A stretch of 64,000 nt of DNA, taken from NCBI GenBank assembly GCA_963707305.1, contig CAVPPZ010000024.1, forward strand, positions 12,457 through 76,456. The letters are read 5' to 3'. A program made the translations under genes and the position numbers. The notes beneath the pieces are model-generated. The model was not told the origin of the DNA, ran no database searches, and saw only the letters and a program-made list of their open reading frames with translations. Shown here piece after piece: positions 1 through 64,000 of this stretch. Every line of letters begins with the position of its first letter. Within the stretch, counting starts at the first letter, position 1. This stretch comes from an uncultured Candidatus Rokubacteria bacterium. Lineage in GTDB: Bacteria > Methylomirabilota > Methylomirabilia > Rokubacteriales > CSP1-6.

Positions 1-1165
1 CGAGCTTGCGGCAGTCGAGCATCATCACCCGGTGCGCGCCACTCGCGGAGTGACGGTAGAACTGCGTCTCGAAGTCCTCGTCGAAGCGCACCGTCAGCTC
101 CTCGTGCGTCCGGCCGTCCGGACCAACCACGTGGAAGTCGATGAAGAAGTCGTGCACATCGAGACCGACGTCATCACGGACCCTGAAGAAGAACTGCTGG
201 TAGCGTCCCTGGTCCTTCGCCTCGGCGCGCGCGTAGTTTTCCTTGGTCACGGTCCGAAATTCATGGGCGAGCTCGACATAGCTCTCCAGGCTCTTCACTC
301 GTTCGAGCGCTCGCACCGCCCACGTGCCGGGCCCCCAGTCGCCGAGAAATCCGGACGCGGTGGGATCGATGATGCTGCCGTGGTTGAAGCCGGCGAAGAT
401 CGCGAACGGAATGTCCGCGAACTTCGGCGACGGCCACCAGAGACACTTGGGACCGGCCTCGCGGAAGTCGAGCGTGCACGAGCGCGTGTTGAGCGAGGTG
501 CCGGCGATGCGGACGGTCCCGTCGGTGCCCGGCATCGCCCGCGCCTTGATCACCTTGGCCTGGATGCCGCCGTACCCCGTCCCGGCCGCGAGAACGATCG
601 GATAGCACCGGTGTTCGGGATCGTTGTCCGGCCGGAAGTAACTGCGCGGGCTGTGCAGATCGATCTCGGAGAGCCGCCACTGGAACGGGCTGGCCGGCTC
701 CAGACCTTGGAGCACCTGCTTGCCGGACTCCAGGAAATCGACGCCGTGGGAATGCGAGTTGAAGAAGGTGCTGCGGAACTTGCTGAGGAACGACTGCCCG
801 AGCTTGGCGAGATCTGATCCGAAGTTCGCCGGCGCGAAACAGAGCAGCCGGTCGACCGGGCACGGCTGGGGGTCGCCGCGGCGGAACGACCGCTCGGCGT
901 GCAGCGCGAGCCACGACCTGACGACGAGCGAGCCCGTGCTGTGGCACGCCACGTCGACGCGCTCCTTGCCGAGGCGAGCCCGATGGTCGGCGTCGAGCTT
1001 GTCGGCGAAGTCCTCGAACGTGGCTTCATCGTCCATGCTGCTGTAGTCCAGGTAGAAGACGTCCTCGGGCTTGTAGAGTCCCCGCGCCGTCAGGAAGTCA
1101 CCCAGGGCGGTGAAGCTCGTCGAGCCATCGGAATAGCCGTGGACGATCAGGAGTTTCTTGGCCAT
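1..1165 (-). CDS. Alpha/beta-hydrolase (lipase/esterase-like), runs off the left edge
   Basis: Manual translation from ATG 1165: MAKKLLIVHGYSDG...VACHSTGSLVVR...FAPANFGS. Has HG oxyanion motif, HSTG nucleophile elbow and GAGGAG RBS. Missing from the ORF track because there is no stop in the window. Confidence 0.75.
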   Translation of the reverse strand, partial: MAKKLLIVHGYSDGSTSFTALGDFLTARGLYKPEDVFYLDYSSMDDEATFEDFADKLDADHRARLGKERVDVACHSTGSLVVRSWLALHAERSFRRGDPQPCPVDRLLCFAPANFGSDLAKLGQSFLSKFRSTFFNSHSHGVDFLESGKQVLQGLEPASPFQWRLSEIDLHSPRSYFRPDNDPEHRCYPIVLAAGTGYGGIQAKVIKARAMPGTDGTVRIAGTSLNTRSCTLDFREAGPKCLWWPSPKFADIPFAIFAGFNHGSIIDPTASGFLGDWGPGTWAVRALERVKSLESYVELAHEFRTVTKENYARAEAKDQGRYQQFFFRVRDDVGLDVHDFFIDFHVVGPDGRTHEELTVRFDEDFETQFYRHSASGAHRVMMLDCRKL

Positions 1166-1220
1166 GCGGCGGCTCCTCGTATCGGGTCAGGCACTGCACT
1201 GCGACGACGAGTCACAAGGG

Positions 1221-1865
1221 TCACGAAGTATAGGTCAGCGCTCGAACGGACCCGAAGGTAAATGTCGCCGGGCGGTCCCTAGTCGGCGCGCTGGCGACGC
1301 GTCCGTCGGTGATCACGTACTGCCGGAGCGACGCGTGCGGCGCGTCCGGGATCGTGCGACGGTGCTGCACGTAGTCGAGGCCGGCGGCCAGCGCGTCGAG
1401 CACGGTGATCGGCCCGCCGTGCGTGACCAGGAGGACGGTGTCCGATGGATGCGCCGTGGCGATCCGCCGGAGCACCGTCTCGATGCGCGCGGCGAGCGCC
1501 GCGTACGGCTCGGCGTCGGACGGGCCGTGCCCGAGGCCATCGCGCCAGCGCGCGTGCTCGTCCGGGAAGCGCCGCGGGATCTCGTCGTCCTGGAGCCCGT
1601 CCCACGCGCCGTAGTCGCGTTCGCGCAGCTCGCGAAGTGGCGTGACCTCGACGGCACGGTCGCCGAGCGCGATGCGCGCGGTCTCGAAGGCACGCGTGAG
1701 ATCGCTCGCGTAGGCCGCGGCGATGAGGACGCCGTCGAGGCGCCGCGCGAGCTCGTGGGCCTGCGCGCGGCCGCGGTCGGTGAGCGGCCGATCGGCGTGG
1801 CCGAGCCAGCGGCGCTCGCGGTTCCAGTCCGCTTCTCCGTGACGCGCGACGAGCAGCGTGGTCAT
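1221..1865 (-). CDS. Histidine phosphatase (phosphoglycerate mutase family)
   Basis: ARHGE, SDLTRA, LRERDYG and VTHGG motifs. Confidence 0.9.
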   Translation of the reverse strand: MTTLLVARHGEADWNRERRWLGHADRPLTDRGRAQAHELARRLDGVLIAAAYASDLTRAFETARIALGDRAVEVTPLRELRERDYGAWDGLQDDEIPRRFPDEHARWRDGLGHGPSDAEPYAALAARIETVLRRIATAHPSDTVLLVTHGGPITVLDALAAGLDYVQHRRTIPDAPHASLRQYVITDGRVASAPTRDRPATFTFGSVRALTYTS

Positions 1866-1890
1866 GGCCCCATGCTAAGCTGCACCGGCC

Positions 1891-2411
1891 ATGACGCGAT
1901 TCGTTCTCGCGATGCTGCTCGTCGTGCTCGCGATCACGCCCGCGGTCGCGGAGGCGCCGCGCGGATTCGCCGACTTCGCGTGGGGGACGCCTCCGGCGGC
2001 CATTCGCCAGCAATTCCTTCCGACGCGGTGCCGCTCGACGATCCGAGAGCCGCCAGCCGTGGTACAGCATCGACTGTCGTGACTATCTCGTGGAAGGGTC
2101 TCTCGATTCCGCTGCTGCGGCTCGACTTCGAGCCCGCCGAGTCGCTGGCCGGCTACTACATGCTCGTGGCGCGCGGGTCGTATGCCCAGTTCCGGGACCT
2201 CATCCTGCAGCGCTTCGGGCGGCCCACGAGCCGGCGCTGGATCCCGGGCTACGGCACCGAGATGTTCTGGGTGTGGAGCGGGATCAGCGCCACGCTGATC
2301 GAGCGCTGCGGCCAGGAGTCATCGTGCGTCGAGGTCACGACCACGCCCATCGACCGCCGGCGCGAGCAGCTCCGCGAGCGCGAGCGCCGCGACGCGTCCC
2401 AGAGCTTCTGA
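1891..2411 (+). CDS. Secreted hypothetical protein (frameshifted)
   Basis: Signal peptide MTRFVLAMLLVVLAITPAVAEA. Coding-like sequence continues in another frame (LSIPLLRLDFEPAESLAGYYML...) to TGA 2411. Confidence 0.55.
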
Positions 2412-2491
2412 TGACATGGGGGTGCGAGGCGCACCCCCCAATCCCCCCACGCTCCGCGGCCCGGCAAAGCCGTGCCGCTCCGCGACTGCCG
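2412..2491 (+). repeat. Structured intergenic repeat (REP-like), copy 1
   Basis: TGACAT-G run...C run-AAT-C run followed by hairpin GCCCGGC-AAA-GCCGTGC and GCTCCGCGACTGCC; matches reverse complement of 26071-26152. Confidence 0.8.
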
Positions 2492-4522
2492 TTACTCCGC
2501 TGCCACCTCGACGCGCGCGTCGTTGAAGCACGCGCCCTCGGCGATGTCCGCGTGCGTGGCCGGACACAGCGCCGAGACGGTCTGGCCGTTGTCGCTCGTG
2601 CGGAACCACGCGCCCTTCAGCGAGCACACCACCCCGGGCGGGATGACGTCGGTCACGCGCAGGGACAGATGCACCTCGCCGAGATCGTTCCACACGCGCA
2701 CGCGCATGCCGTTCGTGAGGCCGCGCGCGGCGGCATCGGCCGGGTGCATCTCGAGCGGCGGCGCCGTGCTGCCGTTCACGCCGCCGAAGGTGGAGGTGAC
2801 CATGCGATCGGAGGCCGGTGAGATCAGCGCGAGCGGGTAGCGTGACTCGACCGGCGCGAAGCGGGGCAGCCGCGCGCCGTACTTCCCCTCCAGGTACGAC
2901 GATGCGAGCTCGACCTTGCCGGATGGGGTACTCGGGAAGACGTTCTCGAACATCACGTATTCCTTGCCGCGGGCCGTCATCGCGAGCGCGCGGTCCGTCG
3001 GGATCTCGCTCGGCCGCATGCCGCCGAGGCGCGCGTCGGACGCATCGAGCGCATCGTCCATGAGCTGCGCGTCGGTCGCCGTGAAGATCGGGTCGGTGAA
3101 GCCGAAACGCGCGGCGAGCCGGCGGAAGATCTCGGTGTTCGGGAGCGACGCGTGCTGCGGCGCGATCACGCGGTCGGCGCGCTGGAGCCAGTGCGTCCCG
3201 TACGCCGCGTAGAGATCGGGATGCTCGAAATGCGTGGACGCGGGGAGGACGACGTCCGCGTACAGCATGCTGTCCGTCATCGCGACGTCCGAGCCCACCA
3301 CGAAGAGGTCCTCGCGCGCGAGGCCGCGGCGCAGCCGGTTCTGGTCCGGATGCACGATCACCGGGTTGTGGTTGTAGATGAACACGCCCTTGATCGGCGG
3401 GCTCAGCGCGGGATCGAGCAGGTGCGCCCCCACGTCGATGATGTTCAGCGTGCGCGTGCCGGCCGGCACCAGGTCCGGGCGCTGCAAGATCCGCGGGGTC
3501 TTCGGAAACGCGTAGCCGGCGCCGTTGACGAGACCGCCGCCGCGCACGCCGAACTTGCCGGCGAGCGCCGGCAACGCCAGCACCGCGCGGATGCCGCTGC
3601 CGCCGTTCTGGTTGCGCTCGAGCCCGTTGCCGACGCTGATGGCGGCGGGCGACAGCGTCGCGTACCACTCGGCCAGCGTGCGGATCTGGCTCTCCGGCAC
3701 GCCGCACACGGCGGCGGCCGTCGCGACGTCGTAGCGGCGCGCCAGCGCCATGAACTCGTCGAAGCCTTCCACGTGGCGCGCGATGAAGTCGCGATCCAGC
3801 GCGCCGCGCCGCTCGAGCTCGGCGGCCACCGCCCACGCGAGCACCACGTCGGTGCCCGGACGCAGCGCGATCTGCAGATCCGCCTGCCGCGCGATCGGCG
3901 TACGTCGCGGATCGATCACCACCAGCTTCGCGCCGCGCTTGCGCGCGCGGTTGATGACCGGCATGAAGTGCAGGTTCGACCACGTGACGTTGTTGCCCCA
4001 CGCCACGATGAGCCGCGCGTGCTCCGCCTGTTCCGGCCGCATGCCGGGGACGGTGCCGAACGTGCCGGTCCACGCCTCGACGCGGATGCCGCCGCACAGC
4101 GGCTTGCGGTCGAGCAAGGTCGCGCCGAGCCGGTGGAAGAAGCGGAGATCCATGGAGCCGCCGGCGAGGAAGCCGTGCGGCCCGGCGTAGTTGAGCGGGA
4201 GAATTGCCTGCGGACCGTGCGCCGCGATGATCGCGCTGAAGCGCGCGTGGATCGTGTCGATCGCGTCGTCCCACGAGATCGGCTCGAAGCGCGGTTCGCC
4301 TCGCGCACCCACGCGCCGGAGCGGCGTCTTGATCCGTCGCTCGCCGTGGACGAAGCCCGGATACATCGCGGGCACCTTCGCGCAGAGGACGCCGTCGGTG
4401 TACGGATTGGCGTGCGATCCGCGGATGTTGACGATGGTCTCGTCCTGCACGGTCACCGTCAGGCTGCACGTATCCGGGCAGTCGAGGGGACAGACGCTGC
4501 GCCGCTCCACCGTCGTCGCCAT
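2492..4522 (-). CDS. Molybdopterin (bis-MGD) oxidoreductase family protein
   Basis: CPLDCPDTC Fe-S motif, GVLCAK, ADVVLPAS and C-terminal MHPADAAARG Mo-binding domain; AGGAG RBS. Confidence 0.9.
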   Translation of the reverse strand: MATTVERRSVCPLDCPDTCSLTVTVQDETIVNIRGSHANPYTDGVLCAKVPAMYPGFVHGERRIKTPLRRVGARGEPRFEPISWDDAIDTIHARFSAIIAAHGPQAILPLNYAGPHGFLAGGSMDLRFFHRLGATLLDRKPLCGGIRVEAWTGTFGTVPGMRPEQAEHARLIVAWGNNVTWSNLHFMPVINRARKRGAKLVVIDPRRTPIARQADLQIALRPGTDVVLAWAVAAELERRGALDRDFIARHVEGFDEFMALARRYDVATAAAVCGVPESQIRTLAEWYATLSPAAISVGNGLERNQNGGSGIRAVLALPALAGKFGVRGGGLVNGAGYAFPKTPRILQRPDLVPAGTRTLNIIDVGAHLLDPALSPPIKGVFIYNHNPVIVHPDQNRLRRGLAREDLFVVGSDVAMTDSMLYADVVLPASTHFEHPDLYAAYGTHWLQRADRVIAPQHASLPNTEIFRRLAARFGFTDPIFTATDAQLMDDALDASDARLGGMRPSEIPTDRALAMTARGKEYVMFENVFPSTPSGKVELASSYLEGKYGARLPRFAPVESRYPLALISPASDRMVTSTFGGVNGSTAPPLEMHPADAAARGLTNGMRVRVWNDLGEVHLSLRVTDVIPPGVVCSLKGAWFRTSDNGQTVSALCPATHADIAEGACFNDARVEVAAE

Positions 4523-4553
4523 CAGGGCTCCTCCTCAGGAGACCTTCACTATG

Positions 4554-5692
4554 TCACGGCCAGGTCAGGCCGTACACGCGCGCGGCGTTGGCGCCGAGGA
4601 TCTGTCGTGCGCTCGTCCACGCCTCGTCGACCGTGAGCGCGCGGAGGGTGACCAGCTCGTCGAGGACGACGTTCAGTCCCCAGCGTCCCCACCGCGCGCC
4701 GAGCCAGAACAGCTCGGGGATCGCGGAAGCGTCGCTCGAGTAGAGGATCTTGCTCGCGGGCGCGAGGCCGAGCAGCTCCCGGAGCACCGTCGGGATGGCG
4801 GCGGCGAGATGCGGGCTGGCGAGACCGAAGTCGGCGTAGACGTGCGGATAGATCGACGCGAGGTAGCCGAGCTCGCGCACGTACGGATAGCTCGCGTGCA
4901 GGAGCACGAACGACACGTTCCGATAGGCGTCGCTCTCGAGCAGCGGGCGCAGGTGGAGAGGATTGGCGGCGAGCAGGTCGACGTCGGCATCGCCGAAGCC
5001 GGTGTGGAACTGCACGGGCAGCGCGAGGCCTTCGGCAATTGCGAGCGCGCGCAGGAGCAGGTAGTCGTTCAGCGGCTTCGTCGCCAGGCGCAGGGAGCCC
5101 GCGCGCCGCGCGTGCTCCTTCACGGGCTCGAACGCCGCGGCGGCCTCCGCGCGCGTGGTCGATCGCACCGCGAGCCCCGTGCGGTACGCGATGATGCTCT
5201 TCAGCCCGACGTAGCCCTCGGCCCGGGCGCCTTCGACGGCGGCCACGAAGGCTTCGAGGACGGCGTCGAACGTGTCGTGGCGAAGGATCAGCGTCCTGCG
5301 CGAGCGTCTCGAGACGCAGGAGCGGCAGCGTGCGACACGGCAGGCGCGCCTCGTGCTCGGCGTGGCTCCACGTCGCGCCGGTCCGGTAGCCGTGATCGAG
5401 GAGCAGCGCGCCGACGTTCGCCTCGCGCAGGAGCCGAGCCGCCAGCGCGTCCGGCGGCGTCTTCTCGCGCGCGACCAGGACCCCCGCGATGGTCGGCGCG
5501 CAGTCGAGAACGATCGCGAGCTCCTTGATCGCCCATCGGAAGAAGACGGTCTCGGGGACGTGGCGGTCGTGCATGGCCGGGTCGCCGCTCTCGGTGAAGA
5601 AGCGCGCGTAGTCGACCGGCGTGAACGGTCCGCCATGCCGGAGCAGGGGATGGCAGTGCTGATCGAGGACCGCGACGGCGCCGAGGTCCAGG
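4554..5692 (-). CDS. Amidohydrolase_2 family protein (FluG N-terminal domain-like), frameshift near 5290
   Basis: LDQHCHP, LKSIIAYRTGL, PVQFHTGFGD, LLHASYPY and KILYSSDA motifs across two frames; start uncertain. Confidence 0.8.
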
Positions 5693-7054
<1,362 letters not shown>

Positions 7055-7079
7055 CGCGGTTGAGTCGTAGGATAGCCGA

Positions 7080-7858
7080 ATGCTCCTCCTCAAGCTCGTC
7101 CTGACCCCGGCGCTGATCGCCGTCGCCAGTCTCGCCGGGCGCCGGTGGGGGCACGCGGTGAGTGGCTGGCTGGTGGGGCTGCCTCTCACGTCGGGACCGG
7201 TCGCGTTCTTCCTCGCCATCGAGCGAGGCCCGTCGTTCGCCGCCGATGCCGCGCTCGGCTCCCTCGCCGGCGCGATCGCCGAGGCCGCGTTCTGTCTCGC
7301 GTACGCGTTCGTCGCGCCCCGCATGGCGTGGCCGGCCGCGCTGGCGGCGGCCAGCGTCGCGTTCACCGTCGTCGCCGGCGCCCTGCAGCAGCCGCCGTTG
7401 TCGCTGGGACCGATCGCCCTCGCGGCCTTCGTGAGCCTGGCGCTGACGCTGTTCGTCATGCCGAACGCGCGTGGCCACGGCGGCGCCCGCGCCGCCGGCC
7501 CGCTGGGATCTGCCGGCGCGCATGGTGATCGCCACCGTGCTCGTGCTGGCGATCACCGAAGCGGCGCCGATGATCGGTCCGCGATGGAGCGGGATGCTCG
7601 CGACGTTTCCCGGTCTACGCGGCGATCCTCACGGTCTTCGCGCATCGTGCGGCCGCCGCGCCGGCGGTGCAGGTGCTCCGCGGCCTCGTGTGGGGCCTCT
7701 TCGGCTTCGCCGGCTTCTTCGTGATCCTGGGCGCGCTGATCGAGCCGGCCGGCGTCGGGCCCGCCTTCGTCGCCGCGAGCGGCGGCGCGCTGGCCCTCCA
7801 GGCGCTGTCGCTCAGGCTCGCGGTTCAGCGTAGAATGGGCGCACTTCGAACCCCCTGA
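7080..7858 (+). CDS. Integral membrane protein (frameshifted)
   Basis: Hydrophobic helices, GWLVGLPLTSGP and GMLATFP internal repeat; spread over three frames. Confidence 0.65.
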
Positions 7859-7887
7859 CCCCGCGACCCGTAACGGAGGACCGATCG

Positions 7888-9601
7888 ATGGCGTACGACC
7901 TGCTGATCAAGAACGGCGTGGTGATCGATGGTTCCGGCCTGCCCCGCTTCCGCGCCGACGTCGGCGTCAAGAACGGACGCATCGCCTCGATCGGCCGCAT
8001 CCGTGAGAGCGCCAAGGAGACGTTCGACGCCGAAGGCCACATCGTCGCGCCCGGCATCATCGACGGCCACACGCACATGGACGCGCAGATCTTCTGGGAT
8101 CCGCTCGGGACCTGCTCGTGCTGGCACGGCATCACCACCGTGGTCATGGGCAACTGCGGCTTCACGCTCGCGCCGTGCGCCGAGAAGGACAAGGGCATGG
8201 TGATCCGGAACCTCCAGCGGGCGGAGGACATCTCGCCCGAGGCGATGGAGGCCGGCATCAAGTGGAAGTGGGAGACGTTCCGCGAGTGGCTCGACGTCCT
8301 CGACGGGCTGCCGAAGGGCATCAACTACTCGGGCTACCTCGGCCACTCCGCCCTGCGCACGTACGTGATGGGCGAGCGCGCGTTCGATCAGCAGGCGAGC
8401 GACGACGACATGCGGCGCATGGAAGCCGAGCTGCGCGACGGCCTGCAGGCCGGCGCCATCGGCTTCACGACGTCGCGGTCGCCCAGCCACGAGACGCCGG
8501 ATCGCCGGCCGGTGGCCAGCCGCGTCGCGTCGTGGGACGAGGTGCGGAAGCTCGTCAACGTGATGGGCGACCTCAACGCCGGTATCTTCGAGCTGGCGGG
8601 CGAGAACACCGATCGCGCGCTCGGCTATCGAAGACGCGCGGCGCGACTATCACGCGCGGCTCAAGGCGCTCGCGGTCGAGAGCGGCCGGCCGATCACGTT
8701 CGGCCTCTTCAGCCGCAAGGACGCGCCCGGCGTCTACAAGGACTACGTGAAGCTGCTCGACGACACGGCGGCGGCGGGCGGGCGCATGTTCGCCCAGGTC
8801 CACAGCCGCGCGCTGTCGGCGATCATGTCGTTCAAGACGCAGACGCCGTTCGACAAGCTGCCGGTGTGGAGCGACATCCGCAAGCTGCCGCTCGCCGAGC
8901 AGAAGGCGAAGTTCCAGGATCCCGCGATGCGCGCGAAGCTCGTGGAGGCCGCGGGCGCGAAGGTCGAGAATCGCTCCCTCGGGACCGAGGCGCGGCCCGG
9001 CGCCTACGAGAAGCTCCTCGTGCTGGACAGCGTCCACGCCACGCATCGCTCGGTGGTGGATCTCGCGAAGGAGCGCCACTGCCATCCGGTCGAGCTGATC
9101 ATGGACCTCGCGATCGAGCGGGACATGAACGTCTTCTTCTTCCACCCGATCGCCAACGAGGACCAGGACATCGCGCTCGAGCTGATGAAGCTGCCGCGCG
9201 CGGTGGTGACGTTCTCGGACTCCGGCGCGCACGTCTCGCAGCTCATGGACAGCTCGCTGCAGACGCACCTGCTCGCCTACTGGGTGCGCGAGCGGCAGGC
9301 CTTCACGCTGGAAGAGGCGGTGCGGATGCTCACGCTCGTGCCCGCGACGCAGTGGGGCTTCCACGACCGCGGCCTGCTCCGCGTGGGCATGGCCGCCGAC
9401 ATGATGATCTTCGATCCGAACACCATCGCCGCCGAGATGCCGGAAGTGGTGCACGACCTGCCGGCCGGCGCGAAGCGGCTCATCCAGAAGACGCGGGGCA
9501 TCGCCGCCACCGTCGTCAACGGCGAGGTGCTGCTCCGCGACGGGAAGCACACGGGCGCGCTCCCGGGCAAGCTGCTGCGCGGGCCGCTCGCGACCGCTTG
9601 A
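7888..9601 (+). CDS. N-acyl-D-amino-acid deacylase-like amidohydrolase, frameshift near 8625
   Basis: PGIIDGHTHMD, VMGNCGF, SDSGAH and RGLLRVGMAAD motifs; GGAGG RBS. Confidence 0.85.
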
Positions 9602-9726
9602 GATGGGGGGCCCGGGACGGGCCCCCCAAGCCCCTCCACGGCCTCCGGGCTGACGTGAAGTCCGCCCTCCGGCGAGTGCCGACGGGCCCAACGCTCGCAA
9701 CCGCCCCGGCTGACGCCGGGGCGGTG
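9599..9726 (+). repeat. Structured repeat copy 2 plus an extra 11-bp perfect hairpin
   Basis: TGAGATGGGGGG...CCCCCCAAGCCCC, then CCTCCGGGC..TGAAGTCCGCCCTCCGGCGAGTG (near-identical to 39801-39877); ACCGCCCCGGC-TGAC-GCCGGGGCGGT at 9701-9726. Confidence 0.8.
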
Positions 9727-9779
9727 CTCGCTCAAGTTCCCGCGGCCCACGGTCGATAGTCATCCCCGAGGCACATGGG

Positions 9780-9935
9780 ATGACCGACTGGCTCCGCGCG
9801 CTGCTCGAAGCGATTTTGACCGAGCAGCCCTCCGCCCGGGAGGCCGCGATCGTCGCGAGCATCGTCCTCATCGTGCCTTTCGGATGGCTCGTGCTCCTCG
9901 TCCGCCCCATCCGCCGCGTGCTCCGCAACCTCTGA
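9780..9935 (+). CDS. Small membrane protein (51 aa)
   Basis: Manual translation MTDWLRALLEAILTEQPSAREAAIVASIVLIVPFGWLVLLVRPIRRVLRNL; one TM segment and a basic tail. Confidence 0.5.
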   Translation: MTDWLRALLEAILTEQPSAREAAIVASIVLIVPFGWLVLLVRPIRRVLRNL

Positions 9936-9985
9936 GAGACTCCGCAGCCGTCCCTGCCCCAGGCATCCCGACGTAGGAGGCGCGT

Positions 9986-10454
9986 ATGTCCGAGCATCGG
10001 GCGAGCATCGCGTGGACGCTCAGTGGGCCGAGCTTTCGCAAGGGCCAGTACTCGCGCGAGCACGTGTGGACGTTCGACGGCGGCGTGACGGTGCCGGCCT
10101 CGCCGTCGCCGCGGCCGTGTCCCGGCGCCGTGGTCGAATCCCGCGCACGTCGATCCGGAAGAGGCGTTCGTCGCCTCGATCGCGAGCTGTCACATGCTGA
10201 CGTTCCTCTGGGTGGCGGGGCGGCAGGGCTTCGAGGTCGAGAGCTACGAGGACGACGCGGTCGGCGTGATGACGAAGAACGAGAAGCGCGTGTCGTGGGT
10301 CAGCGCGGTGACGCTGAACCCGCGGATCGTGTACGTCGGCGACAAGCGCCCGACGCACGAGGAAGAGGCGCAGCTCCACCACGCCGCGCACGAGCAGTGC
10401 TTCATCGCGAACTCGGTGAAGACGGAGATCACGGTCGCCGGCTTCGATCACTGA
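9986..10454 (+). CDS. OsmC/Ohr family protein (frameshifted)
   Basis: YSREHVWTFDGG, DPEEAFVASIASCHML and AHEQCFIANSVK (two conserved Cys); AGGAGG RBS. Confidence 0.88.
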
Positions 10455-10479
10455 GTCCGGCGACCGCTGCCCGAGCCGG

Positions 10480-11237
10480 TCAGGCGATCTTGATGATGCC
10501 GGGCTCGACGACCTTGAAACGATCGGCGACCAGCGGGTCGTGGCCGGCGACGATCAGCTTCTCCTTGCCCGCGAGCTCGTGGATGCGGTCGAAGCCCGCC
10601 AGCATCTCGGGGAGGCTGGTGATGATCTGCGTCGGCTGGCCCGTCTCCACGTTGCGATAGAAGTGTGACGCGTCCGACGTGAGCACGACGGTGCCGCTGT
10701 TCGTCTTCACGCTGAGGATCTGGAGCCCGCCGTGTGGCCGCCCACGCGGTGCACGGTGATGCCCGGCAGCACCTCGCGGTCGCCCTCGACGATCTTCAGC
10801 TTCCCGCCGTAGTTCAGCGGCACCACGCGTGAGAGCTGCTCGACGTTCGCCGAGCCGCTGAACGCCTTGCGGCCGGCGTAGGGGCCCGTCCAGAACGCGA
10901 CCTCGTCCTTCTGCACCCAGTACTCCGCGTTCGGGAACAGGCTGTGGCCGGCCCAGTGGTCGTAGTGCAGGTGGGAGATGAGCGCCATCGGGATGTTGTT
11001 CGCCTTCACGCCGGCGACCTTCTCGACCACCGTGGACGGCCGCACGTAGTTCCGGATGCCGCGCTTCTCCGCGTCGTCTTCGAGGAATCCCGTATCGAAG
11101 AGTACCGGGTGCGGGCCGCCGAGGATGAGCCACACGAAATAGTGGAGCGTCAGCGGCGCGTGCTCCTCGTCCCGGTAGAAGAACTGGCACGTCTTCGTGT
11201 CTCGTTCACCGTACTTGAGCGCATAGACCTCGTACAT
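10480..11237 (-). CDS. N-acyl-homoserine lactonase-like metallo-beta-lactamase fold protein, frameshift near 10725
   Basis: SHLHYDH, GGHT, LTSDASH and AGHDP motifs. Confidence 0.8.
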
Positions 11238-11337
11238 GGGGTGTCGTCCTCGCTGCCCCGATCTTACCCGCGACGTTGCCGTTTGTGGGGCTCCTCGCGG
11301 TGATGGTCGCCGACCAGTCCCCGGAGGAGCGAGGCCA

Positions 11338-11640
11338 ATGCAGCTTCAAGATCGTGATTGCTGGGCCCGGACGTCGACGAATCGTGGCCGCAGAAGATCC
11401 GGCAGGCGGTCCCCGGCGCGAGCTGCGCCGCATCGCGTTCCGCGATCCCAAAGAGGCCATCGCTCGAGATCGAGGACGCCGACGCGGCCTACGGGACCGT
11501 GCCGCCGGAGCTGCTCGCTCGCGCGAAGAAGCTGCGCTGGATCTGCGCCGCCCGCGCGGGGCTGGGGGGCGACTGGTTCTACGACGCGCTCGTGAAGAGC
11601 GAGGTCGTCGTGACGAACATGCGGGCGCAGCGTACAACGA
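11338..11640 (+). pseudogene. N-terminal fragment of a D-2-hydroxyacid dehydrogenase (truncation probably an assembly artefact)
   Basis: IEDADAAYGTVPPELLARAKKLRWICAARAG...VVVTNMR, after which the sequence becomes garbled. Confidence 0.55.
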
Positions 11641-11649
11641 AGCTCAACA

Positions 11650-12740
11650 CTCTCGGCGTCACGTTCCCGGTGGCGTTCGGTCCGGAGGTCACGGTGGTCG
11701 ATCCTTCACGCGTCGCTTCGCACCAAGGTGCCGGATCCCTGCCGCAGACACGCATGGCGCGGAGTCGATGAACAGGGCGCCGGGAAGGATCGACGCTCAG
11801 GAGAAGTTCGTCACCGACCGCTTCACGGACGGGCGTTCGATCGTCGGACGTCGTGCGGCGACCGCGTGGTCGTGGAGGCGAACCCGAGCTCTGGGCCGAG
11901 CCGCGTCGGCACGAAGATCGTGTGGCAGGTCATCCGACGCCGACCCGCGCGTGACCGCGCTCCGCGCGGGCATCGCCGTGATGCTCAACCGGCCGATCCG
12001 GCTCGCGCCGACGTGGAGCGACCTCGGCGAGGCCGTACTTCGGGTGACTCGTGACCACGTGCTCTGCTGCACGGAGCCGGAGCCGCCGGACACGCGCGTG
12101 CGCCAGGCTCTTCGCGGCGATGAAGCGCGGCGCGTCATCATCAACCTTCGCGGCCGCGGCGGGCCTGACGGGGTGACCGAGGCCGAACTCGCACGGCTGG
12201 ATCCGGCCCGTATCCGTACGATCCCGGCGACGCGAAGAAGCTCGCTCGCGGAGGCCGGGCGCCGAACGGCTTCGAGCTCCCGCTGTGGCATCGATGGGCG
12301 CGGACGTGCTGAGGAGCCCCGCAGGTCGTCGCGATCTACGGCGCGCCCGATCGACGAGAAATGGCGAAGCTGCAGACGCTCGAGTGGGCCGAGACAACTG
12401 GCGCGGCGCTTCGCAGGCAAGGAGCGCGCTGCTCTACGCGGTCGACAAGGGAAAGTGGGACTGTCGTAATGGACCAGCGCTTCAAGCCGTCGTCCACCGC
12501 GTTCCGCTACTACGACGCCACCGGCGACTTCCTCAAGACGCTGCAGGACTACGACAGCGCGTTCGATCCGAAGAAGCGCAGGAGCTCGCCGCCACGGGCC
12601 TCAAGATGGCGCGCGACGAGGCGGTGTGGGTGACGCTCTGGCAGCTCGACGAGCTGATGGGCGTGTCGAAGAAGGTGAAGGGCTTCAAGATGCGCGCCGA
12701 CAACGTGCTCTGGGCGCGCGACGCGTACGTGGAGGCCTGA
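11650..12740 (+). pseudogene. Garbled C-terminal part of a peptide/nickel ABC solute-binding protein (family 5)
   Basis: Remnant motifs RVTALRAG, DxRVRQA and PYPYDP..AKKL...PNGFE; cleaner C-terminus VWVTLWQLDELMGVSKKVKGF. Confidence 0.55.
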
Positions 12741-12744
12741 GGCG

Positions 12745-13668
12745 CTTCCGTTCGTCGTTCGCCGCCTCGGGCAGGCCGCGCTCGTCGCGGTCGGTGTGTC
12801 GCTGGTCGTGTTCGCGCTCGTCCACCTCTCGGGCGACCCGGTGCTGCTGATGGTGCCGGCCGACGCTCCGCCCGAGCTGGTGGCGAGCACCCGTCGCGCG
12901 CTCGGCTTCGACCGCCCGCTGTCCGAGCAGTTCGGCCGCTACCTGGCCAACGTCGTCCAGGGTGACCTGGGCACCTCGCTGCGCATCAACCGGCCCGTCG
13001 GCCGGCTGATCGCGGAGCGGCTGCCCGCGACCGTCCTGCTCACGCTGGCGGCGCTCGTGCTCGCCACCGTGACCGCGATCCCCGCCGGCATCGTCTCCGC
13101 GGTCAAGCGCGGCACCATCATCGACCGGCTCGCGATGGTCGGCGCGGTGGCCGGGCAGGCGGTGCCGATCTTCTGGCTCGCGCTGCTGCTCATCGCGTTC
13201 TTCGGCGTGCAGCTCCGCTGGCTGCCGGTGTTCGGCTACGGGAGCGCTCGCGCATCTCGTGCTGCCCGGCGGTGAGCCTCTCCACGATCATCCTCGGCCG
13301 GCTCGCGCGGCTCGTGCGCTCGAGCATGCTCGAGGTGCTCGGCGCAGGACTACGTGCGCACCGCGCGCGCCAAGGGGCTCGGCGAGTGGCGCGTGCTCAC
13401 CCTGCACGCGCTCCGCAACGCCGCGATCCCGATCGTGACGCTGCTCGGGCTGCAGTTCGCGCAGCTCCTCGGCGGCGCCGTCGTCACCGAGACGATCTTC
13501 GCGTGGCCCGGCGTGGGGCGCCTCGTGGTGGAGGCGATCTTCAACCGCGACTTCCCGGTGGTGCAGGGCGTGGTGCTGGTCGTCTCGCTGATCTTCGTGG
13601 TCGTGAGCCTGCTGATCGACATCGCGTACGCCGCGCTCGATCCGCGCGTGCGCACCGAGCTGGCGTGA
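12745..13668 (+). CDS. Dipeptide/oligopeptide ABC permease (DppB/OppB type, frameshifted)
   Basis: GDLGTS, ERLPAT, DYVRTARAKGL, ETIFAWPGVG and LDPRVR motifs; start approximate. Confidence 0.85.
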
Positions 13669-14504
13669 GAGGGCACCGGCCCGGTGCGTCTGGCTCGCCG
13701 CGCTCGTCCTGGTCGCCATCGTCATCGCCGCGCTGTTCGCGGAGCGGCTCGCGCCGTACGGCGCCAACGAGCAGGACATCACGCAGCGCCTGCCGGCCTC
13801 CGGGTGCCGAGCACGTGCTCGGCACCGACGAGGTCGGCCGCGACATCCTGAGCCGGCTCGTCCACGGCGCCCGCGTGTCGCTCCTGATCGGCGTGATCGC
13901 GGTGGCGGTGTCGTGCCCGATCGGCGTGCTCGTCGGGCTGGTCGCCGGCTACATCGGCCGCCGGACCGACGACGTGCTGATGCGCGTCACCGACATCCAG
14001 CTCGCCATCCCGACCATCCTGCTCGCGATCGCGGTGGTGGCGGTGCTCGGGCCCGGCGTCCGCAACGTCGTCATCACGCTCAGCGTGACGGGGTGGACGC
14101 TCTACGCGCGGCTCGTGCGCGGCGAGGCGCTCAGCGTGAAGGGCCGCGAGTTCGTCCAGGCCGCCCGCGCGGCGGGCGCCGGCGACGTGCGGATCATGCT
14201 GCGCCACGTGCTGCCGAACGTGCTGACGCCGGTGATCGTGGTGGCGGTGTTCGCGGTGGCGAACATGATCATCCTCGAGGCGACGCTGTCGTTCCTCGGC
14301 CTCGGCGTCGAGCCGAGCGTGGTGACGTGGGGGCGCATGCTCAACGCCGGACGCCTCTACCTGAGCACCGCGTGGTGGCTGACGGCGTTCCCCGGCCTGG
14401 CGATCTTCCTGACCGTGCTGGCCGTGAACCTGCTGGGCGACCACCTGCGCGACTGGCTCGATCCGCGCCTGCGCAACACGCTCGGCGAACGTGAGCTACG
14501 ATAG
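13665..14504 (+). CDS. Dipeptide/oligopeptide ABC permease (DppC/OppC type)
   Basis: HVLGTDEVGRDILSR, EFVQAARAAGA, LSFLGLG and LRDWLDPR motifs; frameshift near 13795. Confidence 0.88.
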   Translation: MRGHRPGASGSPRSSWSPSSSPRCSRSGSRRTAPTSRTSRSACRPPGAEHVLGTDEVGRDILSRLVHGARVSLLIGVIAVAVSCPIGVLVGLVAGYIGRRTDDVLMRVTDIQLAIPTILLAIAVVAVLGPGVRNVVITLSVTGWTLYARLVRGEALSVKGREFVQAARAAGAGDVRIMLRHVLPNVLTPVIVVAVFAVANMIILEATLSFLGLGVEPSVVTWGRMLNAGRLYLSTAWWLTAFPGLAIFLTVLAVNLLGDHLRDWLDPRLRNTLGERELR

Positions 14505-14509
14505 GCGCC

Positions 14510-15540
14510 ATGAACATCTTCAAGGCCCGGGCGGTGAAGGACCTCGACGAGGTGACGCGCACCATCCCCGTGATCGACGTCGGACCGGCGTTCCGCGGCG
14601 AGCCCGGCGGGCTCGAGCGGGCGGCGGCCGAGGTGCGGCGCGCGAGCCAGGAGATCGGCTTCTTCTACCTCGCCGGGCACGGCGTGCCCCAGGAGATCGT
14701 CGACGCCGCGTTCGCCGCGTCGCGCGAGTTCCACGCGATGCCGGTCGACGAGAAGCTGAAGCTCCGGATCAACGAGAACAACATCGGCTACCTGCCGGTG
14801 ATGGAGAGCATCCAGGGCGCCTCGCAGGTCCACAAGGCGACCCGGCCGAACTACAACGAGAGCTTCTTCATCAGCCACGACCGCGGCCCCGACCATCCGG
14901 ACGTGCGCGCCGGCCTGCCGCTGCGCGGGATGAACCAGTGGCCGGACGGGCACGACGCCATGCGCACCGCCATGGTGCGCTACTTCAAGACGATGGAGGC
15001 GGTCGGCGAGCAGCTGCTGCCGATCCTGGCGCGCGCGCTCGAGCTGCCCGCCGACTGGTTCACGCGCTCCTTCCAGGACGAGGCGCACATCAACCTGCGC
15101 TTCCTGCACTATCCGCCGCAGGAGAGCGACGACGACGAGCAGTTCGGGCAGGGGCCGCACACCGACAACTCGTTCATCACGATGCTCGCGCGCGAGGACG
15201 TGCCCGGGCCTCGCGGTGGGGCTGCCGAACGGCGAGTGGCTGGCGCCGCCGGTCATCGAGGGGACGTTCCTGGTGAACCTCGGCAACATGATGAAGCGCT
15301 GGTCGAACGACCGCTTCCTGTCGACGCCGCACGGGGTGCTTGAACGATTCGGGGAAGGACCGCTACTCGATCGCGTTCTTCTACAGCCCGAACGTCAACG
15401 CCACGATCGCGTGCGTCCCGACGTGCGTGAGCGCGGACACCCCGCCGCGCTACGAGCCGGCCGTCTACCGCGACCTCGTGCTGCAGTTCTACAACGCGAA
15501 CTACTTCCACCGGAAGGGCTACGCGAAGACCGGCGCCTGA
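14510..15540 (+). CDS. 2-oxoglutarate/Fe(II) oxygenase, isopenicillin N synthase family (frameshifted)
   Basis: IPVIDV, GFFYLAGHGV, PHTD, STPHGV and RYSIAFF (HxD...H, RxS). Confidence 0.88.
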
Positions 15541-15664
15541 TCCGATCGGGTAGCGGGCTACCCGAGGGACCGCAACCGATTCGCGTGATCTGGGCCTCCG
15601 TTGCGGACGCGAGCCGCTCGTCGCCCGCTGCGGCCGTGGCGTCGACCTTGCACCGGGAAGCGCC

Positions 15665-16381
15665 GTGCGCACGCTCGCGTCCCGGCTGGAGCCCTCGCAC
15701 CCGCTCGCGCTGGCGGACTGGGACCGTCACCTCGCCGTGCTGTCGCGACGGATCGCGCACGCCGTCGCGACCTCCGTCTATGCGCGCCATCGGCAGGTCA
15801 TCACCGTCAAGCGCCTCGACGGCGCGCCATCGTCGAGCCCGCTGGCGTGCGACCCGAAGCTCGAATGTGTGGCGGTGGAGTCGGCGCTCACCCTCGAGGC
15901 CCTGGCCGCGGAGATCCCGGATTCGTTCCGCGATTCGGTGGACGAGCTGCGCCGGCGCGTGGCGGACGGCTGCGTGGTGTTCCTGGCGCGACGGCCCCGA
16001 GACGACGGCGCCGGCCACGAGATCGTCGGATACGAGATCTCCGAGCGCGGGATCTTCTCCGCGCTGGGGCGGCGTCATCACGTGTCCGACGACGTCGTCT
16101 TCTCGCACTACGCCGAGGTGCTGCCCGCGCACCGGGGGCGGCGCATTCACGGGCTTCTCTTCGCGAGGCGCGACGCCTACTTCCGCGCGCGCGGCGGGCG
16201 GCTCGTGGTGGGCGTGTGCCTCCCGCAGAACCACGCCTCGCTGAAGGCGCTGCGGCGTGACGGCGCGGCGATCGTGGGCGCCGTCGAGGGCGTCTCCCTC
16301 TTCAGGGTCCTCCGCGTGTGGAGCACCCCGTTCGCGTCCATCGAGGACGCCTTGCGCCCTCAGCGCAGCGTGGAGAGGTAG
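15665..16381 (+). CDS. GNAT-fold acetyltransferase-like protein
   Basis: EVLPAHRGRRI acetyl-CoA motif and NHASLKAL. Confidence 0.55.
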   Translation: MRTLASRLEPSHPLALADWDRHLAVLSRRIAHAVATSVYARHRQVITVKRLDGAPSSSPLACDPKLECVAVESALTLEALAAEIPDSFRDSVDELRRRVADGCVVFLARRPRDDGAGHEIVGYEISERGIFSALGRRHHVSDDVVFSHYAEVLPAHRGRRIHGLLFARRDAYFRARGGRLVVGVCLPQNHASLKALRRDGAAIVGAVEGVSLFRVLRVWSTPFASIEDALRPQRSVER

Positions 16382-16674
16382 CTCGCGAGCGCCTTGATCT
16401 CGTCGTCGGTGATCGCGAGGCGCGGCATGTGGGCGCCCGGCTTCTGGGAGGCCGGGTCGCGCAGCCATCGGACGAGCTCGGCTTCCGTGTACTTGCGGCC
16501 GATCCGCGAGAGGTCGTGGGCGATCGGCGTCCCGGCCACGCCGAGCCGGTGGCAGCCATAACAACCTTGGGAGAAGAAGATCATCCTCCCGGGCTGGTTG
16601 ACCTCCTGCGCGCCCGTGGCGCAAGCCACCGTGACGAGAGCCACAGCACCGCAGAGCGAGAGCAGTCGTGTCAT
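16360..16674 (-). CDS. Monoheme cytochrome c, probable lipoprotein
   Basis: CYGCH heme motif, distal MP and signal peptide with VTVAC lipobox-like end. Confidence 0.85.
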   Translation of the reverse strand: MTRLLSLCGAVALVTVACATGAQEVNQPGRMIFFSQGCYGCHRLGVAGTPIAHDLSRIGRKYTEAELVRWLRDPASQKPGAHMPRLAITDDEIKALASYLSTLR

Positions 16675-18481
16675 CAGGTCCTCCAGGCCCGCCAGCGGGC
16701 TTCCGCTTCCTCGAAGCCCGGCCCGCGATCGATGAGCTGCGGCGTGCCTGTCCGGCGCCCCCGTTCAACCTCGGTGGCGGTCTTGTCGGGCTCGCCGGTC
16801 TCCGCGTCCAGCACCACGCCGTAGTCCTCGAGCGCGCCGCGCGGCGTGATGAAGCCGCGCGCCACGTCCTCCCACACGCGAATCGGATCGCGCGTGAGCG
16901 GATCGCCCCAGCCGCCGCCTCCGCACGTCTCGAACCGCAGCAGGTCGCCGCGCTTCACCACGATGCCGTCCCCGAGCGCGGGGAGGCGCTGCTCCTCCGG
17001 CGTTCCCGGATTCAGCGTCGACGTGGCCCGTGCGCCCGGCGCCGCCGCCCGCCACGCCGTACGGCGCGACCACCGTGTTCTCCATGCGCGTGGCGAGCGT
17101 CGCGCGCTCGCACAGCACGCGCACCTCGCGCACGACGCCGGTGCCGCCGCGGTAGAGGCCGGGGCCGCCGGAGTCCGGACGGACCGCGTAGCGCTCCACG
17201 CGTAGCGGGAAGTCGCGCTCCACGTACTCGACCGGATAGTTCTCCTGCGCGATGTAGTAGATGACGTCGACGCCGTCCGCGAACGGCCGCGCCCCGAGGC
17301 CGACGCCGATGCCCTCGATGCAGAGGATCGGCTTGCGCGTCGCCTCGTCGATGGCGCGGAAGTAGTAGAGGACGTAGACCGGCGAGCCGGCGGGCACGCG
17401 GCCGCCGTTCGCCTGCGCGAGCGCGCCGAAGATGCACGACATCACGCGGAAGCGCGTGTTGGCGCGCATGCCGAGCGGGGCGGGGAAGCGCGGCTTGAGG
17501 ATGCTGCCCTCGCGCGCGATCCACTCGTCGAGGTTCTGCAGGAGCCCGTCGTTCACGTCGAGATCGGCGTCGAGCGACTGGAGGTATCGCCCGAACGCGA
17601 TCCGCAGCAGGCCGGGGTTCGTCGTGTAGTTGACGGGGCCGCGGGCCTGGTCATCCGATCGCGAGCCGTCGAGCCGCACGTGGTCGCCGTGGCGGCTCAG
17701 CGTGAGCTCCACCCTGTACGGCCGCTGGTCCGTGCCGCCGTCCCCGTCGAGGAAATCGTGGAAGGTCCACTCGCCTTCGGGAATCAGGTCGAGGAAGAGC
17801 GGGCGCACGCGTGCACCCGTCTGCGCGAGGATCACGTCGAACGCGGCCAGCACCGTCTCGCCGCCGTAGCGGGTGAAGAGCTCGGTCAGCCGCGACTCGG
17901 CGAGGTGGCAGGAGGCCATCATCGCGCGCGTGTCGCCCTCGACGATCTCGGGCAGCCGCGAGTTCCGGAGGAAGATCCGGTACGCCTCCTCGTTGAGCTG
18001 TCCTTCGCGCACGATGCGCACCGGCGGCACCAGCACGCCCTCGTGATAGATCTCCGTCGCGTGCGGCGAGATGCTGCCCGCGTGCAGGCCGCCGATGTCC
18101 TGGTAGTGCCCGAACGTCGTCGTGAACGCCACCGGCCGGCCGTCGTGGAAGACGGGCACGCGTGAAGACCATGTCCTGGTGGTGCTGGACGGCGCCGTCC
18201 GTGAGGTACGGGTCGTTGAACCAGTACACGTCGCCCGGCCGCATCGTCTCGAGCGGATACGCGCGCAGGATCGCCGTCAGCATCCCGGGCCCGCTCGCGG
18301 AGATGTGCGCGGCCACGATGCGCCCGGTCGCGTCGTAGATGCCGACGAAGTAGTCCTTCTTCTCCTTGATGAAGGGCGACATCGCGCACCGCTCCATCAG
18401 GAGCTCCATCTCCTTGATGGTGGAGAGCAGCGCGCCGCGGATGACCTCGAGCGTGACGGGATCGACGGATGAGCCGCTCAT
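16674..18481 (-). CDS. Hydantoinase B / 5-oxoprolinase family protein (frameshifted)
   Basis: DPVTLEVI, NDPY, HYQDIGG, DSGGPGLYRGG and GGGGWGDP motifs. Confidence 0.85.
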
Positions 18482-20609
18482 GCTCGCTCCAGGATGAGGT
18501 TCGTGACGGCGTCCACGCGGGCCCGGAAGCCCGGGCGCGACGAGGATGGTGGCGTCCTCCTGATCCACGACCGCGGGCCCGTCGAACGTCATGCCGGGCG
18601 CGAGCCGCTCGCGCGCGTAGCACGGCGTGGTGACGAAGCCGGCGCCACGCTGGTACACGGGACGTTCGCCGACCTGGGCGCTGGCAGCGTCACCGCCGGC
18701 GCCGGGGCGGCGCCGACGCGGCGCGCTGGGGGAGCTGGCCGATCGCGGTGACGCGCAGGTTCACCAGCTCGATCGCGCGCGTTCGGCAGATCGTACGAGT
18801 AGAGCCGGCGATGCTCGGCGTGGAAGCGCTCGGCGACCTGCGCGACGTTGATGCCGATGAGAAATGGGGGGCTTGGGGGGTGAGTCGCTCACGCCCCCAA
18901 TTTCGGTGGGTGAGTCGCTCACGCCCCCAATTCCACATCAATCGTCAGCTCGAAGCTCTGGTGCTCGTAGCGCAGGTCGGCGGACCGCTCGAAGCGCTGG
19001 CGCTCGCGCGGCACGTGCTCGTCGTCGAGCCACGCGCGCGCTTGCGATTCCAGCTCCGCCCACGTCGCCTCGAGCGCCGGCACCGCGGCCGGATCGTCGA
19101 CCGCGTGGCGCTCCGGCGGTGCCCACCGTGCGGACGAACGTGGCGCGGATGTCGGTGTCGAGCAGCCCCCACGTGGAGAGCACGCCCGGCCGCGGCGGGA
19201 TCACGACGGCCGGAATGTCGAGCAGCTCCGCGAGCCGGCACGCGTGCAGCGGCCCGGCGCCGCCGAACGGCACCAGCGTGAAGCGTCGCGGATCGTGCCC
19301 GCGGCCGACCGACACGAGGCGGATCGCGCGCGCCATCGAGTTGTCGATGATCTCGACGATCCCGGCCGCCGCGTCCTCGACGCCGAGCCCGAGCGGCCGC
19401 GCGATCCGCTCCTCGATGGCCGCGCGCGCCGCCTTCTCGTCGAGCGGCACCTCGCCGCCGAGCAGCGCCGGGCTGGATGCGCGCGAGCACGAGATGCGCG
19501 TCGGTCACCGTCGGCTCGGTGCCGCCGCGTCCGTAGGCGACCGGTCCGGGCGCCGCGCCGGCGCTGCGCGGGCCGACGGTGAGCCGGCCGGCGCCGCTCG
19601 CCACCGCGATGCTGCCGCCGCCGGCGCCGATCGTGTGGATGTCGATCATCGGCAGCTTCAGCGGGAACGGCCCGATCGTGCCGTCCTTGGTGATCTCGGG
19701 CCGGCCGCCGCGCACGAGGCAGATGTCGGCGCTCGTGCCGCCCACGTCGATCGAGATGATGTCGTCGATGCCCGCCGCGCGCGCCACGCTCAGCGCGCCC
19801 ACGACGCCGGCCGCGGGCCCGGACAGCACGGTCTGCACGGGCTGGCGCACGCACGTCGCCGCGCTCGTGACGCCGCCGTCCGACTTCATGATGAGGAGCG
19901 GCGCGCGCACGCCCTCGGCGTCGAGCGCGTCGCGCAGCACGCTCATGTAGCGGCTCACCGGCGGCATGACGGCCGCGTTCAGCGCGGTGGCCATGGTGCG
20001 CTCGAACTCGCGGAACTGCGGCAGCACCTCGGACGAGAGCGACACGAGCAGGCCGGGATATTCCTCGCGCAGGATGGCGTGCATCCGCTGCTCGTGCGCC
20101 ATGTTCGCGTAGGCGTGGAGGAAGACCACGGCGACCGCGGGGACGCCGAGCTGCGCGAGCTGCCGCGCCACCGCGCGCGCCTCCGCCTCGTCGAGCGGCG
20201 TCAGCACGCGGCCCTCGTGGTCGAGGCGCTCGGTCACCTCGAACACGCGCTCGGGCGAGACCGGCCGCGCGGGCTTGCTCCAGCCGTACAGGTTGCCGTG
20301 GCGCGGGATGTCGTGACGCCCGATCTCCAGGACGTACTTGAAGCCGGCGGTGGTGACGAGCGCCGTCGGCGGCGTCTTGCCCTCGAGGATGGCGTTGGTG
20401 GCGGTGGTCGTGCCGTGGAGCACGCGGATCACGTCGGCGGGCCCGCGCTGCGCGAGCGCCAGCACCTTGCGGATGGCCGCGATGAAGCCGGCGGAGAGGT
20501 CTCCCGGCGTCGAGGGCGTCTTCGCCACCCAGCTCGCGCCGGTGGCCGCGTCGGCGAACGTCACGTCGGTGAACGTCCCGCCGACGTCGATGGCAAGCGT
20601 TCCACTCAT
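18478..20609 (-). CDS. Hydantoinase A / 5-oxoprolinase family protein (frameshifted; carries a repeat insertion)
   Basis: IDVGGTFTD, HGTTTATNA, SGPAAG, DVGGTS, GAGGGSIA and FGGAGPLHA motifs. Confidence 0.85.
18860..18940 (-). repeat. Structured repeat copy with a 30-bp-period tandem duplication, inside hydantoinase A
   Basis: Minus strand AATTGGGGGCGTGAGCGACTCACCC occurs twice, followed by CCCAAGCCCCCCATTTC. Confidence 0.75.
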
Positions 20610-20670
20610 GGGGACGGAGCGATTGTACGCCGTGATCGCGCACGGGAGGCGCGCGTGTTACATGTAGTCC

Positions 20671-21164
20671 ATGGACGCACGCGAACCGGAGATCGTGCCA
20701 CCGAAGTCCGGCGACGCCCCGGCAGACGCCCCGTCGCAGGCCCAGACCCAGGAGTTCATCCAGCAGCCCGCCAAGCTCATGCGCATTGCGTCCATGGTGA
20801 AGGAGCTGCTCGGTGAAGTCCGGCAATCCACGCTGGACGAGGCCGGGCGCAAACACCTGCGCCAGATCCACGAGCGCGCGTTCGCCGCCCTCCGCGAGAC
20901 GCTCTCCGAGGAGCTCCAGAGCGAGCTCCAGGCGCTGTCGTTGCCGCTCGAGGAGAACGCGACCCAGTCGGAGATCCGGATCGCGCAGGCGCAGCTCGTC
21001 GGCTGGCTCGAAGGGACTCTTCCAGGGCATCCAGGCCGCGCTGTGGACGCAGCACATGGCGGCGCGCGCGCAGCTCGAGGAGATGCATCGGCGGCGTGGG
21101 CTGCCCCCGGGGATGGAGCAGCAGTCCGACGACGGCCGGCGGCCGCCCGGCCACTACCTCGTGA
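20671..21164 (+). CDS. bpa: Bacterial proteasome activator Bpa/PafE (DUF2587), frameshift near 21015
   Basis: QPAKLMRIASMVKELL, EIRIAQAQLVGWLEGLFQGIQAAL..Q.MAARAQLEEM and PPGHYL closely follow the mycobacterial Bpa pattern, which ends GQYL. Confidence 0.85.
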
Positions 21165-22375
21165 CGATTTAGCAGGTTACGCGCGCGGAACAGGAGTAGC
21201 GCGGCGCCGGCCAGCGCCAGTCCACCACACGCGACGAACGCGGCGGGCAGACTTGCCGCCGCCAGCGCGCCGGTGGCGAGCGGGCTCGCCGCCGTCCCGA
21301 TCTGGACGCCGAGCGCGAGCCAGCCGAACGCCGCGCCGCGCGTCTCCGACGGCACGAGCATCCCGCCCAGCGTGTAGGCCAGCGTCAGCGCGCCGCCGAA
21401 GCAGAGCGCGACGAGCGTGCGGAGGACCAGGAGCGTGATCCAGTGGTGCGCGAACGCCATTCCGGCGCAGAGCACGCCACCCACGACGAGCTGGACGAAG
21501 AGCAGGCGTCCGACCGGGAAGCCCTGGGCGAGGCGCGGTCCGAGGCTCGCGGAGAGCGCGCCGCCGACCGCCGCGACGGAGATGATGGTGCCGGAGGTCA
21601 CGGCGGCATCGACGCCGGGCATGTGGGCCACCTCGAGCGGGATCAGCAGCGCGAGGCCGCGATCGATGAACTGCGCGATCACCAGCAGGCCGATGACGAC
21701 GAGGAAGTTCGGATAGCGGAGGAACTGGCGCAGCGGCGTGGAGCGCGCGCGGGCGCGGCCTTCTCCGGCCTCGAGCGGCCGGGATTCGCGGAAGAGGAAG
21801 ATCAGCGCGACCAGCGCGATGGCGCACATGCCGGACGTGACGTAGAACGCGGGACGGATGCCGAGGCGCGAGGCCGCGAAGCCGCCGACCGCGGGGCCGA
21901 TGGCCGTGCTGAGGAGCTGCGCGGCCTGCACGCGCCCGATCGCCACCGACACCTGGTCGCGCGGCGCCGCCATGCTGGCGACCGCGATGGCCATCGGCGT
22001 GAAGCCCGCCACGAGCCCCTGCAGGAAGCGCATGAGGAAGAGCTGCCACACCGACGTCACCAGCCCCATCGCCGCGATGATCACGGTGAAGCCCGCGAGC
22101 GACCGGATCAGCATCATCTTCCGGCCGTAGCGATCGGCCAGACGTCCGAAGACCGGCGCCAGCAGCCCGGACACCGCCGGGGTGATCGCGGCGAGCACGC
22201 CGGACCACAGCGCGATCTGCGACGGCTCGGTGACGCCGAGCTCGCGGACGTAGAGCGGCAGGAACGGCGAGAAGAACTGGAAGCCGACGAACGCGATGAA
22301 GACGCAGAGGGACAGCGCCCAGACGTTGCGCTGCCACCCCTGCGTGGTCACCATTTGACCGTCATGGACGGTCAA
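21154..22375 (-). CDS. MFS transporter (DHA1/MdtG-like)
   Basis: GRLADRYGRKMML motif A, GPAVGG and many TM helices; 3' end inferred from a 1-bp correction. Confidence 0.85.
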
Positions 22376-22388
22376 GAGGTTGGAACGC

Positions 22389-23054
22389 TCAGCGCTCGAA
22401 CGTCTTTACATAGACCCCGGGCGAGCCCTGCGCGTGCGTCATGTGCTTGCGCATCGTCGCGCTGATCGGCACCGCGTTCTGCTGCGCCTTCCACGCGTCG
22501 GTCTCGGACACCTTCGGATTCTCGAACTCGTAGAACGTGAGGTAGGTCGGCTCACCGACCACCGCCCGGTAGCGCCGGCCGCGGATGACGCCCGGCACCT
22601 TCTCGTAGTTCGGCACGTAGATCGTGCTGTACCACTCGTTCCACTCGCGATCGACCTCCGCGGGCACGCCCATGCGGCCGAGCTGCAGCGCGGGCGCGAG
22701 CGTCGACTGCGCGACGGCCGGCGTGACCGCCTTCGGGTGGATCATCGAGTAGATGTTGCGGATGAAGGTGGTCGCGACCGCCTGCGGGCCGGTCTTCTTC
22801 GTCCACGGCGTCGGGTTGTTCGAGACCTTCTTGTAGGCCTCGCTCTCCATCACCGCCGGGTTCTCCAGCTCGTACACGGCGAGGTGCTTCGGGCCGCCCT
22901 TCACCGCTTCGTAGCGCGCGGCGCTGAGGAAGCCGGGCACGGAGAGGCGCTCCGCGAGGTGCTCCTCGTTGTACCAGCGGTTGAACTCGGGTTCCTTGTC
23001 CGCGGGGACGTCGCACCAGACCATCAAGAGTCCGGTCCCACGCTTGTTCGCCAT
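22389..23054 (-). CDS. Tandem dimeric alpha-beta barrel protein (EthD/DUF4286-like)
   Basis: Two repeats of EFNRWYNEEH...VPGF..A.RY...LAVYE; own ATG (MANKRGTG). Confidence 0.7.
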   Translation of the reverse strand: MANKRGTGLLMVWCDVPADKEPEFNRWYNEEHLAERLSVPGFLSAARYEAVKGGPKHLAVYELENPAVMESEAYKKVSNNPTPWTKKTGPQAVATTFIRNIYSMIHPKAVTPAVAQSTLAPALQLGRMGVPAEVDREWNEWYSTIYVPNYEKVPGVIRGRRYRAVVGEPTYLTFYEFENPKVSETDAWKAQQNAVPISATMRKHMTHAQGSPGVYVKTFER

Positions 23055-23056
23055 GG

Positions 23057-24291
23057 TCACACCTCGCCTGCGGGTTGGGCCGGTTGCGGGAATGCGCGGC
23101 TCGTCGGCGCGTTGGCTTCGAACGGGCTCCAGAGGCCGAGCTCCTTGCCGATCTCGCGCACGCGCGGGGAGCACCTCCTGGCCGAGCAGGCGGATGCAGC
23201 TGCGTGTGTCGGCCGTGCTCACGAAGCCGTCGGCCGCCCAGAAGCCCATGATGGACGGCCGCGTCTCCTCGAGCAGCCGGCGGATCTTCGGGATCACGGT
23301 CTTCGGCGTGCCGGCGATGATCTGCTGGTTCTGGATCTGGTCCTCGAAGGCGGCGCCGCGCGGGTTGGAGCGGCGGCCCACCGCGTACTCGACGAACGCC
23401 GTGCGGTACGACGGCGAGAAGTAGCCCGACGGGCTCGACCACACCGGGTGCGCGAGCCCCGTGAACTCGCCCTGCATCCACATGAACTGCCGGGCGTTCG
23501 CCAGCGCCTTCTCCTCGGTCTCGGCCACGTGGCAGCGCTGGAGGTAGCCGCGGAACTCCGGCCCGCCGGTGTGGCCGTTCTCCTGCGCGACCTTGTCGTA
23601 CGTCTCCCAGATCTTCTTGGTGGCCTCGATCTCGGTGCTGAGCGCGATGTAGGGATAGCCCTTCTGCGCCGCCCAGATGATCGTCTCCTTCGACAGCACG
23701 CCGGGGATCCACACGCGCGGGTGCGGCTTCTGCAGCGGCAGCGCCCACGGGTTCACCACGCGGTGCTGGTAGTGCGTGCCCTCGTAGCGGAACGGCCCTT
23801 CCTGCGTCCACGTCGCGCACGATGAGGTCGTGCGCCTCCTCGAACCGCTCGCGGTTGAACGCGGGGTTCACGCCGGTGGCGAGCTGCTCCTGGCCGCCGC
23901 CGCGCACGAAGCCGGAGACGAGGCGGCCCTTCGACACCATGTCGATCATCGCCAGCTCTTCGGCGAGCCGCACCGGGTTGTCGGCGAGCGGCAGCGGGTT
24001 GCCGAGCAGCACGATCTTCACGCGCTTGGTCATGGCGGCGAGGATCGAGGCGAACACGTTGCACTTGGCCTGCATGCAGAACGGCGCGTTGTGGTGCTCG
24101 TTGAGCATGATGCCGTCGAAGCCGACGTCCTCCGCCAGCTTGTAGTGCTCGAGGTACTCGTTGTAGAGGCGGCTGCCCGCGACGGGGTCGAAGTGCTTGT
24201 TGGAGAACATCAGCGCGGTCGCCCCGTAGTCGAGGCCGGCCTGCGCGTCGTACGCCGACATGGGCTGCTCGGTGAAGTACATCAGGTGCAT
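23057..24291 (-). CDS. Luciferase-like flavin monooxygenase (LLM), frameshifted
   Basis: GFDGIMLNEHH, PVRLAEELAMID, SKGRLVSGFVRG and PLQKPHP motifs. Confidence 0.85.
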
Positions 24292-24293
24292 GG

Positions 24294-25074
24294 CTAGAAC
24301 CCTCCGATCAGGCGGGCGAGCTGCTCGGGCTTTTCCATCTCCACGAAGTGGCCGGCGTCGTCGATCACCTCGAGCGTCGCGTTCCGGAGCGCCTTCACGT
24401 AGCGCTCGCCGCACTCGAGCGGCACGACGCGATCCTTGCGCCCCCACACGACGAGCGCCGGAGTGGCGACGCCGCCGAGCAGGTGCGGGAGGCTCGCGTT
24501 GTACATGTACGGCTTCCACGCGATGCGGAACGTCATCTCGCGGTTCAGATCCCACTGCTCGAGCGTCTTCGTCGGCGTCTCGGCGCCGATAGAGCCGCTC
24601 GAAGAGCGGTCTGATCGGCGAAGCCGCAGGCGCACGTAGTCGATGTAGGAGAGCAGCGCCTGGTCCGCGATCTCGCCGCGCTCGGGCTTGAGGCCCATCG
24701 CGCCGACGAGGACGAGCTTCGCGAACCCGCGCGGCGCCATGGTCGCCATCTCGGCGGCGATCCAGCCGCCGAACCCGAGGCCGACGAGCGTGACGTCGGT
24801 GAGGCCCCTTCTCCGCGATCAGCGCCTGGTAGACCACGGCGATGTCGCGCACGTTGCGCATCCAGGACGGGCCGCGCGGACTTGTCGTAGCCGGGATGCG
24901 AGGGCACCAGCACGCGTGTGCCGCTCGCGCGAGCGCGTCGTAGAAGGGCAGGCGCTCGAGGGTGCCGATGTCGTGGTGGAGGACGAGCACGGGCGTTCCG
25001 GATCCGGAACGCGCGACGTGCAGGGGGCCGCTGGCGAGCGGGACGGTCTCGGAGGTCCAGGTGATGTCAGCCAT
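24294..25074 (-). CDS. Alpha/beta-hydrolase fold protein lacking the nucleophile Ser (frameshifted)
   Basis: PSHPGY, LVGLGFGGWIAAEMA, PALVVWGRKD and AGHFVEMEKP. Confidence 0.75.
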
Positions 25075-25095
25075 GGCGCGAGTGTACCCGATCCT

Positions 25096-25173
25096 CGACA
25101 TGGGGGGCTCCGGGCGCCCCCAAGCCCCCCGCGCTGCGCGCGCGGGATGAACCCGCACGCTCCGCGATTGCCA
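25096..25173 (+). repeat. Structured repeat copy, left of the MNT-HEPN pair
   Basis: GACATGGGGGG...CCCCCAAGCCCCCCGCGCTGCGCG, hairpin GCGGG-ATGAA-CCCGC, then GCTCCGCGATTGCCA. Confidence 0.8.
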
Positions 25174-25222
25174 CGGCCAGCGCGGCGCCGAGCAGGCTCT
25201 TTCTCGACGGCGCCGAATTGTC

Positions 25223-25648
25223 TCAGCGCGGAACGAGGCGGCTCAGTACGTCGAGGAACACCCGAAGATCGTCAGGTCCTTCCCGTGCTGCGCGGTGGAT
25301 ACGCGCCATGTCCAATCGCTCGTAGGCGTGAGCCACGACGTTGCGGAAGCCGGCCGCTCGTTCGAGCCGTGCGGCGAGCGCGGGGTCGAGATGTCCGGCG
25401 TCCGCCAGGCGACGAAACGCGTTCGCGTATGTGCTCGGCGTGCCGAGCTTGAGGTGGAGGCACGCCGAGACCGCGAGGTCGATCACGATCTGGACGGCCT
25501 GCCACAGATGCAGGATGACGGCATCGGAGGCGTCCGTGGAGGGCGCGAAGTCGGTCACGTCTCGCGGAAGCCGTTCCCCGACACGTGTGAGGTGTCGCTG
25601 CACGGCGGCGACCCTTTCCGCGAGGACGTCCCTGTCGAGCGCACTCAG
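25223..25648 (-). CDS. HepT-like HEPN (DUF86) ribonuclease toxin
   Basis: FRNVVAHAY Rx4H motif and AVQIVIDLA; start overlaps the MNT stop (approximate). Confidence 0.85.
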   Translation of the reverse strand: MSALDRDVLAERVAAVQRHLTRVGERLPRDVTDFAPSTDASDAVILHLWQAVQIVIDLAVSACLHLKLGTPSTYANAFRRLADAGHLDPALAARLERAAGFRNVVAHAYERLDMARIHRAAREGPDDLRVFLDVLSRLVPR

Positions 25649-26043
25649 CGCGACAGCTCCGCCAGGACGTCCTCATACCCGGCTCGGATCACCGGTCCGG
25701 CGTCACACCAGAAGTCGACGGCCTCCCGCCAGAAACGCGCGAACGCGTCGGGGTGTGCCTCGAATACCACGCGGCCGTCGCGCGCGACGCGAAACCTCAC
25801 CAGGCCCCCGGCGCGTGCCAGATCGACGAGGTCGATGCGGTCGGAATCGAGAGCACGGACGAGGTCCAGCAGCAGCGCGTCGCGATCCAGTCGCTCGTCG
25901 GCGAGGTAGGCGACGTCCCAGTCCGAGACTGCCGTGGCGTCTCCGCGCGCACGCGATCCGAAGACGACGGCGAGCTGCAGGCCTGGATGGCGCCGGCACA
26001 CTTCCGAGATGACACGGAGCGCGGAGGCGTCATCTTGACGCAT
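25645..26043 (-). CDS. MntA-like minimal nucleotidyltransferase antitoxin
   Basis: FGSRARGD..SDWDVA and IDLVDL motifs; directly upstream of the HEPN gene. Confidence 0.85.
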   Translation of the reverse strand: MRQDDASALRVISEVCRRHPGLQLAVVFGSRARGDATAVSDWDVAYLADERLDRDALLLDLVRALDSDRIDLVDLARAGGLVRFRVARDGRVVFEAHPDAFARFWREAVDFWCDAGPVIRAGYEDVLAELSR

Positions 26044-26070
26044 GACACCATCGTAGCAGAGCACTGTCGA

Positions 26071-26152
26071 TGGCAGCCGCGGAGCGGCACGGCTTCGCCG
26101 GGCCGCGCAGCGCGGGGGGCTTGGGGGGGCGTCGCGCCACCCCCCGATGTCA
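26071..26152 (-). repeat. Structured repeat copy, right of the MNT-HEPN pair (inverted relative to the left copy)
   Basis: Minus strand TGACATCGGGGGG...CCCCCCAAGCCCCCCGCGCTGCGCGGCCCGGCGAAGCCGTGCCGCTCCGCGGCTGCCA. Confidence 0.8.
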
Positions 26153-27145
26153 ACGAGGCGCGCAGGCGCGGAGGGCGGCGACGACGCGCGCTTTCGGGTC
26201 CGCGCCGCCGCCGCGCGGAGTGACGATCGGCAGCGCGATGCCGGAGGCGCGGTAGCGCTCGATCTTCGCGCGGCACTCGGCCGGCGTGCCCGCGAGCGCG
26301 ACGGCGTCGATCAGCGCGTCGGGGACGAGCCGCGCGGCGCTATCGCGGTCGCCGCGGTCCCAGGCCGCCTTGATCGTCGCGACGGCATCGGCGAAGCCCG
26401 CCTCGGCGAGCAGGCGGTTGTAGCGCGGGAAGAAGCCGACGTAGAACGCGATGCCCGGGCGGAGGCGCTCGCGCGCCTCGTCGCCGCTGTCCGCGACCTG
26501 GCACGGGAGCAGCGAGGCGATCTCGACGTCTTCCGGCTTACGGCCCGCGCGCCGCGCGCCGATCGCGACGTTCTCCCTCGCCCGTCGTCCGGACTCCAGC
26601 GTGGGGTAGGTGAGGAGAATGCCCTGCGCGAGCGCGCCCGCGATCTGCAGCATGGTCGGGAACAGCGCCGCGAGATAGATCGGCATCTCGGTCCGTAGCG
26701 GCCGGAACCAGAGCTCGAAGCGCTCGATGCTGATGACCTCGCCTTTGTAGGCGACGACGCCGTCGCGCAGCAGCGCGCGCACGATGGCGACGGTGTCGCG
26801 CAGACGGGGAATCGCCTGGCCGAAGGGGATGCCGTGCTCGCCTTCGACCTGCACCTTGTGGCTCGAGCCGAGCCCGAGGATCAGCCGTCCGCCCGACAGG
26901 TGATCGACGGTCGCCGCGGCCATCGCGATCGTGGGCGCGCTGCGGACGAACACGCTGGAGATGGCGGTGCCGAGCTTGATGCGCGTGGTCGCGACCGCGC
27001 AGGCGCCGAGGATCGCGAACTGATCGCCGGCGTGGCCTTCGGTCATCCAGGCGGACTCGTAACCGAGCTCTTCGGCGAGCCGTACGCAGTCGACGATCTC
27101 GCCCGGGGTGAGGCCGCTGCTGCTGAAGCCGACGCCGGTGCGCAT
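26150..27145 (-). CDS. LLM-family oxidoreductase (Mer/F420-type-like)
   Basis: AEELGYESAWMTE, TTRIKLGTAI, LSGGRLILGLG and PIYLAA motifs. Confidence 0.85.
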   Translation of the reverse strand: MRTGVGFSSSGLTPGEIVDCVRLAEELGYESAWMTEGHAGDQFAILGACAVATTRIKLGTAISSVFVRSAPTIAMAAATVDHLSGGRLILGLGSSHKVQVEGEHGIPFGQAIPRLRDTVAIVRALLRDGVVAYKGEVISIERFELWFRPLRTEMPIYLAALFPTMLQIAGALAQGILLTYPTLESGRRARENVAIGARRAGRKPEDVEIASLLPCQVADSGDEARERLRPGIAFYVGFFPRYNRLLAEAGFADAVATIKAAWDRGDRDSAARLVPDALIDAVALAGTPAECRAKIERYRASGIALPIVTPRGGGADPKARVVAALRACAPR

Positions 27146-27181
27146 GACGGGCAAGTGTAAGATGCGCGCGCGTCTCAGGAA

Positions 27182-28366
27182 ATGGTGATCTCGCGCCGTC
27201 GCTTCCTCGCCGGCCTCGGGCCCGGACTCGCGTCACTCCGGCCGGCGCCGGCGTGCGCGGCACCGGCGGCGGAGCTCATTCGCGAGGCGATCGCGAGCGG
27301 CGAGATTCCGGGCGCCGTCCTCCACGTCCGCGCGCGCGGCCGCGTGGTGCACGAGGAAGCGTTCGGGCAGAAGCGCATCGAGGACGGCGTGGCGCTCGCG
27401 CCTGGCGACATCTTCCCCGTCGCCTCCCTGACGAAGCCCGTCGTCGCGGCCGCGATCCTCCATCTCGCGGACGCCGGAAAGCTGCGCGTCGACGATCCCG
27501 TGGCGACCTATCTCCCCGAGTTCGCGCGGCCGCGCGTCCTGCTGCGCTACGACGCGACGACCGGCGAGATGTCGACGCGCCCGGCGAAGCGCGCGATGAC
27601 CCTGCGCCATCTGCTCACGCACACCGCCGGCGTCCATCACGGGCACGTCGAGATCGATCCCGTCCTCGGCGCGATCTACGAGAAGGCCGGGGTCGTGCAC
27701 GACTCGCGACTGCTGCTGGCCGACAAGATGCGGAAGCTCGGACCGCTGCCGCTCGCGCACGACCCCGGCGCGCAGTGGACGTACGGCCTCAGCTCGGATG
27801 TGCTCGGCCGCGTCGTGGAAGTCGTGGCGGGCGTGCCGATGGATCGGTACGTGACGCGCGCGGTTCTCGAGCCGCTTGGCATGCGGCGCACGTACTTCGT
27901 CGTGCCCGAGGCGGAGCGGCCGCACGTGGTCGCACGCTACAGCTGGCGCGCCGGCACTCTGCGCGAGATGCCGACGGATCCGTTCCAGAGCGAGACGCGC
28001 TATCTCAGTGGCGGCGGCGGTCTCCTGACGACCGTCGGCGACTACGCGCGATTTGCGCAGGCGCTGCTCGACGGCGGGGCGCCGATCCTGTCACGCGCGA
28101 GCGTGCGCGCGATGACGCGCAACCAGCTCGGCACGCTGACCGCGTTCGGTTTTCGCTGGGGGTTCAGCCTCGCCGTCTCGACGCCGAACGCGCCAGGCCG
28201 ATCCCCGCTTCCCGTCGGCGGCTTCGGCTGGTACGGGATCTTCGGCACCTGGTTCTGGGCGATGCCGCGAGAGCAGATGGCGGTTCTGCTCTTTGCGAAC
28301 GTGCTGCGCGAGGACATGACGCTGCCGCTGTTCTCGCGCGTGGTGCGCTCCGCGACCGGCGTGTGA
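27182..28366 (+). CDS. Serine hydrolase (class C beta-lactamase family) with Tat signal
   Basis: SRRRFL Tat motif, SLTK, LLTHTAG and PGAQWTYG. Confidence 0.88.
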   Translation: MVISRRRFLAGLGPGLASLRPAPACAAPAAELIREAIASGEIPGAVLHVRARGRVVHEEAFGQKRIEDGVALAPGDIFPVASLTKPVVAAAILHLADAGKLRVDDPVATYLPEFARPRVLLRYDATTGEMSTRPAKRAMTLRHLLTHTAGVHHGHVEIDPVLGAIYEKAGVVHDSRLLLADKMRKLGPLPLAHDPGAQWTYGLSSDVLGRVVEVVAGVPMDRYVTRAVLEPLGMRRTYFVVPEAERPHVVARYSWRAGTLREMPTDPFQSETRYLSGGGGLLTTVGDYARFAQALLDGGAPILSRASVRAMTRNQLGTLTAFGFRWGFSLAVSTPNAPGRSPLPVGGFGWYGIFGTWFWAMPREQMAVLLFANVLREDMTLPLFSRVVRSATGV

Positions 28367-28376
28367 GGCCGCCGGC

Positions 28377-28697
28377 TCAGCCGGCGTGCCGGGCCAGGAC
28401 GCTCTGCAGCGTCGTCCTGGGCACCGCGCCGACCACCCGGTCGACCACCGTCCCGTTCTTGACGATCAGGATCGTGGGGATGGACCGGATCTCGTAGCGT
28501 GCCGCGAGCGCGGAGTTCTCGTCGACGTTCACTTTCATCAACGTCACGCGACCCCCGGACGCCGCCGCGATCTCCTCGAGCACCGGCGCGATCATGCGGC
28601 ACGGCCCGCACCACTCGGCCCAGAAATCGACCATCACGAGGCCCTGACTGGCCAGGAGGGCCTCGTCGAACGTCTGCTCGGTCAGCGGCATGGTCAT
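28377..28697 (-). CDS. trxA: Thioredoxin
   Basis: DFWAEWCGPC and IRSIPT. Confidence 0.95.
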   Translation of the reverse strand: MTMPLTEQTFDEALLASQGLVMVDFWAEWCGPCRMIAPVLEEIAAASGGRVTLMKVNVDENSALAARYEIRSIPTILIVKNGTVVDRVVGAVPRTTLQSVLARHAG

Positions 28698-28754
28698 CGC
28701 ACTGCGCCTCCTGCCTCCTACGACGCAGGCGCGGGCCGAACGGATTCCGCGCCC

Positions 28755-31700
28755 TCAGCGCTCGCAGTTCTTCGCGTCGGCGCCCTCGTCGCGGCACTCG
28801 TCCTGGCCCGGGCCGCCGTCGATCCGATCGTCGTCCGGCCCGCCCTCGATCACGTCGTCGCCCGCCTGGCCCTTGAGGAAGTCGCGGCCAGGGCCCCCCT
28901 GCATGACGTCGTTCCCCGGGCCTCCTTCGACCGTGTCGTTTCCGTCACCGCCGAGCACGTAGTCGTTGCCACCGTGGGTCTTGATGATGTCGTTCCCGGG
29001 CCCGCCGTCGATCATGTCGTGGCCCGAGCCGCCATCGATGACGTCGTCGCCGTCCCCGCCGCAGATCACGTCGTTGCCACCGTTGCCGGCGATCCGATCG
29101 TTGCCCGGGGTGCCGACGATCACGTCGTCGCCGGGCGTGCCGCGGAGCTGGCCACGGAACCGCTTGCCGTTGTCGGGACCACCGACGATCACGCCGTCGC
29201 GCACGAAGATCGTGGCCGGCCGCTCGAAACAGATCGGGAGACCGGGAGCCCGCACGACCGCGAGCACGTTGTCGAAGTCCACCGACGCGCCGTCGAACAC
29301 GGCCAGCTCGAGGACGTACGAGCCGACGACATCGGGGGTGAACCTGGACTGCGCCTGCTCGGCGTCCGCGATCTGGCCGTTGCTCAGACCGCTGCCCGCG
29401 GGGAGCGACACGAACCGCCAGCGGTACGTCAACGGCGCCGGCGCTCCGTCCGGATCCGCGCTCGCCGAGCCATCGAGGGTCACCGCCGCACCGGCGACGG
29501 CTTCGACGTTCGGGCCGGCATTGGCGTTGGGCGTGACGTTCCCCGCCTGCGCCGTCACGATCACCTCGTCGTCGGAGAAGGCCGCGCCGTCGCCCACGCG
29601 CAGCGCGATCCGGTAATCGCCCGCGACGTCGGGGATGAAGCTGGGCTGCGCCTGGTCGGCGCCGGTCAGGCTCCCGCTCGTGATCTGGCTTCCCGCGGGC
29701 ACCCCCACGACGGTCCACGCGAAGGTCAGCGCGGCGGGACCGGCGTCCGGATCCACGCTGGCGCGCCCGTCGAGCGTGGCGGAGACGTTGACGGCCACGT
29801 TACGGCCCGGGCCGGCATGCGCGATGGGCGGAATGTTGGTCGCGAACGCGCGCACCGTCACCAGGCTCGGGTCGCTCGACGCCGCCTGGTCGCGGACCAC
29901 GAGCTTCAGTACGTAGGCGCCTGACACGTCGGGCACGAACGACGGATCCGGGCTCGTGCGTCCGGTGATCGCCGCGGTCGTCAGAGCGCTGCCGGAGGGC
30001 ACGCTCTCGAACGACCACTCGTAGGTGATCAGGTCGCTGTCGCGATCGAAGGAATCGCTGCCGTCGAGCGTGGCCGGCGTCCCCGTCGCCACGTTCCGGT
30101 CGTGCCCGGCGACGGCCACCGGCGTCGTGTTCACCACCTGGATCAGCACTTCGTCGGTGACTGACGCCACTCCGTCGCTCACCGTCAGCCGAAGCACGTA
30201 GTCGCCGCGGACATCCGGCTCGAACGACGGTTGGGCCGTGGCCGCCCCGTTGATCTCGGCATCGTTCAGCGCGCTACCGGAAGGTATCGACACGAACGTC
30301 CACGCGAAGGTCAGTGGCTGCGGCGCTCCGTCCGGATCCTGGCTGCTCGAGCCGTCGAGCGCGACCACGGTCCCGAACGGAACCTCCTGGTCGGGACCGG
30401 CATCGGCGATGGGCGGCGTGTTCGACGACTGGCTCTGCAACGTCGCCGTCGCCTCGGCGGTCACGCTCTGGTTGGTCAGTGACTGGATGCGGACCGTCAC
30501 CGTTCCCTGCGCGGGGGCTTGAAGCGTCGCGTTCAGCACGAGCGCCGCTCCCCCGAGACCCGGAATGCGGAAGAGCGGAATGCGCTGGGTCGCGACGCCG
30601 TCGAGATCCGCGAGGGTTGCCGCGATGGGGCCGGACGTGCCGACGATGGTCGCCTGGTAGCTGTCTTCCGTGTTTCCGGTGCTCTTCACCTGCAGGAGGA
30701 ATGCGGCGCCACCCGGCACGGGGAGGATGACGACCGCAGGAGCGAAGCTGGCCGCAACACCAGCCGTTTCGGCGATGGTGACCTGCACGGTCGCACTCGC
30801 CTTGACCGCGGTGTTCGTGCGGGCCGTCGCCGCGCCCGTGAGGTCGAGCGAGCCCGGTGTCGCGAAGCCGATCGATCCCACGTTCACCGCAACGATCTGC
30901 GACGCGCCTGAGGCCAGCGTCACGCTGTTCGCGCCGAGCGTCGATGCCACCGCCGCGGGCCCGCCGACGCTCAGATCGAACGTCTGCGCCACCGCGCCGG
31001 TGTTTGTCACCGTCATCTGGAATGCAGAACCGGGCGGACCGGCTGGCGGATCGAGCGCGATGGTCACTCCGAGTGCCGCCACGCTCACGATGCCCGACGC
31101 CTCGGCGAAGACCGCCGGGTCCGTGATGGAGGTGGCGCTGGCCGAGATGCCCACGTCTCCCACGGCCGTGCCGGGCGGAGGCACCACCGCGATCTGGACC
31201 TCGCTGAAGTTGCCGACGCCGGGGGGCACGGTGACGGAGATCGGCGTGGCGCTGGTCGTGAATCCGTTCGGCGCCGCCACGCTGATCGCATACGTGTCTT
31301 CGAGGCTGCCCACGTTCGTCACCCGGAGTGTGAAGGTCGCGGGTGTTCCCTGTCCCGCGGTCGCCTGCCCGGGCGTGAGGCTCACCACCACGCCACGCAC
31401 GTCTCCATCCGGCACCACGGGCTCGCCGGCGAGCACGACACTTCCGAGCACCGAGGCCTCGATGCCGAGCGCGTGCGCGTTCACCGCGAAGCCGTACTCG
31501 CCGAGCGCGGCGAGCGGCTCCGTGCGCAGCGTCAGCGAAAGCTGCTGGGTGCTCCCCGCCGGCACCGTGACGTGACTCAGGATCGTCACGAGCTCCGGGG
31601 CCACGCCCTCGACCGTGAGGTCGTACTCGACGGTGGACGTCGACGGATTCTTCACGAGGACCGTATAGCTCGCGACCTCGCCCGGACGGACCGTACGCGT

Positions 31701-34700
31701 CGCCGGAGCGAGCGCGAGCACCTGCTCGGCCAGGACGGGGAGCGGGGCCAGCGGAATCCGTCCCTCGGTTCCGGCGCTTTCGAAGTCGACGGTCGTGTCG
31801 AGCGTCACGTCGCGGGTCTCGCCCGGCTGCAGGTTCGCGACCAGCTCCTGCCAGGTAAAGGCGAGACTGGTGGCGCCCGCGACCAGCGCACGCCGCCACA
31901 CCAGGGTGTCGAACTGCGCGCCGGCCACGATCTCGTCGGGCTCGTCGCTGAAGGAGTTCGGCACGATGGTGACGCCCGTGTTCTTCGGGATCTGCACCTG
32001 CGCGGTCACGGGGATGACGCCGACGGCGCCCAGGCGGAAGATGGAGAAGCCGGCCGCGCTCGTCCCATAGACGATGTCGCCATCGACGGCCGCGATGACC
32101 GTCTCGATGGGCAGATCCGCCTGGCTCACGATCGGGTTCTGGGGATCGCGCACATCGATGAGCAGCACCTGGGGCGGGTCCCCGATGGCCCCCAGGCTCG
32201 ACGCGATGAACAGCCCGTTGCCGACGCGCTCCATGCGGTTCAGGCCCCGCGCTCGCCGGTTCAGCTCCCGCGTGGTGATCAGCGCCGGCTGGCGTGGCGA
32301 TTCGTGAGATCGAGCGTGGCGACGATGATGTTGCCGGTCATCCCGAGGTCCTGCTGGAAGTCGCCCCAGCCGCCCGTGGATCCCAGCGCGACGCCCACCG
32401 TCCCGTCCTTCGCCAGCGACATCAGATGCACGGTGCCGGAATCTGCAGCTCCCCCGCCGCGACGATCGACATCTGGGCGGGGTTGGCGATGTCGATCACC
32501 CGGATGCGTCCCACGCCCACGTGCGCGTCGGTGCCTTGCACGGTCGTCGAGCCCATCAGCAGGGTGGTCGGATCGGCGAGCACGGATTGCCAGTTGTTGT
32601 TGGGGCCTCCGCGGGCGAGACACCCGAACAGATTGCGGATTGGCCCATCGAAGATCACGCCGGCAAACGCCGGCGCCGCGGGGTTGGTGATGTCGAACGC
32701 CGCGAGGTCACCGTGGTGCTCGAACACGTCGTGGTTGGCGAGGAAGAAGCAGAAGCCCTGCGTCGGCGTGAGCACGGTGGACCCGGCCAGCACGAGGTCG
32801 ACCGCGAAGAAGAAGTCCGCCGTGGCGGGCGTGGCGCTGAGGAGCTGGGGCGCGGTGGGATTCGCGATGGAGTACACCCGGAGCTGCAGGGTGATGTTGC
32901 CGTTCACCTGGGTGCGGACGATGAGCAGATCGCCGGACACCTTGCACGCGGTCAAGCCGCTGCTGACGATCTCGCCGGCGCCGAAGCTGCCCTGGACGAC
33001 GGGGTTCTCGGGATCGCTCACGTCGACGATCTGGATACCGTTGGGTCCGCAGAAATAGCCGATGGTGCCCTTGAGCGCCACGGTGTGGGCGGAGCCCGCC
33101 ACCTGCGCGATCTGCGCGAACTGGGTGGACAGCGGCACCTGGCTGTCGATCTTCAGCGTCGTGCTGACCGTGCGCGTCCCGGCGGGACGATCTCGGGATT
33201 GACGGTGATGCTGGCCGTCACCGGCGTCCCGACCATGAAGCTGCCGGTGCCCGTGGCGCCGGGAATCGCGGCGCCGCCGGCGTTCTTCACGGTCACGTCG
33301 ACCGTGTAGGTCCCGTTCGCGAATCCCGTCGTGTTCAGCGTGCCCAGATTGACGGTGACGAGCGACGCGAGCACGCCCAGCTCGAATTGCGACGACGAGG
33401 CCTGATGGACGACGTGCCGTTCGCGTCTTTCACCACGAAGTCGATCACGGCCTGGCGGACCTGGTTGACGGCGTTCAGGAGACGCGCGGACAGCGTGTGC
33501 GTCGTGCCCGCCGGCGCGAACGGAGGCGTCGCGGTCACGTTGACGACGGAGACGAGCTCGGTGCGTGCGGTGAGCGCGCCGCTGACGGTCGCGCTGAGCT
33601 CGGGCGCGGGCGTGGGTGTGATCCGCACGTTGAACCCGACGGGCACGAGCGCGTCGTGGAGGTCTGGGTGAGCGTGACGCCGAGATTCGCGGACGCTTCA
33701 CCCGGCGTGAGCGTCACCGAGGGCGCGCTGAGCTGGCTCGTGACGCTGGCCGGCAGGCCCTCGACGCTGAGCTGGTAGGTCGTCGTCTCGCTCCCGAGAT
33801 TCTGGACGGAGAGCTGGAAGCTCACCGGGACCTGCGGCGAGGCGACGTGACTATTCGGCTCGAGGCGCGCGGCGAAGCGATGCCGGCCCGACGACGCAGC
33901 CACGTTCCCCACTTCGTTCAGCACACCGTCGAGCGGGGCGAGATCGCCCGCCAGGGACTGCGGCGTCCCATTCGCGACCGCGGCGCGGACGTTCTGGAGC
34001 TGGATGACGAGCGTGGCAAAGGCGGGGTCCGTGAGCCGCGCGATGAGCTGATCGATCTCGGAGAGCACGCGCGCGCGGAGCACGGCGTCGCCCGGCGCGT
34101 TGAAGAGATCGGTGATGGCGAGCCCGAGGTCTTGCAGGGCGTCGGCGATCGCGCCCTGGCCGGCGCTGCGCGCGGCGAGGACGCGTCGATGGCCGACTGC
34201 GCGCTCGGCACGACGACCTGCACCGCGATCTGCACCGTCTCGGTGAAGGGCAACGGTCCGAACGAGGCGGTGATGTCGGCCGTCAGCAGAGAGTTGAGCG
34301 GCACCGTTCCGTCGGGGTCAACGTGAGCGACTGCTCGACGGACTGACCCGGATTCAGCGCCACGGAAGACGTGAGGCCTTGCAGCGCGAGACCACTCGGC
34401 GTGCTGCCGCCAGGGCGATCTGCTCCGCGACGTTCCCGACGGCGGTGAGCGAGAGCGTGGATGACACCGGCGTGCCCGGCGGCGAGCCGAACGAGTCCGG
34501 CGTGACGGAGACGAGGACGCCGTGCACCTCCGGCAGGATGAACGACTCGGTGTCGCTCGCGGTGACGGCCGCGTTGGTCGTGCTCGTGATCTGCACGCTG
34601 AATGCGGCGGGCGTGCCGGGAGGTGGGAGCTGGCCGACTGGCTGGAGATAGACGCCGACCTCCGCCGTCTCCCCGGCGGGAATCTGGATCTGGGTGTCAC

Positions 34701-37700
34701 TCGCGAGAATCGTGAAGCCGGCCGGAACCGTCGGGAACGTGAGGCCGAAGGTGTCCGTGGGACCGAGGTTGCGGATGACCGCTCGGAACGCCGAGGGGAC
34801 CTGGGCACCGCCGAACGGCACGGTGAACAGCGGATCGGGATCGATCCGGACGATCACAGCCGGCGCCGTGGCGCCGACCGTGACCACGAGATCGGCCTGG
34901 GCGACGAGATCGGGCCGCGACTTCGATCGTGCCGTGACGCTGAGGGGCACGACGCCGCTCGAGAGACCGGCCGCCGGCGTGACGCTGATCACGCCGCTCG
35001 CGTTGACGGTCACCGTCCATTCGTCCGGCGCTTTGACATCGACGATGTACGTGTCGGCCAGACTCGTGACGATGGTGACGGTCGAATTCCCCGGAGCGGT
35101 CCGATTGGCGGAGACGGCGGCGGGACTCGCACTCGCGCGGAGCACATGCTCCGTCGCTCCGTCGATGGCGACGGTGTCGGTGCTCACCCCCGCCGTCACG
35201 TCGATCGCTCCGGTGAAGCCACCGAGCGTGAATCCGGTCGTGAGGGGAAGCGGCGTTCCGCCGACCGTGAGATTGCCGGATCCGGGGCCCGACCGAGACG
35301 ACGCCGGCGAACGAGGTCCACGCTGGCCGTGCCCGCAAAGCTCGGCGACGTGCTCGGGCCGGCGCCCGTCAGCGTGGCGGCGGTCGTGGTGATGGTGTAC
35401 GTGCCGGCGGGAAGCGGCGTCCCGTTGATCGCGAGGCCGTCCGTCGTGACCCGGAGACTCGTGGCCCCTGACAGCGTCGCGGTGTAGGTGTCCCAGCGGC
35501 CGCCGACGCCGAGGTCCGTGGTGGCCGGGGCGTAGAAGCCCAGGTCGCCTCGTCCCTGCACAGCGATGGCGCCCGTGGTGGCCTCGACCGCGGCGCCGGC
35601 CGGCGCCTGGAGCGTGATCGCTCCCGCTCCCACCGGCGCGCCGTTGCCGTCGACCACGGAGCCGTTCGCGATCGTCATGGAATTCGCGACGAAGCTGCTC
35701 GTCCCGGCGCTGCTCCACGCGGCCTGCATCTGACCCGTCACCGCGGTGCTCGCGGACGTGACGCGATCCCTGGACGGTCCCGGCCGTTGCCGTCGCGGCG
35801 ACGGGCACCTCGGCCCGGGCGACGTTTGGTTCGGACGGCACGGGTGGCGTCGGATCGAACGCGTAACCCGAGAGGGGCGGATCGTTCGAGAAGTTCTGGC
35901 CGATCGTCACCCCGAGGATGTACCCGGCCCCGAACGCCGTCCGCGGCGGGACCTTCTTCTTGCTGTCCTCGAGGAACTGCTTGACGATGCTGATCGCGTT
36001 CTTCCACGCGAGGATCTTGCACACCAGGAAGTCCACGGCCTGGCAGGCGTCGCTGTTCGTGATGGCGGCGCCGAGGATGAAGACGATCGCCTTCGCGAAC
36101 GTCGTCGTCTGCATCCCGACCATCATGCCGAGGGCGAAGTCGTTGGCCCGCGCAAGATAGGTGATTAAGGTCTTGGTCGCGGCGGACTCGACGCTGCCCT
36201 GGTGGCCGCCGTCGTCGAGCACGCCGATGGTGTCGCCCGTGGTCAGATCGGACTCGTACCATCCGACGCGCTGCCGTCCGTCGATCTCGACGCCGCGCAC
36301 CGGGACGAGCGCCATGCGGTTCTGGACCACCGCGTCGGCGATGAGGACCTTGGCGTCGGCCGGAATGTCGAGCGCGTCGAGCTGGGCGACGTTGGCGGCC
36401 GTGATCACGACGGTCTCGATCCCTTGCGCGGCCACCAGCTCGAAGATCCGGTGCGCGCTCAGCGGCGTCGTCGTGTGCCAGCCCGTCGACCTGCGGCGGC
36501 GTGCCGACCGCGAGCGTCTCGAACTTGGTGTCCGTGTAGCCGCGGATCAGATTGAAGCTGATCGGCACCACCGCGTTCTGGCCGGGCGCCGCCAGCGCGC
36601 GGATGTCGTTCTTGCGCAGGTCGATCGCGAAGCTGAACGAGAGCAATCCGGCCGGCGAGAACTCCGCGCGCGTCTGGAAGATGCTGATCCGCGGGCTGTC
36701 GAAGTAGGCCACGACCTTCGTGGAGCGCGCCATGCCCGCCGTGAACTCGTCGGAGATCGAGGCGAACTCCAGCAGGCGCGATCGCCCCATCGCGACCATC
36801 GCCGTCTCGCATGACGTCGTTCGCGCGGGGCGCGAAGAGCGTCTGCGCCGGCCCGGGCGACGTCGCCGCCACCTGCGCCTGGAATTCGAGCGCGGCCTTC
36901 TGAAGCACGGCGAGCTGTGCCGTCGCGGAGGTGAGCACGCTCGGGTCGTACGGGCCCGGCATGATGCTGATGGTCGTGATGTCGAACGGGGAGACGAGGA
37001 ACGGCGCCTGCGGGTTGATGGTGGCGGCGCCGGTGCCGCCGTGACGGCGGGCGGCGATGCCGATCCGATCCGCGATCGTCCGCCGGTAGTTGCGCGTGGT
37101 GCCGTCGGGAGCCACCACGTCCAGCTCGAGGAAGAGGCCGGTGAGGATCTGGCTTCCGAGCGGGAAGTTCGTCAGGACTTCCTGGTAGTCCTGGCCCCGG
37201 ATGACACCGTCGCGAGACGGGTCGAGGGCGTTGCCGCCGACGACCATGTAGGGCGAATACGTGTTGGTGACGGCCGTGAAGATGGCGCCGATCCCGTTGC
37301 TCTCGACGATGTGGCCGATGGAGAGCGGCCGGCCCACGACCTCCACGGTCCGCACGACCTGATCGATCACCGGCGCGAGATCCTGCCCGGGGATGCCGAA
37401 GAGCGCGGTGGCCTGGGAGGTCAGCTCGCGCATCAGACGCACGACGACCTTGTGGCGCAGCTCGTCCGGCACCTCCGCGAACGTCTGGGTGGCCGTGGTC
37501 AGGACCTGGCCGATCTGCGCGCTCGCGAAGGTGGGGTCAGCGGCCTGGAACCCTCCGCCGCTGTCGAGCTCCACCCAGAAGTGGTCGCGCGCCTCGCCCA
37601 GCAGCTTGAGATCGTTCACCGGATCCGCGACCTGGGTCCCCGGCGGAACGAGCGCCACCGTGCGGAGCGCCGGAGGGAACATCGAGGCGATGAGCTGGCG

Positions 37701-38517
37701 CGCGAGCCCGTCAGGAAGCGTGCCCACGCGCGTAGCGGGCGGGAATGCCGGAGGCTCGGAGCAGCGCCACGAGGAGACTCGCGCGGTCGAGCGCGTTCCC
37801 CGCCTTGTTCCACAAGGTGCCGCGGGCGCCTCGCAGCGAGCCCGGGTAGGCGTGATAGCCGATCTCGTCGCGCACGAAGGTGAAGATCCGCGTGGCGTCG
37901 TACCCGAGCTCCGCGGCCTTCGCCAGCACGAAGGGGTCGGTCGTCTCGGCATCCAGCGTTGAACGCAGCAGGGCCTCGTCGACGGCGCCGGAACGGAGCG
38001 TCGCGGCCGATGTGCTCGCGCTGATCGCGCGCGCGTTGAGCGTGGCAAACGCCCGCGCTCCGTCGTCGATCTGGGTGGGGATGGGGTTCGGGACCGTGAC
38101 GGTGAGCTGGACCGTCGTGGCCGCGAACGGCGCGAGCGTCCCCAGGCTCCACGCCAGCTCTCCTGCCTTGCGATCCGGAAGGGGCGAGGCGCTCGTAACA
38201 CTGATGCCGGGGCGCAACGTCGTCGCGAGCAGCACGCCCGTGATGGGCGTCGCCTGTCGGTTGGCCACGACGTAGGTCACCGTGATGCGGTTGTTCAGGA
38301 CGGCGCCCGTCGTGGAGGGGGTCACGATTCGCGACACGGCAATGTCGGGCGCCAGCACGGTTGACGGCTGCGCGGCCGCCGGGCTGGGCTTCAGCGCGGC
38401 AAGCGGATCGAAGGGCAGCAGCTCAACGGGCGGGAGCAGCCCCACCAGGAGCGCGACGGCGAGCAGCCGGCCGACCAGAGGGAACCAGGGCACGCGCGAG
38501 CGGGTCGATCCAATCAT
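28755..38517 (-). CDS. Giant secreted multidomain protein (~3,200 aa, broken by about 10 indels): signal peptide, Ig-like domain, transglutaminase-like core, hydrophobic segment, Ig/beta-rich region, LVIVD-like propeller, 4 PKD-like repeats, RTX-like Ca-binding tail
   Basis: Contiguous same-strand ORF pieces from 38517 to 28755 with no evident intergenic gaps; GAGGAG RBS before the start; motifs GSLRGARGTLWNKAGNALDRASLLVALLRASGIPARY, DHFWVE, IVDVSDPENP, PIADAGPD..LDGS.S.DPDG and GGPGND repeats. Confidence 0.7.
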
Positions 38518-38723
38518 CGAGGGCTCCTCGTGGTCGCGGCCTCATCAATCGAGACGATAGGGACGCCGGCGACCGAAACAATGGCGTGTGGTATGCAGCG
38601 CGGAAAGACCGAGCGTGACGCTTGTAACAGACGTGCTCCTGACATCTTGACCCGACTCACTACGCGAGGAAAATAGTGGGGGGCAATACGCCACCTGGCG
38701 TACGCGCAATCGCGGGGAACTTC

Positions 38724-39803
38724 ATGAAGCGATCGAGCGGGCGCGACGTGTCGGCGGTGCTGGAGTTCCTGCGGGAGATCTATGCGCAGCCGGACGTGAA
38801 CGGCTTCGTCCAGCGAGCCGTCGATAGGTTACCGCGCCTCATCGCCGCCGACATGTCCTCGTTCAACGAGGTCGACCCGCGGACGGGGCACTACCGGACG
38901 GTCGTCACGCCGCCCGGGGCGGATCTCTTCCCGCACAGCGAGGAGATCTTCGAGCGCCACGTCCGCGACCATCCGTACGTCGTCAACGTCCGGCGATTCG
39001 AGGATGGCGAGGCCCACGCGCTCTCGGAGTTCGTGAGCCGGGCAGACTTTCGCCGCTCGGCGATCTACAACGAGTACTACCGGCACACGCGCACCGAGCA
39101 TCAACTGGCCATCGCCGTGCCCGGGGCGGGGTTCCAGGTGCGGGGATTCGCGCTCAACCGGGGGCGCCGCGATTTTTCGGCAGGGGAACGGCGCCTGCTC
39201 AGCGCGCTCGGCCCTCATCTCGTCCAGGCCCACCGCAACGCCGAGTTGCTGGCGAGCGCGGCCCGCCACGACGGCCCCGCCGACGGCGACCGGACGACGA
39301 CCGACGTGGAGGTGGTGCTCCTGTCGAGCGGCGGAACCGTGCAGTTCGCGACGCCGCGCGCCCGCTCGTGGCTCGCCTCGTACTTCGGCGGATCGCGCGC
39401 CCGCGACGGCCGCTTGCCCGGGACGCTGGCCGACTGGTTGAGCGCGCAGGCGTCCGCGCTCGAGGGCGGCGACGGTGTGCCGCCGCCGCGCCGGCCGTTC
39501 GTCGTGGGAAGCGAAGGCGCGCGACTCGAGATCCGGGTCGCGGAGTGGGGTCAGCGTGCCCTGCTCGTCCGCGAAAGCCGTCGGGCGTCGTCCACGGAGG
39601 TTCTCGTGGCGCTCGGGCTCAGCCCGCGCGAAGCGCAGGTGCTCGCGTGGGTGGCCGAAGGCAAGACGAACAGCGAGATCGGGATCATCCTGGGTGCGCG
39701 CCCGCGCACGGTCGCCAAGCATCTCGAGCGGATCTTCCGGAAGCTGGGCGTCGAGACGCGGACCGCCGCCGCCGCCTCGGTCCTGCATCGTCCGACCGTT
39801 TGA
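38724..39803 (+). CDS. LuxR-type HTH regulator with N-terminal GAF-like sensor
   Basis: GLSPREAQVLAWVAEGKTNSEIGIILG..RTVAKHLERIFRKLGV; ALNRGRRDFS in the sensor region; divergent from the giant gene. Confidence 0.88.
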   Translation: MKRSSGRDVSAVLEFLREIYAQPDVNGFVQRAVDRLPRLIAADMSSFNEVDPRTGHYRTVVTPPGADLFPHSEEIFERHVRDHPYVVNVRRFEDGEAHALSEFVSRADFRRSAIYNEYYRHTRTEHQLAIAVPGAGFQVRGFALNRGRRDFSAGERRLLSALGPHLVQAHRNAELLASAARHDGPADGDRTTTDVEVVLLSSGGTVQFATPRARSWLASYFGGSRARDGRLPGTLADWLSAQASALEGGDGVPPPRRPFVVGSEGARLEIRVAEWGQRALLVRESRRASSTEVLVALGLSPREAQVLAWVAEGKTNSEIGIILGARPRTVAKHLERIFRKLGVETRTAAAASVLHRPTV

Positions 39804-39877
39804 CATGGGGGGCTCCGGGCGCCCCCCAAACCCCCCACGCCTCCGGGCGGACCTGAAGTCCGCCCTCCGGCGAGTGT
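39801..39877 (+). repeat. Structured repeat copy starting at the LuxR stop codon
   Basis: TGACATGGGGGG...CCCCCCAAACCCCCC, then hairpin GGCGGAC-CTGAA-GTCCGCC; near-identical to 9599-9680. Confidence 0.82.
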
Positions 39878-39922
39878 CGTTACCCGACTACACACTCGGA
39901 TCGGATCGTATACGATCGGGTC

Positions 39923-41330
39923 ATGACGCACACTGACTTGGCCGGACTCGCCGTGTCCACCACCTCGTCCGACGCCCTCTCCACCTACGAACGCGGGGTC
40001 GACCTGTTCCTGCGCTGGCGCGCCGGATCCATGGAGGCGCTGGACGCCGCGCAGAAAGCGGATCCGCGCTTCGCCCTGGCCGCGTGCACGCGGGCGTACA
40101 TCGCGTGGCGGATGGGACGCGTGGATCTCGCCGAGCCCGCCGCGCAGCAGGCGGTCGCGCTCGCGGACACCGCGCAGCACGAGCGCGAGCGCCGGCACGT
40201 CGAGGTGGTCGATGCCATGCGACGCGGCGAATCGGTCAGCGCCTGCCAGATGCTGGAGCGGCTCGCCGCCGACCATCCCACGGATCGCCTGGCGGTGCGC
40301 CTCGCGGGCCTGAACTGCATCACCCAGGGCAACTACCCGGGCGGCATCGACATCGCGCGGCGCAGTCTCGAGGCGAGCCCCGACGAGCCGCAGTACCTCA
40401 CGATGCTCGGCTTCTTCCTGGAGCAATCGGGCTACAACGACGAAGGGCTCGCGGTGAGCCTGCGCTCGCTCGCGAAGGATCCGACCAATCTCTACACGTA
40501 CCACGCGGTCGGGCACGCGTATCAGGCGCGCGGCGACTATGCGCAACACGCTGGAGACGTTCGAGCGCGCGGCCTCGCTGGAGCGCTACGCGCACGTCCT
40601 CTGGCACCTCGCGGAGGCGCACGCGATCCTCGGCGACGCGCGGATGACGCGCGACTACTGGGCCTCCACCACGCCGTCGCTGCCGCTGTACGAGCGCATC
40701 GAGCTCCTGTGGCGTCTCGAGGTGCTGCGTCACACGCGCACGGACGACGCGATCTGGCAGGACCTCGCCAGACAGGGCGAGCGCCTGCTCCAGCACGCCG
40801 AGTTCCTGACGACGTGGATGCACCACTGGCTCGGCGTCGCGTTCGCGCACGTCGGCGACTGGGACAAGGCCACGCGACAGCTCGAGCGGCTGCGCCGTCT
40901 GCCCGAAGGCCGCGCGGGCGGCCACTGGTCGACGCGGGGCGCGGCGTTGCTCGAGGGCGAGATGGCGATCATGCGGGGCGACGACGCCACCGCGGTGCGC
41001 ATGATGACGCCCGCCGTGGAGCAGCTCGACTCGATGGGCGGAGGGAGCCGCGAGCAGAAGGACATCTTCCGCGACGTGGTGCTCGAGCTGCACCGCCGGC
41101 TCGGTCACGTCGACGAGGTGATCGCGCGGGCGCAGCAGCGGCTGCTCGCGAACCCGCACCATCTCCAGTCGCTCGCGGCGCTGACCTGGGCCTACGAACG
41201 GAAGGGCGACGCCGCGCTCCAGCGGCAGGCCTGCCGCCAGCTCGTGCTGCGCGCGCAGGAGGTGAACGCGTCCGACGCGCCGGAAGTGCTGGCGGCGCGG
41301 AAGGTGCTCGGAAGGGAGAACGACCGATGA
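39923..41330 (+). CDS. TPR protein (TTC38-like), frameshift near 40540
   Basis: ADPRFALA, YHAVGH, HVLWHLA and MGGSREQKDIF; helical repeats. Confidence 0.7.
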
Positions 41331-41820
41331 GAGTGACCCTCTGGAGCGTGATGCTGGTCGCGGTCGTGGTGGCGCTGGCGGCGCCAGCCGGGCCGGCGGC
41401 GGCCCTGAACGTCACCGGACACGTGGACGGGGACCCTCAACTGCGACGACCCTCGTCAACGACAATCCCCAGAGCAGCGTTGCCGTCTCGCACGACCAGT
41501 CTTTCGAAGATCGTCATGACGAGCGGACACGAGTTCGTGGCGGAGCTGAACGGCAGCCCCATGGCCGGCCTGGCGCATCGACGACGGCCGGATCCAGACT
41601 CGCCGCGGCGAGGTCGCCGCTCAGTTCTGTGTCGGCACCCCCACCTTCAACGGGATCCTGGCGCTCAACGCCTCGGTCGAACGACACGACCGGCGCCGGC
41701 ACCCTCAGCGGAGAGTTCATCGAGTTCTCGAGGACGCTCTCCCTCCCTTCGTCTTCATCTGCCGGGCCTCGTTCCGCCGCACGGACCCGACGGCGCCGAC
41801 GCTCGACCAGCTCCTGCTAG
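41327..41820 (+). CDS. Secreted hypothetical protein (frameshifted)
   Basis: Signal peptide MRVTLWSVMLVAVVVALAAPAGPAAA; beta-rich remainder. Confidence 0.45.
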
Positions 41821-41825
41821 CGGGT

Positions 41826-42705
41826 CTACGCGGGACGGGTTGAACGGCGAGTCATCGACGAAGCGCCAGCCGAGCGGGCCTCGCCCGGCGATCTCCACGA
41901 CCTCACCGATCTCGATCTCGAGTCGCCCGCGCCGGCTCCCAGAGGATGCGCGCCTCTCCGGTGAGCTGCAGCGTGGTTCCCGTGTCGAAGCTCACGAAGA
42001 GCAGGCCCACCCGCGGATCCACGGCGATGTTGCCGAGCGTCTGGAACATGTTGTTGCCGGCGTAGTCGGGAATGCGTAGCGTCCGCTCGTCCACGACCCG
42101 CACGAAGCCGGGCTGGCCTCCGCGATGCGACGCATCGGCCCCGGCATCCGCGTGCACGCTCGCGATGAAGAAGGTGTCGGCCGCCTCGATCGCCGATCGC
42201 TGATCGGCCGAGAGCCCCGAGCTTCGCGCCGCCACGCCGGCCCGATCGTGGCGCGTGGTGCGCCGTCGGCCGCGCGCGCCTGGATGTATTTCGGGCAATT
42301 GCCGAACACTTCTTCGGTGCGGACCTCGAGTGGCGCCCGCGTGCGCGTCGACCACGCGCCCGTTGATGCGCAGCCGCCGGCGCCGCTCGGGATCGAACAC
42401 GAGGACGCCGAGCGCGGAATCTCTCACGAGGGCCGCATGCAACGGATCGGCGGTCGAGAGCCCGGCGGCCAGACGCAACGTGCGCGGATCCGCCGACGTG
42501 ATGAACCCCGGATTGCCGACGACGAGCGACGCCCAGACGTGCCCGGCCTGGTCCATCCCGGCGAGGATCGCGATGCGCTGCGCGGCGAGAAACGGTCCGG
42601 CGCCGGCGGGATCGTGTCGGAGATGCCGCGACCGAGACTCCTCGCCTCGCCGTCGACGCCGGCCCGCGACTGCACCGCCCGTTCGCCTGCGTGGAAGCGG
42701 TCCAT
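41826..42705 (-). CDS. Pyridoxamine 5'-phosphate oxidase-like FMN-binding protein (frameshifted)
   Basis: FHAGERAVQ, RRLRING, FGNCPKYIQAR, DASHRGG.PGFV and PDYAGNNMFQTLGN. Confidence 0.85.
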
Positions 42706-42824
42706 GTCCGTTCGGACGACGGCGGCGCCGCGAGGGATTCGCGCACCCTGCCGCCCGTTGCGGCGACCCGCGGGAGGTGGTTGAATGCCGCTCTCGACCG
42801 TCACGACCAGAGGGGGTCCGCACG

Positions 42825-43340
42825 ATGTCCAGAATCAAGCTGATCCACCACATCAACGTGCCCATCAGCGATCGTGAGCGGACGCGGGAGTGGTACGAGA
42901 AGGTCCTCGGGGCGGAGTTCCTGGACCGCGGCGCGGCCTCCAACAAGCGTCAGCTCCAGATGCGCCTCGGGACGGGCGAGATCCACTTCACGGAAACGCC
43001 ACGTCCGACACCGACCGCCTCGAGCCACTTCGCCCTCGAGATCGAGGACTGGAACGGCATGCTCGCGCACCTCGCCGCGCTCGGCATCAAGCACGTGCGG
43101 ACGTCGGCGGCGAGCGTCGCCGCCAACCTGGGTGGGACGGACCCGCAGCAGGGACGCCGGGACTATAGCGGCGAGCACTACACGTACCTCCACGATCCCG
43201 ACGGCAACATGATCGAGCTCGTGTACCACCCGCTCGGGCTGGAGGACGCCGACGGCAAGAAGGTGGAGGTGACGCACGACCCGCGGGGCCTGCGCTGGAC
43301 CTTGCGGCCCGGACTCGAGCGAGCGACCGCGACGTCCTGA
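42825..43340 (+). CDS. VOC/glyoxalase family protein
   Basis: IHHINV, WYEKVLG, HFALE and DPDGNMIEL. Confidence 0.85.
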   Translation: MSRIKLIHHINVPISDRERTREWYEKVLGAEFLDRGAASNKRQLQMRLGTGEIHFTETPRPTPTASSHFALEIEDWNGMLAHLAALGIKHVRTSAASVAANLGGTDPQQGRRDYSGEHYTYLHDPDGNMIELVYHPLGLEDADGKKVEVTHDPRGLRWTLRPGLERATATS

Positions 43341-43347
43341 GCCGCGC

Positions 43348-44208
43348 TTACCCCTTCACGTGCTGCGCGGCGAAGCCGATCAGCGCCTGCGCCAGGCCGG
43401 CCGGATTCTCCATCTGGAGCGCGTAGTCGCCCTCGACGTCGATGACGACCGCGTTCGTCCAGCAGGGCGCCACGGCCTTGGCGTCCTCGAGGCTCAGCTC
43501 CGCGCCCGTGCTCCCGCGCAGGATCGCCACGGGACAGCGGGTCTTCGCCGCGTACTTCCGCAAATCGTCCGCCATGTGGGCGAGGCCGATCGCCACGCGC
43601 ACGTTGTCGTACTTCATCGCGACGCCGCTCCCGGATCGCGTGGTGTTGTGCTCCAGGCGATGCCGCAACGACTCCTCGCGGTCCCGCCGGCGCTGGGACC
43701 GCACATAGTCGAGGGCCGCGTCCCGTGACGGGAACTCGGTCTTCGACTCGAGCATGCGCTGGGCGGCGCCGAGCACGTTGATCGTGGCCTGCCGGGTCGG
43801 GAAGAAATTGCTCATGTGCGGGCCCCCGACGAGTCCGAGCGCCTCGACGAGCTCGGGATGCGTCGCCGCGAAGACCATGCCGACCCGGCCGCCGAGGGAT
43901 TGACCGGCGACGATCGCCTTGTCGATGCCGATCTCGCGGAAGAACAGCAAGAGATCGTCGGCGTACTCCTCCGCCGAGTAGTCGCCATCGGGTCGCCCGC
44001 TGTCGCCATGGCCCCGCTGATCGAGCGCATACACGTGGAAGTGTTGCCCGAGGGCGTCCGCCGTCCATTCCCACATGCGGCCGTATCCGGACGATGGATG
44101 GAGCAGGACCAGGTTCGGCCGGGGACCGGGCCACTCGTAGTAGTGGAGCTTCAATCCGTTGGAAAGCAGCACGTCCTTCTCACGAACGTCGCGTGTCGTG
44201 CTGGTCAT
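43348..44208 (-). CDS. Alpha/beta hydrolase
   Basis: DQRGHGDS and GQSLGG nucleophile elbow. Confidence 0.85.
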   Translation of the reverse strand: MTSTTRDVREKDVLLSNGLKLHYYEWPGPRPNLVLLHPSSGYGRMWEWTADALGQHFHVYALDQRGHGDSGRPDGDYSAEEYADDLLLFFREIGIDKAIVAGQSLGGRVGMVFAATHPELVEALGLVGGPHMSNFFPTRQATINVLGAAQRMLESKTEFPSRDAALDYVRSQRRRDREESLRHRLEHNTTRSGSGVAMKYDNVRVAIGLAHMADDLRKYAAKTRCPVAILRGSTGAELSLEDAKAVAPCWTNAVVIDVEGDYALQMENPAGLAQALIGFAAQHVKG

Positions 44209-44275
44209 CTTTTCCCCCTCCCAGGTCTGGCGCGAGTATACGATCCGCGCAAGTCGGAGGTAGGGGGAGGGGCGT

Positions 44276-44791
44276 ATGCCGAGGATCGCGCTCGACCTGA
44301 ACGACGCGAAGGACCGACAGCCGCTGAAAGCGGAGTGGCGCGTCGCCCCGGGGCTCGTCCCGGGCGAACCCAACGAGGGCCTCACCGCGCAGCTTCGCGC
44401 GGCGCCCGCGCGGCTCGCGGATCACGACGACACCCGCTGGGACGTGTGCGCGAATGTCCGCGAGAGCCTCTCGGTCGGCTTCACGTTCGCGTGGTACCGG
44501 ATCGCGATCGTGGTGCCCGAGAGCGTCGGCGGGGTGGCGCTGGCGGGCTCGCGCGTGTGGTTCGAGACGAACGCCGACAACTACGGCGAGATCTGGATCG
44601 ACGGGAAGATCGACCGGAGCACGGGCGTGATCGTCGGCATCAACGCGTCGCAACGGGTGGAGGTGAGCGCCAGCGCGGTGCCCGGCGCCCGCCATGTCAT
44701 CGCGTGCCTCGTCGCCAACGGACCGCTGGCCGAGCCGCGCGGCGGCATCTTCCTGCGCTACGCGACGCTGGCCTTCGAGTCGCCGGGATAG
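44276..44791 (+). CDS. Hypothetical protein, possibly a galactose-binding-like jelly-roll domain
   Basis: FAWYR, DNYGEIWIDG and LVANG resemble GH2 N-terminal domain motifs; GGAGG RBS. Confidence 0.5.
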   Translation: MPRIALDLNDAKDRQPLKAEWRVAPGLVPGEPNEGLTAQLRAAPARLADHDDTRWDVCANVRESLSVGFTFAWYRIAIVVPESVGGVALAGSRVWFETNADNYGEIWIDGKIDRSTGVIVGINASQRVEVSASAVPGARHVIACLVANGPLAEPRGGIFLRYATLAFESPG

Positions 44792-44803
44792 CGCGAACTC
44801 CGG

Positions 44804-45853
44804 TCACGGCGTCTCCAGGAAGGCATCGGGCGGCAACGTGACGGTCGTCGCGTCCCCGGCCTGGAACAGCGCCGGGCCGGACACGGTCGCCAGCAGCCGG
44901 CCTCCGCCGTCGAGGTCCACCCGCAGCTCCGAGTGATCGCCGAGGAACATCACGCTCGCGATCCTGGCGCGCAGCGTGTTCGGCCCGGCGCCGCCGAGGA
45001 TCACGCGCTCCGGCCGGACGAGGAGCTGGATCGTCGCGCCGGGCGCGAGCGCCCGACCCAGGCGCACCTGCAGTCGCTGTCCGCCGGCGAGGGCCACCGT
45101 GGTCTCGTCGACCACGCGCCCCTCCAGCGCGGTCGACGCGCCGACGAAGTCCGCCACGAAGCGCGTGGCGGGCTGCTCGTACACCTCGCGCGGGGCGCCG
45201 AGCTGCTCGATGCGCCCCGCGTTCATCACCGCGATGCGGTCGGAGAGGCCGAGCGCTTCGTGCTGGTCGTGCGTGACGAACACCGTCGTGATCCCGACCT
45301 CGCGCTGGATGTCCTTGAGCTCCGCGCGCATCTGCTCGCGCAGCTTCCGGTCGAGCGCGGCGAGCGGCTCGTCGAGCAGCAGCACGCGCGGCCGGATCAC
45401 CAGCGCGCGCGCGAGCGCCACGCGCTGCTGCATGCCGCCCGAGAGCTGCGCGGGCGCCAGGTCACCCGCGTCCGGGAGCCGCACGAGCGCCAGCGCCTCG
45501 CGCACCCGAGCGCCGACGTCGCCGCGCGCCACGCCGCGCTCCCGGAGCCCGAAGGCCACGTTCTCCGCCACGCTCATGTGCGGGAACAGCGCGTAGGACT
45601 GGAACACCACGCCGAGCCCCCGCCGCCAGGCCGGCTGGCGCGTCACGTCCTGGCCGTCGAGGAGCACGCGCCCCGCGTCCGGCTCCACGAAGCCGGCGAT
45701 GACGTTCAGCGTCGACGTCTTGCCGCAGCCGGAGGGGCCGAGGAGCGACAGCATCTCGCCCTCGTGGACGGTCAGGTCGATCGCGTCGAGCGCGCGCACG
45801 GAGCCGTAGCGCTTGGTCACCCCTTCGAGCGCGACGACGGTCGTGCCGCTCAC
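44804..45853 (-). CDS. ABC transporter ATP-binding subunit (PotA-like)
   Basis: GPSGCGKT, LSGGMQQ, LLLDEP and TOBE-like C-terminus. Confidence 0.92.
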   Translation of the reverse strand: MSGTTVVALEGVTKRYGSVRALDAIDLTVHEGEMLSLLGPSGCGKTSTLNVIAGFVEPDAGRVLLDGQDVTRQPAWRRGLGVVFQSYALFPHMSVAENVAFGLRERGVARGDVGARVREALALVRLPDAGDLAPAQLSGGMQQRVALARALVIRPRVLLLDEPLAALDRKLREQMRAELKDIQREVGITTVFVTHDQHEALGLSDRIAVMNAGRIEQLGAPREVYEQPATRFVADFVGASTALEGRVVDETTVALAGGQRLQVRLGRALAPGATIQLLVRPERVILGGAGPNTLRARIASVMFLGDHSELRVDLDGGGRLLATVSGPALFQAGDATTVTLPPDAFLETP

Positions 45854-46650
45854 CGTCGCGCGTCCGGCGCATGCCCATCGACCTGGAACACGCGCGAGAG
45901 ATGCAGGAGGCGGTCGGCCACGAACACCACGACGAAGGTGGCGCCGATGAACAGCGTGGACAGCGCCGCCATGGTCGGGTCGGTGTAGTTGACGACGTAG
46001 GTGAACATCGCCACGGGCAGGATCTCCGTCACCCGCGTGGAGACGAACAGCGAGACGACGAACTCGTTGGCCGACACGATGACCGCGAAGAGCAGCGCGG
46101 CGAAGAGTCCGGGCCGCAGGAGCGGCAGCGTCACGCGCCGGAACACGCGCGACGGCCGGGCGCCGAGGCTGGCCGCGGCGCGCTCCAGCATGGGATCGAG
46201 ATTCGCGACGCTCACCATCACCGAGCGGACGACGAACGGCAGCACGAGGATCACGTGGGCCGCGATCAGCACCGCATGGTTGGCGAGCAGCCCGAGGCGC
46301 GCCGCCAGGATGAGGAACCCGAGGCCGGCGGCGACGCCGGGCACGACGAGCGGCGAGAGCAGGATCGACGCCCAGAGGCCGCGGGCGCGCAGCGGATAGC
46401 GGACGAGCGCGAGCGCGGCGGCGGTGCCGATCGGTAGCGCGATGGCCGCGCTGAGGGCCGTGACGATGAGGCTGTTGACCGCCGCGCGGCGGAACTGGGG
46501 ATAGGTCAGCGCGCGCTCGTACCAGCGCAGCGAGAAGCCGCTCGGCGGGAACGCGAGCATCTCGGTCGGATTGACCGAGGCGACCACGACCACCACCGTG
46601 GGCAGCGTCATGAACGCGAGCAGCGCGACCACCACCACGCGGCCGATCAT
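45850..46650 (-). CDS. ABC permease (PotC-like)
   Basis: GFSLRWY and ERAAASLGA EAA loop. Confidence 0.88.
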   Translation of the reverse strand: MIGRVVVVALLAFMTLPTVVVVVASVNPTEMLAFPPSGFSLRWYERALTYPQFRRAAVNSLIVTALSAAIALPIGTAAALALVRYPLRARGLWASILLSPLVVPGVAAGLGFLILAARLGLLANHAVLIAAHVILVLPFVVRSVMVSVANLDPMLERAAASLGARPSRVFRRVTLPLLRPGLFAALLFAVIVSANEFVVSLFVSTRVTEILPVAMFTYVVNYTDPTMAALSTLFIGATFVVVFVADRLLHLSRVFQVDGHAPDARR

Positions 46651-47436
46651 TGCCGCCCGAGCAGCCGGCTGGTGAGGCCGAGCACGACCAGGGTCAGCGC
46701 GAGCGCCACCGCCGCGAACGCGGCGCTGCCCGGCCAGTTGAAGGAGTCGAGCGCCAGGTCCTTCACCACGTTCGCGATCATCTTGACCTTGCCGCCGCCG
46801 AGCAGCTCGGGCGTCGGGAACGCGCTGAACGTCCACGCGAAGATCACCAGCGAGCCCGAGACGATGCCGGGCATCGAGAGCGGCAGCGTCACCCGCAGGA
46901 AGACGCGCGACGGCCGCGCGCCCAGGCTGGCCGCCGCCCGCTCGTACGCCGGATCGACGTGGCTGATCGCGGCGGCCAGGATCAGGATCATCGTGGGCAT
47001 CGAGAAGTGCACGAGCCCGATCAAGACGCCCTGGGGCTCGAACAGGAGCTTCACCGGCCACGCGACGAACGACTGGCCGAGCACGAGCATCCACGCGTAC
47101 GTCCGCACGATCGCGCCCGTGAAGAACGGGGCCAGCGTGAGCACGAGCAGGAGCGAGCGGACGCGGGCCGACGGCGTGCGCGCCAGCGCGTAGGCGATCG
47201 GATAGGACGCGACGAGCGTGAGCGCCGTCGTGAGCGCGCTGAGCACGATCGTGTCCCAGATGTAGCGCAGGTACTGCGGGGCCAGGACCGCGCGGAAGTT
47301 CTGGCCCGTGAGCCCGCCGGTCTTCAGCGAGCCCGGGATGAACTCGAGCACGCTCTGCTGGAAGAGCGTGCCGAGCGCGACGGCGAGGAGGGCGAGGGCG
47401 GCCAGCGCCGGCGCGAGCAGCGCGAGACCGATGCCG
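46647..47436 (-). CDS. ABC permease (PotB-like); start uncertain
   Basis: YPIAYALAR, VRTYAW and ERAAASLGA. Confidence 0.85.
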
Positions 47437-48453
47437 TTACTTCGCGACGATGTTCGCGTTGAACCACTCTTTCCAGGCCGCCAGCGTCTTGGCCCGGACC
47501 TCGTCGTTCATGATGTAGCCGCGATCCTTCCACTCCGCCGGCGTCGTGAAGACGCCCGGCTGGCCCCGCAGCGCGGCCGGCACCGTCGCCTTCAGGTTGG
47601 TCGGCCCCGCCTTGAACGTGGCCACCAGCTGCTCCTGGATCTCTTTCGAGAGCGCGAAGTTGATGAACTCGTGCGCGGCCGCCGATCGCTTCGACCCGGC
47701 CATGACCGCGGCCGTGTCGATCCCCACGATGCCCGGCTTGTCGGTGGGGGTGATGACCTTGACGTTCATGCCCTGTCCGATCAGGTGGAAGGCGTTGATC
47801 GACAGCATCACCTGCACCGGCGCCTCGCCGGTCTTCATGAGGTCCTGGCTGCGCGCGTCCGTGGCGAAGAACGCCGCGATGTTCGGCTTGATGCGCTTGA
47901 GCCGCTCCTGGCCCTTCTGCCAGTTGGTCTCGTCGCCGCCCTCCAGCAGCGCGCTGATGGTGATGATGTGCGAGGGGTCGAAGTCCGGCATGCCGACCTT
48001 GCCCTTCAGCCGCGGGTCCCAGAGATCCGCCCACTTCGTGATCTCGCCCTGCACCTGGTCCGGCCGGTAGGCGATCGTGTAGACGTAGGCCCACGTGCCG
48101 ATGTGGTGATCGCTCCGGAGCGCTTCCTTCGCGAGGTCCTTGGCGTTCGGCAGCTTGCTCATGTCGAGCTTCTCGTAGAGCCCGTCGGAGATGTAGAGCC
48201 GGCCCACGTGCGTCGTCGTGAACGTCACGTCGACGAGCGGCGCCGCCTTCGACACGCGGGCCTTCGCGAGACGGTCGAGGGTGCCGCCCACCTCGAACTC
48301 CACCGGGATCCCCGTCTTCGCCGTGAACGGCTTCGCGACGATCTTCTCGACGGTGTCCTTCCAGTTGCCGCCCCACACGCTCACGACGAGCGGATCGGCG
48401 GCGAAGGCGGACGCGGGCAGGAGCAAGAGGACGGCGAGCGCACACCAGACCAT
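47437..48453 (-). CDS. ABC solute-binding protein (PotD-like)
   Basis: Signal peptide, VSVWGG, WADLWDP and FINFALS; AAGGAGG RBS. Confidence 0.88.
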   Translation of the reverse strand: MVWCALAVLLLLPASAFAADPLVVSVWGGNWKDTVEKIVAKPFTAKTGIPVEFEVGGTLDRLAKARVSKAAPLVDVTFTTTHVGRLYISDGLYEKLDMSKLPNAKDLAKEALRSDHHIGTWAYVYTIAYRPDQVQGEITKWADLWDPRLKGKVGMPDFDPSHIITISALLEGGDETNWQKGQERLKRIKPNIAAFFATDARSQDLMKTGEAPVQVMLSINAFHLIGQGMNVKVITPTDKPGIVGIDTAAVMAGSKRSAAAHEFINFALSKEIQEQLVATFKAGPTNLKATVPAALRGQPGVFTTPAEWKDRGYIMNDEVRAKTLAAWKEWFNANIVAK

Positions 48454-48520
48454 CGGGGCCTCCTTGGGACGAGCGTGACCGGCGGCGCGAGTGTACCCCA
48501 GCATGCTCCGGCCGGAACCG

Positions 48521-49678
48521 TCAGACGCGCAGGGGGTCGATGCGGCCCGCGAGGGCGAGCAGGCTCTCGAAGAGGTAGTAGCTGCCGACGATGAACTCGC
48601 AGCGGTTCGCGCGGTCGTGGGGTCGCGCGTCGGTCCGCTTGTTGAAGCACGCCTCGGTCAGCATCCCGGGCACGCGCGCGTCGCCCGCATGCGTCGGCGT
48701 GAGATAGCGCTCCACCAGCGCGCGCGCCGTCGCGTCCGCGGCCTCGCCATAGCGCGCGCGGGCCGCGTCCGACGGCGCCACGCGGGAGAGCTTGAGCAGC
48801 GCGGCGAGCGCGATGGCGGTGGCCGCGGTGTCGCGCTCGGTGTGCGGGATCGCCGGATCGTCGAAGTCCCAGAAGGCCACGCGGTCCGGCGGCACGTGCG
48901 CGAGCCACCAGTCGGCGCCGCGCACGGCGGCGCCGATCCACGCGTCGCGCGAACGGTCGGCGAGCCAGCTCTGCGTCGAGAACAGCATGCCCCACGCCTG
49001 CGCGCGCCCCCACGTGCTCGTGTCGCTCACCCCCTTGTGGGTGTAGTGCCGGACGAGCGCGGCCGGTGACGGCGTCGAGCGAGCTCGACTGGATGAACGA
49101 GCCGTCGGGCCGGAGGTGCAGGCCGATGATGGTCTCGGCGTGGTGAGTCGCGACGTCGCGCAGCGTCGCGTCGCCCGTCACGCCGGCCGCCCAGAACAGG
49201 AACGGCGCGGCCTGGAGGCTGTCGATGCTGGTCTCGGTGTTCCCGACGTGCGCGCCCTCCTCGGCCTGGGCGCCGAGCGGGACGAGCTTCAGCGCCGGCG
49301 CGTAGAGCGGCACGAGGCTGCGCGCGGTGCGGAGCGCCGTCTCGCGAGGGCCGGCGGCGTCGTGGAGGATCGCGCCGAGCGCGGCGCCGTAGTAGACGGG
49401 GAACGACTTGAACACGGTCTGCGCGGCCACGCGGTCGCCGAGGCGCGCGAGCGCCGCGGCGCCGCCCACTCCCGGTAGCGCGCATCGCCCGTCGCCGTCG
49501 CGGCGAGCCAGAGCATGCCGATCCAGTAGCCGCCGGTCCAGTCACCGTCCGGCGTGGTCGTCCAGGCGCCGGTGTCCGTGTCGGCCCAGTGGGGCAGCCC
49601 GTCCCGCACGCGCGCCGCCGTGTCGTCGACGCGCGCGCGCATCCGCTCGATCGCCTCGCTCCACACACTCGCGGTCAT
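48521..49678 (-). CDS. Unsaturated glucuronyl hydrolase-like protein (GH88), frameshifted
   Basis: DWTGGYWIGMLW, IDSL, STWGRAQAWG, WDFD, DTAATAIA and YYLFESL. Confidence 0.75.
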
Positions 49679-49680
49679 GG

Positions 49681-51492
49681 TCACCGCGGGGCGCGGCGTG
49701 ACGCTTCCGCGGCGGTACCAGTAGGCGATGTTGCCGAAGATCGAGTCCCACCCGTTCAGCTCGAAGCCCTCGATCTGATGCGAGGTCGCGTGCAGGATGT
49801 TGCGCTGGGTGATCGGGATCACCACGCCGTCCTGCACGACCATGTCGTTCATGTTGATGAACAGGCCCGCGCGCTTGACGGGATCCATCTCGCTGTCCGC
49901 CTCGCGCCAGAGGCGGTCGTAGTCGGCGTTACGCCAGCGCGTGAGATTGCGCCCGGTCCACTTGTTGTCGCGGGTGGGGATCTCCCAGGAGACGAACTGG
50001 GCCATGAAGAGCTGGGGATCCAGGCCGCCGAACACCGTGTACATCTGCAGGTCGGCGTGGAAGCGCACGTTGGTGTCGGGGTTGTTCGTATCCGCCGAGA
50101 AATAGACGGCCAGGGGCACGGCCTTGACCTCGACCTCGATGCCGGCCCGGGCTGCGGCCTGCTTGACCACGGCCTGGACCTTCTGGACGGTCGCCGCGGC
50201 GCCGGCCTGGAAGACGAGCTTGAGCCGCTGCGCGCCCTTGCTGCGGATCCCGTCCACGCCGCGTACCCAGCCGGCCTCGTCGAGGAGCCGGCCGGCCTTG
50301 TTCACGCTGAACTCCCAGGTGTTGCTGGTGGAACGGCACCGGTGGGGCGCCAGCAGGAAGTTGTCGGCGATGCGCCCGCTCCGGCCGACCAGGTGGTCCT
50401 GGATGGTGCCCCGGTCCACCAGCAGGTTGAGGGCCCGGCGCACCGCGGGGTCGCTCAGGGAGGGATGGGTCGTCCGCACGCTCGACCGCTCGCCGTCGAC
50501 CTCGCGCCAGGGGTCCGTCTGGTTGCACTGGATGTGGCTGACCCCCGCGCCGGGGACGATGACGATGCGGCCCTTGCCGCCTTGCTCGACGCGCCGGAGG
50601 ACCTCCTCCTCCGCCAGGATGTAGTAGGCGAAGTCGTACTCGCCCGTCTGCAGCACCGCGCGGGCTGCGCTGACGGCGTCGCCGCCGCCCTTGATCTCGA
50701 GCCGATCGAAGAAGGGGCGGTTCGGCACGTGGTAGAGCGGGTTGATCTCGGCGCGGACGAGGTCGCCCGGCTTGAAGTCCACGAGGCGATACGGGCCCGT
50801 GCCCACCGCCTTGACGTTGCCGACCGCCTCACGGGCGCCGGCCCCCTTGTACCGCGCGAAGACGTGGCGAGGGAGGAGGCCGCCTCCGGTGAACACCAGG
50901 TCCCAGTACGGCTGCGGCTTCGTGAAGCTGACCTTGACGGTGTAGCTGTCCAGGCTGTCCATGCGTGCAACGCTCTGGAAGCCGCGCGGCTGCTCGCCGT
51001 CGTGGCCGGATCGACCGCGAACTCCCAGTTGAAGACGACGTCGTCCGCGGTGAAGGGAGCGCCGTCGTGCCAGACGACGCCGCGCTTGAGCTTCCAGGTG
51101 ACCGACATCCCGTCCCGCGCGATTCCGCCGTTGGCCAGGGTGGGGACCTCAGCGGCCAGCACGGGGGCGAATGTGCCTTCGGCCGTGGGGGCGGCCAGAG
51201 GCTCGTAGAAGATGCGTGAGGCGGTGAAGTCGCGCAGTCCGCGCCCGAAGTGCGGGTGGAGCAGGGTCGGGGCGTCCCACATCAGGATCTTCAGCTCGCC
51301 GCCCCCGCCGCGTCGCGACGGGACGAAGCCAGGCCGGGACGGCTCCGCGCTCGCCACACCGGCCGCGCTCAGCAGGTGGGCCGCCCAGGGCGCCGTCAGG
51401 CCGAGACCGACCATGCCCTCGATGAAAGCGCGGCGGCTCGTGCGGCCGGCCCGGACCCGCTCGATCATCTCTCTGAGGCGCGACTCGTTCAT
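49681..51492 (-). CDS. Peptide ABC solute-binding protein (family 5) with Tat-like N-terminus, frameshift near 50975
   Basis: SRRAFI, WHDGAPFTADDVVF, VGTGPY and DPAVRRAL. Confidence 0.85.
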
Positions 51493-51626
51493 GGTGGGCC
51501 TCTTGGCTGCCTCGGGCTCGTCGGCCACGCAGCATAGTCCGCCGGACGGTCGGGCTGTCAAGTGCGCGTGGCTCCGCATGAGACGCCGATGCGCTATGCT
51601 CCGCGACAACGGCGAGCGAGACGCGG

Positions 51627-52415
51627 TTGGCAGAGCAGGCAACGGTCGTCATCACGGGCTCGGGCGGGCGCATCGGCACGCTCCTGCGACACGCGCTGGC
51701 CGGCGTCTATCGTGTGCGTGGCATCGACCGCGTCCCGACGCCCGGCCTGCCCGGTGCGCTCGTCGCCAGCCTGACGGACTTCGACGCCATCCTGCCCGCG
51801 TTCGCGGGAGCCGACGCCGTGGTCCACCTCGCCGCCGATCCGCGCCACACGCCCGACATCTGGTGGGACACGCTGATCCCGGACAACGTCGTGGCGACGG
51901 CCAACGTGTACGAAGCCGCGCGGCGGGGCGGGGTGAAGCGCTTCGTCTTCTTCAGCTCCATGCACGTGTGCGGGCTGTACGAGACCGATCCCCCGTGGTC
52001 CCGGATCGCGACCGGGGACTACGCGGGCCTCGATCCGAGCGGCGTGCCGCTGGTGACCGCCGACATGCCCGTCCGCCCCGACGGCCCGTACGCCGTGAGC
52101 AAGGTCTTCGGCGAGGCGCTGGGCCGGTACTACGCCGAAGCGTACGGGATGGAGGTGGTCGTGGTGCGGCTGGGGACGGTCGGACGGGACGACAAGCCCG
52201 GCAGCGACCCGCGCAGCTTCGTGTCGTGGCTGAGCCACCGGGACCTCGCGCATCTCACGGAGCGCGCCATCGGCGCGGCCGACGTCACCTACGAGGTCGT
52301 CTTCGGCGCCTCCAACAACACGTGGAAGATCTACGACACTCCTCGCGCGAGCTCGCGGCTGGGCTACGCGCCGCGGGACGACGCCGAGCGCTTCCGCAAC
52401 CCACGGCAGAGCTGA
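51627..52415 (+). CDS. NAD-dependent epimerase/dehydratase, uronate dehydrogenase-like
   Basis: ITGSGGRIG, VVHLAA, RPDGPYAVSKVFGE, WLSHRD and LGYAPRDDAE. Confidence 0.75.
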   Translation: MAEQATVVITGSGGRIGTLLRHALAGVYRVRGIDRVPTPGLPGALVASLTDFDAILPAFAGADAVVHLAADPRHTPDIWWDTLIPDNVVATANVYEAARRGGVKRFVFFSSMHVCGLYETDPPWSRIATGDYAGLDPSGVPLVTADMPVRPDGPYAVSKVFGEALGRYYAEAYGMEVVVVRLGTVGRDDKPGSDPRSFVSWLSHRDLAHLTERAIGAADVTYEVVFGASNNTWKIYDTPRASSRLGYAPRDDAERFRNPRQS

Positions 52416-52444
52416 GCCCGCCTGCGCGCAAGGAGCTGACGACC

Positions 52445-53359
52445 ATGGCACCTCTCGAAGTCCACGACCCGGGCCTGCACGATCTCGTCGCTCCCGACGC
52501 CCCCATCGACCGCATCGCCGGCGGGCTCGGGTTCACCGAAGGGCCGGTGTGGCGCGGCAATGCCCTGCTCTTCAGCGACATCCCGAACAAGCGCATCGCG
52601 CGGTGGCGCCGCCTGCCGGAGGGGCCGGAGCTGACCACCTTTGCGACGGGCATGTCCAATGGCCTCACCCTGGATCGGCAGGGCCGGGTGCTCGCCGCCG
52701 AGCACGACGGCCGCCGCGTGAGCCGCGTCGCCGACGACGGAACGCGCACCGTGCTCGCCGAGCAGTTCCAGGGCAAGCGGCTGAACAGCCCCAACGACAT
52801 CGTGGTGAAGTCCGACGGCTCCATCTACTTCACCGACCCGCCGTACGCCGTCCAGCCCGGCACCCCGGGCGTGCCGCGGCCTGCCGGCTGGTGGACCCGA
52901 CCGATCCCCGGCAAGGAGCAGCCGTGCCACGGCGTGTACCGCATCGCCCCGGACGGAGCCCTCCACCTGCTGATCGACGACTTCGCGCTGCCCAACGGCC
53001 TCGCGTTCTCGCCCGACGAATCCGTGCTCTACATCGACGACTCGGCCCACAAGCACATCCGCGCGTTCGACGTGCGTCCGGACGGCACGCTGAGCGGGAG
53101 CCGCCTCCTGCTGGACATGGCGTCCGATGACCCCGGCGTGCCCGACGGCCTCAAGGTCGATGGGCAGGGCAACGTGTTCTGCACGGGTCCGGGCGGCGTC
53201 TGGGTGTGCCGGGCGAACGGCACGCTGCTCGGGCGCATCGTGCTGCCGGAGCTGCCCGCGAACCTGGCCTGGGGCGAGGATGGCAGCGTGCTCTTCCTCA
53301 CGGCGCGCACCAGCGTCTACCGGCTCCCGACGAAGACGCGCGGAACGCTGCTCGCCTGA
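52445..53359 (+). CDS. SMP-30/gluconolactonase family protein
   Basis: FTEGPVW, NSPND, PNGLAFSPD and PDGLKVD; AAGGAG RBS. Confidence 0.9.
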   Translation: MAPLEVHDPGLHDLVAPDAPIDRIAGGLGFTEGPVWRGNALLFSDIPNKRIARWRRLPEGPELTTFATGMSNGLTLDRQGRVLAAEHDGRRVSRVADDGTRTVLAEQFQGKRLNSPNDIVVKSDGSIYFTDPPYAVQPGTPGVPRPAGWWTRPIPGKEQPCHGVYRIAPDGALHLLIDDFALPNGLAFSPDESVLYIDDSAHKHIRAFDVRPDGTLSGSRLLLDMASDDPGVPDGLKVDGQGNVFCTGPGGVWVCRANGTLLGRIVLPELPANLAWGEDGSVLFLTARTSVYRLPTKTRGTLLA

Positions 53360-53416
53360 CGTAGGCTGCAGGATCTCTGGCGAGATTCGTTCGGGCGCGT
53401 ACTAGAATCGTCTCAC

Positions 53417-54546
53417 GTGTCCGGGTCCCTCGACCGCCCCACCTCCGCGCGGGCCAATGACGTGTCCACGCGCGCCGCGGAAGGCCGCGCCTCGGCTACC
53501 GACACCGCGCCCGAGCGCATCCACGAGCTGGCCCAGCAGTTCACGAAGCGCATCAGCGCGGCGGCCGAGGAGATCGGGACGATCAACTCGCAGGTCCGCA
53601 TCCTCTCGTTCAACGCGCAGATCGAGGCGGCGCGCGTGGGGGATGCCGGCCGGGCGTTTCGCGTGGTGGGCGAGGAGATGGTCACGCTCGCCGCGCGGAC
53701 GGGCGAGGTGGCCGGCCGGCTCAAGGAGGAGATCCAGGGCGACGCGCAGGAGCTGGCCGCAGATCAGCCAGACGCTCGCGACGACCGTCCGCGGCGTCCG
53801 TCTCGCCGACCTCGCGCTCACCAACATCGACCTCGTCGATCGCAACCTCTACGAGCGGTCGTGCGACATCCGCTGGTGGGCGACCGACAGCAGCGTGGTC
53901 GAGGCGCTGGAGACGCGCAGCCCGCAGGCGCTCCGCTTACGCCACCCGGCGGCTCGGCGTCATCCTGAAGGCGTACACGGTGTACTCGGACATCGTGCTC
54001 GCGGACGCGACCGGGACGATCGTCGCCAACGGGCGGCCGACGCAGTACCGCTCGCAGGGGACGAACCACGCGACCGCCGAGTGGATGCGCTCGGCGATGG
54101 CCACGGCGAACGGCGACGAGTTCGGGTTCGAGTCGGCGCACCGCTCCCCGCTCGCGGGCGGCGAGCCGGTGCTCGTCTACTCGTGCAAGGTCTGCCGCGG
54201 CGGGGACCCCGCCGGCGAGCCGATCGGCGTGCTGGGTACGGTCTTCAACTGGACCGGCCTGGGCGAGAAGGTCGTCAGCGACACGCCGCTCGCAGCGGCC
54301 GAGAAGGCGCGCACGCGATGCTGCCTGTTCGATCGCGCGGGCCGCCTGCTCGCCGACAGCGACGGCAAGGCGCTCACGGAGACGCTCGACCTCGCGCCGC
54401 TCCGGACGCTGCTCACCCAGGCGAAGGGATTCGCGGTGCTCGACTACAAGGGCGAGCGCATGCTCTGCGCGCACGCCCAGTCGCCGGGCTTCGAGACCTA
54501 CGCGACCGGGTGGCACTCCCTCATCATGCAGAAGGTCGGACGCTAG
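53417..54546 (+). CDS. Soluble chemoreceptor-like protein: short MCP signalling hairpin plus C-terminal Cache-like domain (frameshifted)
   Basis: ILSFNAQIEAARVGDAGRAFRVV, DRNLYERSCDIRWWATD and SPGFETY. Confidence 0.75.
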
Positions 54547-54701
54547 CTTCCGCGGCGACGCGCTGAGCCACGGCCTCGCTCCTGGTGCATTCGACCCAGA
54601 AAAGGAGCGCAGCCGGCGGATTGATCGACAGACCCTGTTCGCCATTCCATGTGGTATTAGCGGTCGTGGAGCCCGTCGCTGCCTGATCAGGAGGGTGCGT
54701 C

Positions 54702-55643
54702 ATGCTGGGACTGGGAATGGCGTCGAGTCACGCACCGATGATGTTCCAGAAGGCGGAGTACTGGCCGAAGATGGTGGAGCGCATCCCATCTGAAGCGCGG
54801 GAGCACCTGCCGCACAGCGCCAGGGTGGAGATCGCGACGCCCGCCATCATCGACGGGCACATCCAGCGCATCGAGGCCGCGTTCGCGGCGTTGCGCGCGC
54901 AGGTGAAGGCGTATCGACCGGACGCCTTGATCCTCATCGGTGACGACCAGGGCGACATGTTCGACGGCGCCAACAATCCCACGTTCTCCATCTACACCGG
55001 CGACGAGCCGCTGTGGGGGCGCAGCGCCCGTGACCCCTTCGGGGTCCCGTCCGCGGAGCGCACGAAGCTCGTCTTCCGACAGCACGCCGAGCTGGCCCGC
55101 CATCTCCTGCGCGGGCTGATCAAGCGAGACTTCGACGTGGCCAACCTCGGCAAGTTCGACCCGCGCGGCAACCCCGCCCGCGGCGTCTCGCACATGGTCT
55201 CCAATCTCGTCCCCGAGGTCGATCCGGGCCTCGAGATCCCGCTGGTCTGCGTGTTCATCAACGAGTACTTCCCACCGCTGCCCAGCGCGGCGCGCTGCGC
55301 GCGCCTGGGCGAGGCCATCGCCGACGTCCTGCGCGACCGGCCCGAGCGCATCGCGATCTACGCGTCCGGCGGCCTGTCGCACTACCCGGGGATGTACAAC
55401 GCGGGCTGGATCGACCAGCCCCTGGACCGCTGGATCCTCGAGCGGCTGGCGCGGAACGACGTGGAGGCCCTCGAGCACCTCTTCACCTTCGACTCCGACA
55501 CCCTGCGCTCGGGCACGGGCGAGGTGCGGGCGTGGATCAGCGTGGCCGCCGCGATGCAGCGGCCGGCGACGGTGATCGACTACGTCCCGGCGCATTGCAC
55601 GCAGACGGGGTGCGGCTTCGTCTGCTGGCCGCCTCTGGCGTAG
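54702..55643 (+). CDS. LigB-like (class III) extradiol ring-cleavage dioxygenase
   Basis: SSHAP, IGDDQ, SH, ASGGLSHY and GTGEVRAW. Confidence 0.8.
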   Translation: MLGLGMASSHAPMMFQKAEYWPKMVERIPSEAREHLPHSARVEIATPAIIDGHIQRIEAAFAALRAQVKAYRPDALILIGDDQGDMFDGANNPTFSIYTGDEPLWGRSARDPFGVPSAERTKLVFRQHAELARHLLRGLIKRDFDVANLGKFDPRGNPARGVSHMVSNLVPEVDPGLEIPLVCVFINEYFPPLPSAARCARLGEAIADVLRDRPERIAIYASGGLSHYPGMYNAGWIDQPLDRWILERLARNDVEALEHLFTFDSDTLRSGTGEVRAWISVAAAMQRPATVIDYVPAHCTQTGCGFVCWPPLA

Positions 55644-55654
55644 GGAGTCGACCG

Positions 55655-57223
55655 ATGGCTGTCGCCGCAACCGCGCTGCTCCAGCAGATGGACGACTACA
55701 TCCTCGACGGCAAGTATCACGAGGCCACGGACGCGTACTGCCGGCTGATCGTGGAGAACCCCGCCCGGGCGGCGCAGGTCACCACCCACGCCATGACCAC
55801 CGCGGCCCCGTACCTCCACGTGCCCGCGCACCACAAGCTCCTGCCCAACGGGGAGTTCCGCAACGTCAACTACGACCACACTCTCCTCGGGATCCGCGCG
55901 GGCCTGCGACTCCAGCCGTGGCTCTCCGAGCGCGAGAAGTACCTGACGCTGGCCCAGGCCATGTGGTACGTGCCGCAGGGACTGGACGTGTGGGCGCAGC
56001 TCGAGTGCGGATTCCCGGGCCACTACGCGCGCGAGCAGGAGAAGTGCGCGGAAGAAGTGCTGCAGACCAACAAGCAGCTGCACTGCCACTTCAAGGATCG
56101 GGCGCCGCTCGTCGACGGGTCGATCGACGAGCGCTTCCAGCGGATGTTCCACGCCATCGTCGGGGGCGACAAGGTCACGGCCTACCGGCTCTTCCTGGGG
56201 CTGGCGGCCGAACCGGCGCTCCGCGACCGCGTGAAGAACGAGCTGCTCTTCGCCGCCATCATCGATCAGCAGGAGTTCAACTCGTTCCGGCGGGTCCGGC
56301 ACATCGGGCACAAGGCGATCCGGACGCGCTCCATGCTCGACGTCGCCGACTGGGTCGGCTGGGAGCAGGCGCACCCGTACTTCTACATCGGGGTGCCGGA
56401 TCTCTGTAATGCGCCGATCTTCCACTCGCTCTACGATCACGCCAGCTTCCTGCTCGGCACGACCTTCAAGGGCGCGCAGTACCGGTTGCACGAGACCAAT
56501 ACGTCCGCGCTGACCGAGGACGAACAGGACCAGCTCATCGGGAGGATCCTCGCCGGCGACCCGTTCGCCGTGACGCACGAGATCACCGCGCTGCTGCGAA
56601 AGGGACGCGCGCTCACGCGCATCGCGGACATGGTGATGATCGCGCACGCCACCCACTGCGTGGAGCGGCTGCGCACGCCCATCGCCTACACGGTGCCGAT
56701 GCACGCCTTCGACTACGCCAACGCCGTCAACTACTGGCTGCGCAACTTCTCGCACACCCACCAGCCGAAGGCCGTGTACCTGAGCGCCTGGTTCGTGACC
56801 GACACCATCCGCGAGGTCGACTGGTATCCGGACGATCCCGCGGTGGCCAGGCCGGATGCGGCACCGTTCCGGGACTGGGCCGATCGCCTGTCCGCCTCGG
56901 AGGTGCTGGCCGAGCTGGAGCGGACGATCGCGGCCCAGGATCCTTCTCGCTCGGTCGCCCTGGTGCGCTCGTACCAGGAGCGCACCGGCGAGCGCGACGC
57001 GCTGATCCGGATGCTGGTGCACTGCGCCGCCAAGTTCCAGGGCGACGCGCACATCTTCCGCAACGCGCGCTCGATCATCGAGGAGTACGAGCAGAACTCG
57101 GCGAGCGCCCGGCGCAAGGACGTGCTGTTCCAGGCCTGGGCGCACTACCTGGCGTTCTACAAGAAGCGGACGCTGTCGACCGAGTGCTACGACCTGTACC
57201 ACCATCACTTCGGCGGTGCGTAG
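55655..57223 (+). CDS. Hypothetical all-helical protein with four His-containing repeats
   Basis: Intact 522-aa ORF with GGAG RBS; motifs NYDHTLL, IGHKAI, PMHAFDYANA and DAHIF. Confidence 0.75.
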   Translation: MAVAATALLQQMDDYILDGKYHEATDAYCRLIVENPARAAQVTTHAMTTAAPYLHVPAHHKLLPNGEFRNVNYDHTLLGIRAGLRLQPWLSEREKYLTLAQAMWYVPQGLDVWAQLECGFPGHYAREQEKCAEEVLQTNKQLHCHFKDRAPLVDGSIDERFQRMFHAIVGGDKVTAYRLFLGLAAEPALRDRVKNELLFAAIIDQQEFNSFRRVRHIGHKAIRTRSMLDVADWVGWEQAHPYFYIGVPDLCNAPIFHSLYDHASFLLGTTFKGAQYRLHETNTSALTEDEQDQLIGRILAGDPFAVTHEITALLRKGRALTRIADMVMIAHATHCVERLRTPIAYTVPMHAFDYANAVNYWLRNFSHTHQPKAVYLSAWFVTDTIREVDWYPDDPAVARPDAAPFRDWADRLSASEVLAELERTIAAQDPSRSVALVRSYQERTGERDALIRMLVHCAAKFQGDAHIFRNARSIIEEYEQNSASARRKDVLFQAWAHYLAFYKKRTLSTECYDLYHHHFGGA

Positions 57224-57227
57224 CTGT

Positions 57228-57265
57228 CCGGGGGGCCTGGGGGCGACCGGGTGTCGCCGACGTCA
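57228..57265 (-). repeat. Degenerate structured repeat copy at the vapC stop
   Basis: Minus strand TGACGTCGGCGAC..GTCGCCCCCAGGCCCCCCGG, same hairpin-C run-ARG-C6 layout. Confidence 0.45.
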
Positions 57266-57670
57266 GCGACCGGGCGCCCAGACCTCGACGCGCGCCCGTG
57301 CCGCGGCCGCGGCGAGGCGTTCATCGTACGTGACGATCCCAGCGAGATCGGCGCCAACGGACAGAGCAGTTGCCAGGTGAATGGCATCGAGCGACCGTAG
57401 CTCCGGAGGGTCCAACGCTCCGGCGGCCTCGATGACCGCCCGGTCGATCGGGATCGAGGCGATCGCGTTCAGGACGCGCGTGGCGCGCTGCAGGGCGTCC
57501 GCGGGCATCCCGACGCGCCGCAACGCACGCCGTACCTCCACACGCGCGACTTCGCTGCTGACGCGTTCCGGGTGCTCGGCGAGCCAGGCGAAGAGCACGG
57601 CCGATTCCGGTTCAGGAGTCGCGAGCTTGACGATCGCGGACGAATCCAGATAGACGAGGTCGCCGTTCAC
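57263..57670 (-). CDS. vapC: VapC PIN-domain toxin
   Basis: YLDSSAIVKL, E.RRAL, LRSLDAIHLATAL and TYDERL. Confidence 0.92.
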   Translation of the reverse strand: MNGDLVYLDSSAIVKLATPEPESAVLFAWLAEHPERVSSEVARVEVRRALRRVGMPADALQRATRVLNAIASIPIDRAVIEAAGALDPPELRSLDAIHLATALSVGADLAGIVTYDERLAAAAARARVEVWAPGR

Positions 57671-57954
57671 AGACGGTCGGCGCGCAGCGCGTGCAGCGCT
57701 GCGCTCGAACGGCGAGACGCTCGGCCCCTGGGCGCGCCGAGATCCCGGAGGTCGCCGCGCGGTGCCGTGGCGCGGCCGCTCGCGACGAGCCTCTCGAGCG
57801 CCGTTGTGGCCGCGGGGCAGGGGGCCAGGATGGCCACCGGCCGGCCATGCTCGGTCACCTGAAGCGTCTCACCGGCGGCGACGCGGCGAAGATAAACGCT
57901 GAGGTTCTGCCGCAGTTCCCGCACGCCGACCCGCGCGCCCTTGCGCTTCCTCAT
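57667..57954 (-). CDS. Phd/YefM family antitoxin
   Basis: VGVRELRQNLS.YLRRV..GE...VT..GRPVA; GTGA overlap with vapC. Confidence 0.9.
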   Translation of the reverse strand: MRKRKGARVGVRELRQNLSVYLRRVAAGETLQVTEHGRPVAILAPCPAATTALERLVASGRATAPRGDLRDLGAPRGRASRRSSAALHALRADRL

Positions 57955-57972
57955 GTAGCACAGGGTAGCACA
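57955..57972 (-). promoter_or_regulatory. Putative leaderless promoter and autoregulatory operator of the antitoxin-vapC operon
   Basis: TGTGCTAC direct repeat with 10-bp period overlaps TG-n-TACCCT, 7 nt before the ATG. Confidence 0.55.
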
Positions 57973-58007
57973 ATGGTCCGTACCTCCTTCTCGGGTACCA
58001 TGCCGCC

Positions 58008-59022
58008 ATGGCCCTTCCCCTCCGGCTCGGCGTCGTCTACGACTTCCGGAATCCGCCGGACTCCGGCCTCCCGATGCCGCGTCTCTACGCGGAGATCCTC
58101 GACCAGGTCGCGTGGCTCGACACGCTCGGCCTCGACCTCGTGTGGTTCACCGAGCACCACTTCGTGGACGACGGCTACCTGCCGTCGTGGACGCCGGTGG
58201 CCGGCGCCATGGCGGCGCGGACGTCGCGGGTGCGGTTCTCGTCCGACATCTGCCTGCTGCCGTTCAGCCATCCCGTGCGTCTCGCGGAAGACCTCGCGGT
58301 GCTCGACAACCTGAGCGGCGGCCGTGTGGAGATCGGCGTCGGCATGGGCTACGCGCCGCACGAGTTCCGCGGCTTCGGCATTCCGCTGCCGCAACGGCTC
58401 TCGCGCATGGAGGAAGGGCTCGAGGTGCTCACGCGCTGCTTCACGGGCGAGCGCTTCAGCTACCACGGCAAGCGCTACGACTTCGACGACGTCGTGATCC
58501 GTCCGCGCTACGTGCAGCCCGGCGGTCCGCCGCTCTGGATCGCGGCGATGTCGGCGAGCGGGGCGGCGCGCGCGGCGCGCTTCGGCGCGCACCTGCTGCC
58601 GCAGGGCGAGCGCGCGCAGGTGCTCGATCCGTGGCGTGAGGCGGTGCGCGCCGCCGGCGGTCGCCGGACGATCGCCGTGTCGGCATCATCCGCTCGTGCT
58701 TCGTGACCGATGATCCCGAGCGCGACTGGCCGACGGTGCGCGCGGCCGAGCGGTACCGCGGCGAGCTCTACAACCGGTTCTTCGCGGAGTCCGGGCAGGA
58801 GCGTTCGTGGTATCGCGCGGGGGAGCGGATCCCGCAGACGTGGGTGGTGGGCAACGTCGACCACTGCGTGGCCGAGCTGTCGGCATTCATCGGGAGCACG
58901 GGATCACGGACCTGGTGACGTGGGCGGTGCCGCCGGGGTTACGGCCGGAGCAGATGAATCGGAGCCTCGAGCGCTTCGCGCGCGACGTCGCGCCGCGCCT
59001 CAAGGCGATCGCGCGCGCCTGA
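58008..59022 (+). CDS. LLM flavin-dependent oxidoreductase (frameshifted)
   Basis: WFTEHHF, HPVRLAEDLAVLDNLSGGR and PPLWIAA. Confidence 0.85.
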
Positions 59023-59028
59023 CGCGCC

Positions 59029-59805
59029 ATGCAGCACTGCCGGCGCCCCGTCGGCGCCATCCTCCTCGCGCTCGGTCTGGTGACGGCGGGCTGGCTCCCG
59101 GACGCCGTCGGGCAAGCGCCGCCCGTCGATGCCCGCGCCATCATCGACCGGGTGGACCGTCTCCTCCGCGGCGACTCGTCCGAGGGCGAGATGACGATGT
59201 CGGTCGTCACGCGCCGCTGGACACGCACGCTCACGATGGTGGTGTGGTCCGAGGGCACCGAGAAGGCGCTCATCAAGGTCATTGCGCCCCCGAAGGAAGC
59301 CGGCACGGTGACGTTGAAGACCGGCAACGACATGTGGAACTACCTGCCCAAGATCGACCGCACGGTCCGGGTGCCGACCTCGATGATGATGGCGTCGTGG
59401 ATGGGCTCGCATTTCACCAACGACGACCTCGTGAAGGAGTCGCGACTCGTCCGCGACTACGACATCGTGGTGGAATTCTCCGGCGCGCGTGACGGCGTCG
59501 ACGTGTGGGAGTTCGTGCTGACGCCGAAGCCCGACGCGCCGGTCGTGTGGGGGAAGATCGTGTTCCAGGTGCGCCAGAAGGACCTCATGCCGGTGTGGGC
59601 GCGGTACTACGGCGACGACCGCGCCCACAAGCGTACGCTCACGTTCGCGAGCTACACGGTCATGGGCGGACGGCTCGTGCCGGCGACCATGACCGTGACG
59701 CCCACCGACAAACCGGACGAGTCCACCGTGATCGCCTACACGCGCCTGGCGTTCGACGTGCGGCTGCCGCCCGACACGTTCAGCCTCGGCGCGCTCAAGC
59801 GCTGA
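59029..59805 (+). CDS. Outer-membrane lipoprotein-sorting protein (LolA-like)
   Basis: Signal peptide, PKEAG..LK, MWNYLP and SWMGSHFTNDDL. Confidence 0.82.
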   Translation: MQHCRRPVGAILLALGLVTAGWLPDAVGQAPPVDARAIIDRVDRLLRGDSSEGEMTMSVVTRRWTRTLTMVVWSEGTEKALIKVIAPPKEAGTVTLKTGNDMWNYLPKIDRTVRVPTSMMMASWMGSHFTNDDLVKESRLVRDYDIVVEFSGARDGVDVWEFVLTPKPDAPVVWGKIVFQVRQKDLMPVWARYYGDDRAHKRTLTFASYTVMGGRLVPATMTVTPTDKPDESTVIAYTRLAFDVRLPPDTFSLGALKR

Positions 59806-59806
59806 C

Positions 59807-61060
59807 GTGCTCGTCTTCCGGCTCGGCTGGCGCAACCTCTGGCGCAATCCCGGCCGCAGCCTGCTGTCGATCGCCGCCGTCGCCGTGGCGTGCGCGGTGC
59901 TCATCACCGTGGAATCGCTGCGCGAGGGCCTGGTGCGCCAGACCCTGGAGAACGGCACGCGGCTGGTGCTCGGACATCTGCAGGTGCAGGACGCGACGTT
60001 CCGCAAGGACCGGAACCTCTACGACACGCTCGGGGGCGTCGGCGGCACGGACGTCCCGGCGCTGCTCGCCGCGCTGGAGTCTCGCGCGGACATCCACGCC
60101 GCTCCGCGGGTGGTGGGCTTCGGACTGCTCTCCACGGGGGAGCGGTCGTCCGGCGTGGAGATTCTGGGCGTCGACCCCGTGCGCGAGGCGCGGGTGAGCC
60201 GCCTGCTCGAGACCGTCGTGGACGGGCAGGGGCTCGAGGGCGCGCCGCGCGGGGCGCTCCTGCTCGGGAAGACGCTCGCGGAGGAGCTGAGTGCTCCGGT
60301 CGGCGCCGAGGTCGCCGTGGTGACGCAGGCGGCGGATGGCTCGCTCGGCAACGAGCTGTGGCAAGTGCGCGGCATTGTCCGCACCGGTCTCGCCACGCTG
60401 GATCGCTCGCTCGCTGTGGCGGCCATCGGTGACCTTCAAGAGTTGATGGCCCTCGGTCCCGCGCGCATCCATCAAGTGGTGGCGCGCGTCGGGGATCCCG
60501 AACAGGCGCCGGCGGTGGCGCGGACCATCGCGAGCGCCGGCCTGCTGCCGGCCGGGGCCCAGGTGGAATCGTGGGAAACGCTGGTGCCCGCGCTGCGCGA
60601 CTACCGGCGGCTGATCCGCACCTGGGGCTGGGTGATGGTGGGCATCGTCGGCGTCTTCGCGGGCTTCGGTGTTCTCAACACCATGCTGATGGCGGTGTTC
60701 GAGCGCACGCACGAGCTGGGCGTGCTGGCCTCGCTCGGGCTGCGCCCCCCGCTGCTGCTCGCGATGGTGCTGGCCGAGTGCGTGAGCCTCGCGGCCGTCG
60801 GTATCGCGGCCGGCGTGGCGGTGGGCGCGGGCGGCATGGCCTACTTCGTCGTGCACGGCTGGGACCTCACGCGCTGGGCCGAGGGCCTGACCATTTCTGG
60901 TGTGCTCATCGATCCGGTGCTGCGAGGCGTGTGGACGTGGCGCGCGGTGCCGTCGATCGCCGCGTCGCTCGCCGTCATCCTCCTCCTGGCGGGCGTGGTG
61001 CCCGCGCTGCGCGCGGCACGCCTGCGCCCGGTGGCCGCCCTGGCCGCGCGGATGGACTGA
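59807..61060 (+). CDS. MacB/LolE-type ABC permease
   Basis: WRNLWRNPGRS and LNTMLMAVFERTHELG. Confidence 0.88.
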   Translation: MLVFRLGWRNLWRNPGRSLLSIAAVAVACAVLITVESLREGLVRQTLENGTRLVLGHLQVQDATFRKDRNLYDTLGGVGGTDVPALLAALESRADIHAAPRVVGFGLLSTGERSSGVEILGVDPVREARVSRLLETVVDGQGLEGAPRGALLLGKTLAEELSAPVGAEVAVVTQAADGSLGNELWQVRGIVRTGLATLDRSLAVAAIGDLQELMALGPARIHQVVARVGDPEQAPAVARTIASAGLLPAGAQVESWETLVPALRDYRRLIRTWGWVMVGIVGVFAGFGVLNTMLMAVFERTHELGVLASLGLRPPLLLAMVLAECVSLAAVGIAAGVAVGAGGMAYFVVHGWDLTRWAEGLTISGVLIDPVLRGVWTWRAVPSIAASLAVILLLAGVVPALRAARLRPVAALAARMD

Positions 61061-62288
61061 TGGCCGTCGTGCTCCGCCTCGCGTGGCGCAATCTCTGGCG
61101 CCATCGATGGCGCACGCTCCTCACGGGCTCGGGCGTCGCGCTCGGGCTCGGCCTGTTGCTGACGATGCTCGGGCTCGGTGACGGAAGCCACCTTCAGATG
61201 ATCGACGCCGCCGTCGGCATGGGCTCGGGACACGTGCTCGTGCAGGCGCCGGGGTACCAGGCCCGCCGCGGCGTCGAGCTGGCGATCTCCGCCGACCTCG
61301 CGCGGCGGGTGAGGGACTGGGCGCGCGCGCAAGACGGCGTCGTCGCCGTGCCCGTGCGCGCCTTCGCCTCGGCCCTGCTGTCATCGGCCGACGGCGCGGT
61401 CGGCGTCACCCTGATGGGCGTCGATCCGGCGGTCGAGACGACGGTCTCGCGCTTCGCGGCGCGTGTGCGCGACGGCCGCTTCCTGGAGCCGGCCGACCGG
61501 GGCACCGCGGTCATCGGAAGCGGCGTGGCGCGCGTGCTCCACGCCGGCGTCGGCGCCCGGATCGTGGTCATGGCGCAGGGCGCGCGCGGCCGCGACGTCC
61601 GGTCCGCGCTGCTGCGTATCGTCGGCGTCGTGCACACGGGACTGGACGAGGTGGATCGGAGCCTCCTGCTGACGCCGCTCGGCGCGTCGCAGGAGCTGCT
61701 CGCGCTGGACGGCGGCGTCCATCAGGTGGCCCTCATCCTGCGCGACCAGGCGCGATCCGCGACCGGCGCCGCCGCGGCGCGGCGCGCGTTTCCGGAGCTG
61801 GAGGCGCTCACGTGGGCACAGGCCGATCCGGACGTGGAGACGGCGATCCGTCTCGACGACGGCGGCCACTACCTCTTCAACGCCATCTTCTTCATCATCA
61901 TCGGCTTCATGGTGCTCAACACGCTGCTCATGTCGGTGCTGGAGCGGCGGCGCGAGCTCGCGCTCCTGGGCGCGCTTGGGCTCACGCCGGGCCGCCGCTG
62001 GCTGATGGTGATGCTGGAAGCGGCGATGCTCGCGGGCCTCGCCATCGGCGGCGGCGTGCTCCTGGGCATCGCCGTCAACGGCTACTTCGGCGTCCACGGC
62101 TTGCCGCTCGCGTGGTTCACGGCCGAGCCGCTGGAGAGCGGCGGCGTGCTGCTCGATCCGGTCATGTACGCCTCCCTCAGTGCGCGCCGCGTCCTCGCGT
62201 CCGCCGCGCTCGTCCTCCTGCTGACCCTGCTGCTGTCCCTCGTGGCGGCGCGACACGCGACGCGACCCGTGGACGTCGGGATGCTGAA

Positions 62289-62292
<4 letters not shown>
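61060..62292 (+). CDS. MacB/LolE-type ABC permease
   Basis: AWRNLWRHRWRT and LNTLLMSVLERRRE. Confidence 0.88.
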
Positions 62293-63002
<710 letters not shown>

Positions 63003-64000
63003 CGCGGCGGCGCTCGCCGTGGCGGTCGCGCTCGCGCTCGCGGGCGCGCCGTCGCCGGCCGGGGCCGCCGACGCGTTCGCGCTGGGCGGCGACGTCCGCG
63101 TCTACCAGTTCCTGCGCCTCGACGATCCCGACGGCGCGCGCCGCGACGCCGAGCTCGGCATCGGCCGTCTGAAGCTGGAGGCCTCGCGGGGCGACACGCT
63201 CGGCGCGGAAGCGCACGGCGTCTTCTCGCTGCTCTCGCCCGGCGGGACGCGGGCGGGCAGCATCGTCACGGGCACGACACGCCGGTTCTTCGAGCTCCAG
63301 CACACGTTCCAGAGCGGGGACGACGCGTCGATGACGCTGGAGGCCGACCGCTTGAACGTCCGCTGGGAGCCGCGGCCTCTGCGCCTCGTGGCCGGCCGGC
63401 AGGCGATCACCTGGGGCGTGAACTACTTCTGGCCGGTGCTCGATCTGTTCGCGCCGTTCGCGCCGGAGCGGATCGACCGCGAGTACAAGCCCGGCGTGGA
63501 CGCCGTGCGCGCGACGCTGGCGCTCGGCACGCTGTCGAACGTCGACGTCGTGGGCGCGGCGCTGGGGACGAGCGTGGAGCGTGACGGCGCCATCGCGGCG
63601 CTCGCGCGCGTCAACGTGGGGCCCGCTGACGTCGGGTTCATGCTGGGCCACTTTCATGGTGACACGGTCGCCGGCGGCTTCGTCACCGCCAACGTGCTCG
63701 GCACGGGACTGCGCGGCGAGGTTGCGTTCACGGACTCGGGCGATCCGGCGGACGCCGACATCGGCCGCGGCGAGTTCTGGCGGGCCGGCGTGGGCCTCGA
63801 TCGGCAGCTCACAGAGACGGTGTCACTGATCGTGGAGGTTGCGTGGAGCGGGTTCGGGACGACGCGGCCGGCCGAGTATCCAAGGATCGCGAGCGCCGAT
63901 CGGGTCCGCCGCGGCGAGGTGAACGCGCTGGGGCGCGCCTACGCCGGCGCCTCGCTGAGCTGGCAGGCGCATCCACTCCTCGCGCTCGTCGGCGCGACGC

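Follow-up and report, generated by a model that had tools for sequence, protein, structure and literature searches.

In the 64,000-nt stretch of DNA analysed here (the window), we found non-coding, modular hairpin elements that are very probably interspersed repeats, non-autonomous as far as visible, of one family-level clade of Rokubacteria (Methylomirabilota), a group of abundant uncultured soil bacteria with large genomes. The repeats exist as two sister forms that divide gene borders between them: the long form, L, lies at gene ends, and the short form, S, lies beside gene starts. In overall kind, this is a REP/BIME-like repeat whose behaviour at gene ends is unusual.

A scan of the whole genome (5.63 Mb) showed that the elements of the window are part of a genome-wide copy family: 248 core matches, comprising 139 L, 64 S and 45 other copies. 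Chance and low complexity are ruled out as the origin of the repeat, as the motif gave 126 matches and the reversed pattern none in the same genome. The L form contains two hairpins in about 85-110 nt, and the S form, about 42 nt long, has hairpin 1 only. L copies are built of four parts: a leader, (GATTGAY)TGACAT; hairpin 1, in which G6 and C6 runs enclose a variable inner stem-loop, with AAG and another C6 run after it; hairpin 2, whose outer stem is CGC/GCG and whose inner stem, variable and 8-10 bp long, lies beyond a conserved TCC/TCC internal loop and bears a GNA or NTGAA loop; and a tail, ACTGCCG-TTAC-NCCGACAGRCTCCTAG. The conserved head of the repeat is (T)GACAT, and 48 of 127 L copies have NTGACAT ahead of the G run. 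The L copies are not young: the median identity to the best match is 0.91, and none of the 127 has an identical twin.

A preliminary description of the window had listed seven related elements, and we found all of them at the positions given, five as full two-hairpin copies and two as partial ones (Table 1). The second-hairpin stems that it quoted are correct in the alignment, and its reading of the leading TGA as the stop codon of the upstream gene holds for four copies (9601, 26150, 39803 and 57263), as Pfam matches reach the protein ends and codon-position GC is in phase. For the copy at 2412, a TGA at 2409-2411 does directly precede the element, but no Pfam family matches the upstream open reading frame (1158-2411), and whether it is coding is uncertain. 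At the other end of this copy, TTA at 2492-2494 forms the TAA stop of a convergent molybdopterin oxidoreductase gene, 2492-4522(-), which is 5 codons longer than its orthologue in the relative G001, whose end has no element. The copy at 25095 lies upstream of a reverse-strand gene start, and its 3' end faces the HepT stop. An inverted pair of L copies flanking the MNT-HepT genes was considered as a composite transposon and judged to be two ordinary 3'-end copies. The hairpin module appended after the 9599 copy also occurs elsewhere in the genome, after first-hairpin modules.

Table 1. Repeat elements of the window, with positions counted from its first nucleotide.
Feature	Position	Strand	Sequence and context
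Full L copy	2412..2495	+	Leader TGACAT; hairpin 1 G5-TGCG-AGG-CGCA-C6; AAT-C6
Same copy, 3' part	2412..2495	+	Hairpin 2 CGC/TCC/GCGGCCCGGC-AAA-GCCGTGCCGC/TCC/GCG; tail ACTGCCGTTAC
Full L copy	9599..9685	+	Hairpin-2 type GGCTGAC-GTGAA-GTCCGCC; TGA 9599-9601 ends amidohydrolase gene
Extra hairpin module	9692..9730	+	CGCTCGCAACCGCCCCGGC-TGAC-GCCGGGGCGGTGCTCG; appended after the 9599 L copy
First-hairpin-only copy	18866..18900	-	TT-G5-CGTGAG-CGA-CTCAC-C6-AAG-C6
Truncated tandem duplicate of first-hairpin copy	18903..18930	-	
Full L copy	25095..25173	+	Leader TCGACAT without TGA; hairpin-2 type GCGCGCGGG-ATGAA-CCCGCACGC
Full L copy	26071..26152	-	TGA 26152-26150 ends luciferase-like monooxygenase gene 26150-27154(-)
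Full L copy	39801..39883	+	Hairpin-2 type GGGCGGAC-CTGAA-GTCCGCCC; TGA 39801-39803 ends LuxR/GerE regulator gene
Degenerate first-hairpin copy	57230..57265	-	TGA-CGTC-GGCGAC-ACCC-GGTCGCC-CCC-AGG-C6; TGA 57265-57263 ends PIN-domain gene 57263-57670(-)

The hairpins are maintained by compensatory change. In an alignment of 45 L copies (the 5 of the window and 40 diverse ones selected from 123), pairing holds in 90.5% of 989 cells, compared with 75.5% in shuffled alignments, none of 500 of which reached the observed value, and 43-50% in slid controls. Changes on both sides occur in 16 of 23 pairs, against 9.7 in the shuffles (again 0/500). Among 97 parsed copies, 77 have the TCC/TCC internal loop and 81 the outer CGC/GCG stem. 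These data bear out the claim that the hairpins covary. Selection on an RNA could equally explain the conserved unpaired nucleotides and the compensatory changes. The two-hairpin layout likewise stood; the second hairpin, together with its direct repeats, forms a single long hairpin that contains the conserved TCC/TCC internal loop, a point that the preliminary description had missed. Pairing of the one G run with either of the two C runs is possible, as proposed; for the variant with the CTCCGGGCG loop, RNAfold pairs it with the second C run.

The distribution of the repeat supports a lineage-specific family of REP/MITE-like kind: the core motif was detected in 87 of 158 genomes of the family (f1) but, among 92 genomes from other parts of the phylum, in only 2. 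Rfam 15 gave no match at gathering score across the 64-kb window, and a permissive search of five copies (E<=1) reached at best 17-20 bits against thresholds of 35-74. In our literature searches on repeats and palindromic elements of Rokubacteria, the papers listed gave no account of these repeats, those on the former subject being ecological or methodological. A classical MITE is rejected, as the element has no terminal inverted repeats and no target-site duplication; there is no complementarity between the consensus ends, GACATGGGGGG and CTGCCGTTAC, and a scan for target-site duplications gave no signal above expectation.

We found that L copies are concentrated at gene 3' ends and, more precisely, at stop codons. 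The gene calls behind these counts are our own and crude: a first, GC3-based caller, which produced shadow ORFs and missed genes, was replaced by a codon-usage caller, and counts come from both. With the codon-usage caller, a gene 3' end adjoins 122 of 126 L copies; just 4 have divergent genes on either side. In 62 of 139 L copies the G run starts 0-15 nt after a co-oriented stop, and in only 8 is the distance 16-200 nt; the null for a stop in such a 13-nt window is 2.4%. Thus the suggested stop-codon bias is real. The bias recurs in another genus (G020): of 81 copies that stand alone or come first in an array, 28 have a stop 3-15 nt upstream, where the null expects about 4.6%. Flanking genes end inside the element because both its leader, in the forward direction, and its tail, in the reverse, carry stop codons. 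In 21-22 L copies the called stop is the leader's TGA, and convergent genes end in the tail at +0 (TAA) and +16 (TAG); among the 22 convergent-gene stops nearest the tail, TAA accounts for 11, compared with 6% genome-wide. A model in which the element merely targets TGA is rejected, since it expects 10.8% of copies on true stops and 37% (21/57) were observed; therefore, something beyond target choice is needed. We propose that copies capping a gene with an immediate stop would harm least and so persist, which would produce the stop-codon bias, and that a preference for TGA-like targets possibly adds to it. On the same reading, transcribed copies would act as 3' structures on mRNA.

Comparison with orthologous loci shows that the native stop was, at least once, replaced by the element's own. 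The five closest orthologues of the monooxygenase gene (88-92% identity) end in ...RACAP-TAG and have no element, whereas the gene of this genome ends in ...RACAPR-TGA-CATCGGGGGG, within the copy at 26071-26152. A third lineage has a different G-run element at the same stop (20 of 80 matching loci were examined). Across 60 kb of synteny, G001 has 2 L copies and the window 6-7, none of them orthologous in the same orientation. Both the flank of the 25095 copy and the monooxygenase end are empty in G001, and in the amidohydrolase gap its L copy is opposite in orientation to the 9599 copy. Across 54 amidohydrolase orthologues, 5 have an element after the stop (one forward, four inverted) and 49 have none. 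Another relative, G002, shares the first copy at 18866-18900 but has a different, oppositely oriented copy next to it. Filled and empty orthologous sites were found, but no pair is footprint-clean between near-identical genomes: the genomes compared are 8-15% apart, and some pairs lie at rearrangement borders. These alignments show that the same gene end has been colonised independently and in either orientation, with copies unshared at orthologous sites between species of the same genus, and that the family comes and goes over the time in which species diverge.

The S form behaves differently. A gene start adjoins 60 of 64 S copies, and 21 of 64 abut a Shine-Dalgarno sequence and start on the other strand, compared with 3 of 127 L copies and 2.9% of random positions. 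This Shine-Dalgarno is native and not element-borne: in G001 an S copy lies against a native one at a site that has no S copy in this genome. Both the short sister family at gene starts and the 3'-end stops of L for the opposite strand had been missed in the preliminary description.

What moves these repeats, and what their structure does for the host, can each be read in more than one way. One possibility, which we regard as real but rather unlikely, is that host selection maintains L chiefly as an RNA device of the 3' UTR, with spread secondary: L might be a terminator that depends on a factor or lacks a U tract, might block 3' exonucleases, or might modulate termination and ribosome release through a hairpin very close to the stop codon. 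In favour of this, 96 of 126 L copies point the same way as the gene whose stop precedes them. L is nearly absent from promoter gaps (4/126), old copies still fold, compensatory changes keep the hairpins and the unpaired TCC/TCC, AAG and C6 do not vary, and many genera share the G6...C6-AAN-C5/6 core despite differing loops. A 3'-UTR role and mobility can also coexist, as in the REPs of E. coli. RNase R and PNPase are known to target REP-containing mRNAs, according to PMC12320835. Against an RNA device, the element is missing from most amidohydrolase orthologues and from the five closest monooxygenase orthologues, and therefore those host genes do not need it; moreover, 26 of 126 copies are antisense to the sole gene end they touch, the G001 copy is inverted where that of this genome is forward, and in the consensus a T run follows neither hairpin. 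For the same reason an intrinsic (Rho-independent) terminator was rejected: hairpins are present, but AAGCCCCCC and ACTGCCGTTAC come next, with no T run. Public sequencing runs gave no RNA evidence: none recorded as RNA contains this DNA, with all runs at <=0.10 of sampled words. Four runs that we assembled (two labelled RNA-Seq, possibly DNA) yielded only relatives' contigs of 90-99% identity and no molecule ends; these contigs showed pile-ups on repeats and no joint removing an element. Another reading, in which the functional unit is not a simple hairpin and the G-run/C-run/AAG/C-run core either switches between alternative pairings or folds into an intramolecular triplex of the pyrimidine motif (C+.G-C), we hold to be highly improbable. 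The three runs do change length together between forms, being (6,6,6) in 72 of 139 L copies and (5,5,5) in 48 of 64 S copies; other genera keep the second C run with its 3-nt linker, RNAfold employs that run in one common variant, and the strand polarity, as judged from geometry, would suit a parallel third strand. However, run lengths are uncorrelated within L (r = 0.06-0.17), and therefore the concordance in length rests on very few founder events. In addition, a triplex would need low pH, which C+ protonation requires.

As to mobility, the preliminary description had suggested a RAYT-type transposase encoded elsewhere. We now consider it quite improbable that this is a REP/REPIN family moved by a RAYT (Y1, IS200-like) or, as a variant, an IS200/IS605-derived MITE inserting 3' of a TTGA-type target. 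The ends are indeed asymmetric, with subterminal hairpins and neither terminal inverted repeats nor target duplication; NTGACAT often precedes the G run; a native CTTGAG, a sequence also found in this genome, precedes the inverted G001 copy; and at a contig end of G020 the C-terminal fragment of a Y1 gene has after it a C6/G6 hairpin and then sequence resembling the commonest hairpin-1 variant. Nevertheless, the Y1_Tnp domain (PF01797) has no match in this genome (G000, 68% complete), in G001 (97% complete, 91 copies) or in G002 (83% complete), and it occurs in 10 of 41 relatives with no relation to repeat counts. The intact Y1 genes of relatives do not have such repeats in their flanks, and the repeat has no GTAG head. 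Furthermore, the element brought its own TTGA to the monooxygenase stop, where no such target had existed (empty orthologues read CCG-TAG, this genome CGT-TGA-CAT), and orientation follows GC skew in 72 of 127 copies compared with 54% of genes, so that there is no replication-strand bias in excess of that of genes. No autonomous parent, in the form of an orphan leader...gene...tail composite, was found in this 68%-complete genome; module B nearly always has module A alongside, and the seven composite pairs listed are coincidences with other copies. A mobilising nuclease would, in our proposal, recognise the conserved runs, loops and hairpins on single-stranded DNA, as HUH enzymes do the ends of REPs or IS200/IS605. 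It is conceivable, if unlikely, that an unknown clade-specific system recognising the G-run/C-run/AAG/C-run fold, possibly as a triplex or switch, aims L at stop codons, which it overwrites, and S at the outer edge of the Shine-Dalgarno; if true, this would be a class of gene-border-seeking mobile DNA with no known transposase family.

Since no RAYT accompanies the repeat, a mobilising activity that has yet to be recognised is indicated. By altering C-termini and replacing stops at a few percent of gene ends, the repeat shapes gene boundaries, and it breaks metagenome assemblies and misleads gene callers; a model of the family would help annotation and binning of the phylum. The division of L and S between gene ends and starts offers a natural system for how small mobile DNA finds harmless sites.

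The closest known systems are the REP/BIME sequences, and REPINs with their RAYT transposases, of Enterobacteria and pseudomonads, as described in PMC3116915 and PMC3337134. Set beside those descriptions, the Rokubacteria repeats are likewise short, high-copy, extragenic GC-rich imperfect hairpins in mosaics of modules, found mostly after genes and likely in mRNA 3' ends, with vertical persistence in a clade and variability between species; both the 248 matches and the covariation fit short, high-copy extragenic palindromes. They differ in that no RAYT/Y1 gene was found in the genus, in having no obligatory inverted doublets and no GTAG head, in their larger size (85-110 nt), two different hairpins and conserved internal loop, and in an L 5' end 0-15 nt from the stop codon with stops at both termini. 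REP heads are of the GTAG type and adjoin the palindrome, and REPs typically lie on both sides of the RAYT gene. Miniatures of IS200/IS605, moving in the IS608/ISDra2 mode, have asymmetric ends, subterminal hairpins, no target duplication and a T-rich motif 5' of the left end; they insert 3' of a fixed target of 4-5 nt that the empty site already has. Our element shares asymmetric ends, subterminal hairpins and the lack of a target duplication and has a TTGA-like motif 5' of its left end, but no TnpA was found, no replication-strand bias was detected, and in one well-resolved case the TTGA came with the element, although the CTTGAG beside the inverted G001 copy is native. Mycobacterial MIRUs, as summarised in PMC12548453, insert at start codons and contain an internal ORF coupled to the downstream gene. 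Judged by that summary, they resemble our repeats as small mobile repeats placed exactly at the translation signals of gene borders, with strand-specific orientation and limited damage to neighbours; in the L form too, the leader TGA serves as a called stop and the tail TAA/TAG ends convergent genes. In contrast to MIRUs, L supplies stop codons and, judged by reading its sequence, no start codon and probably no coupled ORF, S lies beside a native Shine-Dalgarno, and both are hairpin-rich. A further likeness is to a minority of E. coli REPs, those close to stop codons, which reportedly lower expression via ribosome stalling: both place a stable hairpin within ~15 nt of the stop codon. Unlike in E. 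coli, this stop-proximal position is the modal one for L, and the stop is often part of the element itself.

The host genome (5.63 Mb in 29 contigs, 70.4% GC, 68% complete) was searched with a core pattern consisting of a G run, 4-24 nt, a C run, a 2-3 nt linker and a second C run, which yielded 248 matches. We found that 139 of these belong to a long class with two hairpins (L), and that 64 belong to a short class (S) of about 42 nt, which has the form TGAACAT-G5-CCCCACAACTGAGGA-C5-AAA-C5-T and is sometimes tandem; the remaining 45 are first-hairpin-only copies mixed with a few chance matches, such as tRNA arms. The best-match identity of L copies has a median of 0.91, and no identical pairs were found among 127 L copies; judged by their sequences, the L copies are not young.

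The preliminary description had claimed seven related elements in the window, and all seven were present when these places were read: five are complete, one contains the first hairpin only and one is degenerate. No S copies were found within the window. For one window gene, the nearest named records are MAGs designated Candidatus Rokuibacteriota or Methylomirabilia, with 93% identity. The associated claim about stop codons held in part: the four genes said to end in the element are real, as assessed by Pfam matches and codon-position GC, and do end in it, but the stop at 2412 is uncertain because the upstream ORF has no family match.

Copies of the repeat in the window, with the gene stops that four of them contain
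Copy	Position	Strand	Remark
Full L copy	2412-2495	+	read at this place
Full L copy	9599-9685	+	amidohydrolase stop is TGA 9599-9601
First-hairpin-only copy, truncated duplicate adjoining	18866-18900	-	
Full L copy	25095-25173	+	read at this place
Full L copy	26071-26152	-	luciferase-like monooxygenase stop is TGA 26152-26150
Full L copy	39801-39883	+	LuxR/GerE regulator stop is TGA 39801-39803
Degenerate copy	57230-57265	-	stop of PIN-domain (VapC-like) gene 57263-57670(-) is TGA 57265-57263

The amidohydrolase gene (7888-9601) switches reading frame near 8650: its N-terminal (7888-8650) and C-terminal (8747-9601) parts match Amidohydro_3 in different frames, and the alignment to the same-genus genome G001 is unbroken across the region. 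The change reflects a frameshift or, alternatively, an assembly error. Between two inverted L copies lies a toxin-antitoxin pair, MNT (Polbeta nucleotidyltransferase) and HepT, at 25223-26064(-); in G001 the flanks of this pair are conserved and surround 5.1 kb of unrelated sequence.

Profiles anchored on each end revealed a conserved left edge, (T)GACAT in L and TGAACAT in S, and a minority of L copies have the longer leader GATTGAYTGACAT. Hairpin 2 is laid out as CGC, TCC, a variable stem of 8-10 bp, a GNA or NTGAA loop, the returning stem, TCC and GCG, such that the apparent direct repeats flanking it represent opposing sides of one conserved internal loop. TCC/TCC occurred in 77 and CGC/GCG in 81 of the 97 parsed copies, a further 30 of 127 falling outside the parsing pattern. 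The complete L tail reads ACTGCCG-TTAC-NCCGACAGRCTCCTAG. No T run follows either hairpin, and neither terminal inverted repeats nor a target duplication was found in L. A search of sequencing runs for this DNA found it in none recorded as RNA.

The family is mosaic, its hairpins being interchangeable. A third module of this kind, CGCTCGCAACCGCCCCGGC...GCCGGGGCGGTGCTCG, is located at 9692-9730 of the window and also on host contigs C2 and C15, and can come after an L copy or after a first-hairpin module. In head-to-tail L copies on host contigs C1, C4, C11, C19 and C29, the first copy is truncated at CGCTC and runs directly into the GATTGAC-TGACAT of the next; this recurrent CGCTC/GATTGAC junction may mark a site within L that is favoured for insertion or recombination. 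Tandem S arrays have an exact period of 42 nt, a multiple of three, and leave two of the six frames open; in-frame S copies within genes are therefore conceivable.

The preliminary description also held that the hairpins covary. We aligned 45 L copies, the five from the window and 40 picked for stem diversity from 123 elsewhere, a sample that is therefore enriched for variants. In this alignment, 90.5% of the 989 cells of a 23-pair structure were paired, compared with 75.5% in shuffles (0/500 as high) and 43-50% with partners slid, and the covariation score was 0.303 versus 0.099. Changes on both sides affected 16 of the 23 pairs versus 9.7 in shuffles (0/500), although many of these changes distinguish sub-families from one another and thus represent few events. 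Compensation is plain in the stems TGCG/CGCA, CCCG/CGGG, CCTG/CAGG and GGGCGGAC/GTCCGCCC. The covariation is thus borne out, and we conclude that the L structure is under constraint.

With genes predicted by a codon-usage caller (5532 genes), a gene 3' end adjoins 122 of 126 L copies: 53 lie in convergent gaps and 4 in divergent ones, 43 follow a gene read in the same direction and 26 follow a gene in antisense orientation. A gene start adjoins 60 of 64 S copies, and convergent gaps hold only 4. Enrichment at stop codons was evident with an earlier, cruder caller: of 139 L copies, 62 have a co-oriented stop 0-15 nt 5' of the G run, compared with 2.4% of intergenic positions, and only 8 have it 16-200 nt away. 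Of 65 stop-hugging copies, 63 have at least one frame closed no more than 13 nt from the G run, compared with 38 of 62 others and 14% of random 13-mers. The right end of L shows a similar but looser association: on the opposite strand, the TTA in GTTAC supplies TAA at +0 and the CTA in CTCCTA supplies TAG at +16, and convergent stops cluster at these two positions; TAA accounts for 11 of 22 nearest convergent stops versus 6% genome-wide. From these left- and right-end clusters, we conclude that L carries stops at both ends for inward-reading genes.

S copies abut a Shine-Dalgarno sequence (SD) and start codon on the opposite strand in 21 of 64 cases, compared with 3 of 127 L copies and 2.9% of random positions. 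Near window position 48490, the host reads CAT-5 nt-CCTCCTT and then unrelated sequence, and the G001 counterpart has the same start and SD with an S copy immediately after. The SD is therefore native to the gene.

Orthologous sites lacking the element, which the preliminary description proposed to seek, were found in G001 and among the loci compared. G001 lacks the element at 2412, where its oxidoreductase is 5 codons shorter, and at 25095 and 26152; at 9599, the same gap of the syntenic G001 contig is occupied by an L copy inverted relative to that of the host. L density is 2 copies in 60 kb of that contig versus 6-7 in the window. For the amidohydrolase, 54 of the 80 loci listed were kept (26 labelled as other phyla were dropped); 49 had no element after the stop and 5 did (1 forward at 7 nt and 4 inverted, further away), a few loci ending too soon after the stop for full judgement. 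For the monooxygenase, 20 of the 80 metagenome loci listed were examined, and the five closest of these (88-92% identity) end RACAP-TAG without the element; in loci L086 and L087, an ATG lies 5 nt past the stop. In contrast, the host gene ends RACAPR-TGA-CATCGGGGGG with the element, and three contigs of a 68% identical lineage read RACAVV-TGA-GATGGGGGG, with another G-run element. These differences show that the native monooxygenase stop was replaced and, on the sequences compared, this appears to have happened twice, independently.

Across the phylum, 90 of 251 genomes contain the core motif (tallies that include the unpublished G011, G024 and G115), as do 16 of the 41 nearest; with a reversed pattern as control, no genome gave more than 3 matches. 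By family-level group, it was present in 87/158 genomes of f1, 1/21 of f4, 1/2 of f11 and 0/69 of other families. Genera g34 (12/12) and g36 (14/14) are always positive, and g35 (0/10) and g38 (1/21) never or hardly ever. Genera g1, g14, g19, g39, g44 and g53 are likewise rich in the repeat, and g13 and g43 are free of it. The repeats thus form a lineage-specific copy family, as had been supposed. A genome from another genus, G020, has 278 matches. In 381 kb of it chosen for density, we found 97 copies, 92 of them away from stretch ends, which share the plan of the host copies and differ in sequence; of 81 copies that are single or first in an array, 28 have a stop 3-15 nt upstream. In its loci L026-L045, many copies contain an additional mini-hairpin, or two of them, within the hairpin-2 loop (GGTGCGCGGACGCACC and a few further bases), resembling a still smaller insertion module.

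The suggestion that a RAYT (REP-linked Y1 transposase) spread the repeats was not supported: searches of all three genomes from the genus found no Y1 transposase, and among relatives the presence of Y1 does not track that of the repeat. Nor did the host genome (68% complete) contain a leader-gene-tail composite. L orientation follows GC skew no more than genes do. We also considered a model in which L simply inserts after TGA; it would place 10.8% of copies on true stops, compared with 37% observed, and was rejected. In G020, locus L025 at the end of contig C45 contains a C-terminal Y1 transposase fragment (IS200-like), then a hairpin, C6-AATAAATT-G6, and sequence similar to the hairpin-1 variant that is most widespread, where the contig ends. 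We propose that the family is old, with slow or intermittent activity, and that surviving copies are those capping genes harmlessly; by analogy, a mobilising enzyme acting on single-stranded hairpins could recognise them.

We found no description of the L and S repeats in the literature searched or in Rfam. The nearest kinds are REP/BIME/REPIN elements, MIRUs and IS200/IS605-derived miniature elements. REP/BIME/REPIN elements have a RAYT as partner, whereas none was found in the genus of the L/S repeats, and MIRUs are described as having a coupled ORF, whereas L supplies stop codons. IS200/IS605-derived elements are a near kind that features TnpA, which was not found in this genus. They also feature a fixed, pre-existing target; the empty monooxygenase sites read TAG where the L site reads TGA, and a native CTTGAG lies beside the inverted G001 copy.

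Follow-up and report, generated by a model that had tools for sequence, protein, structure and literature searches.

A giant, frame-broken gene of a Rokubacteria bacterium and its probable product, a surface adhesin-like protein with a cysteine-less transglutaminase-like domain

The window analysed here is a stretch of 64,000 nucleotides from an uncultured Candidatus Rokubacteria bacterium. It contains about 9.8 kb of coding sequence that probably represents a single gene. The product, of about 3,240 residues, would be exported via an N-terminal signal and would act as an adhesin-like protein at the surface, and the frame breaks that divide the gene would be errors of the assembly. A single gene is the preferred reading because homologues are colinear over all of the breaks, because an intact metagenomic relative (P0113) exists, and because closed ORFs are found at homologous loci.

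The first-pass annotation of this DNA described the protein as a hybrid of a carrier and an adhesin. Its whole architecture is instead common to the members of a large, uncharacterised family.

The gene and its frame breaks

The minus-strand coding signal is unbroken from 38517 to 28755, with a third-position GC content of at least about 0.8 all along. The first-pass annotation had likewise noted some 9.8 kb of coding sequence on one strand. The gene starts with an ATG at 38517, with GAGGAG 8 nt upstream, and its stop codon occupies 28755-28757. Between 38517 and 32292 the frame shifts 13 times, so that the gene is divided into 14 segments and is not one ORF. The earlier claim of a single protein of about 3,200 aa thus holds for one ancestral gene, matched end to end by P0113 and L020, but not for one open reading frame. 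Reading through the breaks gives a conceptual product of 3,239 residues with an X at every break. Only the last 1,178 codons (32291-28758) form a long unbroken stretch.

Domains were called by Pfam profile search against curated cut-offs, with an NCBIfam scan in addition. The features are listed in the direction of transcription of the giant gene:

38724..39803, plus strand: GerE/LuxR-type regulator gene, divergent, 206 bp from the start of the giant gene
28755..38517, minus strand: whole giant gene, 14 frame segments and 13 breaks, homologues colinear across the breaks
38410..38517, minus strand: start and signal-like segment, Arg-rich start, hydrophobic core at residues 18-36
38074..38346, minus strand: borderline DUF11-like Ig domain, Pfam 24.2 bits (cut-off 24.6)
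37530..37908, minus strand: transglutaminase-like core, Transglut_core 41.6 bits against 23, split by break 1 (about 37725)
36196..37529, minus strand: family-specific region of beta-sandwich, long helical hairpin and alpha/beta domain (AlphaFold model of the Aquisphaera homologue), breaks 2 and 3
36196-36264, minus strand: GWYESDL...GHQG motif, end of the alpha/beta domain
35881..36195, minus strand: helical, moderately hydrophobic linker ending in a conserved DPP motif
33187..35762, minus strand: beta-rich/Ig-like region with one helical insert, breaks 5-10
31995..33186, minus strand: LVIVD beta-propeller, Pfam LVIVD 35.8 bits against 20.2, breaks 11 and 12
30525..31994, minus strand: Ig-like array (FixG_C, fn3_6-like; Pfam), FixG_C-type Ig 38.1 bits
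29361..30533, minus strand: PKD-like repeats, K319L-like PKD 112.8 bits, 3 Pfam-scored stretches
28791..29141, minus strand: RTX calcium-binding nonapeptide block, HemolysinCabind/RTX 110 bits, 5 stretches
28377..28697, minus strand: thioredoxin gene, about 55 nt downstream of the giant gene on the same strand

The breaks, whose positions are approximate, span 32292..37725 on the minus strand:

Breaks 1-4: 37725, 36828, 36478, 35763-35790
Breaks 5-8: 35290-35310, 34400-34407, 34305-34309, 34186
Breaks 9-13: 33662, 33417, 33187, 32435, 32292

Each of the 13 frame changes, all of which were tested, is crossed colinearly by homologues. P0113 is an intact metagenomic protein of 3,278 aa that aligns at 52% identity in one HSP over residues 29-3233, RTX tail included. 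It is present at its full 3,278 aa on 5 contigs, and in a single ORF it has the same Pfam order (Transglut_core 48.8 bits). The protein L020 (3,187 aa) aligns in one HSP over residues 59-3074, and L020, L015, L038, L025, L029 and L044 each give one HSP of 2,600-3,000 residues. Closed, colinear ORFs of 2,460-3,704 aa, these six included, occur at 14 of the 51 homologous loci, in other phyla. Four segments of the window protein cover profile positions 2-683 (the A3 core module, about 640 positions).

Judged from the assembled sequence, the 13 breaks most probably stem from small insertions and deletions made in the assembly and do not belong to the organism. This follows from the genome-wide excess of breaks, from the splitting of rpoC and of Pfam domains elsewhere, from the absence of stop codons and from the preserved third-position GC. 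The genome, which is 68% complete and in only 29 contigs, has 3,974 flagged breaks, which amounts to 0.83 per coding kb. Control stretches had 0.12 per coding kb, with 10 breaks over 84,033 bases. The giant gene carries 9 flagged breaks in 9.76 kb, and 30% of genome windows of the same size carry at least 9. The rpoC gene of the same genome is also split, and elsewhere in the window six Pfam domains are divided between neighbouring frames. The polishing that the first-pass annotation called for is therefore apt, since the breaks match this genome-wide excess.

Alternatively, the gene could be a true pseudogene, acquired or inherited, which is decaying by frameshifts and yields no full-length protein. 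All 13 breaks lie upstream of the last third or so of the gene, within its initial 6.2 kb (64%), which is improbable at a uniform rate (0.637^13, about 0.003) and is accounted for only by over-dispersion of breaks across the genome; 21% of 3.5-kb genome windows have no flagged break. Decay would also fit breaks that are unlinked to homopolymers, and a gene that is rare nearby: a 303-aa query found no match in 40 near relatives, and partial matches came from just 5 further genomes among 250 of the phylum, the unpublished G074 included. However, the density of breaks equals the average of the genome, where rpoC and many housekeeping domains are hit as well. The 14 corrected segments contain no in-frame stop in 3,226 codons, third-position GC is undamaged, and identity to P0113 extends over the full length with no degraded part. 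A pseudogene is thus considered unlikely.

Two specific causes of the breaks were considered. Homopolymer slippage is not supported, since runs of at least 4 nt occur in 4 of the 13 junction intervals, which is about the background rate and shows no preference for homopolymers. Programmed frameshifting or phase variation is rejected, as it does not agree with 13 breaks in both directions that have no common motif and arise at the background rate of the genome.

With a frame break about every 1.2 kb of coding sequence, genes of this assembly that appear 'split', 'fused' or 'pseudo' should be confirmed at the level of reads ahead of any interpretation.

The transglutaminase-like domain and the N-terminal module

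The first-pass annotation had proposed a pseudo-transglutaminase, and the domain indeed lacks the cysteine. The nucleophile site is an Ala (37792-37794), while the His (37581-37583) and Asp (37536-37538) are kept. In a profile alignment to 3isr, the Cys of 3isr lies opposite the Ala of the family; we take this Cys, from the family motif, to be the nucleophile of a Cys-His-Asp triad. Among the 172 of 200 family proteins that fit the motif pattern, Ala fills the site in 100 and Ser in 70, whereas Thr and Gly occur once each and Cys never. The His and Asp, which are H48 and D63 in the second segment, do not vary in the 11 rows of alignment A2 and hardly vary in A3, and the motif GSLRGARGTLW..GN[AS]LD is strongly conserved in the family.

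Fold searches used an AlphaFold model of the Aquisphaera homologue as a stand-in for the broken window protein. The nearest folds are peptidases and isopeptidases: 3isr (VIA Z 12.7, rmsd 3.2 over 144 residues; Foldseek E 6.8e-4), PeiW (Z 9.7) and LapG (4fgo; Z 9.0, rmsd 3.3, 124 residues). A sequence search of the PDB returned 3isr alone, and weakly (E 0.014 and 0.06).

These residues suggest that the domain is a Cys-less pseudo-enzyme throughout the family, and that its cleft would serve binding and not Cys-based catalysis. The kept His and Asp, together with the surrounding motif, could also mean a Cys-independent activity.

If so, the domain might be an enzyme after all, one that uses a different nucleophile or hydrolyses without Cys, and the stalk would do no more than hold it against its substrate, for instance a polymer. 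The conserved residues, the Ser found at the site in 70 of the 172 proteins and the kinship of the fold with 3isr, PeiW and LapG are in keeping with this. Yet in 100 of the 172, and in the giant protein of the window, the site is filled by Ala, a residue that is incapable of nucleophilic attack, and no member has a known activity; an enzymatic role is therefore judged improbable.

The putative pseudo-enzyme can be compared with several known proteins. It shares its fold, and the His and Asp, with the transglutaminase-like superfamily (PF01841), for example with 3isr, a putative cysteine protease of Cytophaga hutchinsonii. It differs in that Cys is replaced by Ala (Ala or Ser in the family) and in that the domain is embedded in a secreted protein of 3,240 residues. 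Active transglutaminase-like cysteine peptidases (LapG/BTLCP, PeiW/PeiP) likewise have the His and Asp but also the catalytic Cys that is absent here. LapG, a small enzyme of the periplasm, has the full Cys-His-Asp triad, whereas the domain of the window lacks the Cys and is part of the giant protein itself. Erythrocyte protein 4.2 is a catalytically inactive transglutaminase homologue with a Cys-to-Ala change that serves as a scaffold. It offers an analogy for a transglutaminase fold without a nucleophile, plausibly used for binding; the likeness is one of fold only, with a eukaryotic, cytoplasmic protein that gave a weak Foldseek row (7uzs, E 0.12).

The region that follows had been described as conserved and ending in GHQG, and the motif is indeed found at its end. 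No Pfam or NCBIfam model matches 36196..37529, and there is no NCBIfam model for the core, the NCBIfam matches being confined to the PKD and RTX parts and below cut-off. The N-terminal module of about 900 aa includes a confidently modelled domain without a clear PDB relative (AlphaFold, Aquisphaera homologue). The model of the domain ending in GHQ found nothing with Foldseek at E<=0.001. Its best VIA match, to STAS-type anti-sigma antagonists (Z 4.6 over 68-73 residues), is unconvincing. The lack of a convincing match does not make the fold new. The helical hairpin matched generic coiled coils only, and the ESM Atlas gave no usable match for P0008.

Beyond GHQG the earlier reading had placed a hydrophobic segment. 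One is present, but its hydrophobicity is just moderate, the mean over 19 residues never exceeding 1.47. At the same position several relatives have strongly hydrophobic helices, a pair or more, and in many members this second helical hairpin is membrane-like.

The N-terminal module could be a device, so far undescribed, by which giant stalk proteins are fixed in a diderm envelope and perhaps helped in their export. This is a speculation with a rather small chance of being correct. The device would consist of the Cys-less transglutaminase-like domain, the beta-sandwich, the long helical hairpin, the alpha/beta domain and the second helical hairpin. Its transglutaminase-like cleft would hold a ligand of the cell wall or envelope, and in Planctomycetota an ECF sigma factor and a Ser/Thr kinase encoded next to the gene would frequently activate it as a pair. 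The giant stalk proteins of the family carry no known sorting signal.

A different role for the same module was put forward in the first-pass annotation. In that proposal the N-terminal half is a carrier, and the protein is possibly a contact-dependent effector system under the control of the divergent LuxR-type regulator. Spelled out, release or delivery would take place at GHQG. A GerE/LuxR-type gene does lie at 38724, as described, and the region after GHQ varies among relatives, with strongly hydrophobic helices in some. However, the His of GHQ is not invariant, some rows having N or Y there. Scans with Pfam and NCBIfam found no toxin, effector, polymorphic-toxin-processing, Rhs/YD or Hint domain, nor any small gene resembling an immunity gene; the C-terminus is RTX and the next gene is thioredoxin. 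Contact-dependent and polymorphic toxin delivery proteins differ in this respect, as the scans revealed no C-terminal toxin, pre-toxin or adjacent immunity gene here. The variable parts of the family are binding-type domains. Control by LuxR fares no better, since the regulator is absent from all 51 homologous loci; at 13 of them a Ser/Thr kinase gene lies upstream in its place. TPR and thioredoxin neighbours are likewise conserved at none of the 51. Effector delivery is thus very improbable.

Stalk, tip and export

The domain content suggests that the protein is a Sec-exported, adhesin-like fibre of the surface or envelope. This reading is favoured because of the signal-like N-terminus, the Ig, LVIVD, PKD and RTX domains, the variable binding-type tips and the probable diderm host. 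The host is probably diderm because its genome has TolC-like genes and gave no match to WhiB.

The Sec-type signal claimed earlier is supported by a basic start followed by hydrophobic residues 18-36 (Kyte-Doolittle mean 2.14). The signal of P0113 is classical and ends in AHA. The Ig-like domain that follows is present, although its DUF11 score falls just short of the cut-off; relatives carry DUF11 or CARDB. Farther along, relatives have FixG_C-type Ig domains at the place equivalent to 33187..35762. The LVIVD-like propeller was correctly recognised; it has three strict motif matches, with more by eye in the translation, and stands at the same position in P0113. Four starts of PKD-like repeats can be seen by eye, a count that comes from the translation alone, but Pfam scores only 3. 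The GGxGxD repeats hold up as well, with 11 GxxGxD motifs, mostly 9 residues apart, in residues 3112-3220. About 14 residues after the last repeat the protein ends.

The order of parts would be a signal peptide, an Ig-like domain, the Cys-less transglutaminase-like domain, a beta-sandwich, a long helical hairpin, an alpha/beta domain ending in GHQ, and a helical linker, hydrophobic in some members, that leads to DPP. There would follow a long Ig-like stalk with the LVIVD propeller and PKD repeats, and then a lineage-specific tip, which in the window protein is a calcium-binding RTX beta-roll. Such a fibre, attached to the envelope or displayed at the surface, would have an extracellular binding target. 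Its conserved N-terminal module would form the base or anchor, the variable C-terminal tip would confer the specificity of binding, and calcium would stiffen the RTX end.

The RTX end raises another way of export. Type I RTX adhesins have an uncleaved C-terminal secretion signal, some tens of residues past the repeats, and a dedicated ABC transporter and membrane-fusion protein, usually encoded nearby. To our knowledge they have no N-terminal Sec signal. C-terminal type I secretion signals are poorly conserved.

The giant protein could be an adhesin of this kind, like LapA or SiiE, that leaves the cell C-terminus first and is retained by its N-terminal module as a plug in the outer-membrane channel. 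It has the C-terminal RTX block, the TolC-like genes in the genome and a big folded N-terminal module, whose transglutaminase-like fold resembles LapG (a likeness of fold only). Against this, the N-terminus is Sec-signal-like by hydropathy, a basic start and hydrophobic core that set it apart from Sec-signal-free type I RTX adhesins, with the AHA end in P0113, and little follows the last repeat. As weak evidence in a fragmented, incomplete genome, the best HlyD-type and LssB-type matches reach 71 bits against 208.65 and 291 against 693, and no such genes lie beside the giant gene. Of 200 family proteins, only 4 carry at least 5 GxxGxD motifs within the final 400 residues, and none of the 51 loci matches the RTX tail. 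Since the RTX tail is so rare, the conserved architecture is independent of type I export, and this route appears quite unlikely.

The preferred reading, a Sec-exported fibre, still has features in common with the giant RTX adhesins LapA, SiiE and MpIBP: great length, Ig-like repeats that form a stalk, calcium-binding nonapeptides at the C-terminus and a separate module at the N-terminus. It differs from them in its signal-like N-terminus, in having almost nothing past the repeats and in the absence of RTX from most members of the family.

By architecture, the protein also resembles the methanogen adhesin-like proteins, surface proteins that combine Ig-like stalk domains with a membrane anchor and a transglutaminase-like domain according to PMC11532034, which also cites SiiE and the ice-binding adhesin. 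These proteins differ in being archaeal and shorter, with the transglutaminase-like domain C-terminal and pseudomurein-binding repeats beside it (PMC11532034).

The family

At E<=1e-30 the family counts 1,957 cluster representatives. The best-scoring new ones have a median length of about 2,800 aa. The 51 loci in reference genomes belong mainly to Planctomycetota and Acidobacteriota. A metagenome scan with P0113 gave one locus, which is 41% identical, and none of the contigs on which P0113 itself is encoded. The C-terminal tips of the relatives vary and are of binding type, for instance PKD, FG-GAP, DUF4214 and BACON/TIG.

No curated model of the family was found in Pfam or NCBIfam, and no publication on it in a full-text search, whose coverage did not extend to subscription journals. 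The family is among the larger sets of giant bacterial proteins without an assigned function. Because it has a cultured carrier, Aquisphaera insulae JC669 (L025), that function can be tested.

Coding signal and homologues of the giant gene

The giant gene (28755..38517, minus strand) keeps high third-position GC from the ATG at 38517 to the stop codon at 28755-28757, and GAGGAG lies 8 nt 5' of the ATG. The frame carrying this high-GC3 signal switches repeatedly. Thus the coding signal is continuous, as the first-pass annotation had read it, but the region is not one ORF. A seven-state frame tracker combined with homologue-guided inspection divides the gene into 14 segments at 13 breaks. All 13 breaks fall between 37725 and 32292, the final 1,178 codons are unbroken, and all 14 segments are free of stop codons. 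Joining the segments with an X at each break gives a product of 3,239 residues.

Querying 5.8 billion proteins with the 303-residue second segment gave 66 relatives; they are 532-2,000 aa long, and most are 40-53% identical to it. By tblastn, all 13 of those tested are colinear with the giant gene through its frame changes. When one genome per species was scanned, 51 homologous loci emerged. By record title, 40 are from Planctomycetota, including the isolate Aquisphaera insulae JC669, and the remaining 11 are from Acidobacteriota, Nitrospirales, Binatia, Syntrophobacteraceae, a 'delta proteobacterium' and one further bacterium. Closed ORFs of 2,460-3,704 aa are present at 14 of the 51 loci; the others are cut by a contig end, shorter, or frame-broken themselves.

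The read-through protein aligns in a single HSP with loci L020 (residues 59-3074, 38% identity), L015 (57-2943), L038 (59-2975), L029 (55-2811), L025 from Aquisphaera (59-2677) and L044 (30-2685). When 1.84 billion representatives were searched with a profile, 9,697 matched at E<=1e-3, 6,285 at 1e-10 and 1,957 at 1e-30. The best 150 matches include 134 new proteins, 105 of at least 2,000 aa and 47 of at least 3,000 aa. The closest among the matches listed is P0113, a metagenomic protein of 3,278 aa, which aligns in one HSP (residues 29-3233, 52% identity) and agrees with the giant protein in the order of its Pfam domains, LVIVD, PKD and RTX among them. Its cluster has five members, all of 3,278 aa and each on one contig. 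The region is a single, family-typical giant gene, and we hold the single-gene part of the reading with high confidence.

Origin of the frame breaks

Indirect evidence points to assembly error as the source of the breaks. The genome assembly (G000) has 29 contigs, 5.6 Mb and a marker completeness of 68%. Its rpoC is broken in two, and one of the matches contains an internal stop; its rpoB is intact. Outside the giant gene, a Pfam scan covered 56 of the 72 high-GC3 segments in the window, the omitted 16 being short or overlapping longer ones. Six domains each straddle neighbouring segments that are read in different frames: Amidohydro_3, BPD_transp_1, Hydantoinase_B, Hydantoinase_A, Bac_luciferase and SBP_bac_5. 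The split ordinary genes are at these window coordinates:

7885-9595, split ordinary gene
12760-13665, split ordinary gene
17017-18460, split ordinary gene
19115-20594, split ordinary gene
22413-24294, split ordinary gene
49421-51534, split ordinary gene

The frame tracker flags a break when the frame switches on the same strand without a stop at the switch. Genome-wide it flags 3,974 switches, or 0.83 per kb of coding sequence. The identical script applied to six control stretches (118,642 bases) from two well-assembled genomes of the same order gave 10 flags in 84,033 coding bases, or 0.12 per kb, so the rate in G000 is about seven times that of the controls. In the giant gene 9 of the 13 breaks are flagged, or 0.92 per kb over 9.76 kb. 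Flags are over-dispersed in G000: at least nine occur in 30% of 9.76-kb intervals and in 13% of 6.2-kb intervals, and none in 21% of 3.5-kb intervals. Therefore, it is ordinary for this assembly that the breaks of the giant gene all cluster in its first 6.2 kb. The breaks show no homopolymer enrichment, with a run of at least four in 4 of the 13 junction intervals, near background.

A real pseudogene is an unlikely source of these breaks. Thirteen indels without any nonsense codon, at the density seen across the genome, fit assembly error better. Split or pseudo genes anywhere in this assembly should be confirmed at read level before interpretation.

Other irregular features in the window are as follows:

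39923-41327 (+), TPR-containing gene beyond the LuxR-type gene, with a frame change at ~40539
53414-53758 (+), MCP signalling domain piece
53938-54537 (+), dCache piece, downstream of the MCP piece

In chemoreceptors the usual order of dCache and MCP signalling domain is the reverse. The two pieces may belong to separate genes, or this may be a further assembly problem.

The transglutaminase-like module and the variable tips

Pfam confirms Transglut_core, LVIVD, PKD, RTX and FixG_C-type Ig domains in the giant protein. The domain list of the first-pass annotation stands for the transglutaminase core, LVIVD, PKD and RTX; its N-terminal Ig domain (DUF11) is only borderline.

At the catalytic-Cys position the family motif is G-N-[A/S]-L-D. 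Read by eye from the alignment printout, this site is Ala or Ser in 56 of 56 rows. Among 200 family proteins, 172 match the motif pattern (Ala 100, Ser 70, Thr 1, Gly 1, Cys 0); the other 28 do not, mostly because they are truncated. In a profile alignment the Cys of PDB 3isr lies opposite the family Ala. The His and Asp are retained. The transglutaminase-like domain of the giant protein lacks the Cys, and the protein falls outside the active transglutaminase-like peptidases.

The equivalent region of the Aquisphaera protein (714 residues) was modelled with AlphaFold from an alignment of 36 sequences (pLDDT 83, pTM 0.83). The model predicts a transglutaminase fold, a beta-sandwich and an antiparallel helical hairpin of ~80 residues, then an alpha/beta domain ending at the GHQ motif, followed by low-confidence helices. 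In structure searches the transglutaminase fold alone matched solved relatives (3isr, Z 12.7; TglA, 9.8; PeiW, 9.7; LapG, 9.0), with none for the other parts. The GHQ domain modelled separately (pLDDT 87) gave no convincing match in fold searches (best Z 4.6).

Downstream of GHQ is a variable helical region, which closes with a conserved DPP motif. Post-GHQ segments in L020, L015, L038, L044, L014 and L025 have Kyte-Doolittle means of 1.9-2.9, enough for membrane helices. Hydrophobicity in the window's protein is weaker, at most 1.47. L024 has one segment at 1.78, the nearest in L039 is earlier (1.64), and L030 and L032 have none that reaches the 1.6 threshold.

C-terminal tips also vary among relatives (PKD, FG-GAP, DUF4214, BACON/TIG). 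An RTX tail is rare: at least five GxxGxD occur in the last 400 residues of 4 of 200 family proteins, only P0113 among the 200 has a tail resembling that of the giant protein, and tblastn with this tail gave 0 matches in the 51 loci.

Planctomycetal members begin with a basic N-terminus and then an E-x-L-E-x-R-x-L-L motif, not a plain signal peptide, as judged from the consensus of family alignment A2 and the N-terminus of L025 (L025:3239-3600).

Neighbourhood and proposed role

The giant gene is single-copy in G000. The 303-aa query had no match in 40 relatives. Across 250 other genomes from the phylum, a profile search gave partial matches in 5, a count that includes the unpublished genome G074. 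The LuxR/GerE, TPR, thioredoxin and beta-lactamase-family neighbours have no counterparts adjoining the 51 loci; the sole neighbour-type match is a weak helix-turn-helix ~9 kb away at L023. Control by the divergent LuxR regulator, as first proposed, has no support, and neither has effector delivery.

The host is probably diderm, because TolC-like genes are present and WhiB has 0 matches. HlyD-type and LssB-type proteins gave no match at cut-off in G000; as the genome is fragmented, this carries little weight. A homologue of the bacterial proteasome activator (BPA, PF10759) lies at 20701-21009 (+) in this genome with TolC-like genes and no WhiB match.

A Hanks-type Ser/Thr kinase gene (Pkinase with TPR or WD40) is found upstream of the giant gene at 13 of the 51 loci (L024, L032, L037, L012, L026, L029, L031, L034, L045, L047, L052, L053, L062), at 90-1,340 bp in 10 of the 13. 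At three of these loci, L024, L032 and L037, the gene before the kinase, in the same orientation, encodes an ECF-type sigma factor. Because Planctomycetota commonly carry kinases, the adjacency may be chance.

The giant protein has a signal-like N-terminus, a stalk built from Ig-like, propeller and PKD domains, and a calcium-binding block at its end. It would be exported by Sec and attached via the conserved N-terminal module; the stalk would project, and the variable tip may bind a target. We consider this reading as a whole, from single gene to target-binding tip, somewhat more probable than its opposite. The protein is proposed to work most like giant Ig/PKD/RTX adhesins, and it probably falls outside the type I RTX adhesins.

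Scans of Pfam and NCBIfam gave no curated model for the family, structure searches gave no solved relative beyond the transglutaminase fold, and full-text literature searches, seen as titles and abstracts, gave no paper on it. The giant gene therefore adds another member to a large family, present in databases but unstudied.
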